DNA of 64,000 bases from Candidatus Levyibacteriota bacterium (GTDB lineage Bacteria > Patescibacteriota > Microgenomatia > Levybacterales > UBA12049), in contig CAWBPM010000002.1 in the NCBI GenBank assembly GCA_963790825.1, forward strand, positions 295,159-359,158. The letters are read 5' to 3'. A program made the translations under genes and the position numbers. Under the pieces are notes generated by a model. It was not told where the DNA came from. It saw only the letters and a list, made by a program, of their open reading frames with translations, and did no database searches. Shown one piece after another: positions 1 to 64,000 of this stretch (its first letter is position 1; every line of letters starts with the position of its first letter).

Positions 1-351
1 CACTTTTGTTTTCCAGTCATGATTATATTTTATAAGGTGAGAATAGGGGTATGTTCTTTCACTCTCAAACGACGACCTAAAGTACTCATTAAGGTAGGCT
101 AAGGTTTGCCTTGCAGTTAGTTGTGGAATTTCTCTTTCACGCTTTGGTAAAGCAGCTGAAAGATCATCGATTGTAAATGGTTTACGTGGATTATTAATAA
201 AAACTTTTAAGAGATCTACGCCGATATTTGGAACAACAATTTCCTTTCCCTGATAACCAACACACATCTTCCTAGCTTTAAATCTTAAGTCAAGAATATT
301 TGGATTTGGACCGATTAACTCTCCAGTCATATTTGTGCAAAGTGCGCACAT
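1..351 (-). CDS. Partial CDS (C-terminus runs off window). Hypothetical protein, possibly a winged-helix DNA-binding domain.
   Basis: Reverse-strand ORF starting ATG at 349-351 (MCALCTNMTGELIGPNPNILDLRFKARK...KVFINNPRKPFTIDDLSAALPKRE) continues to position 1. Not in ORF track because it is truncated. Weak resemblance to an OmpR-type C-terminal wHTH. Confidence 0.3.
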   Translation of the reverse strand, partial: MCALCTNMTGELIGPNPNILDLRFKARKMCVGYQGKEIVVPNIGVDLLKVFINNPRKPFTIDDLSAALPKREREIPQLTARQTLAYLNEYFRSSFESERTYPYSHLIKYNHDWKTKV

Positions 352-660
352 TATATCTTATAAAAAACTACTTAACAAGACTTGATTAGCTATATATTTT
401 TTAAAGCTCTGCCTATGTTAGTAACTTAAATAAAAAATTAGTTGATATTAGGTAGAGTTTAATACCTAAATTTCGAGTATCTCGGATCGATGCCCACATT
501 TTGAGGCTAATTTTTAAGTGTACCCCTGGGTTACGCAATATCGAACACTTTTGGATTCATTCATTGAAACGTATAAACAACTTCATCGATATGTTCAAAT
601 CGTATCATATGTATAATTGTATAATTTCCTTCTTCCACCTGGGTATAGTATAATAACACT

Positions 661-1620
661 ATGGAAAATGTTACAAATTCAGGAGAACAAGTAGAAACTA
701 TAAAAAGCAAAGCTAGACATTTAGTTAAAGGCAGTTTAAGCAATAAAACTCTTGATTTAGCCGCTGTTCCCGAAATTATTGACGAAAATGGTCCATTTGA
801 TCCCCATAAAGAAATAACTAGTTCTGATTGGAATGCAATGCTTCATGGCTTACAAGAGTTTAAAAGTCGACAAAGTTCTTATTACCCCGAGCAGGCTGCA
901 TATATGGCTACTATTTTCCCAGAGAGTAAATCAATATTAGGATTTGACAAACATATGTGGGAAGCAACAAAAAAAAATACGGTAGAATATACTCAGGATA
1001 CCTTTACTGCCCTAGAATATGCACATTTTGCTGAACTATTAATGAGAATATTTCCGGAGCGAAGAGACGAATTATTGATTGATCAAATGTATCCACAATT
1101 ACAACATGCGTTAGACCATCTTACAAACCCAAACGAGCGAAGAATTCGAGCTCCATTACCATTAGCAACTTCTATGTTGAGACTGTTTCCTGACCGAAGA
1201 GAAGAAATATTAAATGGTAAAAAACCGCAATTATTAAAAGGGATAGGTAGTCACATAGCTGAGGAGGAAACAATGAATATAGCTAAATTTCGTCATCCAG
1301 ATATGGGAATTCATGCAAATGGAGATAATTTATCTGATGAGTTAGTAAGTGCAATGTATATATTCCCCGATCAGTTTGCTTCTTTGGATCTAAATAGTTT
1401 TTTATGGCGAGATATGAGATCTTCTTTACAAAATACACGAGATTTGCAGGCAATGCATTCTGGTTTGCTTTTATCTGACGAGTGGAAAAGATTTACTCAT
1501 CACGCTGCCAATATGACAGAACTTGCTAGAGGAAAAAGTGAGCTGGCATTGGGAATAAATCAAGAACCTCTTAATCCTACTCAAAAAATGCTTCCTGAAA
1601 AAACAAAGGACAAAATTTGA
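661..1620 (+). CDS. Hypothetical protein with internal IFPE(R/S) and LFPDRREE repeat motifs
   Basis: 319-aa ORF. Repeated motifs MATIFPESK, RIFPERRDELL, RLFPDRREEIL and YIFPDQFASL at regular spacing suggest an alpha-helical repeat protein. No recognisable catalytic motif. Confidence 0.5.
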   Translation: MENVTNSGEQVETIKSKARHLVKGSLSNKTLDLAAVPEIIDENGPFDPHKEITSSDWNAMLHGLQEFKSRQSSYYPEQAAYMATIFPESKSILGFDKHMWEATKKNTVEYTQDTFTALEYAHFAELLMRIFPERRDELLIDQMYPQLQHALDHLTNPNERRIRAPLPLATSMLRLFPDRREEILNGKKPQLLKGIGSHIAEEETMNIAKFRHPDMGIHANGDNLSDELVSAMYIFPDQFASLDLNSFLWRDMRSSLQNTRDLQAMHSGLLLSDEWKRFTHHAANMTELARGKSELALGINQEPLNPTQKMLPEKTKDKI

Positions 1621-1697
1621 CAAGAACCCTGAGGGGAGTCGAACTTTTTTAGCCTCAAATAATATCTTACAGTTGAAGATTATATAAATTTAGCCTC

Positions 1698-1790
1698 GTG
1701 TACCCCTGTTGTCCCACAGTTGGAACTCCACTCCTTCTGGAGAGCCTATTTCGGCTTACCTTAAAACTTCAGAGGTTTGGTTTTATTTAC
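1698..1790. repeat. ~93-bp direct repeat, copy 1, flanking the AbiE module
   Basis: Shares the cores tgtcccacagttggaac, cttaaaactt and tttggtttt(a/g)tttac with 3280-3370. About 70% identity across ~93 bp, same orientation. Confidence 0.6.
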
Positions 1791-1904
1791 TGTAACGGTA
1801 AGGTAATACCGCCGGAGGAGGCAATTATATGAATATCTTCTGTAGGGGACATTCTAAATCTATTATTGATAATATGCCTGTGTCTTCTTTATTATCGGAA
1901 ATAT

Positions 1905-2594
1905 CTATACTCTGCTTTTAAGATCAAACAACAGATCGCGGACTAATGTAGCTTTTATATGATCCTTTTGTTGGTTATTTAGTAACTCCCCAAGTCCTTC
2001 TAAAATTGTATTGGGATTTACTGTATTTTCTATAATATCAATAAGATCGGCAAAATATTCACTTGTATTTTTCCCAGTTCTCATCCTAACGATTTTCTCG
2101 TTAATTGGAAAATCCTTGACGAACATAAAATGCGCGTCATATAAATCTCTGTTTTGTAACTTTTTCCTATCGGTTATGGCGCATAGTTTATGAGCAAACA
2201 TACATTCCGGAGACAAAGTTGGAATAGTAATACCATAAAAATTTTTATTAATATATGTGTCAGGGTAATCACGCTTACTCATTTCTATTTTTACTCTCTG
2301 TTCCCCTTTTTCATAACTTCCTAACCAAAACCAAGTAAAATGTTTATTCACCTGGTCATCAATGATCAAATACTTCTTTATAATATTTGATACTGCTTCT
2401 TCAGGTAATGTTTCTGAAATGACATTAAAATCAAGATCAACGGAAAAACGATCTAATTCATAAAACATGTAGAGACACGTACCGCCTTTAAAAGCAAGTC
2501 TCCCTTGTAATTCAGGAGTCGTATATATATCTCGTAAAATATTTTTTAATATTTGTTCGTATTTCTTCCGATCTAACATATTATTTCTGTGCAT
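1905..2594 (-). CDS. abiEii: AbiEii/AbiGii-family nucleotidyltransferase toxin (type IV TA / abortive infection)
   Basis: 229 aa. The motif AFKGGTCLYMFYELDRFSVDLDFNV is characteristic of the DUF1814/AbiEii nucleotidyltransferase fold. Overlaps the upstream partner by 14 nt. Confidence 0.7.
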   Translation of the reverse strand: MHRNNMLDRKKYEQILKNILRDIYTTPELQGRLAFKGGTCLYMFYELDRFSVDLDFNVISETLPEEAVSNIIKKYLIIDDQVNKHFTWFWLGSYEKGEQRVKIEMSKRDYPDTYINKNFYGITIPTLSPECMFAHKLCAITDRKKLQNRDLYDAHFMFVKDFPINEKIVRMRTGKNTSEYFADLIDIIENTVNPNTILEGLGELLNNQQKDHIKATLVRDLLFDLKSRV

Positions 2595-3168
2595 TAATAA
2601 CTTTAATAAGTGCGTTCACTTCATTCTCTAATCTCTTATTTCCATAAATTTTTGATATCAGCGAAAGCTTTTCCGCGTCAACACCAAGAAGATTATCAAA
2701 ATAAAAACCGGGGAAGACGTATAAACAATCACAAATAGTTCGTTCTTTATCCGCTATAATGTATCTGCCATTATCGGTTAATCCTAGCTGAGAATAGAAG
2801 ATCGTTTCCTTAGCTTTATGATAGATATAATGTTGATCATTTATTGTATATTTTTTACTCCGTAAAGATATTGCATATATCGTTTCATAATATTGAAACG
2901 TTAATCCATGCATTTGGCTTGCGGTATATAAAGAAATATATGATAATGGAACAAGTTTTTGAACAATATCCAAGGGAGTGTAGTCTTGCCCATACGCGTA
3001 TACACCCTTAGAAATATGTAGTAGCCGCTTTTCTCTCAAGTAATATTTTATACGCTCAATGAGTTTTCTTCGTTCAGAAATTTTCCACAAAATTGATAAA
3101 TCTTCTATTGTAAATACCTTTTTCCCAGAAGTTGCCAATTTCTCTATATTTGTAGTTTGATGCTCCAT
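2581..3168 (-). CDS. abiEi: AbiEi-family antitoxin / transcriptional regulator
   Basis: 195 aa. Pairs with and overlaps the AbiEii gene. Has an N-terminal wHTH-like region and a C-terminal domain typical of AbiEi_4 proteins. Confidence 0.6.
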   Translation of the reverse strand: MEHQTTNIEKLATSGKKVFTIEDLSILWKISERRKLIERIKYYLREKRLLHISKGVYAYGQDYTPLDIVQKLVPLSYISLYTASQMHGLTFQYYETIYAISLRSKKYTINDQHYIYHKAKETIFYSQLGLTDNGRYIIADKERTICDCLYVFPGFYFDNLLGVDAEKLSLISKIYGNKRLENEVNALIKVINAQK

Positions 3169-3279
3169 AGGGTAGTATTCCTACCCTATACAATATCAAG
3201 TAGCTTTATAATTGTCAATATACATGTCGTGACTATCAATAATGACAAACTACTACCCTAATCTTACTATAGGTCTGTA

Positions 3280-3370
3280 GTACGCCTGCTGTCCCACAGT
3301 TGGAACCCCTAGCCTCCTTGACAGTCTAATTCATCTTAGCTTAAAACTTTAGGAATTTGGTTTTGTTTAC
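3280..3370. repeat. ~93-bp direct repeat, copy 2
   Basis: See the repeat at 1698-1790. Confidence 0.6.
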
Positions 3371-3383
3371 AACAAATATATTA

Positions 3384-3992
3384 TTACAAGTTACCTGTTA
3401 AAAACGTCCTGGGATTTACCGGTATTCCATAGGCGTTGATCTGAAAATGTAAATGCGGACCTGTGGCGTTGCCTGTCTCTCCTTCATAGCCGATAATGGT
3501 ATTTGTGTCAACAGTTGTTCCAACCTTTGTTGTAACTGCCTCCATATGGCCGTACAAGCTCGTTACATGACTTCCGTTGTCAATAACGACATAATTCCCA
3601 TATCCCAGGCTATCTTCTCCCGCAAACGTCACAGTACCTTTAGCAAACGGGTGTATCGGATCTCCTTGAAGGCCTTGTGGGTTGGCAATATCAATACCGG
3701 TGTGGAGTATCTGGTATGGAGGGTCGGGTTGTCCAAATTCAAGCGTCACGATACCCGTTGCGGGCCACGCCATTGACTCAGTAAAATCTGAGGTTGTCCC
3801 ATCTAAATTATGGATCTCAACCGTGTTAGTCGTGAGGTTGAGTGTGACGAGTTTGTCAGAAACGACTTGGAATCCAAAATTTGTTAATACGACTATACCG
3901 ATAATGGGAAGGAGAAGAATAAAAATAAAAACACCGGCAACAATTTTAAATTCAAAGCGATTGGAAAAAAGAGCGAATGCAACATATGGCAT
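3384..3992 (-). CDS. M23 family metallopeptidase with N-terminal TM anchor (T4SS-associated cell-wall hydrolase candidate)
   Basis: GNYVVIDNGSHVTSLYGHM...GETGNATGPHLHFQI is the LytM/M23 signature. A TM helix lies near the N-terminus. Sits immediately downstream of VirB4. Confidence 0.75.
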   Translation of the reverse strand: MPYVAFALFSNRFEFKIVAGVFIFILLLPIIGIVVLTNFGFQVVSDKLVTLNLTTNTVEIHNLDGTTSDFTESMAWPATGIVTLEFGQPDPPYQILHTGIDIANPQGLQGDPIHPFAKGTVTFAGEDSLGYGNYVVIDNGSHVTSLYGHMEAVTTKVGTTVDTNTIIGYEGETGNATGPHLHFQINAYGIPVNPRTFLTGNL

Positions 3993-3998
3993 GGTGTT

Positions 3999-5864
3999 TT
4001 ATATGTATATCTCCTTCGGATCGGTAGTTAAAAGCGGATGTTCTTTCTCCGATGCTACGACTTTGACGGCTACGTGATTCTGATCGGCAATGATTAACGC
4101 TTCGCCCCGCTCACAGGTTAGGAGAAATTGTGATTCGTATTCACTCAAATGAAATTCCTGTGTGACCTGTTTAATTGTTGTAGTGTCCTGGCGCATGAGG
4201 ATACGAAGGGAAGACTGACTGGCAATGGCTCTCCCATAATCTTGTTTGAGGAAATCCTGTGCCTGTTGGGAAATAATGGTGACTCCCAGGTAATATTTCC
4301 GTGCTCGTCGGACTAATCCGGCAATAAATCTGGCTGATTCAACGTGTTCCAAAAGCATCCAACCTTCATCTATCACGAGCATACGTTTTTGTGGATGAGA
4401 TTTCACCTGTGACTCAACAAAATTAGCAATGACCACCATCATAATTTGCCTGAGAGATTCATGAAGATCTTTTATATTGAAAACGATAAGACGATTCTCA
4501 AGTTGTATATTTGTCTGTTCATCAAAAACTGTCGATAGTGATCCTTTGACAAACCGTTCCAATCTATTGCAAATATCTTTTTGCTTCATTGTTTTAAGAG
4601 TTTTATATAAGTCTTTGACTAATGGGAATTCCTGGTGTTTTGCATTCATTTTTTTCTTTCCATTCATTGTGAAGCCAAATTCTTTGTAGGTCAGAAGTAT
4701 TGCCTTATCCATTACCGCCCGCTCTTCGGGAGAGAGTCCTTCAACCATAAGGGAAATAATTTCGGTAAGATTCTGAATATGTTCAGATAAAACATTTTCA
4801 CCATTTTGTGTAATAGAAAAATCAAAAGGATTTATTTTCTCCTTACTGGTAGCGGATAGTTTAATATACGTTCCCCTTACAGATTTTGCCAGTTGTTTGT
4901 ATTCCCGCTCAGGATCAATAACAATCACCTTTGTCCCCTGCATGAGCTGTCTGAGGATTTCAACTTTTGTGGTGTAACTTTTACCGGATCCGGATTGAGC
5001 AAAGATAATGGCATTGGCATTATTGAGTGAAAACCTGTCGACAATAACCAGCGAGTTATTTGATTTGTTAATGCCATAGAGTATTCCTGCCTCCTGCACA
5101 AGTTCTGAAGAGACAAAAGGAAAGGTTAGTGCGCCGGAGGAGCTGTCTAGATTTCGCCTCTGAGAGAGCAGGTTTTCTCCCCTCGGGAGTACCGATTGTA
5201 ACCCTTCAATCTGCTGGTAGATTGCGGTTTTTATATAAAACAACCTGGTTGCCATAACCGTTTCTAAAATCTTGGTGATTTTATTAAGTTCCGATACAGA
5301 GTCGGCAGTAATAGTCATGTAAATGGAAAACTGAAACAGCTTTTCTTTTCCCCGTTGAATATTGTTTTTAAGCAGAATTGCCGAATCCAGGGGATCGGTA
5401 ATTTCAGAACCAACTAACCGTCCGTTTTTAATCATCGCCCGTTTTGTTGCTTCAAGCTCAGTTATTTTTCTGTTCAGTTTTGGCAGAGCAAGGAGTGGAT
5501 CAACTTTTTCAATATGATAGGAGATGTCGATGTTGTAGTTAAAGTTGATAAGCATACTAAGCCATCCCGTACCGGCAACATAGGGAAACCCGCTGATAAA
5601 CAGTGTACGGACAAACTTTTCTCCCATTGACAAGTAACTGCTATTTTCCATCAGTCCCGAGTACGAAATTAAATCAATCTGGTCCTGTTCGCCGAAATTA
5701 AACTGAAATGATTTTTTCAATAATTCTTTTTTCTTGTTTTTGTATTGCAACTTTTTTTGCAAGCGTTTCATTGTCCTTTTTAAATGAATTCGCTTTGCGT
5801 TTTGCAGCGGTTGTAATGAAATATCGGTTAGATTAAACATATGATGTTTTAAGCAGCATATCAA
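3999..5864 (-). CDS. virB4: VirB4/TrbE/CagE-family T4SS ATPase, C-terminal part of a split gene
   Basis: Walker A FAQSGSGKSYTTK and a Walker B-like MLVIDEGWMLL. The conserved N-domain stretch LFISGFPYVAGTGWLSMLINF is present. Overlaps the upstream ORF by 32 nt in another frame. Confidence 0.8.
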   Translation of the reverse strand: MICCLKHHMFNLTDISLQPLQNAKRIHLKRTMKRLQKKLQYKNKKKELLKKSFQFNFGEQDQIDLISYSGLMENSSYLSMGEKFVRTLFISGFPYVAGTGWLSMLINFNYNIDISYHIEKVDPLLALPKLNRKITELEATKRAMIKNGRLVGSEITDPLDSAILLKNNIQRGKEKLFQFSIYMTITADSVSELNKITKILETVMATRLFYIKTAIYQQIEGLQSVLPRGENLLSQRRNLDSSSGALTFPFVSSELVQEAGILYGINKSNNSLVIVDRFSLNNANAIIFAQSGSGKSYTTKVEILRQLMQGTKVIVIDPEREYKQLAKSVRGTYIKLSATSKEKINPFDFSITQNGENVLSEHIQNLTEIISLMVEGLSPEERAVMDKAILLTYKEFGFTMNGKKKMNAKHQEFPLVKDLYKTLKTMKQKDICNRLERFVKGSLSTVFDEQTNIQLENRLIVFNIKDLHESLRQIMMVVIANFVESQVKSHPQKRMLVIDEGWMLLEHVESARFIAGLVRRARKYYLGVTIISQQAQDFLKQDYGRAIASQSSLRILMRQDTTTIKQVTQEFHLSEYESQFLLTCERGEALIIADQNHVAVKVVASEKEHPLLTTDPKEIYI

Positions 5865-6450
5865 TTGTTTGTCCTTTTAACGCCTGTGTTTTTATTTGGT
5901 CGGGATTGTAAAAAGAATAAAACAAATCAAGAAGTTCCAGGCTTGTTAGCTGTCTTGCTTTCATACCGAGTTTCTCGATACCCTTGCTGACAATATCCCG
6001 TTCTAAATATAAATGCTCCTTAATTGTTGTAAAATCATTTTTTCCCGTGTTGTTAAAGGGAACAATAACGTAAAACCGGCGGGAAAGAATCTTGTTGCCG
6101 CGGACCATTTGTTTAATAAACGTACAATAAGTATCAATTTGCTCTCTGTATATTGCTTCTTTTTCCTCTGTTCCTTTGATTTGTATTTGCTGGGTGTAGG
6201 AATCAATATCCATTTCCCTGACCCTAATAAGGATTTGCAGAGAGGAAGGCAGAGAATTTAAAAAGTTCTGGAAGCTATCAATTATAACATCCTGTTCTTC
6301 CTCGGATTTTAATTCGAAGTTAATCGAAGAAGTTTCCAGAACCAGACGGTACTGGTTATTCGGTAATATCAGTATATTATCTTTTACTTCTTTAATCCGG
6401 ATTTGCCGGCGGGAGCCGACTTTCTTATTTGATTTGTTCAATGCCAACAT
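5833..6450 (-). CDS. Probable N-terminal segment of the VirB4-like ATPase (frameshift-separated) or a separate T4SS accessory protein
   Basis: 205-aa ORF ending inside the start of the VirB4 ORF (overlap 5833-5864, different frame). The combined length of ~815 aa matches full-length VirB4. Confidence 0.4.
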   Translation of the reverse strand: MLALNKSNKKVGSRRQIRIKEVKDNILILPNNQYRLVLETSSINFELKSEEEQDVIIDSFQNFLNSLPSSLQILIRVREMDIDSYTQQIQIKGTEEKEAIYREQIDTYCTFIKQMVRGNKILSRRFYVIVPFNNTGKNDFTTIKEHLYLERDIVSKGIEKLGMKARQLTSLELLDLFYSFYNPDQIKTQALKGQTIDMLLKTSYV

Positions 6451-6940
6451 TTAGCCCTCCTTTTTTGTTTGTTTTTATTGAGAATATATACTTAGGGCTG
6501 AGAATGAGCTGCTCCAAGCGGATAATATCAGAAAATACGATTTTTTTAAGGGAGATTTTTTCAACCTTTTTGTCTTTTGCCCTTTTAAGTAAGCGGAATT
6601 GCCTTTTCTCAGTTACCGGCAGATATATGTCCCGCCCGTACGCATCATTTTTGTTATACACATAATATTTCGGCCTGAGGTTATACCTAAGTAAAATACA
6701 AATCCAGCTTAGAACAACTTTCCCTTTTATTCTGAGAGCAAGGGTAAGACTGATAATCGCGGCAATGAGCGCGGCGGCAATTTTTACAATGCTTAGATGC
6801 AGCTTTGGCGGAAGGATGATAAATTCAACTGTTGACAGGAAAACCGGAATCATAAGCAAGATAATCTGTGTTAAATTGAGGCTTCCCGCAATCCTGTCCT
6901 CAACGGTTGTAATCTGCGCCGGAATAATTCTGGTTCTCAC
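6425..6940 (-). CDS. Small membrane protein, VirB3/TcpE-like T4SS component candidate
   Basis: 171 aa with two or three hydrophobic helices (IILLMIPVFLSTVEFIIL, IAAALIAAIISLTLAL). Position between VirB6-like and VirB4 matches VirB3 synteny. Confidence 0.3.
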   Translation of the reverse strand: MRTRIIPAQITTVEDRIAGSLNLTQIILLMIPVFLSTVEFIILPPKLHLSIVKIAAALIAAIISLTLALRIKGKVVLSWICILLRYNLRPKYYVYNKNDAYGRDIYLPVTEKRQFRLLKRAKDKKVEKISLKKIVFSDIIRLEQLILSPKYIFSIKTNKKGGLNVGIEQIK

Positions 6941-8235
6941 GCGTTAACGTACCTCCTTCGCCGTACTGCGTCATCGTCATCGGTTTGTTGTTGTTGTTGT
7001 TGCGACCCGGCATTTTCCCCCTTACGGCTTGTCATAGTATTAAGCATTTGTCCGCCCATATGGATTAAAGCACCCATTCGGGAGGTATAGAACATCATTT
7101 GGAATAACCAGGTGGGAATTTTAAGAAGGGTTAGAAATAGTCCTATGGCAATGACAATTGAGAGAAGTGAGCTGTCCGGATTATCGGGGATAGCCAGAAA
7201 GGAGGAAGCAAGTTGTATGACAACCACGTGCACAAAAATAATAAAGACGGTAACAAAGTATCCCTTAACCGCTGCCTCGGCAAAATCCGAGAACTTGGGG
7301 ACTGCCCACATGAGAAAGATAAAAGGAGAGAGGACGCCGGCCAGGACAACGAGAATAAGCCTGACAATATACATAAAAAGGAGGATAATTGCCACGATCA
7401 AAAAGATGATAAAAAAGATTAAAGTAATTATTGGTGTATGCCCGGTCAAAACACTCACAGGACTTATGGCATTGACCACCCATGCGTGGCTCAAACCCCC
7501 TGTTGTGTTAATCACCTCACTAACCAGTGCGTTGCAGGTGGTAATAACGTAGTCGCAAAGAAACAGGGAGACATTCGCGCCTAAAAATGCCAAACCGATA
7601 CGGGGAAGTAGGTGTTTAAGCTCTATCTCCTCAAAGCCAAAGGTTGAAGCCGACATAAAATGCAACCCTAAAAGAGCAACAACGAGAACAAATAACGAAT
7701 CAACAATTCCCAGGCTTACTGTCCAGAAGTGAAATACAACTGAGTTGCTAAGTAAACTTGGAGTTGTGGTTAGATAACCTATAATCGCATTCACAATTGG
7801 CTGTGTTGCGCTTTGCACTATGTTTTGCATCAGTCCTGTAATTGCGCTGATAAGAACCTGTGCAATGGCGCCCGTTGGACTTTGGGCTGCAATGGGAATC
7901 AAACTGGTTGCTAAGGAGGCAGCGGGTGAGACGGGGGCAATAAGGGCATTTTGCAAAAGAGAGACAACAACATTTGCCGAAAGAACAAGAGAAAGACCTA
8001 TGAGGGCATTTCTGATAGTTTTCCTGGCCTGCTCCAACGCTTCCGGATGGCCGGTTGAGGTGATGTATTGGTATCCTCCTTTAATTAAGAAGAGAATCGC
8101 TGATGCCGATGCTAAAAGAGTAAGAATCTGAAGGGTGTCACTTGTGTAGTTGGTAATGTCCGCTCCTGCCGCAAATACAGGCGGAACGACAAAAAGAAAG
8201 AGAGTAGCTCCATAAAGTAAGATCTTCTGCTTCAT
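6937..8235 (-). CDS. VirB6/TrbL-like polytopic membrane protein with an N-terminal pilin-like domain and a C-terminal polyQ/polyD tract
   Basis: 432 aa with more than six TM segments. Residues 1-110 (signal peptide plus two hydrophobic segments, GGYQYITSTGHPEALEQARKTIRNALIGLSLVL) are paralogous to the 113-aa pilin-like ORF upstream. C-terminus reads SQQQQQQTDDDD, encoded by a (ttg)6 repeat at 6985-7002. Confidence 0.45.
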   Translation of the reverse strand: MKQKILLYGATLFLFVVPPVFAAGADITNYTSDTLQILTLLASASAILFLIKGGYQYITSTGHPEALEQARKTIRNALIGLSLVLSANVVVSLLQNALIAPVSPAASLATSLIPIAAQSPTGAIAQVLISAITGLMQNIVQSATQPIVNAIIGYLTTTPSLLSNSVVFHFWTVSLGIVDSLFVLVVALLGLHFMSASTFGFEEIELKHLLPRIGLAFLGANVSLFLCDYVITTCNALVSEVINTTGGLSHAWVVNAISPVSVLTGHTPIITLIFFIIFLIVAIILLFMYIVRLILVVLAGVLSPFIFLMWAVPKFSDFAEAAVKGYFVTVFIIFVHVVVIQLASSFLAIPDNPDSSLLSIVIAIGLFLTLLKIPTWLFQMMFYTSRMGALIHMGGQMLNTMTSRKGENAGSQQQQQQTDDDDAVRRRRYVNA

Positions 8236-8247
8236 AACTTGTAATTC

Positions 8248-8589
8248 CTATTGACTTGCCTGCGCCGTACCGAATGCTGTCGTCGCAAGATCGGTTATAA
8301 TCGTTGATAATACAAACGCTCCCAAAACTATTGCCAGTCCGATTGCCGAGTAAAATATAGTTTTTTTGGACCGGTCTAACGATTCCGGATTACCGGATGA
8401 AGTGATATACCCCACTCCTCCCCAGACAAAAAAACCGGCTGCTACTAAACCTGCCAGTGTGACAAGAACCGAGATGATGCTTTGGATAAAGGTTTGAATC
8501 TTCGTAACGTCTGCTGAGGCGGCAAACGCCGGCGTCGCAGTTATAAGAGACGTAAGTACTAACGATGACAGAAAGATTAGTTTTCTCAT
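8248..8589 (-). CDS. VirB2/TrbC-like pilin candidate
   Basis: 113 aa with a signal peptide ending AFA-AS and two hydrophobic segments, the typical topology of conjugative pilins. Sits adjacent to the VirB6-like gene. Confidence 0.45.
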   Translation of the reverse strand: MRKLIFLSSLVLTSLITATPAFAASADVTKIQTFIQSIISVLVTLAGLVAAGFFVWGGVGYITSSGNPESLDRSKKTIFYSAIGLAIVLGAFVLSTIITDLATTAFGTAQASQ

Positions 8590-8860
8590 GTTCCTCCTTT
8601 CTTCTTAGGATTTTTCTTACAAAAAAGCTGCTCATGACGAGCAGCAGTAATTGAAAAGATTATACAGAAAAATATACGAAATGCAAGGGGATTTTTCATT
8701 ATTCGTTATAACCGGTCGTTTTTTTCTGATAAGATCAATAATCTAAAACGGAATATCCGCAGTCATATTTTCTTTTGTTGCAGAGTTTACTATAAAATGC
8801 TCTTACATTTATTTATAAAGGGTACTACTTTTTAAAAAGAGAGTTGAAATATTCTTAAAA

Positions 8861-11266
8861 GTGAACTACTCTAATAGGGGGTTAAGAATTTTACTGAGAT
8901 TTACAGTAGGAAATAAAATGAAAAGATATTTGCTTCAAAAATTGGCTCTTTTAGTGATCGGGTTTTTTATGTTCCCCTCTGCTTCTTTTGCTTATACAAC
9001 CAATATGAACGCCTCAGTTGTTTTAGGGCAAACAAGCTTTAGTACGAATTCTACAGGTACAACCTCCAGTACTCTTAACGGTCCTAGAAATCTTACTATT
9101 TGTAATGGTAAGTTAATTCTTGCTGATTTAACTAATTCTCGAGTACTTATTTGGAATTCTATACCAACACAGAACGGGCAAGCAGCAGATGTCGTAGTCG
9201 GACAACCTGACTTTACAAGTAACACGATAAATAATGGTGGTATTAGCGCTGCAACATTGAATAAGCCGTTAGCTGTCGGCTGCTTTGGTAACAAACTATT
9301 CATTGCCGATACAGAAAATAGTCGTGTTTTGATTTATAACTCGATTCCTACCTCAAATGGAGCCTCAGCAGATGTCGTAGTCGGACAACCTGATTTTTCT
9401 CATAACACTGTCAATAATGGCGGAATTGGAGCGAATACATTAAATAGACCACATGGAGTAACGTCGGATGGACAAAGATTATTTATTTTAGATGCCGATA
9501 ATCGACGACTACTCATATTCAATTCAATACCAACCACAAATAATGCATCGGCAGATACTGTGATAGGGCAGACAAATTTTACAAGTAATGGCATAAGTTG
9601 TTCGGCTAGCGGGTTTGATCATGAAGCACTCGGTGTATACGTATATGGAGGTAAAATTGTCGTTGCACAAACGTTTTTAACTAGCCTGGGCGCCTCTGGT
9701 CACAGAGTTTTAATTTTTAATAGCATTCCGACGAGCAACGGCGCTTCCGCTGATGTTGTCATTGGCCAGTCTAGTTTTACTGATTGTTCATCATATGCAG
9801 GCACTGCAGCGAATACCGTAGATAGGCCTTTTGGAGTCTTCGTAGATTCTAAAGGTAGACTCTATATTGGTGATAGAGGAAATCAAAGAGTTTTAGTTTT
9901 TAATACAATTCCCTCATCAAATAAAGCTTCCGCAGATTTGGTGATTGGTCAACCTAATTTTACTAGCAATAGTGTAAATCAAGGACAAGCTTCTCCTGGC
10001 GCAAATACTTTAAATGGTGCTGCTTATATTACGGGTACAGACACACAATTATTTATTACAGACAGTACGAACAATCGTGTCCTCATTTACAACGACATAA
10101 CGAGTAACCCATCAATGTCCCTCGGCAACAACATCTCTTCCTCACCTAATGGGAATAATAAATTGCGTTTCACCGGAAGTGCCTCTGTAGATTCTCCCTA
10201 CACCGTCAAAAGTGTCCAATATCAAATCAATGGGGGTGGTTGGAATAATGCAACACTGACAAACAGCAATGCACAAACAACCTCCTTTTACTTTGACTTC
10301 TCACCAACTGACAACAACTATTCTGGAGACGGGTATACCATCCAAGTACAAACGACAAGCAACAATCAGGATGTGAAGAGCAACGGCTTTTATTTCACCC
10401 CATTCAACTTGAATAGTCCAGGAAACAATGCATATACCACCAGTACCACACCCACTTTCTCTTTCTCCATCAACCAAGGGAGATTCACAGACCTCTCCAG
10501 TAACCTCGATCACTTCCAAGTGCAAGTACAAAAGATTAATGATGTCAATGGTAACCATTTGAGTAGTAGCTGGCAAACTTACATTGACAACATCCCCGTC
10601 AGTTTCCAGAATAATAAGAACAATTCACAGAATCTGCAACAAAACAGCAGCAATACATATGAAACGACTAAATTCCTTGCTACCTACAGTAGTGACAACA
10701 GCAACATCAGTGTTTATGCCAAACCAATTGACAGTACAGGCAACACCACTGGAAATACCTCATTTGACCAGGGTGGAACAGTCCTGTCTTCTGGAACTTA
10801 CCAATGGCAGGTAGTTGCTATTGATAAATCAGGACACCAACAAACAACAGGCAGTAATACCCTTCGAGTCAATAGTCTGATTACCAATACAACCGGAGCA
10901 ACAATTCACTTTCCCCTTTCTATTCTCTATCTTTCAACTCTTGGCAACGTGAATCTCTCAACGGATTATTCCCAAGGAATCAAATCAACCTATACTATCT
11001 ATAATACTGCACCAACCTTCTACGGGATTGCCTATGCAGGAGCAACAGTCACCCTTACTCTAACAGACAGTGTATGTGTCACATCGTCCTCAAGCACAAC
11101 ACTATGCACAAAAACCTATACTACAACTGCAAATCCTGATTCGAGATTTGGGATCAATATCCCAACGGGAGATTTAAATAGAAACAAAACGTACACTGTT
11201 AACATGAATGTGACACAGAACGGGAACTATAATGAACTGCCTGAGTTTTCCCTCAAAGTACTCTAA
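8861..11266 (+). CDS. Large secreted NHL-repeat (beta-propeller) protein with C-terminal Ig/fibronectin-like Ser/Thr/Asn-rich domains
   Basis: Signal peptide, then at least seven repeats of the form NSRVLI(W/Y)NSIPTxNGxxADVVVGQPDF(T/S)xN (NHL-type blades), then beta-rich low-complexity domains. Transcribed divergently from the T4SS operon. Confidence 0.7.
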   Translation: MNYSNRGLRILLRFTVGNKMKRYLLQKLALLVIGFFMFPSASFAYTTNMNASVVLGQTSFSTNSTGTTSSTLNGPRNLTICNGKLILADLTNSRVLIWNSIPTQNGQAADVVVGQPDFTSNTINNGGISAATLNKPLAVGCFGNKLFIADTENSRVLIYNSIPTSNGASADVVVGQPDFSHNTVNNGGIGANTLNRPHGVTSDGQRLFILDADNRRLLIFNSIPTTNNASADTVIGQTNFTSNGISCSASGFDHEALGVYVYGGKIVVAQTFLTSLGASGHRVLIFNSIPTSNGASADVVIGQSSFTDCSSYAGTAANTVDRPFGVFVDSKGRLYIGDRGNQRVLVFNTIPSSNKASADLVIGQPNFTSNSVNQGQASPGANTLNGAAYITGTDTQLFITDSTNNRVLIYNDITSNPSMSLGNNISSSPNGNNKLRFTGSASVDSPYTVKSVQYQINGGGWNNATLTNSNAQTTSFYFDFSPTDNNYSGDGYTIQVQTTSNNQDVKSNGFYFTPFNLNSPGNNAYTTSTTPTFSFSINQGRFTDLSSNLDHFQVQVQKINDVNGNHLSSSWQTYIDNIPVSFQNNKNNSQNLQQNSSNTYETTKFLATYSSDNSNISVYAKPIDSTGNTTGNTSFDQGGTVLSSGTYQWQVVAIDKSGHQQTTGSNTLRVNSLITNTTGATIHFPLSILYLSTLGNVNLSTDYSQGIKSTYTIYNTAPTFYGIAYAGATVTLTLTDSVCVTSSSSTTLCTKTYTTTANPDSRFGINIPTGDLNRNKTYTVNMNVTQNGNYNELPEFSLKVL

Positions 11267-11482
11267 GCTAGACTGGCTAACCTAACAGTCAAAATGGACG
11301 AATAAAGAAAATGTAATTACGGATGGATGTATCCGGAATGTCGAAATTTGCATCCGGACATTTTTGTCAGGGGAACCTTGGTAAAGTAATCCCTGAAATC
11401 AAACTGTCTACCGCTGTTTTCAATAAATTCATTGATTTCGTATTTAATTTCCTAACTGATATATAATAACTAACAGACAAAG

Positions 11483-12172
11483 ATGACAAAGGAGCTTTTA
11501 ACATCCCATCCCAGAAGGATCAATTTGGAAGAGGTTGATAAGTCACTGACTAGAGTAGTTGTGCACTGGAAAAGAATTGATAACGAGTTAGATAGTATGA
11601 AAATCGGTAGAAAAGAGCCTCCCTTTACTATGCAAGTGAAAGACCAGATGATATCAGGTTATGTTCATTTAGATGACTTACTTTCCCAAGGTGTAAGACC
11701 ATTTTCAGATGAAAGTATCTCTGAAATGCTTAAATTTAACAACAGGATTCATTATGGTACGGATACACAATTAATGACAGAATATGACTCTGCAATCTCA
11801 GCCAATGCAGAAAGATATTACAAACGAATTAATCCTATCAAGGACTGGTATGCAGCACATGAAGTCAAAGGGCATCATCCGTATGAATTGGCTGCTGAAA
11901 TATACGTAGCGATTTTAGGACGTCCACAGTTGTTTATAGAAGGAAATCACAGGGCAGGGACTTTAATAGCCGATTACATCCATGCTTTTTTCGGACATCC
12001 GATATTTGTGCTTACAGTGAGAAATGCATTAGACTTTTTTGAACCGGCTGGTAAAATAAAACATTTTTATAAAGCATCCGCTTGGCAGAAGCTAAACCCG
12101 CCAGAGTATAAAAAACGGTTCGGAAAGTTCTGGAGAGAGCATATTGACCATAGGTACTTGTTGCCAGAATAA
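11483..12172 (+). CDS. Fic/Doc-fold domain protein with a degenerate active-site motif
   Basis: QLFIEGNHRAGTLIADYI aligns to the Fic motif HPFxDGNGRxxRLL, but the catalytic His is replaced by Gln and the second Gly by His. Confidence 0.3.
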   Translation: MTKELLTSHPRRINLEEVDKSLTRVVVHWKRIDNELDSMKIGRKEPPFTMQVKDQMISGYVHLDDLLSQGVRPFSDESISEMLKFNNRIHYGTDTQLMTEYDSAISANAERYYKRINPIKDWYAAHEVKGHHPYELAAEIYVAILGRPQLFIEGNHRAGTLIADYIHAFFGHPIFVLTVRNALDFFEPAGKIKHFYKASAWQKLNPPEYKKRFGKFWREHIDHRYLLPE

Positions 12173-12222
12173 TATACTTGAATTTATTGAAAAACAAAGT
12201 ATAATGCGAAACGGAATCTTAT

Positions 12223-12489
12223 ATGAGCCAAGAAAGAAAATGCGGGCAGTGTAGTTTTTTTGATCCAATGCAGGTAGACAAAACAACACCCTTCGGCGCA
12301 AAAAATTTAGATAATGGTCAGATAGTCCGAAAGGGTGTATGCAGAGTCAATAAAGGATTGCGTTTCGGAATATTGGATGAAACAAGAGATTGCAGACAGC
12401 AACCACCTCAGGAGCATTTTATTGCAATAAATAGTCGGCAGAAGGTAAATTCCTGTCCCACAAATCCATCATTGTCTACCTCAAACTAA
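12223..12489 (+). CDS. Small Cys-containing hypothetical protein (possible zinc-ribbon)
   Basis: CGQC...GVCRV spacing. 88 aa. Weak support only. Confidence 0.25.
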   Translation: MSQERKCGQCSFFDPMQVDKTTPFGAKNLDNGQIVRKGVCRVNKGLRFGILDETRDCRQQPPQEHFIAINSRQKVNSCPTNPSLSTSN

Positions 12490-12518
12490 CATGTAATAGC
12501 AGAGACTAATCTGAATAA

Positions 12519-12911
12519 TTATCTTTTGAAATGTTTGCGTGATTTTCTTAACCCATCTGTACCGTGAGTGTATTTTATAACTCCACGAAGTTGTCTCTTA
12601 CCCGATTCTTTATCTCTACGGAATACTGGATACATCATACCGTTTTTATCAAGGTCTATTTCTTTTACGATTCTTTCTTCCCCAGCCGTGTTCGGTTTTC
12701 TGACTCTATAGTATTTCCCTTTTCCATCGGGAAGAACATATAGAATATGGCGAGTCCTACTATCCTCTCCGGGGAAAAGGTCACGCATGTCCAGATCCAT
12801 TACCTCACTTGAATAGTTTCCGGCTTTAAGTAATTCATTGACTGCTAAATCGTCTGCCTGTTTATCAACTGTATCAATTGGTTGCTTTGCCCAAAAAAGT
12901 TCAATTGTCAT
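12519..12911 (-). CDS. Hypothetical protein
   Basis: 130-aa ORF with good coding appearance. Basic C-terminus. No recognisable motif. Confidence 0.4.
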   Translation of the reverse strand: MTIELFWAKQPIDTVDKQADDLAVNELLKAGNYSSEVMDLDMRDLFPGEDSRTRHILYVLPDGKGKYYRVRKPNTAGEERIVKEIDLDKNGMMYPVFRRDKESGKRQLRGVIKYTHGTDGLRKSRKHFKR

Positions 12912-13210
12912 GCCTGAGAGTATATCACATAACTTTAAATTACTAATTTATAACAAGTGTAGTTTACTACTTGATTTATTTTTTATTGAGTACTATCTTT
13001 ATTAACAAGACTTAAGAAAGTAATACTTTATCTTAGGTTGTTTGGTACAGATTGAACTTGACAGTCAATCTCTGCCTAAAAATCCCCGCATGTTTTAGAC
13101 AAAGCTCTTAAGTAAACAGAATATTATAGATTCTAAAAAGGTTTCGGGGCAGCCGGTATTATTTAGCTATACAAAGAATAGCATTAAGAATCCTAATATT
13201 TTCTAGTTTA

Positions 13211-13612
13211 TTAATTAATTTCTTGAAATAGACAAGTTTCTCCGTTGGCAAGACCAAGTATCCCGACATGAATAAAAAATTGTTTCCAATTATTTCCTAA
13301 GGCAATTCCTAAGTTTTCTTCTCCCTTGAATTTATCACAGCGGTAAGTTTTTATTTCGCTATTATACGAAATAACAAGCTTATAATCGTGATTATATTTA
13401 TTTAAATAACTTAAAGTTTGTATATCTCCGTCTCTTTTGTAAGTTGTTAAATCTGGTTCATACACTACTGACCCCATTTCTCTTTTTCCTTCCTGGTTTA
13501 TTCTGTACATTGCAACGAAAACATTGTAGGAAAATACGTTTAGTTCCGGTCTGTCTTCTATAGCCAAGGGTCTTGGTATAAAAGAATATAGGGAACCATT
13601 TTTTATATCCAT
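13211..13612 (-). CDS. Hypothetical protein, tandem paralog A (immunity-protein-like family)
   Basis: 133 aa. About 40% identical to the adjacent 13651-14073 product. Shared motifs ERPELNVF, YDPDL(T/S)TYK, DYKL(V/I)IS(Y/F)N and WK(Q/R)FF(I/L)HVG(I/L)LG(L/F)A(N/K)GET. Confidence 0.5.
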   Translation of the reverse strand: MDIKNGSLYSFIPRPLAIEDRPELNVFSYNVFVAMYRINQEGKREMGSVVYEPDLTTYKRDGDIQTLSYLNKYNHDYKLVISYNSEIKTYRCDKFKGEENLGIALGNNWKQFFIHVGILGLANGETCLFQEIN

Positions 13613-13650
13613 AATATTTCATCCCCCTCCACCTTAAAGATTTAAGACCT

Positions 13651-14073
13651 TTAGTTTGTTTGTTTAATTTCATCAAACAAATAGGTTTCTCCTTTTGCAA
13701 AACCCAGTAACCCGACATGTAGAAAAAATCGTTTCCAATCATTCTCCCCGTCAGCACAGCCTACAATTTTATCCTTATTGTATTTAGCGCAACTGTAAGT
13801 ATTCTTAACGGCATTAAAAGAAATAATAAGTTTATAGTCCTGATTGAAAATATTTTTATAACTTAAACTTTTAATATCACCGTTATCTTTATAAGTAGAT
13901 AAGTCGGGATCGTAAAAGACTGAACACACAACCATTTTTCCTTCCTCATTTAATCCGTGAGATGAAACAAATACATTAAAAGGGAAAACATTAAGCTCAG
14001 GTCTTTCTTTTATCTCTAAACGGGTTGGCAAAAAAACAAACAAAGAATCTTTATCGATACTTATCATACCCAC
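13651..14073 (-). CDS. Hypothetical protein, tandem paralog B
   Basis: See 13211-13612. AT-rich pair. Confidence 0.5.
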   Translation of the reverse strand: MGMISIDKDSLFVFLPTRLEIKERPELNVFPFNVFVSSHGLNEEGKMVVCSVFYDPDLSTYKDNGDIKSLSYKNIFNQDYKLIISFNAVKNTYSCAKYNKDKIVGCADGENDWKRFFLHVGLLGFAKGETYLFDEIKQTN

Positions 14074-14445
14074 CTCCTTTCCAACAAAAAACCTCTCCTG
14101 AAAGAGAGGTATAATACAAAAAAATTGTTTACCAAATTTTCTTGGTCAAATCCGTCCCTTTCCAAGGGCTGGGTTTGGCACCGCTTAATAATTACCGGTT
14201 GCCGGGTGGGTCACTGAGCCAGAACTCTCGCCACCGCTCTTGATTAATTGTTAAGCCTATTAAATAACTTTTTAAAGGCTTTGTCAATAATTCAATACTA
14301 AGGAGTTGTTTAGGCTCTTCTAGGCAAGAGTCAAGCATTCTTTATTCTCAGTCAGTTAGTTGAACTCGCGGAATCGGTAAATGTCCAAAACAGCGAGACT
14401 AATTTTAATGCTTTTTGTAAAGCTTTCCCTTCTCCTTGTCCCAAA

Positions 14446-14476
14446 TAAAGCCCTTTTTAGCCGCGTGGACAATTCT
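14446..14476. repeat. ~31-nt direct repeat flanking the abrB-doc module (copy 1)
   Basis: taaagccctttttagccgcgtggacaattct matches acaaagccatatttagccacgtggacaatctt at 15214-15246. Confidence 0.5.
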
Positions 14477-14499
14477 TTGTGTCCAATACAAAGAGAATA

Positions 14500-14892
14500 T
14501 TAGTTAATTCTTCTTGAGTTATTCATAATCCAATTACATATCTCCTCTATACCTATCTTTTTCGTTATAATTTCCAGAATGAATTTTTCTAATTCATTTT
14601 GAGATACCGTCAACTCAAACCCATTTTGTGCCAAAAAAATAATCATACTCACTGTTCCTGTACGCTTATTACCATCTATAAATGCATGGTTATTAACTAG
14701 CGAATATAGTAAGGCTGAAGCTTTTTCGAAAACAGAAGGATATAAATCTAGACCTGAGAAGGTTGTTTGAGGTCTAAATACTGCAGATTCAATTAAGGCT
14801 AGATCCCTTATTCCATGTGAACCACCATATCTATCAATTTGGTCCTCATGGATTAGAATAATTTGCTCAAGTGTTAAGTAAACAATATCCAC
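14500..14892 (-). CDS. doc: Doc (death-on-curing) family toxin, Fic-fold kinase
   Basis: Canonical Doc motif HAFIDGNKRTG. 130 aa. Immediately downstream of an AbrB-type antitoxin gene. Confidence 0.85.
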   Translation of the reverse strand: MDIVYLTLEQIILIHEDQIDRYGGSHGIRDLALIESAVFRPQTTFSGLDLYPSVFEKASALLYSLVNNHAFIDGNKRTGTVSMIIFLAQNGFELTVSQNELEKFILEIITKKIGIEEICNWIMNNSRRIN

Positions 14893-14897
14893 ATTTT

Positions 14898-15146
14898 CTA
14901 CTTTAGGGCAAGTTTTCTTAATGCATCCCCGTAGTGTTCGTTAACCTTTTTAAGTAAATCCAGAAATTCAGGAGTTAAAGAAGAACGTACTTGCTTCTCC
15001 CCCTTTTTACGAATAACCAATGATTTTGTTTGCGGATCTGTTTCGATAATAACTTGAGTTCCTGTTTCAAAACCGGTTTGCTCTAATAGCAGTTTTGGAA
15101 TAATAACTCCAGTTGAATTTCCAACTTGAATAATTTTTTGCTCCAT
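14898..15146 (-). CDS. AbrB/MazE/SpoVT-type antitoxin (Phd-equivalent partner of Doc)
   Basis: VGNSTGVIIPK swapped-hairpin signature. 82 aa. 5-nt gap to doc. Confidence 0.75.
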   Translation of the reverse strand: MEQKIIQVGNSTGVIIPKLLLEQTGFETGTQVIIETDPQTKSLVIRKKGEKQVRSSLTPEFLDLLKKVNEHYGDALRKLALK

Positions 15147-15147
15147 A

Positions 15148-15184
15148 GTTATAACATGTTATAACATATTTGGATACTTGTCAA
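15148..15184 (-). promoter_or_regulatory. Putative abrB-doc promoter and operator (two abutting palindromic GTTATAAC boxes overlapping the -10)
   Basis: gttataacatgttataac at 15148-15165, two bases from the start codon. TTGACA on the minus strand at 15179-15184, 15-17 nt upstream of TATAAC. Confidence 0.4.
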
Positions 15185-15213
15185 GAACCAGTATTGTAGC
15201 CCGACTTGTCATA

Positions 15214-15246
15214 AACAAAGCCATATTTAGCCACGTGGACAATCTT
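15214..15246. repeat. ~31-nt direct repeat flanking the abrB-doc module (copy 2)
   Basis: See 14446-14476. Confidence 0.5.
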
Positions 15247-15303
15247 CATGTTCAAAACGGAGAAGGGGATATAGATTCTAAAAAGGTTTCGGGGCAGCCG
15301 GTA

Positions 15304-15474
15304 TTATTTTCTTCTTCCTCTACCGCCGATATGACCGGCTTTCCGGGCTTCCTCAGAGGTAAATTCATGCGCTCTGCCAAGTCTGTGTGCTTCCTTACCA
15401 CCGCTTCGGGCTATTCGGCGCTGCCTGTCTTTATCCATTGAGCCAAAACCCCTCCGTTTAGTATTATTAGTCAT
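15304..15474 (-). CDS. KGG-repeat general stress protein (YciG-like)
   Basis: MTNNTKRRGFGSMDKDRQRRIARSGGKEAH...GHIGGRGRRK matches the KGG stress-induced family. The ORF-track start at 15525 is probably too far upstream. The 3-prime end overlaps the 38-nt repeat at 15272-15309. Confidence 0.55.
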   Translation of the reverse strand: MTNNTKRRGFGSMDKDRQRRIARSGGKEAHRLGRAHEFTSEEARKAGHIGGRGRRK

Positions 15475-15563
15475 AACTCTCACTATAAAGTTATCACGAA
15501 AAAAGTGCAAGTCCAAATATTCCAAACATGAATCATGACTGATCGCAGGGTAATTTAATACTA

Positions 15564-15603
15564 GGAGACCCTTCGTCTCCTCTGCGCAAGGGTCAAGATG
15601 AAC
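15564..15603. repeat. Inter-cassette element E1 (GC hairpin GGAGAC-N5-GTCTCC plus box GCAAGGGTCAAGATGAAC)
   Basis: Member of a mosaic family with copies at 14312-14340, 16372-16411, 17057-17110, 18358-18385, 18501-18536, 19251-19299 and 20056-20091. Confidence 0.6.
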
Positions 15604-15660
15604 TTAAGCTATCCACGAATGAATAAACTGTTACTTTAAATATTTACTCTAGGAGTATAA

Positions 15661-16311
15661 TTATTTCGTTTTCTCGTTTAGAATTTGTGAGATAACTTGT
15701 TGAGGGTCAGGAGTTTGCGGGTCTCGTTGAAAGCCCCATTTTCTATTAGTTTTTGTATAACCATGTCTATAGTACCAATGCGTTAGCTCTGAATCATCCA
15801 TTCCTCCATCACGAGCTGATGGATTGAGATATACTCTCAAGTTTTTGCTATCTGCTAAAGCATTTAGATTATCTAATAAGAAACTGCCTAACCCTCTGGC
15901 ACTTTTATATCCATATTCTTGAGGGAGCATACTTGTCATTGTGCGAATATATGTAAGATAAAGGGCCTTCTCCTTGCCATCTTCTTCTTCAATACTACCA
16001 AAATCTACTGATGCGACCGCATTTGGATCACGCAGTTGTTCTTCTATATGGCCAAATATTGAAGAACTCAAATCTCCAGACATTATCAATTCCCGCATTC
16101 TTACAGCTTGTTCTTGCCAATTGGGTACTCTCAATACCCATAATAATCTACCTATATGGGGGGGTAATTCTCCTTCAAATATATAAGGTAATCCCTTAAT
16201 AGCTACTTCTCTGGTAAATTTTAATGGTTCCGCACTTACAGCCTCATTGGCTGTTGGGAATTCATTTACTGATTCTTCCGACTTTGAAGGTAGTTCGCTT
16301 CGTAGATCCAT
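15661..16311 (-). CDS. GNAT-like N-acetyltransferase domain protein (possible GNAT toxin). Low confidence.
   Basis: C-terminal half contains ARGLGSFLLD, resembling GNAT motif A (R/Q-x-x-G-x-G/A). 216 aa. No obvious partner antitoxin. Confidence 0.35.
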   Translation of the reverse strand: MDLRSELPSKSEESVNEFPTANEAVSAEPLKFTREVAIKGLPYIFEGELPPHIGRLLWVLRVPNWQEQAVRMRELIMSGDLSSSIFGHIEEQLRDPNAVASVDFGSIEEEDGKEKALYLTYIRTMTSMLPQEYGYKSARGLGSFLLDNLNALADSKNLRVYLNPSARDGGMDDSELTHWYYRHGYTKTNRKWGFQRDPQTPDPQQVISQILNEKTK

Positions 16312-16371
16312 AAAACGAGTATACCAAAATTCGTTGTATCTTTCATTTAATTAAAAACAGTGCCAATATAA

Positions 16372-16411
16372 GGAGCCCCTTCGGCTCCTCTTTTCAAAGG
16401 TCAAGATGAAC
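16372..16411. repeat. Inter-cassette element E2 (hairpin GGAGCC-N5-GGCTCC plus TCTTTTCAAAGGTCAAGATGAAC)
   Basis: See E1. Confidence 0.6.
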
Positions 16412-16483
16412 GTGTATTTGTTTAAAATACGATTTGGCAATAGTTTAGCAAAGAGCAGTATTTAGTAAATTGGGTTATATAAA

Positions 16484-17011
16484 TTATTTGCCTGTAGGTT
16501 TGGATACTGAATCCTGAAGTTTGGCAATTGCAGCTCTCATTATAAGATGAGGCCTAGTGGAATATTGCTCTTCTAATCTATTTTCAATCTCTTCATCTGG
16601 AACTGAATGCTCCAATCCCCAGCCAGAAAATGTAATGTCCACCTCGAAATTGAATACTTGCTTAAGTCTCTCAGGCATTTTGGGATACTCATAATGCTTC
16701 ACACTCCAAGTATCTGAAATAACATCGCTTCCATTCATATTACATTCAGTATGACGGATAGTCTGCGATTGAGGGGTATACCACTGTGAGAGTTGACTGA
16801 GAGCTAGTTCATTACCAGTATCTCCTAATAACTCAATTGCGTGTAGTTGGCTTTCTATCTTTCGTTCTTTTCGGGAAAGCTTCCTAGTGATTCCGTTCCA
16901 GATAATTTTACCTTGTCCAATACGTATAAGATCTTGGACTTCTTGTGGAGCCGCAGTAAATTCCGGGTCTTCTTTATGAAATATTCTGCCAATTCTTTCA
17001 ACTAATGGCAT
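16484..17011 (-). CDS. Hypothetical protein
   Basis: 175-aa ORF with good coding appearance. No motif recognised. Confidence 0.4.
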   Translation of the reverse strand: MPLVERIGRIFHKEDPEFTAAPQEVQDLIRIGQGKIIWNGITRKLSRKERKIESQLHAIELLGDTGNELALSQLSQWYTPQSQTIRHTECNMNGSDVISDTWSVKHYEYPKMPERLKQVFNFEVDITFSGWGLEHSVPDEEIENRLEEQYSTRPHLIMRAAIAKLQDSVSKPTGK

Positions 17012-17244
17012 ATTTGATAGGAATATACTCCTTATGAGGCTGGCTTGTCAAATATACCGGCTATAAAAAGGGCTTAGCCCCTCTTCCGCAAGGGTTTCCG
17101 GCTTTGCTTCCAATAAATTAGGGCTTTCAGCCCGTCACCCTTGCATTATTCACCCCCTCTTTTGCTTCGCACATATCAGAAAGCAGGCCGCAGGCTGCTT
17201 TCTGGAATATATATTTTCCAAATATGAACAGCCGGAAGGGGGTG

Positions 17245-17350
17245 AAACACAAAAATATGCAATTACTTACAAAACAGTTACGGGAAACTATCCAGCCGTT
17301 ATATTCCACAGAGACGGAAGCCGATCCGGATGTGAAGTGTAAATTTTTTC
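17245..17350 (+). pseudogene. Truncated paralog (5-prime fragment) of the DUF2958 gene at 20213-20524
   Basis: Translates to MQLLTKQLRETIQPLYSTETEADPDVKCKFFLPG, against MNKQMMLLTKQLTQRLPKLYEQENNTDPMVICKFFLP. Preceded by the same ~55-nt hairpin-containing leader (17171-17228 versus 20140-20197). The reading frame terminates after ~35 codons. Confidence 0.4.
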
Positions 17351-17500
17351 TTCCCGGAAGAATTATTGAGAGGGATCAATAGGGAAGAATAATAAGCTTG
17401 CAGGTGACTCAAGTAGAGTTTTAATATAGAATAGATATTTCAGATGTACATTATGTACCTTATTGACAAAACGTAATAAATGGTATATAATAGCTGCATT

Positions 17501-17800
17501 ATGACAAGTATATCTACTATTAATGTTACCAAGGCCCGGGATAACTTGGCTGAAATATTGGGGAGAGTAAGATTTGGTGAAGAAACAATCACAATAGAAA
17601 AAAAAGGGAAACCTTACGCAGTAATCATAAGCCCTAAAGAGCTTAAAAGATATCAAGAAATAGCTAAAAAGGCATTTTCTACTACTGTGGCTAGCATTCG
17701 AGCAAAAAATACTGCTGTAAATGAAAATGAACTTATGGAAGATGTAACTAAAGCTGTTGAAGAAACTCGACAAGAACGATATGAACAACGAGGAAAATAA
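17501..17800 (+). CDS. Phd/YefM-family antitoxin
   Basis: TINVTKARDNLAEILGRV...ITIEKKGKPYAVIISPKELKRYQE is the Phd/YefM fold signature. Precedes and overlaps a PIN-domain gene. Confidence 0.7.
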   Translation: MTSISTINVTKARDNLAEILGRVRFGEETITIEKKGKPYAVIISPKELKRYQEIAKKAFSTTVASIRAKNTAVNENELMEDVTKAVEETRQERYEQRGK

Positions 17801-18236
17801 TCTTCCAAGAGTTACCATTGACACAAACCTTGTTATTAGCGGTACTATTTCTCCAAACAGTGTTCCAAGCCAACTTATCACATTCTGGATTAACGGCGGC
17901 TTCAACTGGATTCAAACTCAAGAAACGTTTAACGAAATAAAAGAAGTATTTACCAGAAAAAATATAAAAATGAAATATCATCTAAATCCTAAAGAAATAC
18001 AAGCGTTTCTTGATAATTTATCTATAGGAGCAGAATTCGTAAAACCAATTCCAATAGAATCTCTTCCAATTCATTCTCGAGACGCAAAAGATAATATTTT
18101 ACTATCTTGTACGTTAGGTGGGAATTGCGATTTTCTTATTACTGGTGATGAGGATTTATTAGTCCTTAATGGAGAGAAAAAGTTGGGAAAGTTACAAATT
18201 ATAAAAGTAGTTGACTTTTTGCAAAGAAAAAAATAA
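17757..18236 (+). CDS. PIN-domain ribonuclease toxin (VapC-like)
   Basis: N-terminal VTIDTNLVISG and C-terminal CDFLITGDEDLL are the acidic motifs of the PIN fold. The start may be the internal Met at 17781. Confidence 0.65.
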   Translation: MKKLDKNDMNNEENNLPRVTIDTNLVISGTISPNSVPSQLITFWINGGFNWIQTQETFNEIKEVFTRKNIKMKYHLNPKEIQAFLDNLSIGAEFVKPIPIESLPIHSRDAKDNILLSCTLGGNCDFLITGDEDLLVLNGEKKLGKLQIIKVVDFLQRKK

Positions 18237-18561
18237 GTCAGAGTTTCCTTTCCTTCCAAGTACTGGATGCTTCAATACGAATCCTAATCATTATACGAAC
18301 CAGAGGTAATCAAAAATATAAAACACATATAAAAACGTCTTCGGTTTTTCTATGACTTGGGTTTCCGGCTTCGCCTCCAATGAATTCTTTAGTAATTAAA
18401 ATAATTTTATTGGGAATAGCAATCTATATCATCTGGTTATTATCCGGGATATTCTTCTAATCACATTATATATCTTTCATAACCCATACAACCATAGAAG
18501 GGGCTTAGCCCCTCTAATGCAAGGGTTTCCGGCTTACACGGTCTTCAAAATACACTCACTT

Positions 18562-18924
18562 TCAAGATTGATCTTCGGGGGTCTCATATCGATTGGGTTT
18601 ACCGCGTGTAGGCTCCGGGGTATATCCACCATATAAACCTGACTGCTTTGCTCTCTCTGTCATAATCCTTGCACCGGTTGATTCAATCATTCGGTCTAAT
18701 TGTTCTTTTGTATAAGATCCCAAGTAATAATCAACGTGGCCTGCGCTTGAAAGGTAACCAGGACCATGTTCATGTTCTTCTTGGCATTTTGCAGGGGTGG
18801 GGGTTTCCTGACGAATTGTTTGATGAAAGACGGATCTAAAACGTTCTTTAATTCCTCCCAATATTCCAAATGACCCTGACTCTTTGCCCATACGTATATT
18901 ATACGCCTGATGGTCAAATTTCAT
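18562..18924 (-). CDS. Hypothetical protein
   Basis: 120-aa ORF. The neighbouring 18972-19199 ORF shares a GHV...Y..G(Y/S)T stretch and may be a truncated paralog. Confidence 0.3.
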   Translation of the reverse strand: MKFDHQAYNIRMGKESGSFGILGGIKERFRSVFHQTIRQETPTPAKCQEEHEHGPGYLSSAGHVDYYLGSYTKEQLDRMIESTGARIMTERAKQSGLYGGYTPEPTRGKPNRYETPEDQS

Positions 18925-19377
18925 TAAGAAGGGGATGCTTATGGGGATTGGTTTTTTATTTAAAGATAAATTTAACTTTGTTCTGAAGGATTACTGTCAT
19001 TTGATTGGTTATCTGTATAGCCTAGTCTGTATAAATCACCCCTAACGTGGCCTGGTCCACTATAATTTGAAGGTGAATATCCGCTATATTGATTACGCGG
19101 GCTAGGAGGTGTATATTTTGTTTCTGCCTTAAATGCCAGGTAAAATAAATGTCTAACTTTCCCAATAACCCTTTGGAACATCGGTGATTCTTTACTCACA
19201 ACTGTATTATACTCCCGGGAGTCAAATTTTTTAAAGTCACAAACGAGTATTCTCCTCTAAAAACCCATTCAGTTTCTCTGCACAAGAATCAAGATGAATA
19301 TCCTTTTTATCAACAATTTTGTGCAGACAATTATTTGTTTAGTTTTGCTAATCAGTTGGCTAAGTATAATAATTGAA

Positions 19378-19947
19378 TTATTTTGTAGTTGCAGGGACAA
19401 GTGGATGTCTAAAAATAGTCTCTGCGTTTAACATGTGCCCCGCAGGCGTTCTGCCTGTCAGATACATTCTTACAGTTTCCGGCCAATCTATTCTTTTGGG
19501 GAAACGTGAATCGTCAACTTTGTCGAAAAAGTGAGTATAACGTTTTGCGAGATTTGGATGTAACCGAGTGGGTAAGTAACTTAATCCTGAAGTTACCTTG
19601 ATAGTATCATCATATTGGTAAGCGGCTATACCTCTCATCTTAGTTTCTAGATCAACAAGATTACCTGATTCATCGCACTGGACCACCATATCAACCAGTC
19701 TGGTAGAAAATCCAAACACTTGACTTTTTCCCCATTTAATTCCTGGTCGAATTCTAACATTTAGCTCATATAATCCATTACCTCTGCCATATTTACGAGA
19801 GTATGCTTCAAGTAAAAATTCCCCTTGTTGGGTGTAATACAGGTGAGGATCTTCAAAAGTACCCATAGAAGTACTTTCTGCTTGAAGATCTACGTAATTA
19901 AATGACTCTCTTAATCTAGGCATAAATATCTGGGTATTATAGCACAT
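19378..19947 (-). CDS. Hypothetical protein
   Basis: 189-aa ORF with good coding appearance. No motif recognised. Confidence 0.45.
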   Translation of the reverse strand: MCYNTQIFMPRLRESFNYVDLQAESTSMGTFEDPHLYYTQQGEFLLEAYSRKYGRGNGLYELNVRIRPGIKWGKSQVFGFSTRLVDMVVQCDESGNLVDLETKMRGIAAYQYDDTIKVTSGLSYLPTRLHPNLAKRYTHFFDKVDDSRFPKRIDWPETVRMYLTGRTPAGHMLNAETIFRHPLVPATTK

Positions 19948-20147
19948 CTTAATTCAAAGTGATTGGGCTGGGGTGATAGGTACCAGTTGAGGAGTTAATG
20001 TAGAAGCATACTCCAATGGTGTTTTGTAGTCAAGGGCTTGTACCGGCTATAAAAAGGGCTGCGCCCCTCTTTTGCAAGGGTCGAGATAAACGAAGTCGTT
20101 GCTTCGCCCTTGCAAAATTCACCTTGCATATTAGTCTTCGGATATCA

Positions 20148-20171
20148 GAAAGCAGGCCGCAGGCTGCTTTC
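20148..20171 (+). promoter_or_regulatory. Perfect 8-bp-stem hairpin (GAAAGCAG-N8-CTGCTTTC) in the DUF2958 gene leader. An identical copy lies at 17179-17202.
   Basis: Seen directly in the sequence. Followed by an AT-rich stretch and the start codon ~40 nt downstream. Function could be promoter, operator or terminator. Confidence 0.4.
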
Positions 20172-20212
20172 TGGAATATATATTTTCCAAAAATATTAAC
20201 AGCTGAACGGAG

Positions 20213-20524
20213 GTGAATAAACAAATGATGCTACTTACTAAACAATTGACACAGAGACTACCAAAGCTATATGAGCAGGAAAACAATACTGATCCGATGG
20301 TTATCTGTAAGTTCTTTTTACCGATGACCAAATGGACTTGGTACGCCATAGAATTTGACGGAAAAGATACGTTTTTTGGCTACGTTGTCGGAGATTATCC
20401 GGAGCTTGGTTACTTTACTCTGTCAGAGCTAAAAGATATTGAGGGCCCATACGGGCTAAAGGTTGAGCGGGATATGTATTTCGACCCTCAACCGCTCTCA
20501 AAGATACAAGCGGGGGAAAGATAA
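20213..20524 (+). CDS. DUF2958-family protein (commonly carried on conjugative elements)
   Basis: 103 aa. KFFLPMTKWTWYAIEFDGKDTFFGYVVGDYPELGYFTLSEL resembles the DUF2958 family seen on plasmids and ICEs (from memory, not a search). Confidence 0.5.
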   Translation: MNKQMMLLTKQLTQRLPKLYEQENNTDPMVICKFFLPMTKWTWYAIEFDGKDTFFGYVVGDYPELGYFTLSELKDIEGPYGLKVERDMYFDPQPLSKIQAGER

Positions 20525-20581
20525 AGAAAAGTCTCTGCCGCCGGAACTGCCACCGGCGGCAGATCCTGCCCGCCTACCCAG

Positions 20582-21382
20582 TTATTCTACTTTTTCCCAA
20601 ACATCAGGGGTTTTAGCATTAAGTATTCTCTCATTCCAGGATAAATATAGAGGGAATGGTTCATCAAATTGTTTTTCAAATAGTGCTTTTGCAAAGTAAT
20701 ACAGGTGTTTCTTTAACTTTTCTCTTGGGCAAATAAATAAAACTGCGGGGAACGCTTGCCCGTTTGCGTTGTCCTCCCAATTACCTCCCTCAACATATTG
20801 CATGTATGTTAATATCCGTGAACGAAGTATTCCGGCAGAAGCATAGTCTCTGAATAATTCAAGGAAATATCTTCTGGTTTTCTCTTTTGTTTTTACTGAT
20901 ATATAAGCACTTGGCAGGGGAGTAGGAAAATACTCATATTGCAGCAATTGGCTTTCAGTAAAAAAACGGATCTCTTCATCTTTTTTCTTCTTTGCTAAAA
21001 AGAAAAGATAAACATCTGCTAAGTCTAGACAGTAAGAAATAAAACTTTCTGTCCGACTCTTTTCTTTGTACACTTTACCCAGTGCTTCAACGTCGCAGTC
21101 CTTTTCCTGTTTTAGGATTTGTATTCCTTTAGTACCCAGAAAATAGACAGCCGGCTTTGTCCGGTTTTTAAATGAATCAGGCAGATAATATCTGTGAATA
21201 TACTTATTATCTTTTAAGTCTTTAAGCCAGAGTTGTATTCTTTTGGGGTTTTTATGATTGAATAATATTTGCAGTTGGTTAGTATTTAGGAATCTGAATT
21301 TATATATATATTTTAATATTTGTTTTTCTTTGCCGGTTATTTTAACTTCTGTTTTGTTCTCTGTTTTTATTATTTTTTTCAT
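20582..21382 (-). CDS. Replication-relaxation (Replic_Relax, PF13814-like) family wHTH protein
   Basis: N-terminal EKQILKYIYKFRFLNTNQLQILF matches the wHTH start typical of Replic_Relax proteins. Lies immediately downstream of the VirD4-like gene, as in Gram-positive conjugative elements. Confidence 0.45.
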   Translation of the reverse strand: MKKIIKTENKTEVKITGKEKQILKYIYKFRFLNTNQLQILFNHKNPKRIQLWLKDLKDNKYIHRYYLPDSFKNRTKPAVYFLGTKGIQILKQEKDCDVEALGKVYKEKSRTESFISYCLDLADVYLFFLAKKKKDEEIRFFTESQLLQYEYFPTPLPSAYISVKTKEKTRRYFLELFRDYASAGILRSRILTYMQYVEGGNWEDNANGQAFPAVLFICPREKLKKHLYYFAKALFEKQFDEPFPLYLSWNERILNAKTPDVWEKVE

Positions 21383-21490
21383 GCTGGGTTTATATATTTA
21401 TGCCTCTTATATTTATATAAGATATAATAGGAAGAACTTTTTTGTAATTTAGCTTCATTTTAAGCATATTTTTGTAGGTACTCGCACCTA

Positions 21491-24196
21491 CTATTTTATC
21501 TGCTTCGTATCATCGGGAAGTGACCCTGTTATTTTATTTTTTGTCTCCGTAGTTTCTTTCTGTCTTGCTGCTTGCTGCTCTTTATTGACCGGTTTTTTCA
21601 GGTAGACAATTGCCCAGTTATTTCTCGAAGATGCAATGAGTTTCTCCATCTTTTTACTATCTCTTTTGACGGGCATATAGATTGTCTCACCGGAAAAAGG
21701 TTCTTCGGATTCTATGGCTGAAATTTTAATATAGAATCTGTAACGGGGAAGACTCATTATTTCGCCCTTTACTAAGTAGGGCGCAAACTGGTTAAGCATT
21801 AAATCTTCATCAATATAATTGCCGGACCGGAATGAGATAACTGTGGTAACGTTTGCCAGGATAATATTGGTAACATCCCTGTCTTTTTGCTGGGAGGTTG
21901 ACTGCTCGGCAATAATTAAAGGCATCCTGTACTTTCTGCCCTCTGTTATCATTTTTGTAAATGACTGGGTTGCAAAATTTTGGAATTCGTCAACATATAC
22001 ATAAAATGTTTTCCTCTTGCTCTCCGGTATATATGCTCTTTTTAATGCAGCTTGCTGGAGTTTGGTCATGATTGTTGTTCCCATGAGCCGTGAGGAGTCT
22101 TCACCTAATTTTTGTGAGAAATTACAAATGAGAATTTTACCGCCGTTTATAATTTCATCAAAATTAATAGTGGATTTCTCCTGTTCTAAAATTCTTTTAG
22201 CAGTAGGAGAGCGGAGAAACCTTCCAACCTTGGCTGTAATCCCCTGAGTCATTTTTACTATCTGATAATCTCCGGCTTTGCCGAATTCATATTTCCAGAA
22301 ATCTACTAAATCCTCATCCGTCAGTTTTGACACAACCTGTTTGCGAAAGGTAGGATTAGTCATGATTTTATTGATGGTAAATAATGTTGCGCCCGGTACA
22401 GTAAACGCTGTGTAAATAGTATTTCTTAAAATATATTCAATTCTGTGAGCATTAGTACTCTCATCTTTTGAAAATACTTTTCTGAAAAGCGACACTACAC
22501 CTTCTGCAACTACCTCTTTTTCCAGCTCCGCTTCGTCTTCATCGAGTCCGGGTGTCAACTCCATGACGTTTATTCCGATCGGATACTTTAAGTCTATCGG
22601 GTTAATATATATGAGATCGTCTTTCCGGCTTGTCGGAATAGAAGCCACTAAATCTTCTGCTACATCTCCATGCGGATCAATAAATGCTAAACCGCGGCCT
22701 TCTTCAATATCATGTTTTGCCATGGAAAACATTAAGGTAGTTTTACCTGAACCGGTTCGGCCTAAAATATACATATGCGTTTGCCGCTCTTCTTCGGTTA
22801 ATCCGATCGGCGTTGTTACTCCCGCATAATTATTTTCTCCAAAAACAGTATCCAGCTCCGTACCGTTTTTTAGTGTTATTGGGGCGGGTAATTCTTTTGA
22901 ATGTGCTTTTACAATGTTTTCCGTTTGCGTAACATACTTAAAAGGAAAATGATATAGGTCTGCTATCTCAGACGCGGAATATAATGAGGAACTTGCATTG
23001 TTAATTAAAGATAACATTCGTTTTCGAAACACAAATAGTTGTACCCGATCCGAGACATATGGAATTCCATATGTTTTGAAGAAGGACTGATATTTAGGAA
23101 CGTTATACATAGCAAGGGAGGAATGAAAACCTTTAACCCTCTGTGCAACTTCAGACTTTTCCTTCATAACAACTAGTAACCTGATTGATCCTTCAAACAA
23201 CTCCTGATCAATTTTTGTTTTGATTGACTGGATCACTTCCTGCTCAAAGCTACTTAGTATCCTAGCCGGCCGAAGGTGCTGCATTTGTATAACTTGCTGA
23301 TACTGGTATTGCCCGGAAATATGTATCGACTGTGTGTTTGAATGCATCAGCTCAGTTATTGCCCACTGCAGATTATTTCCGATTGCCAATATCATTTTAA
23401 GTAATACTTTTAGAAGGAATAACAATATTTTTACAACTAAAGGTGCTCGGGGTTTACTTAAATACCTTAGTATATCTTCATTGTTGAGGATCATCTGAGA
23501 AAGAATATCCGCTTCTTTGATTTTGGTTCCGGAAACTACTACTTGCAAAGAGATTAATTCTCCGGGTTTTAACTGCGTCATCATACCGGTGATATACGCA
23601 ACCGGATCATGTTCCTGCAGAGTGGATTGTTTTTGCAGAGGAAAAGCAAAATGTTTTCTTAATTGAAACCCGGCAACTTTTATATGCAATTTATTATTAG
23701 TTTTATCAACAGTGGGAATATATTCACTAGTTGTTTTCACCAGGACATGGGGAAGGTAGGAGAGAATCTCCCGTTTTATGTTCTCTTTTTCTTCCGGTGT
23801 TGTCCTGACAATGAAACGGATTCCCAGCTCTCTGCTTGAAACAATTTCGAAAGAAAGAATCGTTTTCCTGCCCAGTAATTTATCTGTAAACGAATCCCGC
23901 TTTGATAAGCCGTGTATCATTGAAAAAAATTCCTGCGTGGTATATGCAGACTTTTCGCTTATTGTCGGAGGGGTAATTTCAAGCAGAACCGATTCTTCAT
24001 TCATTAGTTTTCTGAAATTGAAATACCAGCGGGCAATTAGTATTACCAGCACACATACGACAAGAAAAAGAATAAAAGGAAAGGATGAGAAAGGAGAGTG
24101 ATGAGCAAAGTTAATAAACTCATCTTTTAAATGAGGAAGAGAGGCAGTTAACCGGCTAAGTATATATCCAGCTTCCCAATGATGCCAGTCATTCAT
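21491..24196 (-). CDS. virD4: Type IV coupling protein (VirD4/TraG/TraD family) with a long N-terminal membrane-anchored extension
   Basis: Walker A ILGRTGSGKTTLMF, Walker B FYVYVDEFQNFAT and an N-terminal TM helix. 901 aa. Confidence 0.8.
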   Translation of the reverse strand: MNDWHHWEAGYILSRLTASLPHLKDEFINFAHHSPFSSFPFILFLVVCVLVILIARWYFNFRKLMNEESVLLEITPPTISEKSAYTTQEFFSMIHGLSKRDSFTDKLLGRKTILSFEIVSSRELGIRFIVRTTPEEKENIKREILSYLPHVLVKTTSEYIPTVDKTNNKLHIKVAGFQLRKHFAFPLQKQSTLQEHDPVAYITGMMTQLKPGELISLQVVVSGTKIKEADILSQMILNNEDILRYLSKPRAPLVVKILLFLLKVLLKMILAIGNNLQWAITELMHSNTQSIHISGQYQYQQVIQMQHLRPARILSSFEQEVIQSIKTKIDQELFEGSIRLLVVMKEKSEVAQRVKGFHSSLAMYNVPKYQSFFKTYGIPYVSDRVQLFVFRKRMLSLINNASSSLYSASEIADLYHFPFKYVTQTENIVKAHSKELPAPITLKNGTELDTVFGENNYAGVTTPIGLTEEERQTHMYILGRTGSGKTTLMFSMAKHDIEEGRGLAFIDPHGDVAEDLVASIPTSRKDDLIYINPIDLKYPIGINVMELTPGLDEDEAELEKEVVAEGVVSLFRKVFSKDESTNAHRIEYILRNTIYTAFTVPGATLFTINKIMTNPTFRKQVVSKLTDEDLVDFWKYEFGKAGDYQIVKMTQGITAKVGRFLRSPTAKRILEQEKSTINFDEIINGGKILICNFSQKLGEDSSRLMGTTIMTKLQQAALKRAYIPESKRKTFYVYVDEFQNFATQSFTKMITEGRKYRMPLIIAEQSTSQQKDRDVTNIILANVTTVISFRSGNYIDEDLMLNQFAPYLVKGEIMSLPRYRFYIKISAIESEEPFSGETIYMPVKRDSKKMEKLIASSRNNWAIVYLKKPVNKEQQAARQKETTETKNKITGSLPDDTKQIK

Positions 24197-24382
24197 ATAC
24201 TCTCGGGCAGAAACACCTAAGAGCAGAAGTTAGCTTGAGTTATAGCACAGTTTAGGAAAAAAGTAAAAAATAGGAAACACTGAATGTCTAAAACATCGAA
24301 ACTTTATGCACGAATAAGATGTTAATAATAATCGATATTCAATGTAAGGATAGAGAGTAAAGACATTCTGCATTTCTAGACG

Positions 24383-24652
24383 CTATACCTGCTGCTTTGG
24401 CGGCAATGTACCTGAAGTAGTAGTAACAAAAGGAATAGTTGCTGTACCTTGTGTATTTACGGATGAAGTTCCAGAAGTATTAGTTTGTACTTGTCCCACT
24501 CCTGATACGACATTTGTTTGTGCCCCACTAGGTTTTGCGAACAACGGGCTTACAGGTACTTGTGATCTGTTACTTGTATTGATCGTTGCGACATTGAGAG
24601 TAGGAAGTCCTGCAAATAATTTTGTAGAATCGTCAGAGTACCCCAACCGCAC
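24383..24652 (-). CDS. Hypothetical Ser/Thr-rich small protein
   Basis: 89-aa ORF of low complexity. Weak support. Confidence 0.2.
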   Translation of the reverse strand: MRLGYSDDSTKLFAGLPTLNVATINTSNRSQVPVSPLFAKPSGAQTNVVSGVGQVQTNTSGTSSVNTQGTATIPFVTTTSGTLPPKQQV

Positions 24653-24826
24653 TTTCTATCGAACCGCTTTTAGCTTGGCTAACCAAGTTAATGGATGTAT
24701 ACCAGAAAACTATAGAGTTAAATTAAAAAATCTTTCGTAGTGTTTATTCTTCAGTTCAATTGACATTACAAAATACATAATCTAATCTATAGATAGAAGA
24801 ATATTCAGTAAGAGTTATAAAAACAT

Positions 24827-25177
24827 ATGGGTACATACTCCGTGAAAGCACGAATCTTAATGGTTTTTGTCATGATTATTCTTGATATATTATTGACAAT
24901 ATGCGGACTTGTGTTGGTTTTTCTGTTTTGTTATGCGGACGGCTGCCCAACTCCACAACATGCTGGTTTAATATCATATGGTATTATCTTTAGCATTTCA
25001 AGTTTATTAACAAGTATAGGCTTTGGAATGACTAAGCAAACAAATAAACTTAAATTTAATTTAAATTTATTCATATGGTTGTTTATTATCAATATAGTAG
25101 TAAATATAACCATAGTCTTGCTTATATCGCTTTTTAATCCCGCAATGTTCTATAAATCACTTTTGGCAAACTTATAG
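24827..25177 (+). CDS. Small integral membrane protein
   Basis: 116 aa with three or four hydrophobic helices. Confidence 0.35.
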   Translation: MGTYSVKARILMVFVMIILDILLTICGLVLVFLFCYADGCPTPQHAGLISYGIIFSISSLLTSIGFGMTKQTNKLKFNLNLFIWLFIINIVVNITIVLLISLFNPAMFYKSLLANL

Positions 25178-25761
25178 TTAATAAAAAGCTTTTGCATTTT
25201 CTTAATTTCTCCCCACCTCTGCCTCAGCTCTCTAATATATCAAAATCCTAGTTAGCCAAAATAATCTACTTTCATTGGCTATAACGATACATTAGAGGCA
25301 ACTGAGGTTAAACTTTATACGTGATGTTTATGCCAAATAACGAAAATTTGTCTGTTTTTAGGGAATAGACTCTTAGCTCTCTGGTTCGAATCCCTTTTGG
25401 TTGTCAAAAGAGTTTAAGCTAACGAACTCGACCTAGGATTTATATCTTTGAAATTAAGATTGGTTTGTTCTATCAATCTATTCTCGCATTTGCAAACACG
25501 AGCGACCCGTTTGGTACCCCTGATGCACTTTCTTTTGAGCTCTTTCTGCCTTGTATTAACAAAATTAGGGTCGTTTATCAAGAATCCGAATCTATCGATA
25601 GTGATCAATTATTACCCCAGGATACTTCTTTCTTTAGGGGATATTATGTGAAGAATATGAATTAAAGAATTATTTATTTTAAGCACAGGCTGGCTGTTTC
25701 AGATTTCCCGAACTTTTGAACCTATTTAAAAGCACTCAGGGAGCGTGCTTCACCTGAATAA

Positions 25762-26022
25762 CTACTTTGCAACTCCTTCAAAAATCAGCTGTTTAATAAA
25801 AGTTTGATAAGGTACATCCATCTGATGCGCCTTTATTTTAACTCGATCAATTAATGTTTGTGGTAAGCGGATTGTAATAGGCTTACTGGTTAACTTTAAA
25901 TTAGGAAATTTCCAATTCTCAACATGACTATAGTCTACATACTCTGTAGAATCATGAGTCTGCCAAAATTTTCTTTCTTCATCTTCATTATTAAATTTAG
26001 GAATTTGCTTTAATTGTTTCAT
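25762..26022 (-). CDS. brnA: BrnA-type antitoxin (RHH/CopG-like)
   Basis: FNNEDEERKFWQTHDSTEYVDYS...PITIRLPQTLIDRVKIKAHQMDVPYQTFIKQLI matches the BrnA family. 4-nt gap to brnT. Confidence 0.75.
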   Translation of the reverse strand: MKQLKQIPKFNNEDEERKFWQTHDSTEYVDYSHVENWKFPNLKLTSKPITIRLPQTLIDRVKIKAHQMDVPYQTFIKQLIFEGVAK

Positions 26023-26026
26023 ATAT

Positions 26027-26320
26027 TTATCCTTCTTTGTACACCTCCATTTCTTTTTTGTTAGCTCCTCTTCCTGAGATTATTCTAATTTTATCTTTCC
26101 TGATGGCAAATACTACAAAAAGCATTTTATTTTCTGTAGTTTTTCCTATTGCAATGAAACGCTCTTCCTGTTCTTGATGTTTGAAATCTTTTTTTATCTT
26201 AACATCTTCGTCTAAAAATACTTCTTCCGTTTCATTTGGAGCTATACCATGTTTTTTATAGCTTTTATCTATATTCCACTTATCCCATTCAAATCCAAAA
26301 ATAGCATTCAAATCAATCAT
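26027..26320 (-). CDS. brnT: BrnT-type ribonuclease toxin (DUF497)
   Basis: FEWDKWNIDKSYKKHGIAPNETEEVF...IRIISGRGANKKEMEVY matches BrnT/DUF497. Confidence 0.8.
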   Translation of the reverse strand: MIDLNAIFGFEWDKWNIDKSYKKHGIAPNETEEVFLDEDVKIKKDFKHQEQEERFIAIGKTTENKMLFVVFAIRKDKIRIISGRGANKKEMEVYKEG

Positions 26321-26476
26321 CTGTACATATGATACATGTACAATAGTCGCATGTCAATAGCTAAAATTATCGCTTTAGCCTCTGCTGATCATAGTAAAGT
26401 ATTCGAGTCGCCTCAGGGTTCAAACATTCTTAAGTCTAACAAAGGTGAGATTATTTTTGAAGATTAATTAGCAATT

Positions 26477-26557
26477 TAGCCCGTTCTATCAATCTATTCG
26501 TATGTTTGATACTGTAGGCGTCCCCTTTGGTACCCCCTATGGGACGATGTCCGAACC
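26477..26557. repeat. tRNA-Leu-flank-derived element, copy B
   Basis: Shares tagcccgtt(c/a)tatcaatctattcg...cgtcccctttggtacc with 47652-47716 (the native tRNA-Leu 3-prime flank) and, more loosely, with 25465-25522. It adds the motif tggtaccccctatgggacgatgtccgaacc, which recurs at 44768-44797 and 45157-45186. Confidence 0.55.
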
Positions 26558-26643
26558 TATCTAACTATATCAATTGATCCTAACGAAAAATCCGAACTGC
26601 TGTTAATCCTTAACCTTTTTAAAATTAAGAAAGGAGAACAGCA

Positions 26644-27102
26644 GTGATAATGTCGTATTTTAACAAATTATTAGCCGTAAAAGAAGCGATAGATGTCTCA
26701 AAACTATATAACGAAAAGACGTTTTATAAGGCTTTTATTAAAGACTTAGAGAGAGTAAGAAATGAGGTAATTATTGAATCTCCATTTATTACCATTGAAC
26801 GGGTAAAATATTTTATACCGATATTTACTAAGCTAATAAAAAAAGGTGTACAAATTCATGTGTATACTCGTATAGCTGAAGAACAATCTGACGAAATGCA
26901 GTATCAAACTGAAAAGGGAATAGATCTACTAGAAGAGATTGGCGTTTTTGTTGTACCAGTGAATTGTTTTCTGCATAGGAAGTTAGCTATTATTGATAAC
27001 AATATAGTATGGGAGGGAAGTTTGAATATCTTATCGCAGAGAAACAGTCAAGAATTCATGCAAAGACTCAATAATCAATCAGAAGTAATCAAAATTGTAT
27101 AG
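26644..27102 (+). CDS. Phospholipase D-like (HKD) domain nuclease, Nuc-like
   Basis: The single HxK(x)4D motif HRKLAIIDNNIVWEGSLNI indicates a homodimeric single-HKD nuclease. Paralog of 46376-46825 (about 45% identity). Confidence 0.7.
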   Translation: MIMSYFNKLLAVKEAIDVSKLYNEKTFYKAFIKDLERVRNEVIIESPFITIERVKYFIPIFTKLIKKGVQIHVYTRIAEEQSDEMQYQTEKGIDLLEEIGVFVVPVNCFLHRKLAIIDNNIVWEGSLNILSQRNSQEFMQRLNNQSEVIKIV

Positions 27103-27130
27103 TTTTTAGGAATTAATATATATTGATAGT

Positions 27131-27412
27131 TTAATTTAATGTCGCATTTTCTTCCTTAACTTTTTCTGCCAAAAACATCTTAACTAAAGACTGATAAGGT
27201 ACATCACGTTTATTCGCAATAGTTTTGAGTGATGCAACTAACCATTCCGGAAGTCTGATTGAGACAGTTTTAGTTGAAGGCTTAAGTTTTAAGAATACAG
27301 GGTTAACAATAGCCGAACTGGCATCAAAATAGTCAAGCAAGTCATGGTTTGACCAGAACTCTCTTTCTTCATCTTCATTTTTAAACTCTGGTAATTGTTT
27401 GAGATTGCTCAT
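27131..27412 (-). CDS. brnA: BrnA-type antitoxin, second copy
   Basis: FKNEDEEREFWSNHDLLDYFD...VSIRLPEWLVASLKTIANKRDVPYQSLVKMFL. Confidence 0.75.
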   Translation of the reverse strand: MSNLKQLPEFKNEDEEREFWSNHDLLDYFDASSAIVNPVFLKLKPSTKTVSIRLPEWLVASLKTIANKRDVPYQSLVKMFLAEKVKEENATLN

Positions 27413-27424
27413 AATTTATTATAT

Positions 27425-27772
27425 TCACCTCTTTTCTGCTTTTTTCTCTTGTTCTTCTTGCGCTATATATAATGCTCTTCCTTTTTTACTCATATCCCAG
27501 GAAGCTATAACTCTGATTTTGTTATTTCTTATTGTAAAATAGATTTCAAGTCTTCTTCCTGCATCCGTTTTTCCAAGTATACCGAATCGTCGCTCATCAA
27601 GCGTTGAGTGTTTTGGATCTTTTAAGAAAATGAGTGGTTTATTAAAAAACACTTCCTCACTTTCTCTGGGTTCTGTATGATGTTTCTCCCTATTTTTAAT
27701 GATATTTACATCATTCCACTCAAAACCTTCTATATTCGCAAGATCATCCAGATCGAAATCATCTACGCTCAT
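27425..27772 (-). CDS. brnT: BrnT-type toxin, second copy
   Basis: FEWNDVNIIKNREKHHTEPRESEEVF...IRVIASWDMSKKGRALY. Confidence 0.8.
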   Translation of the reverse strand: MSVDDFDLDDLANIEGFEWNDVNIIKNREKHHTEPRESEEVFFNKPLIFLKDPKHSTLDERRFGILGKTDAGRRLEIYFTIRNNKIRVIASWDMSKKGRALYIAQEEQEKKAEKR

Positions 27773-27876
27773 ATGTTGTTATTATGTATATAACCATACA
27801 ATACAATTTGCAGTTTGTCAATAGCTTATAGTTAATATTTTACAACATAATAACATATATGTTATAAATAGCTATT

Positions 27877-28149
27877 ATGAGAACCTTGGAAGATTTTGAA
27901 AAAGAATTATTATCAGACCCTGAAGTTAAAAAGGAGTATGACAAACTTGCTCCTCGCTACGCATTGATTTCAGAATTAATAGCTGCACGTATAAAAAAAG
28001 GGTTAACGCAAAAAGAGTTAGCTGAAAGAATAGGAACTACACAATCATCCATTGCGCGATTAGAAGGGGGGAATGTAAATCCTTCTCTTGATTTTTTGGA
28101 GAAAATAGCACATGTATTAGAAAGTCAGCTTACAGTTCATTTTGCTTAA
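27877..28149 (+). CDS. XRE-family HTH protein (HigA-like antitoxin/regulator)
   Basis: LTQKELAERIGTTQSSIARLEGG is a classic XRE HTH. 90 aa. Divergent from BrnT-2 with inverted repeats in the shared intergenic region. Confidence 0.7.
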   Translation: MRTLEDFEKELLSDPEVKKEYDKLAPRYALISELIAARIKKGLTQKELAERIGTTQSSIARLEGGNVNPSLDFLEKIAHVLESQLTVHFA

Positions 28150-28409
28150 AACCTCATCTCATTATTCCAGCCTTCAAAATTTCAATAAAATGTCGTAAAG
28201 ATGTCATTCTGCGATATGAAGCATAGAAAGCTAGAAAAAATAATTCCTACTTTCAATAAATATTATTGGAAATGCTTCTGGCTATAACCATAGTTTATAG
28301 CCAAACCACTAGGAGGTAATCTTATGTCGTGAAATGATGTTTTACGACGCGGACGTAATATTGCAAGTTTAGCTCTACTACGGTTTAATTTCTTTAAGAG
28401 CTTATTGTT

Positions 28410-29195
28410 ATGATAAAAAAGATAGTATCAAGTATTTACACTGTTCTTGCCTCTCTATTTATAGCATTCGTAAGTTTTTGTATTATAGGAGTCTCATATG
28501 AAAAATCAAATTCATCTCATGTACAACCGTGGCAAATATTATTAGTTTTTGTGTTTCTCTTCAGCTTACTTATGTTTGTCGTTTCTGTCATTGGGAGCAT
28601 CCTGCATCATTTCTCAAAGGCGAGTACTCAAGTCACACCTAGCACTCCTTTAGAAACAAATGACTACATGACAGTACAAAATCAGAATTTTTCGATTCCA
28701 AATACCTCAAACATACAGCAAATGTCAACAAATCAAACTACTTATATTAATTATTCTCCTGTACAACGCTCTATAAATAGTAAGTTGATATTTAAAGTTA
28801 TTGCCAAATATGCATCTTTTATCTTTCTTATAAATCTTGCTTGTATATCCCTATCCGTGGTTATTTTTGGTGCTTTTGGGGCAATTTTACATTTTACTGA
28901 AGCATTAGGGATACTTTATGCTCTAATTTTTGGTAATATATTATCCTTGCCGTATGGATATATATTTTGTTATAAAGCCGTAGAAGAATATTTCCATAAA
29001 GGAGGGCTTACACAAAAGAATATTGGTTTTACGATTACTTTTACTGTTGTTATACTTGTTAGTTTAGCTTGGGGAATTATTAATTTACAACTTACTCATA
29101 CTTTTAATTTTCAGTATGGCTTCATACCTTTGCTACTTGCTATAATTGCTGCTAAAAGAGCAGAACGTAAATTTAATCAAGCTATACCCTCCTAA
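28410..29195 (+). CDS. Integral membrane protein, hypothetical
   Basis: 261 aa with six or more hydrophobic helices. Confidence 0.5.
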   Translation: MIKKIVSSIYTVLASLFIAFVSFCIIGVSYEKSNSSHVQPWQILLVFVFLFSLLMFVVSVIGSILHHFSKASTQVTPSTPLETNDYMTVQNQNFSIPNTSNIQQMSTNQTTYINYSPVQRSINSKLIFKVIAKYASFIFLINLACISLSVVIFGAFGAILHFTEALGILYALIFGNILSLPYGYIFCYKAVEEYFHKGGLTQKNIGFTITFTVVILVSLAWGIINLQLTHTFNFQYGFIPLLLAIIAAKRAERKFNQAIPS

Positions 29196-29278
29196 TGCCA
29201 CAGAGTTTGTTTTTAGTATCTCACTTTGACTAGTGGGTATATTACTCATGTCCTAAAACCGGGTTTATGCAACACGAA

Positions 29279-29572
29279 TTATTTCTTGTAGTTGAATGAC
29301 AACAGGGCGTACATAATGAAAAACGGCAGAAGAAGAAAAACAATATATTGAGTTAATAAATTACCTAAAGACAAATTATATAATGAATCTGGACATTGAC
29401 TTAATAGAGAATAGCTTCCCCAAGAAGTATGATGACTAAAATCTATCACCATAGGACATAATCTTGGAGCTGAAGACATTGACACTAGACGTGTCACAAA
29501 AACTACAATAATTGCGACACATGTGCTTATGAGTAGTTTGTGTTTTTGTAAATTAGATTTTCTCATCGTCAT
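29279..29572 (-). CDS. Small membrane protein, hypothetical
   Basis: 97 aa with two hydrophobic helices. Confidence 0.35.
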   Translation of the reverse strand: MTMRKSNLQKHKLLISTCVAIIVVFVTRLVSMSSAPRLCPMVIDFSHHTSWGSYSLLSQCPDSLYNLSLGNLLTQYIVFLLLPFFIMYALLSFNYKK

Positions 29573-29837
29573 TTTTAGTATTACTTATCTCTCTTTAGAA
29601 GTCAAACTATGCCTATAACGATAAATTGTCGGCATATGTTAAACAGGATTATGTATAAGTTTATACCAAATAACGGAAAGTCTGCGTTTCATGGTCACAA
29701 TATATTTAATACCAAAATTCCCCCAAAAGGGACTCGAACCTAAAATCGAGGGAAAATAGAGAAAACTGAGCCTAAAACTTACTTAGGTTCGAGCGTCCCA
29801 TACGGGTTGTTAAATTTCGAGGCTGTTTTTAAGGTGT

Positions 29838-29910
29838 ACCCCTGGAGGGATTCGAACCCCCGACCTTGTCGTTAGAACCGACCAGCTCTATCCTCTGAGC
29901 TACAGGGGCG
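29838..29910 (-). tRNA. tRNA-Arg (anticodon TCT)
   Basis: Manual cloverleaf fold: acceptor GCCCCTG/CAGGGGT (G1-U72), D-stem GCTC/GAGC, anticodon loop GTTCTAA, T-arm GGGGG-TTCGAAT-CCCTC. CCA is not encoded. Confidence 0.8.
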
Positions 29911-30024
29911 GATTTGTACTCATATTCTACCAATAATACCAACTTCCTGCAAACCAACCAACCCCTCCTCATTTTCTGCTTCGTTGCGAATAATAAAGAG
30001 ATTGCGTATAATAAAAGAGGTATG

Positions 30025-31020
30025 CTTGAAAAAATTATTCGCTATTTGCTAAAAAACCAGGTGATTCTGGCGCTTACTATTATCCTTATTTGCTGGTTTA
30101 TTATTCAGACTAGAGACATTTTAGTATTATTTTTTCTGGCATATATTGTAATGGCGGCACTTTTACCGTTCGTGTCTTTTCTGAAAACCAAACATTTACC
30201 TAAACTATTAACCGTTATCATTCCTTATATTGGTGTGTTATTTATTTTAATTTCTCTAGCTTTTCTCCTCGTTCCGTTTATTACCGCACAAATTCAATCG
30301 CTTTTTTCTATTTTCCCCCAATATCTGAACCATTCTGCTAATATTTTCGGTTTTAAAACAGATCCTAAGCAAATTCAAAATTATATCTCCAATGACTACA
30401 GTATCTTAGGATCAAATGCTTTGGCAGTCACCGGACAACTTTTCGGCGGTGTATTTTCTCTTTTAACGATATTTATCGTCAGTTTCTATATGCTTGTCTA
30501 TCATGAGCATTTTCAGAACTGGCTGGCAGGATTGGCTTCTCCCCATTCACATCTCCGCATTATTAAAATTCTCGGTGAAATTGATGATAGACTGGGAGCC
30601 TGGCTTCGGGGACAAGTAGTTTTGTCTTTCTTTGTCGGTCTTTTCAGTTGGATCGCATTAGCCCTACTCCATGTACCTTATGCCTTACCGCTGGCTATTA
30701 TAGCAGGATTTCTTGAAATACTGCCAACCATCGGTCCTATTCTCTCGGCAATTCCATCGGTTATCGTGGCACTGACTGTCTCACCGAGCCTTGCGTTTTG
30801 GGTAGTAGTAGCATATATTATTATTCAGCTTCTTGAGAGTAATCTATTGGTGCCGAATGTGATGCAGAAAGCCGTAGGACTGAATCCGATTGTTGTCATT
30901 TTTGGTATCACAATAGGAGTGACTTTAATGGGAATAACCGGAGCTCTACTTTCTCTTCCTTTTATTTCCTTTCTCGTTGTTTTGTTTAACAGTATCCACG
31001 CTGAGGAACCGAGTAAATAA
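30025..31020 (+). CDS. AI-2E family transporter (PerM/YdiK-like, UPF0118)
   Basis: Eight-TM topology with a conserved C-terminal region. The ORF-track start at 29914 abuts the tRNA, so the MLEKII start at 30025 is more plausible. Confidence 0.7.
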   Translation, partial: LEKIIRYLLKNQVILALTIILICWFIIQTRDILVLFFLAYIVMAALLPFVSFLKTKHLPKLLTVIIPYIGVLFILISLAFLLVPFITAQIQSLFSIFPQYLNHSANIFGFKTDPKQIQNYISNDYSILGSNALAVTGQLFGGVFSLLTIFIVSFYMLVYHEHFQNWLAGLASPHSHLRIIKILGEIDDRLGAWLRGQVVLSFFVGLFSWIALALLHVPYALPLAIIAGFLEILPTIGPILSAIPSVIVALTVSPSLAFWVVVAYIIIQLLESNLLVPNVMQKAVGLNPIVVIFGITIGVTLMGITGALLSLPFISFLVVLFNSIHAEEPSK

Positions 31021-31085
31021 CCCTTACTAACCACTAATCTCTTCTTTCCAAAGTGAATTGTTCTGAATCCTTTGCGAAAGACTAT

Positions 31086-31156
31086 GAGCGGGTGAAGGGA
31101 ATCGAACCCTCGTATCAACTTTGGAAAAGTTGTGTTCTGCCATTGAACTACACCCG
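31086..31156 (-). tRNA. tRNA-Gly (anticodon TCC)
   Basis: Acceptor GCGGGTG/CACCCGC, D-arm GTTC-AATGGCA-GAAC, anticodon stem CAACT/AGTTG with loop TTTCCAA, T-arm GAGGG-TTCGATT-CCCTT. Confidence 0.85.
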
Positions 31157-31238
31157 CGAGATCACTTCGTATTTTATACAAAATCACGGGTAATTGCAAA
31201 ATTTTGTGTGATCCTATTTATAGGAGTATAATTAACAT

Positions 31239-31934
31239 ATGAACCTGAAACGGATATTTAATGAGCTAAAAAAATACTCTCCGGAAGTATTCTTTAATCG
31301 GAAAAAAACCTATGTGTACGTAGCGATGGGGGACAGTTCGGTTGAAGGAATGGGTGCTACTAAACCGGAGAGGTCGTATACCGGAATTATTTATACTGCT
31401 CTTAAGGAAAAACGAAATTCGGTTGAGTATCATAATTTGGGGAAAGCATTTGCCAGTATCAGAGATGTTGTAGATTCACAGCTTGATAAGGCGATTTCTT
31501 TAAATCCCGATCTGATTACGCTGTCGGTCGGTGCCAATGATGTGCCGAAACGAACGCAACTTTTGCAATTTGAGAAAGATTTGAATTATCTTTTTAACCG
31601 GCTGAAAAATGAAACAACTGCGGAAATTATTATTAATACCATTCCCGACATGTCCTATACTCCGTTTTTAAAAGATAAACTCCATTTGCGGACACTCAGT
31701 AAAGTACTGGTGTGGAGGTTAAATCAAAAAATTAAGAAACAAGCTGAAAAAGCTCATATTTACGTTATTGATCTTTATGAACAAAGTAAAATTTTTCTGA
31801 AAAACTATCCGGAAGGAGTCTCGGAAGACGGATTCCATCCTTCTGATTTCGGCTACGCCCTGTGGGCTAATATTATCTTAATGCAAATTCCTCATATACT
31901 GCTTCAGCCAAAGCATAAATTTCGCTTCTGGTAA
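31239..31934 (+). CDS. SGNH/GDSL-family hydrolase
   Basis: Block I VAMGDSSVEG. Block III/V GANDVPK and DGFHPS. Confidence 0.75.
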   Translation: MNLKRIFNELKKYSPEVFFNRKKTYVYVAMGDSSVEGMGATKPERSYTGIIYTALKEKRNSVEYHNLGKAFASIRDVVDSQLDKAISLNPDLITLSVGANDVPKRTQLLQFEKDLNYLFNRLKNETTAEIIINTIPDMSYTPFLKDKLHLRTLSKVLVWRLNQKIKKQAEKAHIYVIDLYEQSKIFLKNYPEGVSEDGFHPSDFGYALWANIILMQIPHILLQPKHKFRFW

Positions 31935-31968
31935 GCACTCATGATATAATTTCTCACTTAAATTTCAT

Positions 31969-32823
31969 ATGAGGAAATACCGAAAACATAGAAAATACAC
32001 AAAGAAGCACAGGAAAAATAAGCTGCTCACAAACTATACTTTTTCTTTTAGCACGGTACTGATAGGCTTTATTCCGTTAATTACTATATCTATTATTATT
32101 TTTTCCTATTTCTTTATCAGGACTACATATTTTCATGAAGCGTTCCAAGGATTTTCTTTGCCGGTTCCCAGCGTTGCAATTCGCCTCCCGCAAGTTGTTC
32201 CAGAAATAAATAGCATTAAAAACCAAACAATTATTACTATTCATTCTGTCCGCTTTCCTTCATTTTCCTTCCCGCACATTCCAATAAAAATCCCGCTTCC
32301 ATCTTTTGTGCTACCTCACCTAACTTTACCCGCTATAGTTGCCCCGCAATTTACCTTTCCCGGGTTTATTCTGCCTTCTCTTAGTTTTCCTCAAATTGAT
32401 TGGGAGTTCGTAGGAGAAAAAATATTACAAATTCTGTCTATTCCAACACAAATCTGGCTCTCCTCTACACAGAAGATTATAAGTGGGGGAGAAGTAGTCA
32501 TTCAATTACTTATACTTCTGAATCCACTTCCGGGGATAAAGGTTATACTGCAAATTATTTCTGTTTTCATAAATACACTATTTATGGGTACTGCTCAAAT
32601 TATCCAAAGCTTTTTGGCGGGAATCCGGCAGTTTTTTCATACGCTCTTCTTGCCTTTGGATCCTTTTTTTCTTTGGCTGCATGAAAGAACAGATTTTAAT
32701 ATGGACGTGGCGCATAAAACGTTTGTTATAATTACTCCGTTTACACACTTACTTAGTTTATCGTTCCAAACTACGCTTAATGAAATATTAAAGAGTTTTC
32801 AGGATACTTTTTCTGTATTTTAG
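31969..32823 (+). CDS. Hypothetical membrane protein with a basic N-terminus and Pro-rich FP(S/H)xSFP repeats
   Basis: 284 aa. N-terminus is lysine/arginine rich, followed by a TM helix and repeated (F/L)PxxxFP motifs. Confidence 0.4.
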   Translation: MRKYRKHRKYTKKHRKNKLLTNYTFSFSTVLIGFIPLITISIIIFSYFFIRTTYFHEAFQGFSLPVPSVAIRLPQVVPEINSIKNQTIITIHSVRFPSFSFPHIPIKIPLPSFVLPHLTLPAIVAPQFTFPGFILPSLSFPQIDWEFVGEKILQILSIPTQIWLSSTQKIISGGEVVIQLLILLNPLPGIKVILQIISVFINTLFMGTAQIIQSFLAGIRQFFHTLFLPLDPFFLWLHERTDFNMDVAHKTFVIITPFTHLLSLSFQTTLNEILKSFQDTFSVF

Positions 32824-32856
32824 GAAGATTTCTTCGGGTCAATTTGCCTATCAGGT

Positions 32857-35256
32857 TTACCTAGATACTTGGGGTAAGATTTGCGACAATGCCCGGTCTA
32901 CTGTCAGAACAGGCATACCGCTATTTTTAATCGTTTGTAATTCCGCATCTAAATCAGAACCGGAAATACTATATGGATCAGTAGGATTATCTACTTGATG
33001 ATAGACCAAAACCAGCCATGTTTTATCTTGTTTTGCCTGCTCTACCCACGCTGTCACCTGGGAAGGAGTTGTACTGGTATTTACATCCTGAACTAAAATA
33101 TCATAAATATTAAAATTATCTTTTGAGTTATACCCTGTTTCTACTCCCCGATGTGAACGGTAATACTCTTTAATAACAGCCATTACCTGATCGTTGTATG
33201 CGCCGTATGGCGTAGCAAAATCATTAAATGATGTTCCGAATATCGTCTGTAAATCTTTTTGAGATTGGCCTAGCTCTATCTGCAGTTGATCAGGAGTCAC
33301 TGTGGTCAAATCAGGATGATCCAGTGTATGAGCAGCAAGTTCATCGCCTGCAGATTGTAACTCTGCAGCCTGCGTAGCCGTCATGAAAAAATCCGTGTTT
33401 AAAAAGCCTGAAACTAAATAGAAAGTTCCCGGTAAATTATATTTTTGCATGATAGGGAATGCACCGGAATATTGCGACTCAATTCCGTCGTCCCACGTGA
33501 TACTGACTAGTCCCTGATTAAATCCTTCCGGTACATAATTTACCACTTGGTAATCATCGGTTATTAAGAAACCTACGGATGAAAGAAGATGCATCACGGT
33601 CATCGTCTGTGCACTTGCCGGTGCGGTAAATGACGCGACGTACTGTGTCCAGTTTGTTTCGGCTTGAGCAGGGTTAAGTTCTGAGTAGCTTTGCGTACCA
33701 TCGCTACTGGTAAACTCTATTACAATACGGGAGGTAGTATTTGACTCATAGTAGTCTTTAAAGTAATATTTTTGCATAGGTGTTACCGGTTGCGAATCAT
33801 AATACCACTTGGCATCTCCGCTTGTATAACTGGTAACTTGCGTTTCTACGCTCTTAGTGCCGGTGTGTCCGGTCGAAAGATAAGTGAATACCGGCGTATT
33901 GGTTCCCCAGCTATTTGTATGCCAGCCTAGCGGCTGTCCGTTTAAACTTGAGGTCTGTTCAAGTGAGTTATTCGGCACATTATCCGTAATAACAGGTGTT
34001 TCGACAGTTTGGCTCGTCAAAGAAACCGAGTCAACGTAAAGAACAGACGTGGCAGATCCTGATATATCATGCAAAACAATACCGGTAATAGTTTTATTAT
34101 CAGCACTCAGGCTGGAAAGCGGAATATTATAAACCGTCCAACTTCCCTGAGTAGGCTGTCCGCCCAGCGAGCCAAGATCAATTGGTGTAGTTATTGCTTT
34201 TCCCGTATTGTCTTCCACGTAAATAGCGTAATCTGAATTGCCTTGTCCGGCTTGCAAGGCAAAATGAAGCATGGTATAGCTACTTGTATCAATACCGGTA
34301 GGGTTATGTAAATCTAATCCGGAGTAGGCAGCTGTCGCTGTGTAATTAATCGACTGTGATCCGGCGTAAACCGGGGATGAATTGGCAAAGTTTATATTGC
34401 TGTCCCAGGACCAGCTTTGCCAGCCGCTGGATAAATTATCATCATAGATAACGTGACTACCTGGAATCGGCGTAATTGTTGGCGTAGGTGTAGGCACGGA
34501 AGTAACCGAAGGCATAGGAGTTGTTGTCGGCAAAGGCGTACTGGTAGGCGTCGGTGACGGTTTATTGGTCGGGGTAGGCGTAATCGGTTTTGTTGGCGCA
34601 GGAGTCATTGTTGGCGTTAAAGTCGGTTTATTGGTCGGGGTAGGCGTTCTCGTCGGAGTTACAGAAGGTTTAGAAGTAGGCGTTGGGGTTGGAATAGTAT
34701 AGGTTATTGCCAATACCGGTTGATTGCTGCTTGCTTCTTTTGATCTAATTGTAAGCGTATCATTTCCGTTGGATTTAATCGCCAGGGAAACAATCTTTCC
34801 CGCATTACCAGAAACAAAAGACGTTAAATCTATTGTAACAGTACCTGTTTTCGAAGCGGTAAAGGTTTTTACTATTTGCGAACCTACGACAGGTTGTTTA
34901 CTATAAGTTATTCCTGTTTCAGTCCACGAGGTATCTGTTACTTGATATATCTGTTCCGAATTGATTGAAGCGTTGGTTATACTGAGAGATAACTGTGCTT
35001 TTGTAATTACCTTAGCGGACAGAGAAGATAGGTCAAATTTAAAATATGTTACATCTGTTGGTGATTTAATTACGTTTAGTGAGCTGGAAGTGCCATAATT
35101 GGTAGAGGGAAGTGACGAATTGACATACGAATCCGCAGTCGGTTTAAGAGAAATCGTCGTACTTGCGGCTAATGCATTTTCATGCAAAGATAACCCGCTA
35201 AATACGCAGATCAAAACAATTACAAGAATGCCAAGGACCCTTTTTATCAGATTCAT
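32857..35256 (-). CDS. Large secreted polysaccharide deacetylase (NodB-homology domain) with Pro/Thr linker and N-terminal beta-rich domains
   Basis: C-terminal ITWDDGIESQY...LAAHTLDHPDL are NodB motifs 1 and 2. Long PT-rich linker TPTPTSKPSVTPTRTPTPTNKPT. Signal peptide after MNLIKRVLGILVIVLI. Confidence 0.7.
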   Translation of the reverse strand: MNLIKRVLGILVIVLICVFSGLSLHENALAASTTISLKPTADSYVNSSLPSTNYGTSSSLNVIKSPTDVTYFKFDLSSLSAKVITKAQLSLSITNASINSEQIYQVTDTSWTETGITYSKQPVVGSQIVKTFTASKTGTVTIDLTSFVSGNAGKIVSLAIKSNGNDTLTIRSKEASSNQPVLAITYTIPTPTPTSKPSVTPTRTPTPTNKPTLTPTMTPAPTKPITPTPTNKPSPTPTSTPLPTTTPMPSVTSVPTPTPTITPIPGSHVIYDDNLSSGWQSWSWDSNINFANSSPVYAGSQSINYTATAAYSGLDLHNPTGIDTSSYTMLHFALQAGQGNSDYAIYVEDNTGKAITTPIDLGSLGGQPTQGSWTVYNIPLSSLSADNKTITGIVLHDISGSATSVLYVDSVSLTSQTVETPVITDNVPNNSLEQTSSLNGQPLGWHTNSWGTNTPVFTYLSTGHTGTKSVETQVTSYTSGDAKWYYDSQPVTPMQKYYFKDYYESNTTSRIVIEFTSSDGTQSYSELNPAQAETNWTQYVASFTAPASAQTMTVMHLLSSVGFLITDDYQVVNYVPEGFNQGLVSITWDDGIESQYSGAFPIMQKYNLPGTFYLVSGFLNTDFFMTATQAAELQSAGDELAAHTLDHPDLTTVTPDQLQIELGQSQKDLQTIFGTSFNDFATPYGAYNDQVMAVIKEYYRSHRGVETGYNSKDNFNIYDILVQDVNTSTTPSQVTAWVEQAKQDKTWLVLVYHQVDNPTDPYSISGSDLDAELQTIKNSGMPVLTVDRALSQILPQVSR

Positions 35257-35381
35257 TACAGTATTATAGTATATATTATAGGATATGTCAAGTTGTACAT
35301 TATTTATGTTTCCAGGCACAAATAGGCGTTATGTGTCAAAATATTAAGCTTTTTGCTATACTACGTTTGAATTTTTTAATT

Positions 35382-36647
35382 ATGAAGAAAGCACAGGAAG
35401 TCATTGTCTATCTTAAACCCCGCAAAAAAATAATGAGAAAATCCACTCCGAAGAAGAAAAAGAAAGCCTTAAGATCCTTGCAATTAGCTGCCTGGAATAT
35501 TACGCAAAAAAATATCGCCGGGAAACTGCTCCTATTATTAACCGGGGTCCTTTCCGCGTCCTTGTTGGCTATTATCCTAATGATTGGTGCAATATATTTT
35601 TTTATTCAAACACATGAAGAATTTGCCGCAAATCTGGCAGACTATACACTCAGGCCGATTATTGGAAGTCAGGCTACGGTAAGCTTGGAAGCTGCTTTTT
35701 TTAACTTACAGGATAAGTTTAATCAGTTGCAGTACTTATTTAATAAATCGTCAGATAGTGTAATTGCCGATACGAAAGTTCCCCCCTTTCCCACAATACA
35801 GCCTGTTGATACTGCTTTTACGCTTAAACCGATTCCACCTATCCTTACCGATTCCAAACTCCCCGGAGAAGGTATCTGGACATCATTTGTCGGATCTGAC
35901 GAAGCGGTTATGGGTAAAACCGTATTCCGACCCGATCCGGAGCGTCCCTACGCAGTCGTAACACTCGTGAAAATGGATATGAACAAGCTTTCATTGGGAA
36001 GTGTAGCCGGTCTCAGAGAACCCGGAGGTCCTCAGAATCCGGGCCCGGGCATGGTACCTATGGATATCCAAAACAGTAACCATCTCTTGGCCGCCTTTGA
36101 CGGTGGTTTTCAGGGTAAAGACGGTTATTACGGCATGGTCGTGGGAAATAAAGAGTATCTCCCTTTGCAAAAAAATTTGGCAACGTTTGTTATTCACAGG
36201 AATCACAAACCGGAAATTTTACGCTTTTCAGGTAAAAACATCGGTGATGATGTTCTGGTTGCCAGACAAAATGGACCGCTTCTTATCGAAGATTCGCAAA
36301 TTGTTGCCACTTCCAGTGCCTGGGATACGCAAACATGGGGATTGACTACCACAAACAGTATGTATACCTGGCGGTCTGGTGCGGGAATTACGAAAGAAGG
36401 AGATCTTATCTATGCCTCTGGTCCGTCTCTTATCCCTGAGACTTTGTCCGTTGCCCTTAAAGCTGCAGGTTCGGTAAATGCAATGCAACTTGATATTAAT
36501 CCTGTATGGGTGCGCTTTGTAATTTTTCACTCCTTGGAAAATGGTCAATATTCATTTGATCCGCTAACGCAGGATATGGTAAATGGAGGATATGAATACT
36601 TGCATGGCTATCAAAAAGACTTCTTCTATGTTTACAGGAAGACGTAG
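35382..36647 (+). CDS. Phosphodiester glycosidase family protein (NAGPA/DUF2233-like)
   Basis: C-terminal AAGSVNAMQLDINPVW resembles the MQLDGGGS motif. N-terminal TM anchor. The start is uncertain (35331, 35382 or 35433). Confidence 0.55.
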   Translation: MKKAQEVIVYLKPRKKIMRKSTPKKKKKALRSLQLAAWNITQKNIAGKLLLLLTGVLSASLLAIILMIGAIYFFIQTHEEFAANLADYTLRPIIGSQATVSLEAAFFNLQDKFNQLQYLFNKSSDSVIADTKVPPFPTIQPVDTAFTLKPIPPILTDSKLPGEGIWTSFVGSDEAVMGKTVFRPDPERPYAVVTLVKMDMNKLSLGSVAGLREPGGPQNPGPGMVPMDIQNSNHLLAAFDGGFQGKDGYYGMVVGNKEYLPLQKNLATFVIHRNHKPEILRFSGKNIGDDVLVARQNGPLLIEDSQIVATSSAWDTQTWGLTTTNSMYTWRSGAGITKEGDLIYASGPSLIPETLSVALKAAGSVNAMQLDINPVWVRFVIFHSLENGQYSFDPLTQDMVNGGYEYLHGYQKDFFYVYRKT

Positions 36648-36723
36648 ACCTAGAATTAGGGATTTATGCAAAGATTTTTTTTAACTTATATATAAAAATA
36701 GAGTTAGCAATTACGAGTTACTA

Positions 36724-37215
36724 TTATTTACTTTGCTTATAAGGATGTTTCTCTTTTTTCTGCTTTGGGGGGTTAGGGCTATAAAATGACTCATGCACTC
36801 CATCCATTAGGCCTCCGACAAGGCCAAAAACCGGCATAGTAAAGGATAAGCTAGTCGCATAATATCCGGCAGAATCTTTAAAATAACTCAGAGCTTCTCC
36901 CGCATTTCCCTGATCGATGGAGCCCTTGGTTGCTATTCCCACTGCGGTTCCCAGTATTATACCCGCTCCAACTATTGCTCCTTTTTTTGCTCCGCGTCTG
37001 AATCTCGGCCAAGAAAAGGGTTCCTGTTCTTCCGATTCTGAAATTGTAGGGAATATTCTCTCTGTAAAAGAAGGTCCTACTTCCGGAATCTTAACTAATA
37101 TTTGCTTCCTGCTTTGAGCGGCTTCCCTGCGTCGTCTCACCTCGCAAAGGTCAATTGGTCTTCTCGACACAGTTGACTGATATATATTCCTTGTTTCTTT
37201 CTCTTGACGTCCCAT
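36724..37215 (-). CDS. Hypothetical protein with a glycine-zipper membrane segment
   Basis: GAIVGAGIILGTAVGIATKG glycine zipper. 163 aa. Confidence 0.4.
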   Translation of the reverse strand: MGRQEKETRNIYQSTVSRRPIDLCEVRRRREAAQSRKQILVKIPEVGPSFTERIFPTISESEEQEPFSWPRFRRGAKKGAIVGAGIILGTAVGIATKGSIDQGNAGEALSYFKDSAGYYATSLSFTMPVFGLVGGLMDGVHESFYSPNPPKQKKEKHPYKQSK

Positions 37216-37396
37216 ATTATATATTATACTACAGTTTTATCATTTTTACAAATAAAGCAAAAAGTATTATTTTTTTTATTTAACTTAGAATTTATTTCTA
37301 TAATTCCCATTACCTTCGGGACGAGGTACTTATGTGCTTAATAATAACTGTTATTGATTTTATAAACAACCAAGTATATACTCTGAGAAATCCTAT

Positions 37397-38239
37397 ATGA
37401 TAAAAGAGAGACCTCTTAGTGAAAGACCAGCTAACTTTCGAGAAATAGACATTACGCGAACCGTAAATGAACGCTTAGATCAGATAATACAGCAGCATCC
37501 GATTTATAGAAAATATACCCATGAAACAACACACTTACGATCAATTTATGAAGACGAAAGTATTCAGGATGAACTACTTAGATTAAAGCCGGATGGGACG
37601 TATACCCGTCGTCAATTTCTTATTAAATCAGCAATAAACGGAGCGAGAAAGGCTGTAATAGGGACGTTAGTTGTCGGTGTACTCGGCGGAGCAGGGTATG
37701 GGTACTTTGATTTAGGTAGAAAATACTATGATGAGTACCTTTCCCCGGAATCCCAGAAAAAGGCTGCCGCAGAAGCTCTGGAAAAAAGAAAGCAGTTTGA
37801 AGATACACATACATTAAACAGCAAAGCGTCTGTTAAATCTTCTACTGGTTGGAGTATCCGTTATCCGAAAATTAATAAGAGTGAATTTTTTGCTTCTGCA
37901 GGAAAAGAAATTCCTCTGCAGTCAAACCAGATTATCGCTATTGAAGAAAGTAAAAACCTGCAGGGCACAGGAATCGCTGTTTTGGCTGAATATCAGAGAG
38001 TAGATGGACATAAAGTCGCTGAGTTAAATATCGCCCTGGACGGCGAATACGGTGCCGAAGGTACTCACTACCTGCCAGTTCTCTTAAGCACAAAAGGCGC
38101 AACCAATTTTGATCCGAGAATTATTGAATTCGACCATACTTCTGCTAATAAGAGCCAAGTTCAGTACAGATCGTTTAGAATTATCCCGGGAGAGCATATA
38201 AAATTTGCTATGCAACCTGTTATACCACTTCATAGATAA
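37397..38239 (+). CDS. Hypothetical single-pass membrane protein
   Basis: 280 aa. TM segment AVIGTLVVGVLGGAGYGYF. Confidence 0.45.
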   Translation: MIKERPLSERPANFREIDITRTVNERLDQIIQQHPIYRKYTHETTHLRSIYEDESIQDELLRLKPDGTYTRRQFLIKSAINGARKAVIGTLVVGVLGGAGYGYFDLGRKYYDEYLSPESQKKAAAEALEKRKQFEDTHTLNSKASVKSSTGWSIRYPKINKSEFFASAGKEIPLQSNQIIAIEESKNLQGTGIAVLAEYQRVDGHKVAELNIALDGEYGAEGTHYLPVLLSTKGATNFDPRIIEFDHTSANKSQVQYRSFRIIPGEHIKFAMQPVIPLHR

Positions 38240-38349
38240 ACCTACTCTCATTTACTTTCCTTCAACCGACAATTTTCAGGTCTTCCTGTTCATGCTACAA
38301 TTACTGAGAAGATAGATAGTTAAAAGTATAACCTGCGCCAATTAACTGT

Positions 38350-40065
38350 ATGGAAAACAGCGGAACACAAAGATCAAAAATAATTTACCTGGTAACAATT
38401 GTTCTAATTGGTATATTTATCCATGGAATTATTTTATTTAATGGTTTCGTTGGAGACGACACAGAGATGATACTAAATAATACCCTCATGCAGCCGATAA
38501 ATAACATTCCCACATTGTTTACTCACATCTACATAACTCCAGGTATTTCTAATGAAATCTCGGGAGCACATTACAGACCTATGATGCTTGCCTATTTCTC
38601 TCTGATCAAATCGCTCTTCGGAGCTAATCCATTCTTTTTTCATTTACCTCAGCTTCTTTTTCATATTACGAATAGCGTGTTACTATTTCTTTTCTTCACA
38701 TTCTTTTTTCGCAAAAAAGTTGCGTTTGTATTGGCGCTCGTTTTTCTTGTCCATCCGGTAAACGATGAAACTGTTGCCTATATTTCCAATCTTCAGGATA
38801 TTCTCTTTTTCTTCTTCGGTATTTTAGCTATAGTTTTATTGGCAAAACAAAATAGAGACAAATTAACTTCATTTTTCTTAGCGTTCTGTCTACTTTGCTC
38901 TTTGTTATCAAAAGAAACAGCTATTTTATTTTTTATTGTCGCCTGCTTGTACTGGATGTTTTTTATCAGGCAGAAAATAGGGTATTACATATTTATAACC
39001 CTCATTCCCTCCTGTGTTTATCTTTTCCTCCGTTTCACTTCTGCCACTGTTAATTCATTTCGTATAGAACCTTCCCCAATGATGCAATTATCTTTTCCCG
39101 AGCGATTGATCTCAATTCCCAAAGTTATATTTTATTATTTCCAGACATTTTTTTACCCTGCCCAGCTGGCGTTTTCCCAGGAATGGGTAATACACTCGGT
39201 AACGGTAAATGATTTTTATCTTCCCCTGCTATTTGATTTGTTATTTTTTCTTTTTTTTATCGGAATTGCTGTTTATCTCTATAGTTATAAGGAAAATAAG
39301 GAGGTATTTACTAAGTATTTGTTCTTCTTTTTGTGGTTTTGTGCAGGAATGCTTTTCCATATGCAACTAATTCCGCTCGACATGACCGTCGCTGACAGAT
39401 GGTTTTATTTTCCAATTGTGGGGTTACTGGGCATGATTGGAGCGATATCTATCTTATTAAAAAAACCAATTTATAAAAAGTATAAAATACCCATTTTACT
39501 GCTTGTTACTTTCATAATATGCTTATTGTCGATACGGACAATACTGCGAAATTTTGAATGGAGAGACGGCCTCACTCTTTATAGTCATGATATTACGATC
39601 TCCAAAGATTCCGCTAGATTACAAAACAACCTTGGAAACGAATTGGTCAAGAACGGTCAAATCGATGCGGCACTTCCTCATTTCCAACAAGCAGTTGAGC
39701 TTGATCCAAAATTGTGGGTCGCATGGGATAACATAGGAATTATCTATGAGAAGAAGGGACAAATTCAAAAAGCAAAAAAATATTATCAGCTAGCTATGAA
39801 AGAGAATTTTATTCCTGCGTATGAAAATATGGCACGGGTAATTTTGCAGAATGATAATAGTCCGATGCCTGCAAAAACGTTTTGCTTACAAAGTATTAAA
39901 AAATATCCGCTGGACGCAACCCTTTGGTTAACACTGTCACTGTCTGATAATCAGCTGGGAAATCATAAAAACGCGCTTTCAGAAGCAGAACATGCATACA
40001 GTCTTATCCCTGATGAGAAGACTCTGTATGTTATTCAATCCATACAGAGTACGCTGTCTAAATAA
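38350..40065 (+). CDS. Polytopic membrane protein with C-terminal TPR repeats (PMT/TMTC-like glycosyltransferase fold, DUF1736-like)
   Basis: About 11 TM helices with an early loop FVGDDTEM (the DE motif of GT39-like enzymes), then a C-terminal TPR region NLGNELVKNGQIDAALPHFQQAVELDPKLWVAWDNIGIIYEKKGQIQKAKKYYQLA. Confidence 0.55.
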   Translation: MENSGTQRSKIIYLVTIVLIGIFIHGIILFNGFVGDDTEMILNNTLMQPINNIPTLFTHIYITPGISNEISGAHYRPMMLAYFSLIKSLFGANPFFFHLPQLLFHITNSVLLFLFFTFFFRKKVAFVLALVFLVHPVNDETVAYISNLQDILFFFFGILAIVLLAKQNRDKLTSFFLAFCLLCSLLSKETAILFFIVACLYWMFFIRQKIGYYIFITLIPSCVYLFLRFTSATVNSFRIEPSPMMQLSFPERLISIPKVIFYYFQTFFYPAQLAFSQEWVIHSVTVNDFYLPLLFDLLFFLFFIGIAVYLYSYKENKEVFTKYLFFFLWFCAGMLFHMQLIPLDMTVADRWFYFPIVGLLGMIGAISILLKKPIYKKYKIPILLLVTFIICLLSIRTILRNFEWRDGLTLYSHDITISKDSARLQNNLGNELVKNGQIDAALPHFQQAVELDPKLWVAWDNIGIIYEKKGQIQKAKKYYQLAMKENFIPAYENMARVILQNDNSPMPAKTFCLQSIKKYPLDATLWLTLSLSDNQLGNHKNALSEAEHAYSLIPDEKTLYVIQSIQSTLSK

Positions 40066-40234
40066 ATATTATCTAGTCGGGGATACATTACCTTATCCGA
40101 AACTACTATTTAGAAAACCAAAAACGATATTCCACAGCTTTATCTATGGATTGAATTCTAATCCAGCCTCTCCAGCCGATCTTTGTCTTCTTGATACTGT
40201 AAGATGGCTTGGAAAATAGTCTTGAGACGGATAT

Positions 40235-41590
40235 CTATGTGGATGATATTCCTTTTCGTAAGGGGAAGATGACAATAAATTGCGAGCCTTGATTTTGAAT
40301 ACTCTCGACCGATATTTTACCACCCATTTTTTCTACCAGTTGTTTTGTAATCCATAGTCCCAAACCTGTTCCATATACATCTTTCGTTTTTTCATTATAT
40401 AACCGTGAAAATTTACTAAATAATTTTTGCCGGTCTTCCTCAGAGATACCTACTCCCGTGTCTCTGACAAATACCTTTATATTATTTTTTTCGATCTCAG
40501 TGTAAATAGTTACACTTCCTTCAGGTGTATATTTAAGTGCATTACTTATCAAGTTTGAGAAAATTTCAATCATTTTATTTTTATCACATAAAACCGGAAG
40601 AGGATTTTGATACGGGGTATAGATTAAGGATAAATGCTTTTCTTGGAACTGAATTTTGAAGTCAGAAATAACATTCTGTATGATGTCCCGAATGTCCGAA
40701 ACTCCTAAGTCAAACTTCACCCGTTTCTCTTCAATACGAGAAACATCAAGTAAATTTTCAACTAAAACCATAAGACGGGTTGTGCTTTCAAGCAGAATAT
40801 TTACTTGTCTTTGCAATTTATCATTTATTTTCACCAGCGGATCATTAAGTATTAACAACGTATAACCATGTATGGCAGTAAGAGGAGTGCGGAGTTCATG
40901 TGAGGCAACGGAAATAAAATCATCTTTAAGTTTATCTACTTCATTTAGTTTCTTATATAATAGCGATATTTCAAAAAATCTGAAGTGGTTCAAGAGTAAT
41001 AGCATGATAACGAACATAGTGACGGCTAATATTATGAAAGAATCCTGGGTCGTTCGATTACTCATAAGATCAATTTCTGAAGCTGAGAGATATAAATTAA
41101 CAACTGCAATTTTATTACCGGTTGCATCATGAACAACCGACACAACAAGCCAAATACGTTCAGGCTTTCCTTGTCCGACAGCTGCAAAAATTTCTTTTGA
41201 TAATGTCTGGTTAGTATCCCACGCAAGATGATTAAGTATTGAATCAGAAACTAATTGTGTCAGAGGAGATGTTGTAGCTAAAGATGAAAAATCATTTTGA
41301 TTTGGCCGAAATACTTCAATCGCTTTTATTTCCGGAAGATCTTTGATGATATCACGTACATAGCTCTGGACATCGGAATTTGTATTAATCTTTTCCTCCA
41401 GTCCCCGTGACAAAACCGTTTCAACCAGTAATGCTTTGTTTGTAAGTTCAAAATCCATATCCCGCTTTTGAGCGTTAAGCAGAAATAATGTATTTGTAGC
41501 AATTGCAATAGGAACTATAATTATGACTACTATTGCATAAATAAGCTGGGAATTATTTGATGTAATAAAAAATTTTGGGATGAATCTCAT
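40235..41590 (-). CDS. Sensor histidine kinase
   Basis: H-box SVASHELRTPLTAIHGY. G2 box GTGLGLWITKQLVEKMGG. N-terminal TM plus an extracytoplasmic sensor domain. Confidence 0.8.
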   Translation of the reverse strand: MRFIPKFFITSNNSQLIYAIVVIIIVPIAIATNTLFLLNAQKRDMDFELTNKALLVETVLSRGLEEKINTNSDVQSYVRDIIKDLPEIKAIEVFRPNQNDFSSLATTSPLTQLVSDSILNHLAWDTNQTLSKEIFAAVGQGKPERIWLVVSVVHDATGNKIAVVNLYLSASEIDLMSNRTTQDSFIILAVTMFVIMLLLLNHFRFFEISLLYKKLNEVDKLKDDFISVASHELRTPLTAIHGYTLLILNDPLVKINDKLQRQVNILLESTTRLMVLVENLLDVSRIEEKRVKFDLGVSDIRDIIQNVISDFKIQFQEKHLSLIYTPYQNPLPVLCDKNKMIEIFSNLISNALKYTPEGSVTIYTEIEKNNIKVFVRDTGVGISEEDRQKLFSKFSRLYNEKTKDVYGTGLGLWITKQLVEKMGGKISVESIQNQGSQFIVIFPLRKGISST

Positions 41591-43095
41591 GGTTTATAAA
41601 GTGAATCTATTTTTTTAAATTGAAATATGGCATATAGAACTGCAAGTGATACTAAGATTGCTGTTACAGTTAGGATAATGAAGTTTTGTATGGCTGAATC
41701 TTCACTGGTTGAAGCAAGCTCCAAACTTTGATTATCCCTGCTCGCCGCAAACGCAGAAGTTATAAAAAATGTTGCAATCTGTGATCTGATTTTTGTCCCA
41801 TCCGGTCTTGATACGACAGCATAGGTTGTATGTTTTCCAGGATCAAGTGGCTTCTCTAGATCATAGGTCCATACCCCGTTTGCGTCAGTTTTCACGGTCA
41901 CGATGAGAGGATTTGAATAAATCAAAAGCGTAATAATATAATTCGGGACTGATTTCCCTGTTATGGTAAGTGCTGTTTTATTTTGTACTTGTGTATTTTT
42001 AATCGTTGTAATACCGGTTTTTGTATCCACTGGAAAAGTGAGAGTATTAAAACGGGACGGTAGAATTATAGTTCTCTCAGTATTTAACTCCCCATTTTGT
42101 TGATTCGCAACTGTTATTTCGATTGAAGGAATAAGTATTTTTGTACCTGTGTTGCTTGATGCAACCGCATTCAGTACGTATTGTCCGTTTGGAGTATTTG
42201 TTGTATCCCAGCTAAATTTTGTTGATGTTGCATTGTCCGGAATGAAAGCTTGACCTAAATATAAATATCCTGTGTCATTATTGACTAAAACTTTGAGTCC
42301 AATATCAACTGAGGAGTTTCCTATACCACTTATGTTTAATACTATTGATTTATTTACTGTTTGTCCATTTTTAAGATTTTGTATGAAATAACTGGGTGCT
42401 GTCTCGATCTGACTGGGTGAGGTATAGCTGTTTGGTAATACCGCTATTGTTGGCGTGACCACATCAATGGTATTCCAGAATTGGCCAACAACAGGAGTGG
42501 GGGTAGGCGCAGCAAGCAAGGTATTTACTGTACTAAGTGTCGGTGTTGGAAGTAATGATGAGTAAGGAGTGGGAGACCATGTGGGTGTGGGAAAGTAATA
42601 AGAGCTCTGTGTTGGTATCAAGGTTACTGTTGGAGGATATATTATTGGAGTACTTGTTGGTGAGGGTATATTTGTTGGTGTGGCAGTAGGCTGCTGTATA
42701 CAGCAAACTTGTTGAGTTGTTCCGCCCGGTATATCAGAACAATCAGATGGGCCGGTATTTGTTTCACTACCGGAACATGACTGTGCGCAATGTCCTCCGG
42801 TTGCACTGCACTGTGTGCCGGTATATCCCCCGACGCAGCAAACTGCTGTACCACCATTACCATTACTATCGGTACAACTATAATTACTATCAACTGATCC
42901 GCCATCCGGTCCGGGACAATGAACCGGATTTACACATTTTCCGCCGCTGCTATTTCCGCACATATTGGTAGAAGATAACACCTGCGAAGCTATATTCGGA
43001 GAAGTGGATTTAGAATTAGAATGTGAGAGAAGGAAAATAAAAAATAGCTCAATGCAGATGAGGCAAATGATTAGTAAGAGCATAATTCTTTTCAT
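41587..43095 (-). CDS. Secreted Cys-rich, Pro/Thr-rich protein with a C-terminal anchor, hypothetical
   Basis: Signal peptide, Cys-rich block of about 20 Cys, PT-rich linker, beta-rich domain and a C-terminal hydrophobic helix. Confidence 0.5.
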   Translation of the reverse strand: MKRIMLLLIICLICIELFFIFLLSHSNSKSTSPNIASQVLSSTNMCGNSSGGKCVNPVHCPGPDGGSVDSNYSCTDSNGNGGTAVCCVGGYTGTQCSATGGHCAQSCSGSETNTGPSDCSDIPGGTTQQVCCIQQPTATPTNIPSPTSTPIIYPPTVTLIPTQSSYYFPTPTWSPTPYSSLLPTPTLSTVNTLLAAPTPTPVVGQFWNTIDVVTPTIAVLPNSYTSPSQIETAPSYFIQNLKNGQTVNKSIVLNISGIGNSSVDIGLKVLVNNDTGYLYLGQAFIPDNATSTKFSWDTTNTPNGQYVLNAVASSNTGTKILIPSIEITVANQQNGELNTERTIILPSRFNTLTFPVDTKTGITTIKNTQVQNKTALTITGKSVPNYIITLLIYSNPLIVTVKTDANGVWTYDLEKPLDPGKHTTYAVVSRPDGTKIRSQIATFFITSAFAASRDNQSLELASTSEDSAIQNFIILTVTAILVSLAVLYAIFQFKKIDSLYKP

Positions 43096-43419
43096 AATTT
43101 AATAATGAGTTATCTATAAATAAAAAGCAAGAAAGAATTAGTATTAAACAATTCTTGAACTTATCAAAAATATATTGCCACAGTAGTCCAAATGGTTAAT
43201 CCTGTAGTTAAAGATACTATTTGTCGTTTTATTTTCTGAACTTTACTGCGGACGGAGAGAAAGTACTATCACACCAAGCTAAAGAACTATTTGCAACCCT
43301 TTAAAACTGAGTTCTCTGTTATCTAGCCGGGGATACAGTATGATATTCGGAACTTCTATCTGGAAAACCCTAACGATATTCCAAAGCTCTTTTTAGTTTC
43401 TTATGTTTTAGTAAAAATC

Positions 43420-43930
43420 TTATCCTCTATTTTTGTTTAAATATTTTCTTGTTATAAACAATATTACAGGTATAAAGATATAACTAATCAATCCTATAAT
43501 TACTAAATTATAATTATGGCGGTAATATGCTGAATTAAAATATTGAACAATAAAGAATGAACCACCAATGAATAAATAGATAAATAGAAGAATTATATGA
43601 CTCCAAATCCACCTTATCCTAGTTTTAATACTTGTGAATTTAGTTGATAAAAAGTAGGCATATATTATTCCTAATCCGTATGTAATAAATTGCCAATATA
43701 TAGGAATAGAAAAATAATCTCCACCATATCCAAATATATTTCCTAATTGTTGAATAATTATTATTGGAAGAAAAAATAATGCTTTTAGAAATATTATGAT
43801 ACCAATTAGTATGTTGAATAGGGGAATGGTTCTTAAGCTAATATAGTAAACATTAGTATTAATTGTGAAAAATATATCAATAGATAATATTAATACAAAA
43901 AAATAGGAACAGAATTAGTTTATTACTCAT
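43420..43930 (-). pseudogene. Frameshifted small polytopic membrane protein gene in a ~20% GC island
   Basis: ATG at 43928-43930 gives 17 codons and then a stop. A +1 shift at the A7 run (43897-43903) opens a ~150-codon frame (VLILSIDIFFTINTNVYYISL...IPVILFITRKYLNKNRG) ending at 43420. That frame contains no Met. The region is strongly AT-rich compared with its flanks. Confidence 0.35.
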
Positions 43931-44027
43931 TATTTACATTATTGCACAAAATTAGGTGAATACAAGTATAAAAGACAGGATTTATATATTGGATAACCTT
44001 TTCTTTTATAAAGCTAACTGAGTAAAG

Positions 44028-44101
44028 TCGGGGACAAAGGACTTGAACCTTCGACCTCGCGGTCCCAAACCGCGCGCTCTAGCCAACTGAGCTAGTCCCC
44101 G
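44028..44101 (-). tRNA. tRNA-Pro (anticodon TGG)
   Basis: Acceptor CGGGGAC/GTCCCCG (C1-G72 is typical for Pro), D-arm GCTC-AGTTGGCTA-GAGC, anticodon stem CGCGG/CCGCG with loop TTTGGGA, T-arm GAAGG-TTCAAGT-CCTTT. Confidence 0.85.
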
Positions 44102-44227
44102 AGTAGCAAGTGTATTATACAATAAGGTAAAGGTGAAAGAAACAGTAGGTGACTGAGTAGCAGGCAAAACATTATTTCAACAAATATAAGAAGCAAAAGA
44201 AAAGTAGTATTAAATCAAAGGCCTCAA

Positions 44228-44674
44228 TCACCGGGTCCTCGGAAGAGTCCGCTTATAATAATCGTGTATCGCTATTTTATAAACCTTTCTACGTTGCTCT
44301 TCCGTCAGCGAGGTAAAATTTCGGGTATACCTTTCGGGTACCGGTAAATATTCAAATTCACCTTTAATAAGATCAGCTTCTTGAGTAGCAGCATCATTAA
44401 TTTCCACTCTGAAAAGAGCACCAGGTTTTCGCTGTGTTTCCTGAATATATTCACTACTAATAATAAAAGTATTACCAAGGGTTTCATTAGATAAAAAGGG
44501 GAAAGATACGATTGTCATGCCGTCTGACTGATTTTCTTTGGACCCAAAAGATATTATAGTAGCTACAGTAGGCCACCTACGCTCAGGCCGCTGGGGTAAC
44601 GGTTCTACGCGAGAAACCCCACCAGCAGAATTTCTAAAACCAGAGCTCTCAAGTTCTTTTGCTAATATAGCCAT
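44228..44674 (-). CDS. Hypothetical protein
   Basis: 148-aa ORF with good coding appearance. Confidence 0.4.
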   Translation of the reverse strand: MAILAKELESSGFRNSAGGVSRVEPLPQRPERRWPTVATIISFGSKENQSDGMTIVSFPFLSNETLGNTFIISSEYIQETQRKPGALFRVEINDAATQEADLIKGEFEYLPVPERYTRNFTSLTEEQRRKVYKIAIHDYYKRTLPRTR

Positions 44675-44879
44675 TAGTATTAATATTATTAAAGTTATAT
44701 AAGTATAAAATTAAAGGAGGGTATGAAAATTGTAATATTTTGAGGAGTAATTATTTACCAAGACATCTGGTACCCCCTATGGGACGATATTCGAACCCAT
44801 ATTCAATAACTTGGTCCTACAGAAAAAGAGTTTATGTTGAAAAATATTAAATGAGGGAAACTATGAAGAAATGTGTATA

Positions 44880-45080
44880 TTATTTTGCTTTATTTGCTCT
44901 TCCTCTCCAAAGAAAACTACCAAACAACATCATAACTCCTACAACTATTCCTGCTACAAGTACTGGCATACCAGCTGCTCCAGATGATAGTGAACATAAA
45001 CCCAATATTATTGCAACTACACCTGCGCCTAATGTAAGACCCGCCATATATATTGCTTTTTCTCGTGGTGTATTTCCCAT
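44880..45080 (-). CDS. Small two-helix membrane protein
   Basis: The minus-strand 66-aa product is strongly hydrophobic (GLTLGAGVVAIILGLCSL, VLVAGIVVGVMMLFGSFLW). It is preferred over the overlapping plus-strand ORF. Confidence 0.3.
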   Translation of the reverse strand: MGNTPREKAIYMAGLTLGAGVVAIILGLCSLSSGAAGMPVLVAGIVVGVMMLFGSFLWRGRANKAK

Positions 45081-45259
45081 GTTTTGATTATGGTATACGA
45101 TATTTTAAATGTCAATAGAAGAGTTTTGAAAACCCAAATATATTATAGGTCTTGGTACCCCATATGGAACGATGTCCGAACCTACGTAGCCTCACTTGAG
45201 TCTAAAGAAAAGACCGAATTGTTGCTAATTCTACAAAAAAATAAAACGGGATAAATCTA

Positions 45260-46198
45260 TTAGCTTTTATGTTGTTTAACAAAATTATCAAGATCTGCTT
45301 TTTCAATACGAATAAATTTTCCGCCTAATTTTACAGCTTTTAGTTTATTACTTCTAACATACCTTCTAACGCTTTCCGGATCAATCTGAAGTATTCTTGC
45401 CACCTCAATGGTTGTATAAAAAATTTGATTTTGTTGCTTTAACGAAATTGATTCCTGCGGCTTGAATGCTTCTAGGTAAATATCCAAAGATCTATTTATC
45501 GCATCATAGATTAATTCATAGTATGCGTTCATCTGTTCTTTTGTTTGCCCTATTTCCAGTGCAGTAAGATATCTATTTCTTTCTTCTTTTTTAATAATTG
45601 CAGGAGGAAAACCTGTCTGGATTAAGATAAAATTCATTAAAAGTCTGGCTGTCCGACCATTACCATCAGTAAACGGATGAATAGTTACCAGTTTAAAATG
45701 AGCATCACTAGCTAATTGTACTGGATTATCATTTGCAGTTCGTAACCATTGCACAAATTCGTTCATTAAGTCTGGTACCTTTAATGGGTTAGGAAGAATA
45801 GTTGTTGAGCCGGCTATTCTAACCGGAGTACTTCGTAATCTTCCAGCATTTGTATCATCAATTTTTTCTAATATAATTCTATGAATCTGCAGAATATCTT
45901 GAAATGTCAGTTCTTCTCTCTTTTTTTGCCGGGCTAGTCCTTGAATATAGGAAAAAGCCTTTGCATGATTAATTGCCTCTAAATGTTCATTTAGACTTTT
46001 ACCTTCCACTGTAATCCCTTTTTCCACAACAAGAGCAGTCTCTTGCCGAGATAGCGTATTCCCTTCAATTGCATTTGAAGTATAAGTTAATTCAACCCTA
46101 TACCACTCTTCAAGGTTATTTTCTATTGTCTTTGAAAAGGGTTTATAGCTATCCAAAAGGGATTTTTTTAGAAGAAGATCTTTTAGAATTTCATTCAT
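45260..46198 (-). CDS. fic: Fic-family protein with a C-terminal excisionase/MerR-like HTH
   Basis: Canonical HPFTDGNGRTARLL. The C-terminal IEVARILQIDPESVRRYVRSNKLKAVKLGGKFIRIEKADLDNFV resembles an Xis-type HTH. Confidence 0.8.
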   Translation of the reverse strand: MNEILKDLLLKKSLLDSYKPFSKTIENNLEEWYRVELTYTSNAIEGNTLSRQETALVVEKGITVEGKSLNEHLEAINHAKAFSYIQGLARQKKREELTFQDILQIHRIILEKIDDTNAGRLRSTPVRIAGSTTILPNPLKVPDLMNEFVQWLRTANDNPVQLASDAHFKLVTIHPFTDGNGRTARLLMNFILIQTGFPPAIIKKEERNRYLTALEIGQTKEQMNAYYELIYDAINRSLDIYLEAFKPQESISLKQQNQIFYTTIEVARILQIDPESVRRYVRSNKLKAVKLGGKFIRIEKADLDNFVKQHKS

Positions 46199-46375
46199 AC
46201 ATTGCTATTTTATACTACTTAAGACGACTTGTCAAGGATAAAAGTAGCATTGTATAGTAATGAATAGCAATAAGCCTATAATGGTGTACCCCTGGTGCAA
46301 ATTGCTTCGAACCCCTGCTGGCTCATTTTAATAATTTGATGGAGGCTTATCAAGCTGCCGGAGAGGAGACTAGGC

Positions 46376-46825
46376 ATGAATAACCTTCTTATTTCCCAAT
46401 TATTCGATGAGACAACCTTCTATGAACAGTTCATACATGATTTAGAAAAGTGCCAACAAGAGGTTATAATCGAAAGCCCGTTTATCACAACTGATAGAGC
46501 ACAACTATTTTTGCCGATTTTTCAACGCCTGCTGGATAAAGGAACCAAAATTTACATAGTTACCAGAGATCCGAAAGAACATTTTGAGGGAATGGAGGTT
46601 CAGTCTGAAGCAATTATACGAAAGTTTGAAGAAATGGGAGTCCAGACATTTCTCTGTTTAGGCAATCATCACCGGAAACTTGCGATTCTTGATAAACAAA
46701 TACTTTGGGAGGGAAGCTTGAATATCCTCTCTCAAACACATAGTATGGAAATTATGCGAAGAATTGATAATGACAGCCTAACTTTAGAAATGTTTCGCTT
46801 TCTTAAATTTTACAAATATATCTGA
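46376..46825 (+). CDS. Phospholipase D-like (HKD) nuclease, paralog 2
   Basis: HHRKLAILDKQILWEGSLNILSQ HKD motif. Colinear with 26644-27102. Preceded by the tRNA-Arg 3-prime-end motif at 46283-46295. Confidence 0.7.
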   Translation: MNNLLISQLFDETTFYEQFIHDLEKCQQEVIIESPFITTDRAQLFLPIFQRLLDKGTKIYIVTRDPKEHFEGMEVQSEAIIRKFEEMGVQTFLCLGNHHRKLAILDKQILWEGSLNILSQTHSMEIMRRIDNDSLTLEMFRFLKFYKYI

Positions 46826-46864
46826 GATTTCTGGTTGAATATGTGGGAATTATTTATCGAAAGA

Positions 46865-47458
46865 CTATGCTTGTTGACTCTTGATAAAATCTTCAAGCTC
46901 TTGAAGAGGATTATTGCCATATTTTTCTTTGAAGTATTCCCCTTGTAATACTAATCCTTGTAATTCATGTGGTTGCAACATGTACTTAATTCCATTGTTA
47001 CCAGAACCAGGTTGTATTCTTTTTTCTTGAGGTGGTAACACAGCTAGTCCTCCTACATCAGCTTTATCTTGTAACCAATGAAGGGTTTCTTCTACGCCAA
47101 AACTCTCATAATACTGTCTTACTGTTAGTTGTGGCTTTATTGGGATATCACTACCATAATCTTCTACTATGGTTGCTGATAAATCCATTCCATCTAATTT
47201 TCTTAGCTCGTCAACTTGTAGCCCGATAAGCTTTTCTCCATTTTCAATTTTTACGAAACCATTTATTCCTGTCATAGAACCCGTATGTTCACCTATCTTA
47301 AGCTTAGGACTATCTGCTCGCTGGTACCTTTTTAACACCCATTTCATTCCAGAATCGAGTCCCATTAGCGCTTCGTTTAAAACGGGCGCTTCTGCACTTA
47401 GATTATAGTGCTGTTTGAGACTATTTATTACTCCTTCATAAGGCGCAGGGGATTCCAT
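46865..47458 (-). CDS. Hypothetical protein
   Basis: 197-aa ORF with good coding appearance. Confidence 0.45.
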   Translation of the reverse strand: MESPAPYEGVINSLKQHYNLSAEAPVLNEALMGLDSGMKWVLKRYQRADSPKLKIGEHTGSMTGINGFVKIENGEKLIGLQVDELRKLDGMDLSATIVEDYGSDIPIKPQLTVRQYYESFGVEETLHWLQDKADVGGLAVLPPQEKRIQPGSGNNGIKYMLQPHELQGLVLQGEYFKEKYGNNPLQELEDFIKSQQA

Positions 47459-47651
47459 ATTACATATTAGTAGTATACCAAAATATAATAATGATATTTT
47501 TAGATTCTACATATTCAACTACGCATCCAGTTTAAAAACACACTAGAAAATAAGTTTTCGAACATCCCATAAAGTGTTCGAGTCCCTCCAGGATTAGCCC
47601 TTCTTTGAGGCCATGAAAAATAAGATTAAATTTGAGGACTAATTAGTAGAT

Positions 47652-47716
47652 TAGCCCGTTATATCAATCTATTCGAGGTATTGACAAAGACATCGTCCCC
47701 TTTGGTACCGCGAGAG
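47652..47716. repeat. tRNA-Leu 3-prime flank element, native copy C (bipartite GTACCAAAGGGGACG ... GAATAGATTGATAnAACGGGCTAAT on the tRNA strand)
   Basis: Overlaps the 3-prime end of tRNA-Leu and the sequence immediately downstream. Copies lie at 26477-26534 and, more loosely, at 25465-25522. Confidence 0.55.
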
Positions 47717-47788
47717 AGACTCGAACTCTCATGTCCTTGCGGACGAAGGCTCTTAAGGCCTTTGTGTCTACCATTCCACCACCGCGGC
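47703..47788 (-). tRNA. tRNA-Leu (anticodon TAA) with encoded CCA and a long variable arm
   Basis: 86 nt. Acceptor GCCGCGG/TCGCGGT, D-region TGGTGGAATGGTAGACAC, anticodon stem AAGGC/GCCTT with loop CTTAAGA, variable arm GTCC-GCAA-GGAC, T-arm GAGAG-TTCGAGT-CTCTC, then ACCA. Confidence 0.85.
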
Positions 47789-47883
47789 GCGCACTGCGTG
47801 GAAAAACACCCCTGGTTTCACCCACGCCTGTCAAGCAGGCGAACTCGACCAAAGGTCTCCGTTCCAGCTTTCATCCTCTTTAG

Positions 47884-47929
47884 GTTGCGCTACAGCTGTA
47901 ACACTAATCAAGCGCTGTAACCGCGCAAC
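47884..47929 (-). terminator. GC-rich 7-bp-stem hairpin ~35 nt downstream of the dacA-like gene (terminator or structured RNA element)
   Basis: GTTGCGC ... GCGCAAC with internal sub-pairing. Not followed by a U-tract. Confidence 0.3.
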
Positions 47930-47964
47930 TATAAATTGTATTTTACTTGAAACCGCTTGGTTAT

Positions 47965-48933
47965 TCAACTATGCTGAGGCGGGGTGACTCCCTCAACTTG
48001 CAGCGAATAATCAAGGAGTGATTTCATTTCACTTCTCCTGTCCTCTGAGTTGAGTAAGATTCCGATGACTTCATGACCTTGGTAGTTTAAGTAAGTAATG
48101 AGGCAATATCCTGCTTCCGGTGTATAACCGGTTTTAATTCCTTTAACACCCGGGTAGGTAGTAAGCAGGTTTGTCTCATTATAAATATCATATGCTTTAT
48201 GCGTACTGCTTGCCGCTAAGTGATACTCCGTGCTTGCAGCTATATGAACAAATAGGGGGAAATTATCCAGGGCATATTTACTGATAACCAGAAGATCTTG
48301 TGACGTTGTATATTGCTTACCATCTCCTTCCAAACCCGTCGGATTGCTAAAGTGCGTGTCGGTGAGCCCAAGTGCTTGCGCTTTATCATTCATTGCTTGA
48401 ATAAAAGCCGTACGTCCTCCGGGGTAATTGCCAGCCAGTGTTTCCGCAGCATCATTACCCGAATTAAGAATCAATCCGTAAAGCAGCTCTTCAAGCGACA
48501 ATATTTCTCCGGGTGAAAGCCCCATACTATCTTCTCCCACCAGGTCGGATCCATCTACTACATACCTATCATCTGCTTTCTTATTTTCTAAAGCAACTAT
48601 TGCGGTCATAATTTTTGTTAACGATGCCATAGGAAGTCTTTGGGTCGGGTTTTTTTCAAAAATAGCTTTATTTTCTAAAAGATCGTAGGTGAGAGCGCTT
48701 TTGGCACCTATGTTGGGTCTGACTATTTCGCTTCCGAGAATTTGTTGAAGACTGGGAAACCAGAAATCAAGATTGGTTACTTCTCTATTTTTTCCAAGCA
48801 TTAAAAAACCAGGCAAGGGAGAAGTATAAGATATAGTCCGCTCACTGACCGGTGTGAATAGCCAAAGCAATAAACTGAAAAGAATGGAAGCCAGAATAAC
48901 AGTCGTAAGATAGAGAAGCCAATGTTTGAGCAT
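47965..48933 (-). CDS. dacA: D-alanyl-D-alanine carboxypeptidase (S11, PBP5/DacA-like)
   Basis: SxxK motif ASLTKIMT, SxN motif SGN, KTG motif KTGYT. N-terminal TM/signal. Confidence 0.8.
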   Translation of the reverse strand: MLKHWLLYLTTVILASILFSLLLWLFTPVSERTISYTSPLPGFLMLGKNREVTNLDFWFPSLQQILGSEIVRPNIGAKSALTYDLLENKAIFEKNPTQRLPMASLTKIMTAIVALENKKADDRYVVDGSDLVGEDSMGLSPGEILSLEELLYGLILNSGNDAAETLAGNYPGGRTAFIQAMNDKAQALGLTDTHFSNPTGLEGDGKQYTTSQDLLVISKYALDNFPLFVHIAASTEYHLAASSTHKAYDIYNETNLLTTYPGVKGIKTGYTPEAGYCLITYLNYQGHEVIGILLNSEDRRSEMKSLLDYSLQVEGVTPPQHS

Positions 48934-49022
48934 TGTTTTATGATATCACAGAGAAAAGGGGCAATGCAGTCCTATATATCTTTTGCTAAATGCTATGGTA
49001 TAATAAACTGTAGCATTTCGTT

Positions 49023-49886
49023 ATGAATATCAAGCCTTTCTCGTTTTCTCTGGTTAGTTTTAATATTTTAGGAACTCCTTATGCAGTATACAAAACCCCG
49101 TCGTCCAGGTTACTTCCGAAACATCGGAAACAGCGCTTCATAAGAATAGCTGAGGAATTGAATTCAGGAGCAGCAGATATTGTCTGCTTTCAGGAAGTAC
49201 ATACCTATCCGCAAGTTCGACTGCTCAAAAAAACCATGACTGAATTTCCTTATATATCCTATAAAAAGTTCTTGTACGGGCCGAGAGGAGGATTGGTAAC
49301 TTTTTCCAAGTTTCCTATCCATTCTTCGGAATATATTACATTTAATAAGATGGGGACGATTCGCAACAAATCAATTGTGGCAAAAATCAGCAGAAAGGGT
49401 ATCTTGCTGGTAAAACTTGAAAAAGAACCACTATATATTCTGAATACCCATCTGACTGCAAATATCGACTGGAATTGGGTAAGTACGAACCGCTATATTC
49501 CGTTTATTACTTCGCAGCTTGAACAGCTAAAGAATATTGTTAAATCTTTGTCAAATTTCCCGATCGAGATTATCATAGCGGGGGACTTTAATATTCCGAA
49601 AAATTCTATGTATTATAAAATGTTCACGAAGGGACTTAACCTCATGGATGTTTTCCAAAGTTCGCAAAAAAATACTTACAACGAAGAACATCTGCCGCTA
49701 GGTAAGAAATCGGAGTGTGTCGATTTTATTTTTATCGTGAAAAACGGTACGCCGTTTAAAGTGGAAGAAAAAGAATATGTTTTTGACAAAAAAGTGATTT
49801 TGAATAATATTTCAACCTTTCTCTCGGACCACATCGGACTAAGAGCACGGCTGCAATTTGCTTTCGGAAATAAAAAACAGAATTAA
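49023..49886 (+). CDS. Endonuclease/exonuclease/phosphatase (EEP) family protein
   Basis: VSFNILGTPYA...DIVCFQEV N-terminal motif, plus C-terminal GDFN and SDH motifs. Confidence 0.7.
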   Translation: MNIKPFSFSLVSFNILGTPYAVYKTPSSRLLPKHRKQRFIRIAEELNSGAADIVCFQEVHTYPQVRLLKKTMTEFPYISYKKFLYGPRGGLVTFSKFPIHSSEYITFNKMGTIRNKSIVAKISRKGILLVKLEKEPLYILNTHLTANIDWNWVSTNRYIPFITSQLEQLKNIVKSLSNFPIEIIIAGDFNIPKNSMYYKMFTKGLNLMDVFQSSQKNTYNEEHLPLGKKSECVDFIFIVKNGTPFKVEEKEYVFDKKVILNNISTFLSDHIGLRARLQFAFGNKKQN

Positions 49887-49944
49887 AATTGCCTGTCTTT
49901 TTTATCTCTTGTCGTTTTTGTTTTTTTCATTATATAATTGTTTT

Positions 49945-50718
49945 ATGGATTTTCTGCATGCAACCATCCTATCAATAGTTGAGGGAGTTAGCGAATTCCT
50001 GCCCATTTCCTCAACCGGACACCAGGTGCTGACTGCAAGTCTCCTCAATATTCCCGAAACGGACTTTGTCAAAAGCTTTGAAATTATCATCCAGCTTGGT
50101 GCAATTATGGCGGTAGTGGTTCTTTATTTTAAGACATTTATGCAAAACTTAGAGGTTTGGAAAAGAATTATTGCAGCCTTCATTCCTACGGCAATTGTCG
50201 GTTTCGTTCTCTATAAATTTATTAAGGCCTATCTTTTGGGTAATATCATGGTGACGCTTTGGGCACTTCTCATTGGCGGAGTCATTCTGATTATCTTTGA
50301 ACTCTTATACAAAGAAAAGGATCACCATGTCGAGCAAATTGAACAAATCTCCCTGAAAAATGCTTTTTTTATCGGAGTCTTCCAATCCCTCTCCGTTATT
50401 CCAGGTGTATCTCGTGCTGCTGCGACAATCATCGGAGCATTATTCTTGGGAACGAAAAGAAAGGCAGCTGTTGAGTTCTCATTTCTTCTGGCAGTACCGA
50501 CAATGATAGCGGCTACGGGACTGGATGTGGTGAAGGCAAATTTTTCTTTCTCGTCCCAAGAACTTATCACTTTGGGAATCGGACTGATAATTGCTTTTAT
50601 TACCGCGATGCTTACAATAAAGTTTTTTATTCGTTTTATTCAACATCATACGTTTATTCCTTTCGGCATATACCGCATTCTCCTGGCAATTGTTTTCTGG
50701 CTGGTATTTCTTCGCTAA
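49945..50718 (+). CDS. uppP: Undecaprenyl-diphosphate phosphatase
   Basis: MDFLHATILSIVEGVSEFLPISSTGHQVL is the UppP/BacA signature. 8-TM protein. The start is set at the internal Met. Confidence 0.85.
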   Translation: MDFLHATILSIVEGVSEFLPISSTGHQVLTASLLNIPETDFVKSFEIIIQLGAIMAVVVLYFKTFMQNLEVWKRIIAAFIPTAIVGFVLYKFIKAYLLGNIMVTLWALLIGGVILIIFELLYKEKDHHVEQIEQISLKNAFFIGVFQSLSVIPGVSRAAATIIGALFLGTKRKAAVEFSFLLAVPTMIAATGLDVVKANFSFSSQELITLGIGLIIAFITAMLTIKFFIRFIQHHTFIPFGIYRILLAIVFWLVFLR

Positions 50719-53700
50719 ATACTTATATCTTCCGGGCGTAGATTCAACTTTCCTTCAGAAGAATGAAATATAAGATAATAGACAACCGGAATAAAGAATA
50801 GCATAATCGATCCAGAGAACATTAGGCCGGCAATAATGGCTCCACCTAAGCCTTGCCAAAGTGCATTAGACAGAGTAACTGGAATAAGCCCGATAATCGC
50901 AGTGAACGAGGTTAAAGCAATCGGCTCAAGTCTGCTTTCCGCAGCATCAATAATTGCGTCCGTAAACTCCAGTCCAAACCGTAAGTTCTGATTGATCTTG
51001 TCGACAATAAGAATTGAGTTTTTTACTACGATTCCGAAAAGTGCCAAAATACCAATCAGGGCAGGAAAGGAAAGAGGCGTTTGTGTCATGCCGAAAACGA
51101 TAAAGACGCCTGAGATTGACAGCGGGATAACAAGCATGACGATGAATGCCTTACGAAACGATGAAAATTGCAAAACCATGGTAATAATAATGAGCAAAAA
51201 AGAAAGAACCATAGCCTGCAGAATTGAGGTAACAGACTCTTGATTCTGCTGATTGACGCCTCCAGTCGACCAAGAATACCCCTCCGGCAAATTCAATGAG
51301 TCAGCGTATTTTCCGACATCCGCATTCTTTTGACTTACAGAAAAACCTTTTGTGACACTCGCAGTAACTGAAATAGTTCTCTTACCACCCTCCCGAGTAA
51401 TAAGGGTAGGATTTGCTTTTATTGTAATAGTACCAAGCCCCAAAAGTGGAATCGGGCCATTGTTAGTTGGGATCATAATACTGCTGAGCCCTTGGACTGT
51501 TTCCACGCCGGAGTCCGTACGGAACACAATTGATTGATCCTGCGTATTTCCTTGCTCAATTTTTACATTTTGGTCCAGAGTAAATCCCGTCGCATAGGTC
51601 CGAAGCCACAGTCCCACTTGATCCGCCGTTATTCCGGCATCAACTAATTCCTGATAATCAGGGACGAAGACAATCTTGCTCGTTCCTGATTTTATTGATT
51701 TATCGACATTAGTAATACCCGGCTGCTTTTTCAAATATGCTTCTAGAGAATTTGCATAATTATCCAGTACAGTTAAATCGTCACCAAAGAGCTTAACCTG
51801 AATATCTGATCCGGCTGGCGGTCCTCCAGACTCTTCAATAACTGAAAAAATACCCTTTTGATAATTTTTGTATTTACTCCGAATCTCCTGAGCCAAGTCA
51901 ACCGAAGATAGTTTCTGCTCACCAGTCGGTGGAAGAGTTAACGTAATCGTCGCAAGATTCCCTCCACCACCACTTGCACCAAATCCGCTGTCAGGTCCTG
52001 AACCAATGCTAAGAGATGCAAGATGCACCTCGGGAAACTTTCTTAGATCATCCAAGATTTTTATTGATTCTTTTTGAGTTTGCTCAATATTAGTTCCCGC
52101 AGGAAGCTCGAGAGAAACTTGTAAGGATTCCTGCGAACTTGCTGGAAAGAACTCATTTCGAACGAAGCCGAGAGGCAACAGAAGATAAGAGAAAACCGAG
52201 AAAATCACAACCATGATTATTGCTTTTCGCCTATTTGTTTTACTAGATAATATTTTATTGAGTACATATCGATATTTCTCACTAATAATATCAAAACTGA
52301 TAATTCCCCTGTTCAAATATTGCTGTAAATTTCTTCTTCCAGTATTCTTTCTGGTTCGCTGTTTTATGCCAAAAAATCTTACATCAAGATTTATCAAACG
52401 GTTTTTAATTCTGGAATATAACAGATTTTTTACCTGAAAATAAATGAAGAGATTAATAATAAAGAGCAGGATTGTTGGAATAAAATAGATTCCTTTCGGT
52501 GCTAAGACAAGAAATACTACGATAAGAAGAAAAAGGATAATACCGCGGGTCAGAAAAACGACTCTGGCAGGAATACTTGGCTTAAGAATGATAATTACTA
52601 AAGGCAAGGTTATAAACATTGCCACGCCAAACGATGCCAGAAGCGCAGTCGAAACAACAATCGGAATCGGTTTAATAAATTCGCCGATAATGCCGGTCGA
52701 AAGCAGCAGCGGCAGAAATGCCCAGACTGTCGTCAGTGTCGTTGTGAAGATCGCTGTTCTAAAATCCCGCCAGACCAGAAGTCCTGCCTGCATCGGGGTA
52801 AACTTATTAGTTCGATAATAACTGGACAATGCAGAGATAACCACAATCGTATCATCAACTAAAAGCCCGAGGGATAAGAGTAAAGCAAAAAACGCTATGA
52901 AACTTAAGTCAATAGAAGTTCCATGCATAACTATAAATGTAATAAGAAATGTTAGTGGTATCGCAGACGAAGCAACCAAGGCTTGCCGCATTCCTAGAAA
53001 AAGTACAATTACCAAAAATACCAAGGCAAAAGTAATAACAAGGTCGCGAACCAAATCATTAAATTGCCTCTCTATTAAGTCTCCGCTATCAAGGACTGTA
53101 GAGACAGTAAATTGCCCGGGATATTTAGCAACGAATGCTTTAACCGCATTATGAGCATCCTGATCGGAGGAAGTAATATTGGCTGAACTCTTTTTAAAAA
53201 CGCTAAACGTCACAGCCTGAGTTGCTTGATGATTTTTATCTGCAATATATGAACCCACCGATCCAGGCTGCTGGTTAATTGAGATAGTTGCAATATTTGA
53301 TAGAAGCACAGTCGTGTTATTATTGAGAGTTATTCGAAGATTGCGAAGATCTTCAACCGTGGTGATCGTCGGGTCAATCGTGAGCGCAAAGGATGAATTC
53401 GCAGTATTAATATTTCCTGCAGGTTGCGAATTAATTGCAGTAGTAATCAAGCCCGAAAGCGCTTGTGGATTAACTCCATACATGGCAATAGCTTCAGGCT
53501 TAATGACAACCTGAATCTCCTGATTATCGAGTCCCGCTGTATCAACAGTATTTATAGACGATACATCTTTTAAGCTGTCCCTAAGTCCTCTACTGAATCT
53601 AACCAGAGATGCCGGATCATCATCACTGACTGTAAATATCCAAACAGGTGTATTTTGGAAATCAAGTTTCTGAACATGGGGAGTTGTCGCATCTTTTGGT

Positions 53701-54107
53701 AAGTTATTGACACTTTGAACTGCATTCTGCACATCGGTTGTCGCTTTATCAGGATCAACACCGGATAAAAATTGCAGAACAACAACTGAAGTAGAGTTCT
53801 GCGAAGTTGAAGTCATAGTATCAATGTTCGATACATTGCTTACTGCTTTTTCAACCGGGTCTGTTAATAAAGACTCCACGTCGCCAGGATCTGCACCGGG
53901 TAGGGAAGTAGAAATAGTAACAATTGCGATATTAATAGTAGGATTCAAAACACGAGGAATACTCATAAAACTAGTTATGCCAAAGACAATAATGAGAAGG
54001 ACCAGTAGAATAACAAGTCGGGGATTGCGAAGATACCTGGCTATCCTACTGTTTTCAAGCTCAGGATCGAATTTGAGTTTTCGTAAATATGAAGTCAATA
54101 TTGCCAT
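50715..54107 (-). CDS. RND-superfamily efflux transporter permease (AcrB/HAE-like)
   Basis: 1130 aa. 12-TM architecture with two large extracytoplasmic loops. Precedes an adaptor gene on the same strand. Confidence 0.8.
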   Translation of the reverse strand: MAILTSYLRKLKFDPELENSRIARYLRNPRLVILLVLLIIVFGITSFMSIPRVLNPTINIAIVTISTSLPGADPGDVESLLTDPVEKAVSNVSNIDTMTSTSQNSTSVVVLQFLSGVDPDKATTDVQNAVQSVNNLPKDATTPHVQKLDFQNTPVWIFTVSDDDPASLVRFSRGLRDSLKDVSSINTVDTAGLDNQEIQVVIKPEAIAMYGVNPQALSGLITTAINSQPAGNINTANSSFALTIDPTITTVEDLRNLRITLNNNTTVLLSNIATISINQQPGSVGSYIADKNHQATQAVTFSVFKKSSANITSSDQDAHNAVKAFVAKYPGQFTVSTVLDSGDLIERQFNDLVRDLVITFALVFLVIVLFLGMRQALVASSAIPLTFLITFIVMHGTSIDLSFIAFFALLLSLGLLVDDTIVVISALSSYYRTNKFTPMQAGLLVWRDFRTAIFTTTLTTVWAFLPLLLSTGIIGEFIKPIPIVVSTALLASFGVAMFITLPLVIIILKPSIPARVVFLTRGIILFLLIVVFLVLAPKGIYFIPTILLFIINLFIYFQVKNLLYSRIKNRLINLDVRFFGIKQRTRKNTGRRNLQQYLNRGIISFDIISEKYRYVLNKILSSKTNRRKAIIMVVIFSVFSYLLLPLGFVRNEFFPASSQESLQVSLELPAGTNIEQTQKESIKILDDLRKFPEVHLASLSIGSGPDSGFGASGGGGNLATITLTLPPTGEQKLSSVDLAQEIRSKYKNYQKGIFSVIEESGGPPAGSDIQVKLFGDDLTVLDNYANSLEAYLKKQPGITNVDKSIKSGTSKIVFVPDYQELVDAGITADQVGLWLRTYATGFTLDQNVKIEQGNTQDQSIVFRTDSGVETVQGLSSIMIPTNNGPIPLLGLGTITIKANPTLITREGGKRTISVTASVTKGFSVSQKNADVGKYADSLNLPEGYSWSTGGVNQQNQESVTSILQAMVLSFLLIIITMVLQFSSFRKAFIVMLVIPLSISGVFIVFGMTQTPLSFPALIGILALFGIVVKNSILIVDKINQNLRFGLEFTDAIIDAAESRLEPIALTSFTAIIGLIPVTLSNALWQGLGGAIIAGLMFSGSIMLFFIPVVYYLIFHSSEGKLNLRPEDISI

Positions 54108-54131
54108 ACATAAAATAAAGTAGTCATCTTA

Positions 54132-55580
54132 TTAATACGCATCCACCTTATCTCCAACGACAACGTTTCTATCGGTAATCACTTGGTCTCCTAGGGTTAG
54201 CCCATGGACAATTGCGACAAAACTAGCAAAAACGCTGCCGAGTGTAACTTGTCTCGTCACTGCTCTATGATTTTTCATTATTAGTAGGTAATCACTGTTC
54301 TGCGTTTGAAAGACGGCGTCAAGCGGAACAAAAGGAGCAGCGGCCAATGTATTCACTGAGCCGATTGGAACATCGACAGATAAGTATGTACCATCTGTAA
54401 CCAAAGAATCCGCGCTATTTGGTATTGCATATGCAATAGCGAACAATTGTCCATCTGTTGCTTCACTCGCTATAAAAATCGGACGAACAGAATAGGACTT
54501 ATCTCCAATATGAAGTGTACTGGCATCGAGTTTTGATATGTTTTCAACGATATTTTGTGGAACCAAAACCACGGCTGTTGCATGTTTATCATTCGATGAA
54601 ATTTCAGCCAGCTGCGTACCGGGATTCACCTGTTCACCAACCCGAACATAAATACGCTCTACTGTACCATTAAACGGACTAACAGGCAGCATCGCCGATG
54701 CGCTCACATCTGCCATGTCTGTCTGAAGCTTACTCACCTCAACATTTAACTCCAACGCTTTTTCCTGCAAATCCAATTGTTTCATCGCTAGGTCGCGCTG
54801 CGCATCTGCAAGCTGTCCGGGAGCCTTGCTGCCATCTGTTTGTTCCTGAAGGTTACTGAGTTGCTGCCTAAGCTGATTCTGTGCCCCTTGGAGCTGGTTA
54901 ATTGTCGATTCTGACTGAACAAGAGCGGATGGAGATGCACCGCTGCTTTGCTCGTCAGATAATTGTTGATTTAACGTATCCAGAATAGTCTGATTAGCAT
55001 TAATCAGCGAATTTGTATCGCTGGCAGATTGGGTAGCAATCTTCTGTTGGTCAGTAAAATTATCATGAGTTATGTTGGTAATATCACGCTGTTTTTGGAT
55101 AGCATCTTTTTGTTCCTGCTCGCTATCAACGGCATTTTGGTACTGCTTGTCAGCAATCTGCGCCTGAAGAGCTGGTGTACTTCCGCCTTGATAATTACTG
55201 GAAAGCGTAAGAATTTGCGTCCCTTGATATACAGAGTCCCCCTCCGAAACCGCAATACTTTGTACAACACCAGAGCTTAAGGCAACTATTTTAATTACCC
55301 CTGCTTTATCAATTTTCGCTTCAAATGTCGATTTCGGTGTCTCGCCGATACTAAATGTATGAACCATTTTCGTTGGGGTACCCGCTTCTATTTCAGGTTT
55401 CGGTGTATTAACAGTATGCCCAATAAGAATGACAATAAAAAGAAAACCTAAGGCAATAAAAAAAGCACCCAATGGCCTATTTTTAATAAAGATAGTTGCT
55501 CTCTTATAACTCTTCCGATGTAGTTCTCTCTGAAAAAATGAATTGATCTTTTCTTTAATGGTTAAAATGATAGATTTCAT
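54132..55580 (-). CDS. Efflux periplasmic adaptor / HlyD-like membrane fusion protein
   Basis: N-terminal TM, long coiled coil (QLQGAQNQLRQQLSNLQEQ...) and a C-terminal beta-barrel/lipoyl-like region. Confidence 0.7.
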   Translation of the reverse strand: MKSIILTIKEKINSFFQRELHRKSYKRATIFIKNRPLGAFFIALGFLFIVILIGHTVNTPKPEIEAGTPTKMVHTFSIGETPKSTFEAKIDKAGVIKIVALSSGVVQSIAVSEGDSVYQGTQILTLSSNYQGGSTPALQAQIADKQYQNAVDSEQEQKDAIQKQRDITNITHDNFTDQQKIATQSASDTNSLINANQTILDTLNQQLSDEQSSGASPSALVQSESTINQLQGAQNQLRQQLSNLQEQTDGSKAPGQLADAQRDLAMKQLDLQEKALELNVEVSKLQTDMADVSASAMLPVSPFNGTVERIYVRVGEQVNPGTQLAEISSNDKHATAVVLVPQNIVENISKLDASTLHIGDKSYSVRPIFIASEATDGQLFAIAYAIPNSADSLVTDGTYLSVDVPIGSVNTLAAAPFVPLDAVFQTQNSDYLLIMKNHRAVTRQVTLGSVFASFVAIVHGLTLGDQVITDRNVVVGDKVDAY

Positions 55581-56055
55581 GAGATATTAGTAAAGTTTGG
55601 ACACAAAATGAATATGCCTAAAAAAACCTTTGCTATTATAGGATAAATAATTTGGTATGTCAAAGGATACACAAAATTGTATAGTTTTACCCTATTGACA
55701 ACTTACGAGAAGCTTATTATATGATAATGACAAGCTGTAAACCGCTGACCGCAATCGGAAGCAAGATTACTCGCGTTATTTTCTGCCCTGTAACCAAGTA
55801 ATCGAAATAGCCATTTATACTGTATATTATGATATATTCTGCCCAGGATTATCACGACATATTTTTCTTTCGAAATCCCTTTACATTTAAGTTTTGTATT
55901 TGAGGGATTTTTTGTGGAAAAAAAACGTTTAATGAGCTAGAAGGAGGCTTGCCCCTCCGAAGTCTGAACCTAAAACAGAAAATTGTTTAATAAATAATTT
56001 AGGAGCGAAACCATCCGTCGCTAAAGCTTTGGATGGCGAAGGGAGGTGAACAAAT

Positions 56056-56649
56056 ATGACAAATTTAATGAAAAAAGTATCAGTAAGTATCGCGACATTA
56101 TCTTTGCTCGCCGTCGCAAGCACACCAGCAGCATTTGCAAGTGTTACTGTCACCGGGGGTGGTGCACTTTCTAATACAACTGCTAAAGTTACAACGTCTA
56201 GTAGTAATCTGACTGTTCAGAGTAATGTAACTTCTGTAGCAACTTTTACAAATAGCAGCGCAACGACTGGTAATAATTCTTCTTCCTTTAATACAAAAGG
56301 AACAAGTGGCGCGACTTCCGGAACTGCCACATCAACAGTTAAAACAACTGTTATTGGCGGTGTTAATCTGGATATGGCTCCCGCGTGCGGATGCAATACT
56401 ACGACCCCTGACGTTACCGTTAGTGGTGGTGGTGGTGCAGGTTCAAAAACCAGCGCAGATGTGACCCAAAAGAATTCAAATACAACAATTCAGACAAATT
56501 ACACGAATGTTGTAACGGCAACGAATTCCAATGCGTCAAGCGGAGGCAATTCTTCTTCCTTTAATACGGGGGGAACAAGTGGCGCATTATCAGGAGATGC
56601 TACTTCTTCGGTTACAACAACCGTCGGAGTATCGGGAAATGTCCTGTAA
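56056..56649 (+). CDS. Secreted Ser/Thr/Asn-rich protein with an internal tandem duplication
   Basis: Signal peptide ending AFA-SVTV. Two ~90-aa repeats (SVTVTGGGALSNTTAKVT... and DVTVSGGGGAGSKTSADVT...). Confidence 0.5.
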   Translation: MTNLMKKVSVSIATLSLLAVASTPAAFASVTVTGGGALSNTTAKVTTSSSNLTVQSNVTSVATFTNSSATTGNNSSSFNTKGTSGATSGTATSTVKTTVIGGVNLDMAPACGCNTTTPDVTVSGGGGAGSKTSADVTQKNSNTTIQTNYTNVVTATNSNASSGGNSSSFNTGGTSGALSGDATSSVTTTVGVSGNVL

Positions 56650-56700
56650 GTTTTTACTCGGGTAATGATAAATCTCCCGGCAGATGTCTGTCGGGAGATT

Positions 56701-57234
56701 TTATTTTTCCTGAGCTACCACTACAAACCGTTTACTGTCTAAAAAATCAGTGCAGGTATACATCGTAAGTTGTTTTTTCGAACTATCGCCAAGAACGGAT
56801 GTATTGTCCGGCGATACTACTTGCGTATATTGAATGGTAAATATTTGTTTCGTACCATTGTTGTATTTAATTTGAATTTTTTCTCCGGGTTTTGCATTTA
56901 CTAACGGTCCAAAGATGCTTGTCCAGTCATGGCCGTAAATAATACTGTTGCCGATTTCACCCGGAATAGGGGATGAGACTAGATACGATGCTCCTTCAGT
57001 CGTGGTTTCCCAAGTATTATTCGTGATATGAGACTCAAAAATCGGCACGTCGATACGGACATCTTTTATTACGATCTCGACCGGCTTAAGTTTTAACGTT
57101 GAATTATGCGGCGCGGGCTGATGGGTAAAAAACAGTTGGTTCGTAGCGTATTTTTGCCACAGTAAAAATCCGGCACAAAGAAAATAGATAATTCCGGCGA
57201 TAATTAAACCTTGGGGAAGAAAGCGTTTTAGCAT
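56701..57234 (-). CDS. srt: Sortase (class E-like)
   Basis: N-terminal TM, YGHDW region and TLxTC active site LTMYTCTDF. The start is set at MLKRFLP. Confidence 0.75.
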   Translation of the reverse strand: MLKRFLPQGLIIAGIIYFLCAGFLLWQKYATNQLFFTHQPAPHNSTLKLKPVEIVIKDVRIDVPIFESHITNNTWETTTEGASYLVSSPIPGEIGNSIIYGHDWTSIFGPLVNAKPGEKIQIKYNNGTKQIFTIQYTQVVSPDNTSVLGDSSKKQLTMYTCTDFLDSKRFVVVAQEK

Positions 57235-57244
57235 AAGCGCCTCC

Positions 57245-57991
57245 TTAGTTTTGTACTTTTTTGCGCAGAAATAAACCTGAAGACAGTAAAGCCAAACCGT
57301 CCACAAGATAGGAGAGGATAGTAGAACTACTTCCCGTGTATGCCAATGCTGCTACTTCCCGAACCGGACTACCGGAAGAAGACGATGATGAAGAAGATGA
57401 ACCTGATGAGCCGGACGAACTGCCTGAGGAATTATTGGAAGATGAGCCGCTATTTGATTCACTTGACGCTGGAGCAGAAGTCGGGGTTGGCATCGGGGTC
57501 GGCGTCTCGGTCAGTTCTGCAGATTCACTTGCTGTTTCGGATGGGGTCGGCGTGACTTCTTCCGTAGGCGTTAGTGTAGTTTCTGCACTTTCGCAGCTAA
57601 AATTAGAATTTTGCGCCGCATAGGGACCACTGTGTAAACCAAAATTTTCACCTTCTAAAATATACCATCCCTGACTCAGTAAGTCGTTTCTCTGGTCACC
57701 TGTGAGATCTTCTATATACCACCAATTTGTCTGAATTCCCAGACTTCCGTTGTCCGGACAGAAGCATTGTGTAGCCGAATTATCTTCTACCTGGTAAACC
57801 GTGTCTGCTCCGGAATACATTACAGGATCTCCGGCAATTGCGTGCATACCGGTAGAATATTGTGCGATAATATTACCTGTCGGGTTAGTACACGAGGGAA
57901 AATCCGGTTGAGTCCAGGCGAAAACTGCGTGAACTCCAATAACCGTAAAGAGCATGAAACAAGCTGCGGATAGTGCTAAAACCTTTTTCAT
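57245..57991 (-). CDS. Secreted Ser-rich surface protein with a C-terminal LAYTG sorting signal (sortase substrate)
   Basis: Signal peptide, then a Cys-containing domain, then SSESNSGSSSNNSSGSSSGSS, then LAYTG followed by a hydrophobic helix and an RKK tail. Confidence 0.55.
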   Translation of the reverse strand: MKKVLALSAACFMLFTVIGVHAVFAWTQPDFPSCTNPTGNIIAQYSTGMHAIAGDPVMYSGADTVYQVEDNSATQCFCPDNGSLGIQTNWWYIEDLTGDQRNDLLSQGWYILEGENFGLHSGPYAAQNSNFSCESAETTLTPTEEVTPTPSETASESAELTETPTPMPTPTSAPASSESNSGSSSNNSSGSSSGSSGSSSSSSSSSGSPVREVAALAYTGSSSTILSYLVDGLALLSSGLFLRKKVQN

Positions 57992-58093
57992 ATTTATCTT
58001 ATAAATTATCTTTATAGGATTATAACATACTCTTCAGCATTGTCAAGAGCCCAGGAAAGAGCGGGGATTAATTTCAACTTAGACTATTATTTT

Positions 58094-59326
58094 CTATAAG
58101 TGGAAGTAAAAATGAAGATGTTTAAAAAAAGTTGTCAGGAAATTTTCCGGTACTTTAGAAAGCACAATGTTACTATAGCCACCTAACAGTACTGAGTTTG
58201 TCTTTCTATAGTATTTTTGTGCAGAAACTTGAATTGTTATGTGACCCGGCTTATAAGGAGTTGAGACTTTCCCATTTGTATCGGTCAGCATCTTTTGTCC
58301 GGCAATTATTACCTGCGCATTTTTAATAGGGATATTTTTGTTATCAGTCACAATAATTATTGCTCCACGGCCTAAATAAACTTGCTTTATAATTTCGGCA
58401 GCATCCTTGGGTTTATTGTTATCATCCCAAATCGCAGTGGTTCCACCGATATTTACCCAATAATTAACTCCCAAGACATTTGAGTTCATAGCAACGTTTC
58501 GTAAAACGGACTGGATCCAATCGGCCTGTTCGATATCAGTCATATTGCCATTAATACCTGGGATCGGCGCTCCAAATTCTCCCAGCACTATTTTTCCTCC
58601 GCTTTTTTCTCCAATTGTTTGTAAATCCTTAGCCAATTGACTTGGATTTTTTACGTAATGATCGACAACTACCAATCCATCCATTGCCTTAGTTGTCGGT
58701 TTATCCATAACCAGTTTTGCCACATCTCTATTCATAGAAGCGTAGTTTGAACTGACTTGTTTGCCGATTTTGCTAAACGTACTTTTCGTCATCTGATATT
58801 CTTTTATCATAAATTTCCTAAAGCCTGCTGTATCCTTGGTCTCTCTGGGATCACCGGGTCCGCCATTCTCGCACTCCGGACAAGCGGTAAAAATATCACC
58901 GTTTTCAAATAAATCGGGGTTACTGAGAATAAATGCTTGGGTTTTTAGTAAGTGTTGTGAGCGGGTAATTGCCTGGTAGCCAAACCAACCCTCCCATCCG
59001 GACCAATTACCGCGAAACCAGATATGCATGTGGTATTTCCTCGCAGAGACTACCCATTCTTTAAGGACCGGTAAAAATTCCGGGTCATACGGCGTATCAA
59101 TTGCGACATAGTTTGCTCCGGTTTTGGAAATTACTTCCATTTGCTTATCTATTACTTTAGGAAAATCACTATTTCCCAATTCATTTCGAGCCAAATCTCG
59201 GGAATATTTCATTGTATCGATCGATTGAAATTGCCACTGCTTGAGCGGACCCTGAGCGAAAAATGTAGAGGGATGAACTAAAATAAATATAAGTAACAAA
59301 AAAATAATAATAACTATCTGTTTCAT
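58094..59326 (-). CDS. Secreted glycoside-hydrolase-like (TIM-barrel) protein. Hypothetical.
   Basis: Signal peptide. Aromatic-rich WFRGNWSGWEGWFGY. C-terminal beta-sandwich-like tail. Assignment is tentative. Confidence 0.35.
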   Translation of the reverse strand: MKQIVIIIFLLLIFILVHPSTFFAQGPLKQWQFQSIDTMKYSRDLARNELGNSDFPKVIDKQMEVISKTGANYVAIDTPYDPEFLPVLKEWVVSARKYHMHIWFRGNWSGWEGWFGYQAITRSQHLLKTQAFILSNPDLFENGDIFTACPECENGGPGDPRETKDTAGFRKFMIKEYQMTKSTFSKIGKQVSSNYASMNRDVAKLVMDKPTTKAMDGLVVVDHYVKNPSQLAKDLQTIGEKSGGKIVLGEFGAPIPGINGNMTDIEQADWIQSVLRNVAMNSNVLGVNYWVNIGGTTAIWDDNNKPKDAAEIIKQVYLGRGAIIIVTDNKNIPIKNAQVIIAGQKMLTDTNGKVSTPYKPGHITIQVSAQKYYRKTNSVLLGGYSNIVLSKVPENFLTTFFKHLHFYFHL

Positions 59327-59345
59327 AAAAAGATAAAAATAAATC

Positions 59346-60983
59346 TTAGTCTTTTATCTGCGCAAGTATCGGTTTCGTCTCGAGATGTGAGAGATATTGC
59401 GGTTTCAATTGATAAATATCGGCAAAAGGAAATGAGTGAACGAGCGTATAGTCATTGATAAATTCCGGGTTTTTCCCAACGAGCTTAAAGGTTTGATCGC
59501 TAACATCATTTGTACGCATAATTATATATCTCGCCCAATGCATAGGATCCTTTGTTGCGCTGTCCCAGTACACACCTGTTCCCTCATGAATAAAGCGGCT
59601 CATCGGCAAGCCGGATGAGAAAATGATCGCGTCGTGAGATGCGGCAGCAATCAGAACAAATCCAGAGTTGTTGAGGGCGTTTTTATGCAGCCAGCCTGAA
59701 ACTTCGCTAACGTTCTTTTGGCTTGATCCCACTCTGGCATCATCAATAGTTACCGCGTCTCCGTTACTTAATGCAAAAAAAATGTTAAACAAAATTAATC
59801 CGATGAACAAATAGCGCAAATCCTTGAAGCGATGTACTAAGTAGCCGACAAATATCGCGATGCTGGGAGCCATAAGTATTCCGTAGCGGACATTAAACCA
59901 GGTATTTCCGGATATTCCCTGAACAAAGAGCACGGAAAATCCCAGATAAAGAGCAAGGATATTAAAAAATAAAGGTGCAAACAGTGCAGTCATGGCGATT
60001 TTAATATTTGTTTTAATATTTTTATTTACAAAGAAGGCGATAGCCCCAAAAAGTCCCAGGAGTAAAATCGGGAAATATTCATTGTAAGCCAGGGCATAAA
60101 AATACACTTTTGCAGAAAGCAGCATGTTTCCCTTAGTCGCGAGTACCCCGGCTCCGGCCAGTTGCTGTTGCTGCGCATGGGCAGAGTAAGGCCCGAATAC
60201 AAAATACAGAGCATCATGAAAAATAAGTTGATTCCATAAAAACCATAAGGCGATACCGAACCCGGACAGGGTAAAAAACAGGAAAAACATACCTTCGGCC
60301 GCTTTCTTCCCTCTTGCTCTCCAGGTGAGTACAACAACCAGAAAACAAACAAACACGAAGAGGAACCATCCATCGTACCTATTTAATGTCGATAGCATAA
60401 TCCAGAATGCGGATTTAATTAAGTTAAGTAAATTATTACTTTTCTGCCAAAGTAACAATTCATAGACACCGGCCGTCATAGTCGCAATAAGCATGAGCTC
60501 GGTCATTGCGGTCGACTGCATATATAAAACGTTAAGGTTAGCTGCAAAAACAAATACTCCGACAATTCTGGGAAAAAGTGATACACCAAGTTTTTCCAGG
60601 AATTTATAAACCAGGTATCCTGTGGCGACAAATGAAACCATCGATTGTATAGCTCCCGAGAGACCGCTATGCCACATAAAGTCATTCCAGACGGTGAAGC
60701 TGGTAAGAAGATGGGGAAGCGGCAGCCAAACACTTCCTAGTTGTGCCATGCCGGTTTTTAATCCTTCAACTACACGCCGCCCAATATCGAGATGCGACCT
60801 TGCATCATTGTACGACAGCCCCAAGCCATCCAAATAGAACACTATATAACAGCAAATAGAAATTCCTGTCAATAAAATAACGAGTGATAAAAGTGCATAT
60901 TTATTGACAAATTTTTTATTTTTTTGATATATTCTTATCTTGGGTAATTCGAAAAGCATATTGCCATTTTTAATCTTAATCAT
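59346..60983 (-). CDS. Polytopic membrane protein, GT39/ArnT/GT-C-like glycosyltransferase candidate
   Basis: About 12 TM helices with an early loop YNDARSHLDIGRR (D-x-R-S-H after TM1). Confidence 0.4.
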   Translation of the reverse strand: MIKIKNGNMLFELPKIRIYQKNKKFVNKYALLSLVILLTGISICCYIVFYLDGLGLSYNDARSHLDIGRRVVEGLKTGMAQLGSVWLPLPHLLTSFTVWNDFMWHSGLSGAIQSMVSFVATGYLVYKFLEKLGVSLFPRIVGVFVFAANLNVLYMQSTAMTELMLIATMTAGVYELLLWQKSNNLLNLIKSAFWIMLSTLNRYDGWFLFVFVCFLVVVLTWRARGKKAAEGMFFLFFTLSGFGIALWFLWNQLIFHDALYFVFGPYSAHAQQQQLAGAGVLATKGNMLLSAKVYFYALAYNEYFPILLLGLFGAIAFFVNKNIKTNIKIAMTALFAPLFFNILALYLGFSVLFVQGISGNTWFNVRYGILMAPSIAIFVGYLVHRFKDLRYLFIGLILFNIFFALSNGDAVTIDDARVGSSQKNVSEVSGWLHKNALNNSGFVLIAAASHDAIIFSSGLPMSRFIHEGTGVYWDSATKDPMHWARYIIMRTNDVSDQTFKLVGKNPEFINDYTLVHSFPFADIYQLKPQYLSHLETKPILAQIKD

Positions 60984-62646
60984 AGCGAATCTCCTTTTTA
61001 ACCATCACATAATAGGCTAATATTCCTCCTGTTACTCCACAGACTAAAAACACGATAATTGAATAATAGACTACCGGCGTTACTAGCCGGTTGGCAAATG
61101 TCTGATATACAAAAGACTTTGAATTACCGGAAAGTAAATATTCCCAATTTCTTTGATATGTGTATAATTGTGTTGTCCCTGAGATTTTTTCGAGTTCTGC
61201 CACTTGTACTTGCGGAGGAATCGCGCTGGTGGTAATTGCGCCAAGCGTATTAACGGAGATGGAATAAAATGCTGCCAAAATAAATATAGTTAGAAAAATA
61301 TATTTTTTCCGCCAGTATGTTAAAAGCAGAGCAATAAAAATTGAAAGAACCGCATATGCCGGAATAAGATAACGTGATCCAAAAGCCCATCCACCCCATG
61401 GGTCGCCCCACAATTCGTACAATATAACGTTTACAACTATAATTGACGCAAGAAAAACTGACATTTTTACTTTCTTTCTCATGGCTTTAGCCAGACCAAT
61501 TATGCCAAAAAGGACAACCGGTGTGTAAAAAATAATTCCTCTGTCAGGACTTAAAAATTGAATATAAAATCCGTTTAAACTATTTCGGGTATTAAAAAAA
61601 CCTACCGTTGACTGCGCATGCAGACTGGATAAATAGTTAAATGACATTTCTTTTCCTTTTGTAGGATCAACCGGTTTTCCATTCGCATTTATTTGGGCAA
61701 TATTGGGAATAGTTCCCGAAAGTTGTAATGGATTTCCATAGGAAGCGTAATTAAACCAAAGAAGAAATGCTGCCGGGATAATTACAATAATAGTTGTAAG
61801 CACTTTATATATATTTATTTTTACAGCCGGTTTATTCCTAATCTCAGTAAAAGAGATCATTCTCCCTAGCGCAAATAATCCAATGGGAAACATGAAGAAT
61901 ACGTTTGGATAATCCAGAGGAACCGCTAAGGCATAAGAAAAGAAAACAACAAGTAGTGACCAGAGTTTCTGTGATCTTAATAACACATACACGCTTAGTA
62001 ATATTAGGAAGGTTGACATTTGGTGTTCATACAGATCAACAGCGTAGGTAAAAGCAGGTGTTGCGAATAAAAATATCAATGCCCCCACGCTCGCAGCTAA
62101 ACGATTAGCTCTTAGTCGAATCGCAATAAGTCGTATAAGAGCGAAATTAAAGAGAGCAAAAAGTGCTATTACTCCAAATGCTCCGACTTGTGCTGCTCCC
62201 AAAATTTTTCCAATAAGATAGCCTGGAATAATAAGAAAGGATAAAAGGGGAGCGAAAAGAGAAACGTAATTCCCATTTGAATATCCCAGGTCCGGGGTAG
62301 AGAAGCGAGCAATGGGAACTGAAAAATGAAATGATTTGTTTTCTACAATTGAATACATCAACGCATATCTTCCACGCTCCGGAGAGAGTTCGAAAGGACC
62401 GGAGGAGGTCCACTTATTAGTATTTAACTCAACAGCACTAGGATTACCCGGTAATCCACGTAATGATAAGAATAGAATTACAGCGCAAAACAGCAGCAAC
62501 AATGGCCACCATAGTTTACTCCTAAGTATGACATTCAGTATATTAGACAGAAATTTCCTAAAAACTGAAGCATTATCTCTTAATATCCCGAACGAAAATT
62601 TAGGGATACTAAATTTATTAAACTGATTTTTTATTAAAGTTAACAT
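60976..62646 (-). CDS. Polytopic membrane protein (GT-C/DUF2079-like), tandem with the preceding gene
   Basis: 556 aa with more than 10 TM helices. The first extracytoplasmic loop contains ELSPERGRYAL. Confidence 0.4.
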   Translation of the reverse strand: MLTLIKNQFNKFSIPKFSFGILRDNASVFRKFLSNILNVILRSKLWWPLLLLFCAVILFLSLRGLPGNPSAVELNTNKWTSSGPFELSPERGRYALMYSIVENKSFHFSVPIARFSTPDLGYSNGNYVSLFAPLLSFLIIPGYLIGKILGAAQVGAFGVIALFALFNFALIRLIAIRLRANRLAASVGALIFLFATPAFTYAVDLYEHQMSTFLILLSVYVLLRSQKLWSLLVVFFSYALAVPLDYPNVFFMFPIGLFALGRMISFTEIRNKPAVKINIYKVLTTIIVIIPAAFLLWFNYASYGNPLQLSGTIPNIAQINANGKPVDPTKGKEMSFNYLSSLHAQSTVGFFNTRNSLNGFYIQFLSPDRGIIFYTPVVLFGIIGLAKAMRKKVKMSVFLASIIVVNVILYELWGDPWGGWAFGSRYLIPAYAVLSIFIALLLTYWRKKYIFLTIFILAAFYSISVNTLGAITTSAIPPQVQVAELEKISGTTQLYTYQRNWEYLLSGNSKSFVYQTFANRLVTPVVYYSIIVFLVCGVTGGILAYYVMVKKEIRYD

Positions 62647-62649
62647 AAA

Positions 62650-63717
62650 TTATTGTAATTTTTTAAAAAGAAATTCATGGTCACGCGTATTCTTCTCGGG
62701 AAAAATAATTTGCTTCATTCTTCTGAGCAAATTAATCGATTTCCACCATACCATAACCAGCTTATTTTTTGTATAATATAAATCGTAAAGTAAACGGTAA
62801 TCAGATGTAAATTCAAGTTTATAGGTACTGATGCCTCCTCCAAGATCAAGCGTATCAACACCATTTTCTTTTAGACTCTGCAATAAATATAGGAGTATAG
62901 TTTTACCGGGACGTAATTTCCCGTATTCATGCAGATATGCAGTCTGATAAGCAACAAATACTTTCCTGTATAAAAAGCCGAACTGGTAGGCGATAGGTAT
63001 AGTATTGTAATAGAGAAATCCTATCCGAACTAACTGGCTGCAATTTTTACTGATAGTTTGAAAGAAATCCTTTGTTTCTTGCTGTGAGAAAATATCCATT
63101 GAACGCAGTTTTTTTGCGCTGTTCTGTTCCAGGACGAACATCGTGTGCAAATGATTCTGCAGATTTTCAACTCCATTATACATTTTAAATCTAAGTTGAT
63201 CTGGGTTTTTCTTTATTGTGCTTCTGATCTGACTTAGCGTTGACTTTGAAATAGTAAGTAATGGATCTTTCTCCAGATTTACACAAGGGTTGACCGACAT
63301 CAAAGAAAAGAACATATCCGGAAAAATGTCGTGAAGAAGATTTGTAGCCTTACTGTCAACTTTATGTATAAATAAATTTCTTTTCGCAAGTATGTTCCCG
63401 AAAAAATATTTGAATAATTCCCTGTCATATTCTTTTACCAGAAATGCAGTATCAACAAGGAATTTATCACCTAAAACACCCAGGATTTTTATCCCAAAAT
63501 GTCTATCAATATGAAGCGGCAATATTGCGACCAATTCACCATCTCGATAACATACATATAATTCATAGTCAGTTATGTTTCCTGTTTCCAGACATGTTTG
63601 AAACCACTCGTAGGAGTTAAATACGCTTGCGTTCTCAGACTTTTTCCATAACTCCTGCCAATGCGTACTAAGAACCTCATCGAGATTAGTAAGTATTTTT
63701 GCTTGATATTGTTGCAT
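62650..63717 (-). CDS. GNAT-fold acyltransferase of the CelD/BioF2/FemAB-like family (Acetyltransf_6-like)
   Basis: 355 aa. Two-lobed GNAT-like organisation. Lies downstream of two GT-C-like membrane proteins. Confidence 0.5.
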   Translation of the reverse strand: MQQYQAKILTNLDEVLSTHWQELWKKSENASVFNSYEWFQTCLETGNITDYELYVCYRDGELVAILPLHIDRHFGIKILGVLGDKFLVDTAFLVKEYDRELFKYFFGNILAKRNLFIHKVDSKATNLLHDIFPDMFFSLMSVNPCVNLEKDPLLTISKSTLSQIRSTIKKNPDQLRFKMYNGVENLQNHLHTMFVLEQNSAKKLRSMDIFSQQETKDFFQTISKNCSQLVRIGFLYYNTIPIAYQFGFLYRKVFVAYQTAYLHEYGKLRPGKTILLYLLQSLKENGVDTLDLGGGISTYKLEFTSDYRLLYDLYYTKNKLVMVWWKSINLLRRMKQIIFPEKNTRDHEFLFKKLQ

Positions 63718-64000
63718 AATTATTTTCCTATAACCTTTCGTATATTTCGATATGCCATATATATCTTCATATGTTGCTTGAGTAGCTCAAACAAATTATG
63801 TCTTAATATATATATTATTTTTAGATAAAACCGTGCTGCGCTATTTTGAGAAATTACAACTCGATATAACTTTCTATATTCTTTCGAAAACGATCTTTTA
63901 ATTGCTGCATCACCACTTCCGAAATCAAGTTTTTCAACATGAATCGAATTGAGATAATCGATAAGTTTAACTAGAAATACTCGCAGTATAGAATAATTGT

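Follow-up and report, generated by a model that had tools for sequence, protein, structure and literature searches.

The repeats scattered through the 64-kb stretch of Patescibacteria DNA analyzed here (the window) are very probably att-site scars and 3′ pseudogene stubs of large serine recombinase (LSR) genes, left by integrative elements that target the extreme 3′ ends of tRNAs. Some of these elements are conjugative-type. The host is a small-genome bacterium, and the scars are serial, belong to decayed elements and lie within a tRNA array. Serial att-site scars were among the options raised in a preliminary description of this DNA, and LSR 3′-end homology, hybrid sites and synteny now support that option. 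The kind of system is already known; its less familiar features are the targeting of tRNAs and an attP placed within the reading frame of the recombinase itself.

Two repeat arms meet at a core that matches a tRNA end

The repeats consist of a left arm (L) of ~140 nt and a right arm (R) of ~75 nt, each present three times (L at 25365-25511, 26395-26527 and 47570-47702; R starting at 26535, 44775 and 45160). Both arms converge on a single core of 7 nt, TGGTACC. It is the tRNA-Leu(taa) 3′ end in reverse complement, and these 7 nt are the only part of the tRNA proper that the repeat includes. The L copies at 26395-26534 and 47570-47709 are 71–75% identical across 140 nt (E 1.5e-18), and the third copy is partial (~25365-25520, pairwise E 6e-4). 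R-arm similarity extends 60–84 nt past a 30-mer, TGGTACCCCCTATGGGACGATGTCCGAACC, that occurs at 26528-26557 with no mismatches and at 44768-44797 and 45153-45182 with 2 mismatches each; the 30-mer had 0 matches in 100 shuffles of the sequence. Among R arms, 26527-26610 and 45152-45232 are 77% identical (E 8e-11), and 26528-26590 and 44768-44827 are 78% identical (E 4.5e-6). All pairwise similarities begin or end within TTGGTACC, and the core with ~25 nt on either side is the best-conserved part of the arms. The copies are old, since they are only 71–88% identical (12–29% diverged). Searches of the 64-kb window with nhmmer profiles of L and R gave no further strong copies.

Copies of a tRNA-Leu flank had been described at 26477-26534 and 25465-25522. 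These copies exist and are longer than described, but an origin of the elements in the tRNA-Leu 3′ end together with native flanking sequence does not hold: the "flank" is an LSR 3′ coding end brought in by an integrating element. The three copies of the 30-mer likewise exist, with the third lying 4 nt from the position first given (45157-45186). Because homologous copies occur in other metagenomes, the repeats are not confined to the window, nor are they explained by a single local duplication.

Left arms encode the C-terminal end of a large serine recombinase

Within L, ATTAGCCCGnTATATCAATCTATTCG encodes ISP(I/L)YQSIR. This is the conserved C-terminus of an LSR family with at least 1,400 proteins in Patescibacteria, and most genes of the family run into the antisense strand of a tRNA. 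An HMM of this family ranked the frames of two arms, L47 and L26 (Table 1), first among 4,022 six-frame fragments of the window, at HMM positions 486–516 of 519. The E-values of such short stubs are modest when taken alone (0.035 and 0.057), so the case rests on several agreeing lines of evidence. L47 matches by blastn the LSR 3′ ends of four metagenome sequences (labeled L101, L082, L119 and L116), with further support from tblastn with LSRs, and its region is 79% identical across 145 nt to the region of L121 in which an LSR end meets tRNA-Leu. The L47 translation (21 residues, not shown) continues into the antisense tRNA. No LSR similarity was found upstream of L47 by tblastn or the LSR HMM, and the Fic and 197-aa genes (45260..47458) fill the expected place of the LSR gene body; the 197-aa protein had no family match in Pfam and other family scans. 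The L26 frame crosses the core and reaches a stop at a position identical to that of the L101 and L122 LSRs. L25 occupies the expected place of the LSR of the T4SS element itself, and the sequence to the right of its core at 25512 is ambiguous, either a 9-nt match to a tRNA-Arg end or a decayed R arm.

When metagenomes were scanned for the L motif at a set distance from GTACC, seven real matches emerged, to which L003 adds an eighth. In 6 of the 8 the motif lies 29–30 nt from an antisense tRNA 3′ end or a tRNA 3′ fragment, and the tRNAs next to the motif were Glu-ctc (three times), Leu-tag and Arg-tct. The remaining two (L079/L101) have the attP form, L-core-R. In L082 the motif ends a 510-aa ORF with Resolvase, Recombinase and Zn_ribbon_recom domains, and this ORF stops inside tRNA-Glu. 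In 88 of 114 family members the tail has an RT/KT motif placed where antisense reading of a tRNA T-arm would put it, a reading that was checked against the DNA in L082, L116 and L121. One further tail among the 114 is of the R-encoded form, GAPSGTMSEPI. Neither an LSR nor any other recombinase was found in the 64-kb window by family scans, tblastn or HMM (the recombinase-domain scan covered ORFs of at least 110 aa), and activity of the sites therefore cannot be claimed.

The right arm encodes an alternative recombinase tail

R encodes an alternative, unintegrated LSR tail (GTPYGTMSEPI followed by a stop codon) and appears to form the P′ half-site of attP, imitating the acceptor stem and T-arm of a tRNA. 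The resemblance of the 30-mer to a tRNA, pointed out previously, is real as imitation; the 30-mer is no tRNA fragment but consists of LSR C-terminal codons in the putative half-site. In LSR systems attP is an imperfect inverted repeat of ~50 bp with a dinucleotide at its center. A repeat of this kind, CGTCCC..TTTGGTACCCCCTAT..GGGACG, spans 26515-26546 and is symmetric about GTAC, and L101 has an analogous repeat (ATCC..GAGTACC..GGAT). In all three R arms (R26, R44 and R45) a T-loop-like motif, (T/C)CGAAC, has its first base at position 24, counted from the core start, and in tRNA-Leu TCGAAC has its first base at position 19; global alignments of R with the tRNA contain a net 5-nt gap whose position is not unique. 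The offset is read from three related copies and one tRNA and depends on one guessed motif. In LSR attachment sites, the motif for the zinc-ribbon domain is shifted 5 bp toward the center in attB compared with attP (PMC3783163), a rule with which the offset seen here would be consistent.

Hybrid sites and intact relatives

The arms exchange partners at the core. L is joined to R at 26528 and to the tRNA at 47703, and R is joined to other sequences (X) at 44768 and 45153, with all breakpoints in TTGGTACC, as in the hybrid sites of LSR systems. From this pattern, L-core-R is predicted to be attP-like, L-core-tRNA an attL and X-core-R an attR. L26, the core and R26 together form the attP-type site, and L47, the core and tRNA-Leu(taa) the attL-type junction. 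The sequence left of 45153 (X1) is unrelated to L, which makes 45153 an attR-type junction; X1 holds the promoter-like site of a small membrane gene. R45 retains the tail reading frame and stop codon, and its junction bounds on the left a decayed element of 2.55 kb (45153-47709). The R44 site is a second, older attR-type scar whose left side (X2) is the 5′ region of a 148-aa gene and resembles 43829-43937, not L. The small membrane gene lies in the 385-bp unit 44768-45153.

In L122 and L101 the LSR is read across L-core-R, and a PLDc_2 gene comes next (LSR-attP-PLD). Window 26476-27107 is collinear with the LSR-end/attP/PLD region of L101 (637 nt, E 3e-34) and with that of L122 (E 2e-33). PLD26 is 50% identical to the L122 PLD protein and shares with L101 and L122 the order LSR end, attP, PLD, and PLD46 is 62% identical to the product of the same L122 gene, which directly follows attP. 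L121 contains an intact gene for the T4SS coupling protein (T4CP), a 110-aa ORF and an LSR integrated at tRNA-Leu(taa) beside a carboxypeptidase (Peptidase_S11) gene, the same position as in the window. Window 20225-24196 is syntenic with L121 5466-9498, after which the 110-aa ORF and LSR follow in L121; the T4CP is 37% identical to that of L119, and the DUF2958 and relaxase-like proteins are 74% and 35% identical to those of L121. Genes with Resolvase, Recombinase and zinc-ribbon domains are present in L082, L116, L119, L121 and L122. As the window contains only LSR stubs of ~45 codons, we class its sites as LSR-family remnants and not as a functioning system. In the flanks available for the intact relatives, no attR match was found. 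The relatives carry the tRNAs Leu, Pro, Gly and Arg in a compact array right after the carboxypeptidase gene; in the window, where ARAGORN finds only 4 true tRNAs, this array has been invaded and is broken by 3.6-kb and 12.9-kb inserts.

Table 1. Positions of the att-type sites, recombinase remnants and neighboring genes
Feature	Position	Strand	Evidence or remark
tRNA-Leu(taa)	47703..47788	-	ARAGORN, Rfam; putative B′ side of attB
Core at tRNA-Leu(taa)	47703-47709		last 7 nt of the tRNA, GGTACCA (TGGTACC on the plus strand)
L47	47570..47702	+	LSR 3′-terminal remnant, ~45 codons, stops just upstream
L26	26395..26527	+	second LSR 3′ remnant (putative P arm); translates to N, stop, QFSPFYQSIRMFDTVGVPFGT
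Core + R26	26528..26612	+	putative P′ half-site; LSR tail ..TPYGTMSEPI-stop; conserved spacer before PLD gene
L25 + core	25365..25520	+	third LSR 3′ remnant (KIGLFYQSILAFANTSDPFGT); nhmmer E 2e-34
Core + R45	45153..45237	+	GTPYGTMSEPT-stop; attR-type junction; nhmmer E 2.7e-19
Core + R44	44768..44850	+	stop codon lost; attR-type scar; E 3.6e-16
PLD46	46376..46825	+	PLDc_2 (Pfam); cargo of decayed element at tRNA-Leu
PLD26	26644..27102	+	PLDc_2 (Pfam); directly downstream of attP-like site 26528
Fic/HTH_17 gene	45260-46198	-	Pfam
197-aa gene	46865-47458	-	between attR45 and attL47
DUF2958, relaxase-like (Replic_Relax), T4CP	20225..24196		conjugation-type module, immediately upstream of the LSR in intact relatives

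Proposed mechanism

In an intact element, attP would lie within the last ~10 codons of the LSR gene, with the end of L (..CGTCCCCTT) as its P arm and the start of R, the mimic of the tRNA acceptor and T-arm, as its P′ arm. The crossover core would be TGGTACC, which is identical to the GGTACCA end of the tRNA. Following the mechanism established for LSRs, dimers of the enzyme would bind attP as well as attB, which comprises the 3′ end of the tRNA and the flank downstream of it. Each site would be cut at its central dinucleotide, located inside GTAC, and the halves would then rotate and be rejoined. In this scheme we infer how the strands are exchanged, which dinucleotide is central and in what order the insertions took place. 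One product of integration would be an L-core-tRNA attL, with the tRNA intact and the LSR frame running into the antisense tRNA, and the other an X-core-R attR. On this scheme 47703 would be an attL, 45153 and 44768 attR-type sites, 26528 an unrecombined attP-type site followed by its own PLD cargo gene, and 25512 the stub of the T4SS element's own LSR. Deletion, or overwriting by toxin-antitoxin, Fic and other genes, would have removed the LSR gene bodies. With these gone the sites would be fossils, on which at most an LSR from another part of the genome could act. Two attR-type scars in tandem (accretion) count against this explanation and are unexplained by it, because LSRs normally recombine attP with attB only.

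Comparison with known systems

Known LSR att systems include those of Listeria phage A118/LI, Bxb1 and phiC31 (Rutherford et al. 2013, PMC3783163). The family described here resembles them in its intact homologues with Resolvase, Recombinase and zinc-ribbon domains, in short sites with an imperfect inverted repeat around a small core, and in the hybrid logic of P-core-P′, P-core-B′ and B-core-P′. For classic serine integrases the known targets are protein-coding genes or intergenic sites, whereas here integration is aimed at the very 3′ ends of tRNA genes, with several different tRNAs used within the family. The family also differs in the location of attP, which is part of the 3′ coding end of the recombinase gene, so that integration would swap the C-terminal tail, and in that the window has stubs only.

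Streptococcus elements of the ICESt1/ICESt3 type reportedly undergo tandem accretion at tRNAs or other hot spots and leave CIMEs (cis-mobilizable, recombinase-less remnants). The window is similar in having several att-type sites of the same orientation downstream of one tRNA and decayed elements without integration genes that are bounded by att sites, with toxin-antitoxin and accessory cargo nearby. The ICESt1/ICESt3 elements use tyrosine integrases and a longer repeated core, whereas the present system, known from sequence, is of the serine family with a 7-nt core. In SSV1-type archaeal integrases attP lies inside int, and in mycobacteriophage integration-dependent immunity it lies in the 3′ end of the repressor gene. 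As in those systems, the crossover falls inside the element's reading frame and the integrated and free C-termini differ (tRNA-antisense versus GTPYGTMSEPI-stop), but those are tyrosine-recombinase systems, and here only the last ~10 codons change.

Alternative explanations

The element 45153-47709 and the 385-bp unit 44768-45153 might still be moved in trans, as CIME-like or miniature non-autonomous units, by an LSR elsewhere in the 751-kb genome, which we consider unlikely. Like a CIME, the larger unit (X1-core-R45 ... PLD46 ... L47-core-tRNA-Leu) carries Fic, PLD and 197-aa genes without integration or conjugation genes and is bounded by attR-type and attL-type sites in the correct orientation. 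The conservation around the core, the retained frame and stop of R45 and the abundance of the LSR family in Patescibacteria also speak for mobility. However, the window has neither an LSR nor a copy of the 109–113 aa accessory ORF, the arms have diverged by 12–29%, R44 has lost its stop codon, and excision would need a directionality factor as well. The miniature mobile elements of the preliminary description thus survive weakly, as recombinase-less remnants bounded by att sites, and not in the stronger sense. MITE-like transposons were rejected: no inverted-repeat pair surrounds any copy, and the copies end at the shared recombination core instead.

It is quite improbable that L and/or R, as the shared promoter or regulatory module once suggested, are kept for driving or controlling adjacent accessory genes (here PLD, small membrane, BrnT and 197-aa genes). 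R26 is directly upstream of PLD26, and the ~45 nt between LSR stop and PLD start are conserved among the window, L101 and L122, so a regulatory element for PLD may lie inside R. But the shared L arms contain no sigma-70-like consensus and the R arms one weak 9/12 site, on the minus strand of R26 (26606-26577); BrnT and the small membrane gene have strong promoter-like sites of their own outside L and R, the genes after R44 and R45 are on the opposite strand, and coding homology explains L. A superficial likeness to an acceptor stem and T-arm (TGGTACC...CGAACC) is what the 30-mer and its downstream sequence would offer as decayed tRNAs or small RNAs, a reading to which we give almost no credence: ARAGORN reported no match, Rfam none on the L and R regions up to E 10 (no cloverleaf or covariance support), folding z-scores ranged from −0.98 to +1.16 with no fold common to the copies, and the sequence is in the LSR tail frame, kept as the peptide GTPYGTMSEPI. 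Equally hard to credit are tyrosine-integrase islands or integron-like cassettes, with L and R as long attP arms or attC-like sites. Although tyrosine integrases classically target tRNA 3′ ends and the gene-sized units between repeats resemble cassettes, Pfam, PHROG and NCBIfam scans found no tyrosine recombinase, the tRNA repeat is 7 nt only and not a substantial 3′ part, and L has been shown to come from a serine recombinase gene, as its 3′ end. An integron cassette array was rejected as there is no IntI and the arms are coding remnants without a significant or attC-like fold.

Implications for Patescibacteria

The reading as att-site scars of LSR elements bears on the T4SS clusters of Patescibacteria, most of which lack a relaxase and for which non-conjugative roles have been proposed (Microb Genom 2025, PMC12102498); in the text of that paper covered by a term search, recombinases and tRNA go unmentioned. 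The window, L119 and L121 have VirB4, T4CP and pilin genes of the same kind as those clusters. They differ in that the T4CP/relaxase-like module directly adjoins an LSR, which abuts a tRNA in L121 and a tRNA-like tail in L119, or, in the window, an LSR stub. Tentatively, and with more doubt than confidence, we propose jointly that the LSR family carries attP in its own last codons, that the tail switch is an integration sensor and that T4SS clusters are LSR-derived. If true, integration would exchange ..G(T/A)P(Y/S)GTMSEPI for an antisense-tRNA tail across the LSR family, and this switch could sense the integration state, affecting recombinase stability or directionality. Many "chromosomal" Patescibacteria T4SS clusters would then be, or derive from, LSR-integrated conjugative elements, which would invade tRNA arrays and subsequently decay to stubs as in the window.

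Repeat modules and their common core

There are three copies of the 30-mer in the window at two or fewer mismatches (starts 26528, 44768 and 45153) and none in 100 shuffled sequences. The threefold repeat of the preliminary description is thus borne out, as are its first two positions, the third having been placed 4 nt off. The reported copy of the tRNA-Leu flank also exists and is longer than was described: 26395–26534 aligns with 47570–47709 over 140 nt at 71–75% identity (E 1.5e-18), and a third copy of this type lies at about 25365–25520. The 30-mer is the beginning of a repeat of ~75–85 nt. In all pairwise comparisons similarity begins or ends within TTGGTACC, and for this reason we divided the family into a left arm L (~140 nt; L25, L26 and L47), the core TGGTACC and a right arm R (R26, R44 and R45). 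Read on the opposite strand, the core gives GGTACCA, the end of tRNA-Leu. Profile searches found no additional strong L or R copies within the window, and a degenerate 27-nt R motif had 0 matches in the genome, viral and metagenome collections; the source species stands practically alone in these collections, with its nearest carboxypeptidase relative at 66% identity.

Features of the window and of related loci in other genomes and metagenomes
Feature	Locus	Position	Strand	Composition or source
tRNA-Leu(taa)	window	47703–47788	minus	ARAGORN
Site 47703	window	47703		L-core-tRNA-Leu
Site 26528	window	26528		L-core-R
Site 25512	window	25512		L-core-other
Site 44768	window	44768		other-core-R
Site 45153	window	45153		other-core-R
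Toxin-type genes	window	1905–2594; 14500–14892; 25762–26320; 27131–27772; 45260–46198		
109–113-aa ORF	L116	9660–9998		
109–113-aa ORF	L119	9676–10017		
109–113-aa ORF	L082	6469–6798		
109–113-aa ORF	L121	9666–9998		
109–113-aa ORF	L122	4512–4847		
Recombinase 3' stubs	L104	4078–4204; 7120–7244		ISP.YQSIR-coding
Recombinase 3' stub	L074	9116–9190		ISP.YQSIR-coding
Recombinase 3' stub	L003	12930–13042		ISP.YQSIR-coding

The left arm corresponds to the last codons of a large serine recombinase

The exact 13-mer TATCAATCTATTC occurs 30 nt from a tRNA-Arg end at locus L003 and 29 nt from GGTACC in all three window L copies. The metagenome collection was scanned for TATCAATCTATTC-N28-32-GTACC, yielding 52 matches, seven of which are real; the others are mostly chance or one unrelated gut sequence. 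In five of the seven (L074, L082, L083, L104 and L113) GTACC marks the 3' terminus of an antisense tRNA or tRNA fragment, the tRNAs being Glu(ctc) three times and Leu(tag) once, while the other two (L079 and L101) have L fused to R-like sequence. At L082 the motif ends a 510-aa ORF with Resolvase, Recombinase and Zn_ribbon_recom domains, the last codons of which read NTEISPIYQSIRMFDNKGLSLSTASGS with the stop inside tRNA-Glu, and ATTAGCCCGaTATATCAATCTATTCG therefore encodes the ISPIYQSIR ending of a large serine recombinase (LSR). The window copies translate accordingly, L26 through R26 as QFSPFYQSIRMFDTVGVPFGTPYGTMSEPI followed by a stop codon and L25 as KIGLFYQSILAFANTSDPFGT. An HMM built from 121 family members places the frames of L47 and L26 at the top of 4,022 six-frame fragments, at HMM positions 486–516 of 519. 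The motifs of L26 and L47 are closely preceded by stop codons, LSR similarity does not extend beyond the three stubs, and no window ORF of at least 110 aa has a recombinase domain. That the L motif seems 100% conserved in DNA between genomes is mostly an effect of ascertainment, the motif itself having been part of the search pattern; loci fetched without this bias (L116, L121 and L122) carry synonymous changes in it.

L thus codes for the C-terminal end of a serine recombinase, and the proposed origin from the tRNA-Leu flank does not hold; our own initial model, a tyrosine-integrase attP with long arms, was dropped on the same grounds. The T-arm-like left end of L, GTTCGAGTCC, was considered as an inverted tRNA-Arg 3' fragment (17/20 match) and rejected, as it encodes LSR residues (I/V)RV(L) in intact genes; the likeness is probably coincidental. 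Two ORFs were assessed as divergent integrases and set aside, one of 319 aa (661–1620) and one of 261 aa (28410–29195): neither has a family match, and inspection of the former's translation revealed no recombinase motifs.

The right arm is an alternative recombinase tail

At L101 the LSR frame continues through L-core-R, ending in ISPIYQSIRTFDKGVIRLSTPSGSKFVPI and a stop codon, and is followed by a PLD-family (PLDc_2) gene. L122 has the order Replic_Relax, 111-aa ORF, LSR with the tail GAPSGTMSEPI, and PLDc_2. Window positions 26476–27107 are collinear with both L101 (E 3e-34) and L122 (E 2e-33), and R26 closes the frame in GTPYGTMSEPI, its stop codon being homologous to theirs; R45 closes it with GTPYGTMSEPT. 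The L122 PLD protein is 62% identical to that of the window gene PLD46 and 50% to PLD26. The R profile finds R only in L101, L122 and the window. The continuous frame and the collinearity indicate that L-core-R is the unrecombined form (attP) and L-core-tRNA the integrated form. The tails of the family agree: an RT/KT motif is present in 88 of 114 C-terminal tails at the distance expected for an antisense tRNA T-arm (e.g. GETRTPT, GNRTP), a reading checked against DNA in L082, L116 and L121, and the R-type ending occurs in one tail of 114. The tails of P0157, P0167 and P0226 read ..SRT.TPL...ALKA(F/P)VSAIPPPR, like the window frame through tRNA-Leu, and for P0226 the tRNA was confirmed as Leu(taa) in L121.

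The attP at 26528 contains the inverted repeat CGTCCC...GGTACC...GGGACG centred on GTAC. The T-loop-like (T/C)CGAAC of every R arm (three of three) is 5 nt more distant from the core than is TCGAAC in the tRNA. In LSR attachment sites the zinc-ribbon-domain motif of attB is displaced 5 bp toward the centre relative to attP (Rutherford et al. 2013, PMC3783163). The offset is consistent with this published shift, and R may be a P'-type mimic of the tRNA acceptor and T-arm, which would account for the tRNA likeness noted in the preliminary description. The core comprises the last nucleotides of the tRNA, so that integration leaves the tRNA intact and replaces the downstream flank alone.

Intact elements in relatives

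The intact locus L121 has the order DUF2958, relaxase-like gene, T4SS coupling protein (T4CP), 110-aa ORF and LSR, with the LSR 3' end overlapping tRNA-Leu(taa) and a Peptidase_S11 carboxypeptidase gene next, the same tRNA and carboxypeptidase arrangement as around 47703. Window positions 47649–47793 match L121 at 79% identity (E 5e-30). The window block 20225–24196 (DUF2958, relaxase-like gene, T4CP) is syntenic with that of L121; identities are 74% for DUF2958 and 35% for the relaxase-like protein, and 37% for T4CP versus L119. L25 lies exactly where the LSR of this T4SS element is expected. A minimal 2.2-kb version (HTH gene, 112-aa ORF, LSR) is found at L116 between tRNA-Asn and tRNA-Leu(gag). 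No attR partners of L082 or L121 were found within the available flanks. Bare LSR stubs adjoin tRNAs at L003, L074 and twice at L104, the partners being tRNA-Arg, a 3' fragment of a tRNA, tRNA-Leu(cag) and tRNA-Leu(tag); elements in Patescibacteria have therefore decayed recurrently to a stub plus a tRNA.

A 109–113-aa ORF with no Pfam family directly precedes every intact LSR of the family and is absent from the window. The L116 and L119 versions are 47% identical and share a C-terminal motif with that of L082 (by eye). This ORF is a candidate accessory or directionality factor.

Insertions into an ancestral tRNA array

The carboxypeptidase gene adjoining tRNA-Leu is 55–64% identical to genes of Candidatus Levyibacteriota and Patescibacteria MAGs, in which it is followed by a compact tRNA array, Leu(taa), Pro, Gly, Arg and often His (three tRNAs, Leu, Pro and Gly, within 255 nt in L001; four within 470 nt in L009). 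In the window, ARAGORN places tRNA-Pro, tRNA-Gly and tRNA-Arg to the left of tRNA-Leu in the same minus-strand order, with splits of 3.6 kb (Leu–Pro) and 12.9 kb (Pro–Gly) and a T4SS-rich region beyond tRNA-Arg. The accessory genes of the preliminary description are therefore insertions into the tRNA array.

Site 47703 is an attL (L-core-tRNA) and site 45153 is of attR type (other-core-R); X1, the sequence left of 45153, is unrelated to L and contains a promoter-like site of the small membrane gene. The two sites bound a decayed element of 2.55 kb (R45, Fic, PLD46, a 197-aa gene and the L47 stub), which when circularly permuted has the L122 order LSR-attP-PLD; the Fic gene was apparently inserted into it. 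Site 44768, 385 bp further left of 45153, is a second, older attR-type scar. Site 26528 is an attP-type relic with its own PLD gene, situated among BrnT/BrnA pairs between the T4SS block and tRNA-Arg. At site 25512 lies what is left of the LSR gene of the T4SS element; on its right, 9 nt agree with the end of tRNA-Arg (GTACCCCTG), or alternatively the sequence there could be a decayed R arm. LSRs are not known to recombine attL with attP, and tandem scars therefore need degenerate B-arm reuse, homologous recombination between related elements, or deletions.

Two further readings of flanking sequence were rejected. X2, the sequence on the left of 44768, was considered as an L arm with an internal deletion, but the multiple alignment does not support this and X2 matches the 5' part of a pseudogene paralogue (43829–43937). 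X1 as a decayed L arm likewise has no support there, and its TCAAT is part of a promoter -35 box.

Serial LSR att-site scars together with recombinase-gene stubs very probably explain the repeat family. Among the options put forward earlier, serial att-site scars stood up, L being the LSR gene 3' end and R the alternative end and probable P' half-site. A shared promoter module did not: the common L arms contain no promoter consensus, the R arms have one weak 9/12 site (R26, minus strand, 26606–26577), and strong promoter-like sites of the minus-strand genes nearby are located elsewhere than in L and R. One candidate common promoter, TTGATA-N16-TAATTA on the minus strand of L, fails the consensus scan. 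Expression of a small RNA from these repeats found no backing either, as R has no tRNA or other Rfam match at E up to 10 and no folding signal on either strand (z-scores −0.98 to +1.16).

Other repeats in the window

The ~900 nt at 43100–44000 lack any ORF of at least 30 aa and are probably a decayed paralogue downstream of tRNA-Pro; within them, 43829–43937 resembles 44653–44758, the 5' region of the 148-aa gene. A 78-nt intergenic repeat (40069–40146 and 43319–43395, 78% identity, E 6e-10) flanks a histidine-kinase/Big_13 gene pair at both ends. Another, at 25276–25359 and 29610–29689 (71% over 86 nt; also 28279–28303), opens with the near-palindrome TGGCTATAACGATA...GCCA; one copy is immediately to the left of L25, another upstream of a 97-aa gene beside tRNA-Arg, and a further one near 28279.

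The T4SS island

A 32-nt repeat (84%) made up of the 3' end of tRNA-Arg(tct) and 22 nt of its flank occurs at 498–560 and 29814–29845. Its copies are 29.3 kb apart and bracket T4SS genes (VirB4-like, TrbL/pilin, PrgI-like, relaxase-like and T4CP). On the left the copy extends into GTTACGCAATATCGAACAC, seemingly a P'-type tRNA-Arg T-arm imitation with a 5-nt insertion. The region is a candidate LSR-type conjugative element of ~29 kb at tRNA-Arg, with a bracketing repeat too short for significance alone. Just downstream of tRNA-Arg, 29722–29806 holds an inverted R-like pair, GGGACTCGAACCTAA ... TTAGGTTCGAGCGTCCC, the minus-strand arm of which matches the R profile weakly (E 0.014); these may be further decayed att scars.

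Inside the island, a SAM riboswitch on the minus strand (14145–14249) exceeds the gathering score at 49.7 bits and is situated upstream of two small paralogues, the genes at 13651–14073 and 13211–13612, with 69% DNA identity. Short repeats, perfect or nearly so, and families of repeats containing hairpins (13125–13164 and 15270–15309; 17173–17225 and 20142–20194; 15557–19299) occur between small unknown genes and look like terminator or intergenic modules common to paralogous genes. Toxin-type genes (AbiEii, two Fic/DOC genes and two pairs of BrnT/BrnA) cluster beside the att scars and in the island; the BrnT/BrnA pairs are ~60% identical to each other in DNA.

Known and less familiar features

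The kind of system is known, both as serine-integrase att sites and as integrative elements that accumulate and decay at tRNA genes. It is less familiar that tRNA 3' ends, usually used by tyrosine integrases, are targeted by an LSR family, which here has at least 1,400 members and is apparently mostly from Patescibacteria. Also less familiar are the link of LSRs to T4CP and relaxase-like modules and, as read from the sequences, the predicted placement of attP within the recombinase's own last codons, by which integrated and free forms would encode different tails. SSV-type integrases and integration-dependent immunity offer analogies for an in-gene attP. We found no description of a tRNA-targeting LSR family with an in-frame attP in the literature searched, and a term search of the text of a Patescibacteria T4SS survey (PMC12102498) returned no mention of recombinases or tRNAs.

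The apparent tRNA-derived repeat family in the window is ordinary biology, the fossils of site-specific integration. Site-specific integration explains why genes for PLD nucleases, Fic, BrnT/BrnA and a small membrane protein lie between tRNAs that are adjacent in relatives. The short ISPIYQSIR-encoding stub beside a tRNA is a practical annotation marker of decayed elements in CPR genomes, and the compact natural attP/attB pairs with tRNA targets are offered for integrase engineering. The position of the LSR beside T4CP and relaxase-like genes in intact relatives bears on the mobility of T4SS clusters in epibiotic bacteria.

Follow-up and report, generated by a model that had tools for sequence, protein, structure and literature searches.

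The window analysed here is a 64 kb stretch of DNA from a candidate-phyla-radiation (CPR) bacterium. It contains a compact block of six genes, the open reading frames of which were found at exactly the coordinates of the original prediction. The predicted gene identities were also borne out by the Pfam, PADLOC and NCBIfam profiles: the block is composed of two complete BrnT/BrnA toxin-antitoxin (TA) operons, one single-HKD PLD-family protein (PLD1) and one XRE-family HTH protein. As had been described, both BrnTA pairs are on the minus strand and PLD1 is located between them on the plus strand. The first pair consists of the 97-residue toxin BrnT1 (26027–26320), which matched PF04365 at profile positions 1–77 of 77 (1.3e-21, 77.1 bits), and the 86-residue CopG/RHH-type antitoxin BrnA1 (25762–26022), which matched PF12441 over the full length (1.1e-28, 100.3 bits). 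The second pair consists of the 115-residue toxin BrnT2 (27425–27772; PF04365, 7.1e-14, 52.3 bits) and the 93-residue antitoxin BrnA2 (27131–27412; PF12441, 5.4e-27, 94.8 bits). PLD1 (26650–27102, plus strand) is 150 residues in length and reached 30.3 bits with PLDc_2; the XRE protein (27877–28149, plus strand) is 90 residues in length and matched HTH_3 (9.1e-15, 54.9 bits). The Pfam gathering scores (GA) are 28 bits for CopG_antitoxin/BrnA, 34.5 bits for BrnT_toxin and 27 bits for PLDc_2. The strands alternate along the block, giving four separate transcription units; PLD1 and BrnA2 are convergent, with a gap of 28 nt.

Both BrnTA pairs are toxin-first operons, the gap between toxin and antitoxin genes being 4 nt in BrnTA1 and 12 nt in BrnTA2. 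No further BrnT/BrnA pair was found in the 64 kb window. The toxins BrnT1 and BrnT2 are 42% identical, the antitoxins BrnA1 and BrnA2 are 46% identical, and both pairs are 45–50% identical to a third pair in the relative L088. BrnT1 has a promoter-like site at 26357–26329 (11/12 matches) and a palindrome at 26316–26333; the promoter-like site of BrnT2 is located at 27821–27793. The divergent intergenic region between BrnT2 and the XRE gene (27777–27865) carries the operator-like inverted repeats TGTTATTATGT / ACATAATAACA and the palindrome ATAACATATATGTTAT. BrnT is a ribonuclease toxin, which is neutralised by the RHH antitoxin BrnA; BrnA also autorepresses the operon. By analogy, each pair presumably works as the known BrnT/BrnA and would serve as an addiction module for its carrier DNA, and the two pairs probably act independently of each other and of PLD1.

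The XRE protein had been described as a lone regulator, and it indeed has no adjacent toxin gene. No ORF is present in the 104-nt gap upstream of it, and tblastn with the Gp49 protein of the syntenic locus L090 gave no match below E=0.6 in the window. The protein contains one HTH_3/HTH_37-type domain with an N-terminal extension, and it is 40% identical to the 90-residue HTH protein that follows the Gp49 toxin in L090. Judged from this comparison, it is better read as an orphan HigA-like antitoxin or repressor than as a lone regulator. The Gp49/HigB-type toxin would have been lost here and kept at the same position in L090, with BrnTA2 filling the slot.

A variable islet of ∼4.5 kb (about 25.27–29.84 kb) contains the block; it extends from a VirD4-like/relaxase pair to one tRNA-Arg gene. 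The left neighbour of the islet is a VirD4/TraG-like type IV coupling protein of 901 residues (21491–24196, minus strand), followed by a Replic_Relax protein (20582–21382); the right anchor is tRNA-Arg(tct) (29836–29909, minus strand). At the left boundary (25276–25354), the tRNA-Arg 3′ sequence recurs as a diverged direct repeat, 60/79 identical to its right-hand partner, the tRNA-Arg 3′ flank at 29610–29684, which is conserved in L090. The two boundary repeats have diverged to 76% over 79 nt, and the copy is that of the tRNA-Arg 3′ flank, not of the tRNA itself; 23 nt at 25272–25294 match the L090 tRNA-Arg flank without a difference. In addition to the six genes, the islet carries as cargo a 261-residue membrane protein (28410–29195, plus strand), which matches no family in Pfam or PADLOC. 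BrnTA1 is bracketed by two direct repeats of its own, spaced by 1016 nt. Copy A (25452–25520, plus strand), located downstream of the BrnTA1 operon and belonging to a repeat that is also found 3′ of tRNA-Leu, is 52/69 identical to 47641–47709 and 44/54 identical to copy B, and it holds the exact 17-mer GTTCTATCAATCTATTC. Copy B (26448–26536, plus strand) is of the tRNA-Leu-flank type; it is located between the BrnT1 promoter and PLD1 and is 70/87 identical to 47623–47709. No integrase or recombinase was identified among the ∼40 window ORFs scanned with Pfam, which included most of the large ones. At the equivalent islet edge, L089 has a large serine recombinase and L088 a remnant of one; other cargo or a serine recombinase lies beside the VirD4-like gene in these two relatives. 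Other defence-type genes within the window are AbiEi/AbiEii and a SoFic/PDC-S04-like Fic gene, which adjoins a second PLD gene (PLD2).

The gene callers place the start of PLD1 at ATG 26650 (150 residues), and an alternative GTG start is present at 26644 (152 residues). The HKD signature HRKLAIID...WEGSLN fits the HxK(x)4D(x)6GSxN motif; His109, Lys111, Asp116, Gly123, Ser124 and Asn126 are invariant in a 26-member family alignment, and PLD1 carries 34 of its 34 invariant columns. A sequence search of PDB chains with PLD1 gave nothing with E below about 0.5. With the AF2 model (pLDDT 87), the top Foldseek matches in the PDB are mouse Zucchini (4ggj, 6e-8), Helicobacter pylori NucT (6ehi, 1.1e-7) and Salmonella Nuc (1byr, 2.4e-7), with query-normalised TM-scores of 0.60–0.67 and a probability of 1.00. 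The fold agrees with the predicted Nuc-like single-HKD nuclease. Neither signal peptide nor transmembrane segment was found in PLD1 by sequence inspection. By analogy with Nuc and Zucchini, PLD1 is a putative cytoplasmic nuclease, of which two subunits would each contribute an HKD motif to a common active site; its substrate would be the nucleic-acid backbone, cut in a metal-free manner via a phospho-histidine intermediate.

There is next to no probability that PLD1 is a housekeeping phospholipid enzyme. Some JGI annotations do name homologues as cardiolipin or phosphatidylserine synthases, and ClsB and cardiolipin synthase give weak NCBIfam matches (E 0.002–0.004), but the distribution is patchy, the genomic contexts are variable and the best fold matches are nucleases. 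ClsB scored 17 bits (cut-off 281) and the other synthase 16.1 bits (cut-off 290), and a protein of 150 residues with a single HKD motif and no membrane segment was rejected as such a synthase. The housekeeping family, named beforehand as an alternative for PLD1, is excluded.

PLD1 belongs to a family of 4346 homologues, which form 2976 clusters at 50% identity (E ≤ 1e-3); it is represented by at least 592 loci in GTDB species genomes, mostly of Patescibacteria. The members are either stand-alone proteins or the C-terminal effector domain of ∼1050-residue MkoA/MkoC-like fusions with an Upf1-type helicase. Roughly 40 among the best 150 of the 2976 clusters are such ∼1000-residue fusions, which contain AAA_11/AAA_12, PLDc_2 and a Zn ribbon and match PADLOC MkoA/MkoC; their PLD domain is about 50% identical to PLD1. 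PLD1 itself matched the C-terminal region of PADLOC MkoC (8.8e-14), MkoB (5.9e-8) and DrmC (3e-4), the matches to MkoC and MkoB being confined to the PLD region. In most cases the family is found together with two small conserved partners, for which no known protein family or fold gave a match. Among 90 PLD genes, 19 are solo and 48 occur with S, a small protein of three helices, and an XRE gene in convergent orientation; beyond these genes, the neighbouring DNA of one locus bears no relation to that of another. Most stand-alone members are part of this compact module, made up of a micro-ORF, PLD, S and a convergent, C-protein-like XRE, which is apparently undescribed; neither the literature nor PADLOC yielded it. 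The module XRE is ∼72 residues in length and matches the PADLOC 'Control_protein' models at 1.2e-8. One member of the family, P0401, is a PLD–XRE fusion, so that cooperation between PLD and HTH proteins exists in the family.

The second PLD paralogue, predicted to lie beside a Fic protein with an HTH, is real. PLD2 (46376–46825, plus strand) is 149 residues in length, has the full family C-terminus and is 50% identical to PLD1 over 129 residues; the NJ tree places it within the main stand-alone clade, and it matches PADLOC MkoC at 2.6e-11. PLD2 is flanked by a SoFic-like Fic + HTH_17 protein (45260–46198, minus strand) on one side and by tRNA-Leu (47703–47788, minus strand) on the other side, and the tRNA-Arg 3′ end is repeated ahead of it (46279–46315). 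Like PLD1, PLD2 has neither S nor a module-type XRE; HMMs of S against the six-frame translation of the window gave a best E of 0.85. Solo copies are frequent and scattered over the PLD tree, which fits viable solo genes, and PLD1 and PLD2 are best explained as solo survivors of the family.

The gene description of PLD1 needs one correction: an in-frame TAG cuts ∼7 codons off its C-terminus, where the last helix of the family ends, and the sequence behind the TAG reads FLGINIY followed by a stop, like the family C-terminus. Upstream of PLD1, one open frame (26510–26647, plus strand), ending in WDDVRTYLTISIDPNEKSELLLILNLFKIKKGEQQ and a stop that overlaps the PLD1 start, occupies the position of the micro-ORF preceding PLD genes elsewhere; it contains no ATG, GTG or TTG start. 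The same peptide-like frame is present 5′ of PLD in L002 and L040 and at 45084–45254 of the window. No sigma-70-like promoter could be recognised upstream of PLD1 on the plus strand. With no recognisable promoter, a shortened C-terminus and an upstream frame lacking a start, PLD1 may be heading for decay. These features, together with the missing module partners and the nucleotide-level dissimilarity of both PLD1 ends to L090, would also be expected of a decaying, non-functional relic, once part of a PLD–S–XRE module or helicase fusion and now without its partners. We consider such a relic very unlikely, however; the 150-codon frame is intact with every invariant family residue, the AF2 model is confident, solo copies are common, and the dN/dS of PLD1 against L002 and L090 is about 0.07–0.11, values that are rough because dS is saturated. 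PLD1 is under purifying selection.

The neighbourhood of the islet offers another role for PLD1, that of an accessory nuclease of the type IV secretion (T4SS)/DNA-transfer apparatus, processing DNA in transfer or uptake like Nuc encoded on the conjugative plasmid pKM101 or H. pylori NucT. The islet abuts the VirD4-like and Replic_Relax genes, genes for VirB4/TraG-like and pilin/TrbL-like proteins are also present in the window, VirB4-like and M23-peptidase-like genes are found near PLD in about 7–11 of 86 loci, and Nuc and NucT are among the best fold matches. Nevertheless, we give this role a low probability. Nuc and NucT are exported, whereas PLD1 has no export signal; T4SS genes are not found next to most PLD loci, nor are they close to PLD2. 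In sequence, PLD1 is closest to Mokosh-type helicase fusions rather than to plasmid Nuc. In addition, the T4SS of Patescibacteria has been reported as largely non-conjugative (PMC12102498).

In L090, the closest syntenic relative, the order is PLD (74% nucleotide identity to PLD1), Gp49, the 90-residue HTH and the tRNA-Arg flank (74–90% nucleotide identity). At the nucleotide level, PLD1 resembles L090 neither at its 5′ end nor over its final ∼14 codons, an indication that both ends were rearranged. The genes beside PLD differ in type: BrnTA in the window, Gp49/HigA in L090 and DUF3800 at that place in L002. Within ±8 kb of PLD, no BrnT/BrnA homologue is present in any of the 86 other loci. 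We consider it probable that the block arose by accretion of separate, self-contained selfish or defence-type cassettes in the islet and is not one machine. BrnTA1, BrnTA2, the orphan HigA-like XRE and PLD1 would have been acquired separately, and PLD1, which is syntenic with tRNA-Arg in L090, may be the longer-standing resident; this is the order of insertion events that we infer.

It is unlikely that the two BrnTA pairs, XRE and PLD1 form one integrated cassette, be it a nuclease stabilised by addiction or a defence unit whose nuclease is under the control of TA or XRE proteins. Tight packing, with PLD1 and BrnA2 converging across 28 nt, palindromes in the divergent promoter regions, the Gp49 + HTH pair immediately after PLD in L090 and the P0401 fusion are consistent with such a cassette. 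However, the strands alternate, BrnTA1 has repeats of its own on both sides, and the TA type next to PLD is not conserved. The window XRE is not the XRE of the module either: it scored 46.9 bits with the module-XRE HMM, compared to 80–112 for module members (lowest 80.4), and it is on the same strand as PLD1 and 90 residues in length, whereas the module XRE is convergent and ∼72 residues. The predicted "sandwich" is unsupported as a functional unit, given the repeats of BrnTA1, the divergence of the two pairs and the 86 other loci of a widespread family that have no BrnT/BrnA neighbour, a situation close to one that had been named beforehand as refuting it, and no result points to control or "stabilisation" of the nuclease by the TA pairs. 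The idea of a defence islet stands in part: the region acts as a variable islet whose cargo differs between relatives, but it holds no single multi-gene system. To judge from the 28-nt gap here and the TA pair directly after PLD in L090, PLD–TA juxtaposition may recur within the small PLD1/L002/L090 sub-clade, of which only three contexts are known.

Mokosh is an anti-phage system, with MkoA and MkoB in type I and MkoC in type II; its defence activity depends on the helicase ATPase (Millman et al. 2022, doi 10.1101/2022.05.11.491447). No helicase domain was found in any ORF at 24.2–31 kb, and the fused form occurs only in other genomes. Mokosh requires the helicase and PLD1 has none; PLD1 is therefore a helicase-less relative and not a Mokosh system. 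Homology to the Mokosh PLD domain and the partly defence-enriched neighbourhoods suggest that the family may have a defence or conflict role. We tentatively put forward, as a possibility that is more doubtful than the accretion itself, that stand-alone PLD is the effector of an undescribed helicase-less Mokosh relative. As a compact and mobile conflict module (micro-ORF/PLD/S/XRE), it would be widespread among the Patescibacteria and sporadic in other phyla; two solo copies would persist here in tRNA-linked insertion hot spots, where BrnTA, Fic and HigA cassettes appear swapped at repeated tRNA-flank-like sites. Such swapping hints at a cassette-shuffling recombination mechanism, with no recombinase among the ∼40 window ORFs scanned.

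Taken together, the result for the window is mainly corrective: the accretion of independent cassettes within a tRNA-linked variable islet is the best reading of the nuclease "sandwich", which should thus not be presented as a new defence system of several genes. The PLD family is a worthwhile lead; it has thousands of so far unstudied members, shares its nuclease domain with the Mokosh-like helicase fusions, and resides in tiny CPR genomes, where each retained gene is notable. If the module is a defence or addiction system, it would be a minimal nuclease-based addition to the sparse CPR immunity catalogue and would help to show what the Mokosh PLD domain is capable of without the helicase.

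Like the BrnT/BrnA type II TA prototype of Brucella abortus, the window pairs are composed of a full-length BrnT_toxin followed by a CopG/RHH BrnA, toxin first. Different from the prototype, the two BrnA proteins score 42.9 and 55.8 with the NCBIfam BrnA equivalog, under its cut-off of 60, and the pairs are 42–46% identical mutually. The window XRE agrees in size, domain and extension with the antitoxin of HigB/Gp49–HigA systems, which are toxin-first with an N-terminally extended XRE antitoxin, but the toxin gene is neither adjacent nor detectable in the window. PLD1 shares the ∼150-residue single-HKD architecture, the fold and the HxK(x)4D...GSxN motif with Nuc (pKM101/Salmonella), NucT and Zucchini/MitoPLD (4ggj, 4gel). 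Compared to these proteins, it is 14–21% identical, has neither a signal peptide nor the mitochondrial anchor that Zucchini possesses, and lies in another genomic setting. In its match to 'Control_protein', the module XRE resembles controller (C) protein-regulated restriction nucleases; however, the module has no methyltransferase, its XRE is convergent instead of upstream, and the window has no module XRE. Although PLD1 has no COG1112/Upf1-like helicase in its gene or islet and no STK domain, its PLD domain is of the same subfamily as that of Mokosh, and the MkoC match corresponds to profile positions 984–1108, the C-terminal PLD region.

All six open reading frames of the block are located where the original prediction had placed them, with the identities it had given, and all of them exceed the Pfam gathering scores used for acceptance. 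On the reverse strand, the first toxin-antitoxin operon (BrnTA1) is composed of BrnA1 (25762–26022, CopG_antitoxin, 100.3 bits) and BrnT1 (26027–26320, BrnT_toxin, 77.1 bits). The PLD gene, PLD1, follows on the forward strand (26644 or 26650–27102, PLDc_2, 30.3 bits); next come the second reverse-strand operon, BrnTA2, with BrnA2 (27131–27412, CopG_antitoxin, 94.8 bits) and BrnT2 (27425–27772, BrnT_toxin, 52.3 bits), and the XRE gene (27877–28149, forward strand, HTH_3, 54.9 bits). No further BrnTA pair was found in the 64-kb window. Both operons are toxin-first, with a gap of 4–12 nt and palindromes nearby. BrnT1 and BrnT2 are 42% identical and the two BrnA proteins 46%. The pairs did not arise by recent duplication; they are either ancient paralogues or were acquired independently. 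Sigma-70-like sites with 11/12 and 10/12 matches lie upstream of the BrnT genes; since the promoter scan returned 15 such sites against a shuffle expectation of 15.3, these assignments are weak. The scan found no recognisable site upstream of PLD1, where an open frame without start codon is present.

PLD1 is 150 residues in length. It contains one HKD motif (HRKLAIID...GSLN) and no hydrophobic segment, and it keeps all invariant residues of a 26-sequence family alignment; past its TAG stop, the frame continues as FLGINIY*, like the family C-terminus. With a dN/dS of ~0.07–0.11 against its homologues in loci L002 and L090 of other genomes, for which dS is saturated, PLD1 has evolved under purifying selection. 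A PDB sequence search gave nothing significant (best E 0.46), and only fold comparison was informative. The AlphaFold2 model, built from the family alignment, has a mean pLDDT of 87; its top matches among solved structures are mouse Zucchini, Helicobacter pylori NucT and Salmonella Nuc (E 6e-8 to 2.4e-7, TM 0.60–0.67). PLD1 is not a housekeeping lipid enzyme: cardiolipin-synthase models score 16–17 bits against cut-offs of 281–290, and the HKD motif is single. Compared with individual PADLOC v2.0 HMMs, PLD1 matches only the PLD regions of Mokosh MkoC (8.8e-14) and MkoB (5.9e-8) and, weakly, DISARM DrmC. The predicted paralogue, PLD2 (46376–46825, forward strand), was also recovered. It is 50% identical to PLD1 and adjoins a Fic protein with an excisionase-type HTH_17 (45260–46198, reverse strand; PADLOC PDC-S04, 7.4e-35; SoFic, 8.7e-30). 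A Fic gene lies ~1 kb from the PLD gene in locus L007, too.

The block had been proposed as a defence islet or an addiction-stabilised nuclease cassette. For 86 other PLD loci, we called ORFs and grouped all genes lying within 3 kb into clusters. None of the 86 loci has BrnT or BrnA within ±8 kb of PLD; the PLD–BrnTA association is confined to this genome. A variable, defence-flavoured islet is a reasonable description, but there is no support for the PLD–BrnTA arrangement as a unit, and the most plausible explanation of its specific layout is that independent cassettes accumulated here.

The survey revealed a different set of partners. An XRE gene of ~72 aa is found near PLD in 61 of the 86 loci, nearly always convergent and ~250 nt beyond the PLD stop. 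Directly 3′ of PLD, on the same strand, lies an ORF of 60–100 aa, here called S (for example L005 6450–6677, L007 6469–6672, L017 5618–5929 and ~50 other loci). S falls into three mutually homologous clusters (hhalign probabilities 96%, 89% and 43%). It has no match in Pfam or PADLOC; it is predicted to be a three-helix protein with a confident model (pLDDT 83), for which a fold search against the PDB gave nothing at E ≤ 0.001. In 25 loci, including L007 (5864–6004) and L043 (7859–7999), the PLD start is overlapped by a micro-ORF of ~45 aa with the consensus RWNQIFxSLxxTxxKLxxLGFTYYNGKVxII..EE. Its substitutions at codon positions 1, 2 and 3 are 0.42, 0.30 and 0.59, and from this pattern it looks coding. 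Micro-ORF-like copies without a nearby PLD are located at 1677–1829 and 518–613 of the window, upstream of an unknown 319-aa protein and beside AbiEii. The small PLD-flanking ORFs were also considered as remnants of helicase fusions; BLAST and HMM comparisons were negative, and this was rejected.

Counted over 90 PLD genes, the architectures are S plus XRE (48), XRE only (7), S only (5), solo (19), helicase fusion (7) and contig edge (4). Genes outside the micro-ORF/PLD/S/XRE core are unrelated between loci, the hallmark of a compact mobile module that is complete in itself; canonical examples are L005 6001–6895 and L007 5864–6893. The module XRE protein matches the PADLOC controller-protein (C-protein) and CapH models. 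The immediate outer neighbours of the module are mixed: serine recombinases, AbiEii, HicA, DUF3800 and GIY-YIG, together with ordinary transporters and NUDIX proteins and, in single cases, GajB, NucC, Dsr1, IetS and pAgo-associated genes. VirB4-like and M23-peptidase-like genes occur near PLD modules in about 7–11 other loci. A literature search on a stand-alone PLD/XRE module, on PLD defence in CPR bacteria and on BrnTA in Patescibacteria found nothing specific. The block itself holds little that is new, since its genes belong to known kinds; the PLD family and its module, both uncharacterised, deserve further study.

Neither window copy retains the module. A six-frame translation of the window contains no S homologue, and the window XRE is on the PLD1 strand, is 90 aa long with an N-terminal extension and scores 46.9 bits with the module-XRE HMM, against 80–112 for module members. 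In a neighbour-joining tree, a crude method, PLD2 falls within the main stand-alone clade, and PLD1 and L002 together occupy a long branch beside the fused forms. S and XRE are common in the main clade and solo genes are scattered through it, a pattern suggesting that partners were lost repeatedly.

Among the relatives, L090 is the most informative, with a PLD that is 68% (amino acid) and 74% (nucleotide) identical to PLD1. The gene order in L090 is micro-ORF, PLD, Gp49 (a HigB-like toxin), a 90-aa HTH, an MFS gene and the tRNA-Arg flank and gene. The 90-aa HTH is 40% identical to the window XRE, and a tblastn search of the window with the L090 Gp49 gave no match; BrnTA2 occupies the place held by Gp49 in L090. 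From these comparisons, the window XRE is most plausibly a HigA-type antitoxin that lacks its toxin in the window. The end of the L090 sequence is 74–90% identical to window 29610–29889 (tRNA-Arg flank and gene); the L090 PLD locus runs into this flank, so PLD1 is syntenic with tRNA-Arg. Nucleotide similarity to L090 is confined to 26698–27060, indicating that both ends of PLD1 were rearranged.

On its right side, the islet is followed by tRNA-Arg(tct) (29836–29909), an AI-2E transporter, tRNA-Gly and a GDSL lipase, in the same order as in L002. On its left side are a VirD4/TraG-like coupling protein (21491–24196) and a Replic_Relax protein (20582–21382), and further left VirB4/TraG P-loop and pilin/TrbL-like genes (3999–5864, 6937–8235). 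Near these T4SS-like genes is a complete AbiEi/AbiEii pair (type IV TA/abortive infection; 1905–2594 and 2581–3168, reverse strand; PADLOC 1.4e-55 and 2.6e-36). A SAM riboswitch (RF00162, 14145–14249, reverse strand, 49.7 bits) lies within the T4SS-like, poorly annotated stretch. Because T4SSs of Patescibacteria reportedly occur widely and in most cases lack a relaxase (PMC12102498), we refrain from calling the region an ICE. The closest relatives found share just 53–72% protein identity in the flanking genes. The two closest by the VirD4-like gene differ from the window at the same flank: L088 (72% identical) carries a different BrnTA pair, a recombinase zinc-ribbon remnant, an acetyltransferase and a LigT-like gene, and L089 (64%) a serine recombinase of 535 aa with housekeeping genes after it.

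Repeats of tRNA flanks support piecemeal insertion. Positions 25276–25354 repeat the tRNA-Arg 3′ flank (29610–29684) with 76% identity, which sets the islet bounds at ~25.27–29.84 kb. The ~87 nt directly 3′ of tRNA-Leu (47623–47709) are repeated at 26448–26534 (80%) and 25452–25518 (75%), two copies that enclose BrnTA1 with a spacing of 1016 nt. The tRNA-Arg 3′ end (29830–29860), in turn, is copied at 46279–46315, upstream of PLD2, which adjoins tRNA-Leu. These crossed repeats suggest cassette shuffling at tRNA-flank-like sites. A Pfam scan of roughly 40 window ORFs found no integrase or recombinase. A short palindromic element, TGGCTATAAC...TTATAGCCA, occurs three times in islet intergenic regions (28279–28304, 25276–25301 and 29610–29635). 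In L028 (1330–2568) and L076 (7690–7863), tRNA-Arg/Gly/Pro or tRNA-Gly/Pro form a cluster immediately before PLD, whereas the same tRNAs are scattered across 14 kb in the window (29836, 31086, 44027), which fits repeated insertions between tRNAs. The conserved sequence upstream of PLD was also considered as a tRNA gene in reverse and rejected: an Rfam search (E ≤ 1) of 24.2–29.9 kb returned the real tRNA-Arg only. ARAGORN located real tRNAs within 1.5 kb of just 16 of 89 PLD genes, and the motif GTACC[CG]C...GAAC is upstream of just 6 of 81; it is therefore a lineage-specific feature, not a trait of the PLD family.

If PLD1 works as Nuc and Zucchini do, it would form a homodimer that cleaves phosphodiester bonds of nucleic acid without metal ions, by way of a phospho-histidine intermediate. 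The BrnTA pairs would be standard addiction modules of RNase toxin and RHH antitoxin, and the window XRE would serve as an orphan repressor or antitoxin. The 19 of 90 PLD genes that are solo, both window copies included, speak against indiscriminate toxicity of the enzyme and against S as an antidote that it always requires. A nuclease with a restricted range of substrates, whether nucleic acid that is foreign or modified or the RNA proposed as target for Mokosh, would fit better than a classical toxin.

The PLD family comprises 4346 homologues in a 90%-clustered collection and 2976 clusters at 50% identity matching at E ≤ 1e-3. Among GTDB species genomes there are at least 592 PLD loci, most of them in Patescibacteria (Levy-, Gottesman-, Shapiro-, Daviesbacteria and others); scattered MAGs labelled Gammaproteobacteria, Desulfobacterota and Bdellovibrionales and one Methanobacterium are also represented. 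Searches of phage, plasmid and IMG/VR collections yielded one weak phage match (29% identity), no plasmid match and no viral contig, and thus no sign of a phage- or plasmid-borne family in those collections. Variants include a PLD–XRE HTH fusion (P0401, 239 aa) and proteins of 210–240 aa (P0308–P0310, P0314, P0299), several with C-terminal transmembrane helices and others with a Top1-type zinc ribbon and no helicase. By manual count, the best 150 representatives include roughly 40 proteins of ~1000–1100 aa with the PLD domain near residues 790–950; examples combine AAA_11/AAA_12 (Upf1-like SF1 helicase), PLDc_2 and a Top1-type zinc ribbon. Since these examples match PADLOC MkoA and MkoC, PLD1 belongs, as a stand-alone protein, to the PLD subfamily used by Mokosh-like helicase fusions. 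Mokosh is defined by a helicase plus a PLD protein, and the helicase ATPase is needed for defence (Millman et al. 2022). PLD1 shares the PLD subfamily with Mokosh; however, no helicase is encoded in or beside its islet. PLD1 is related to one component of Mokosh and does not itself constitute such a system.
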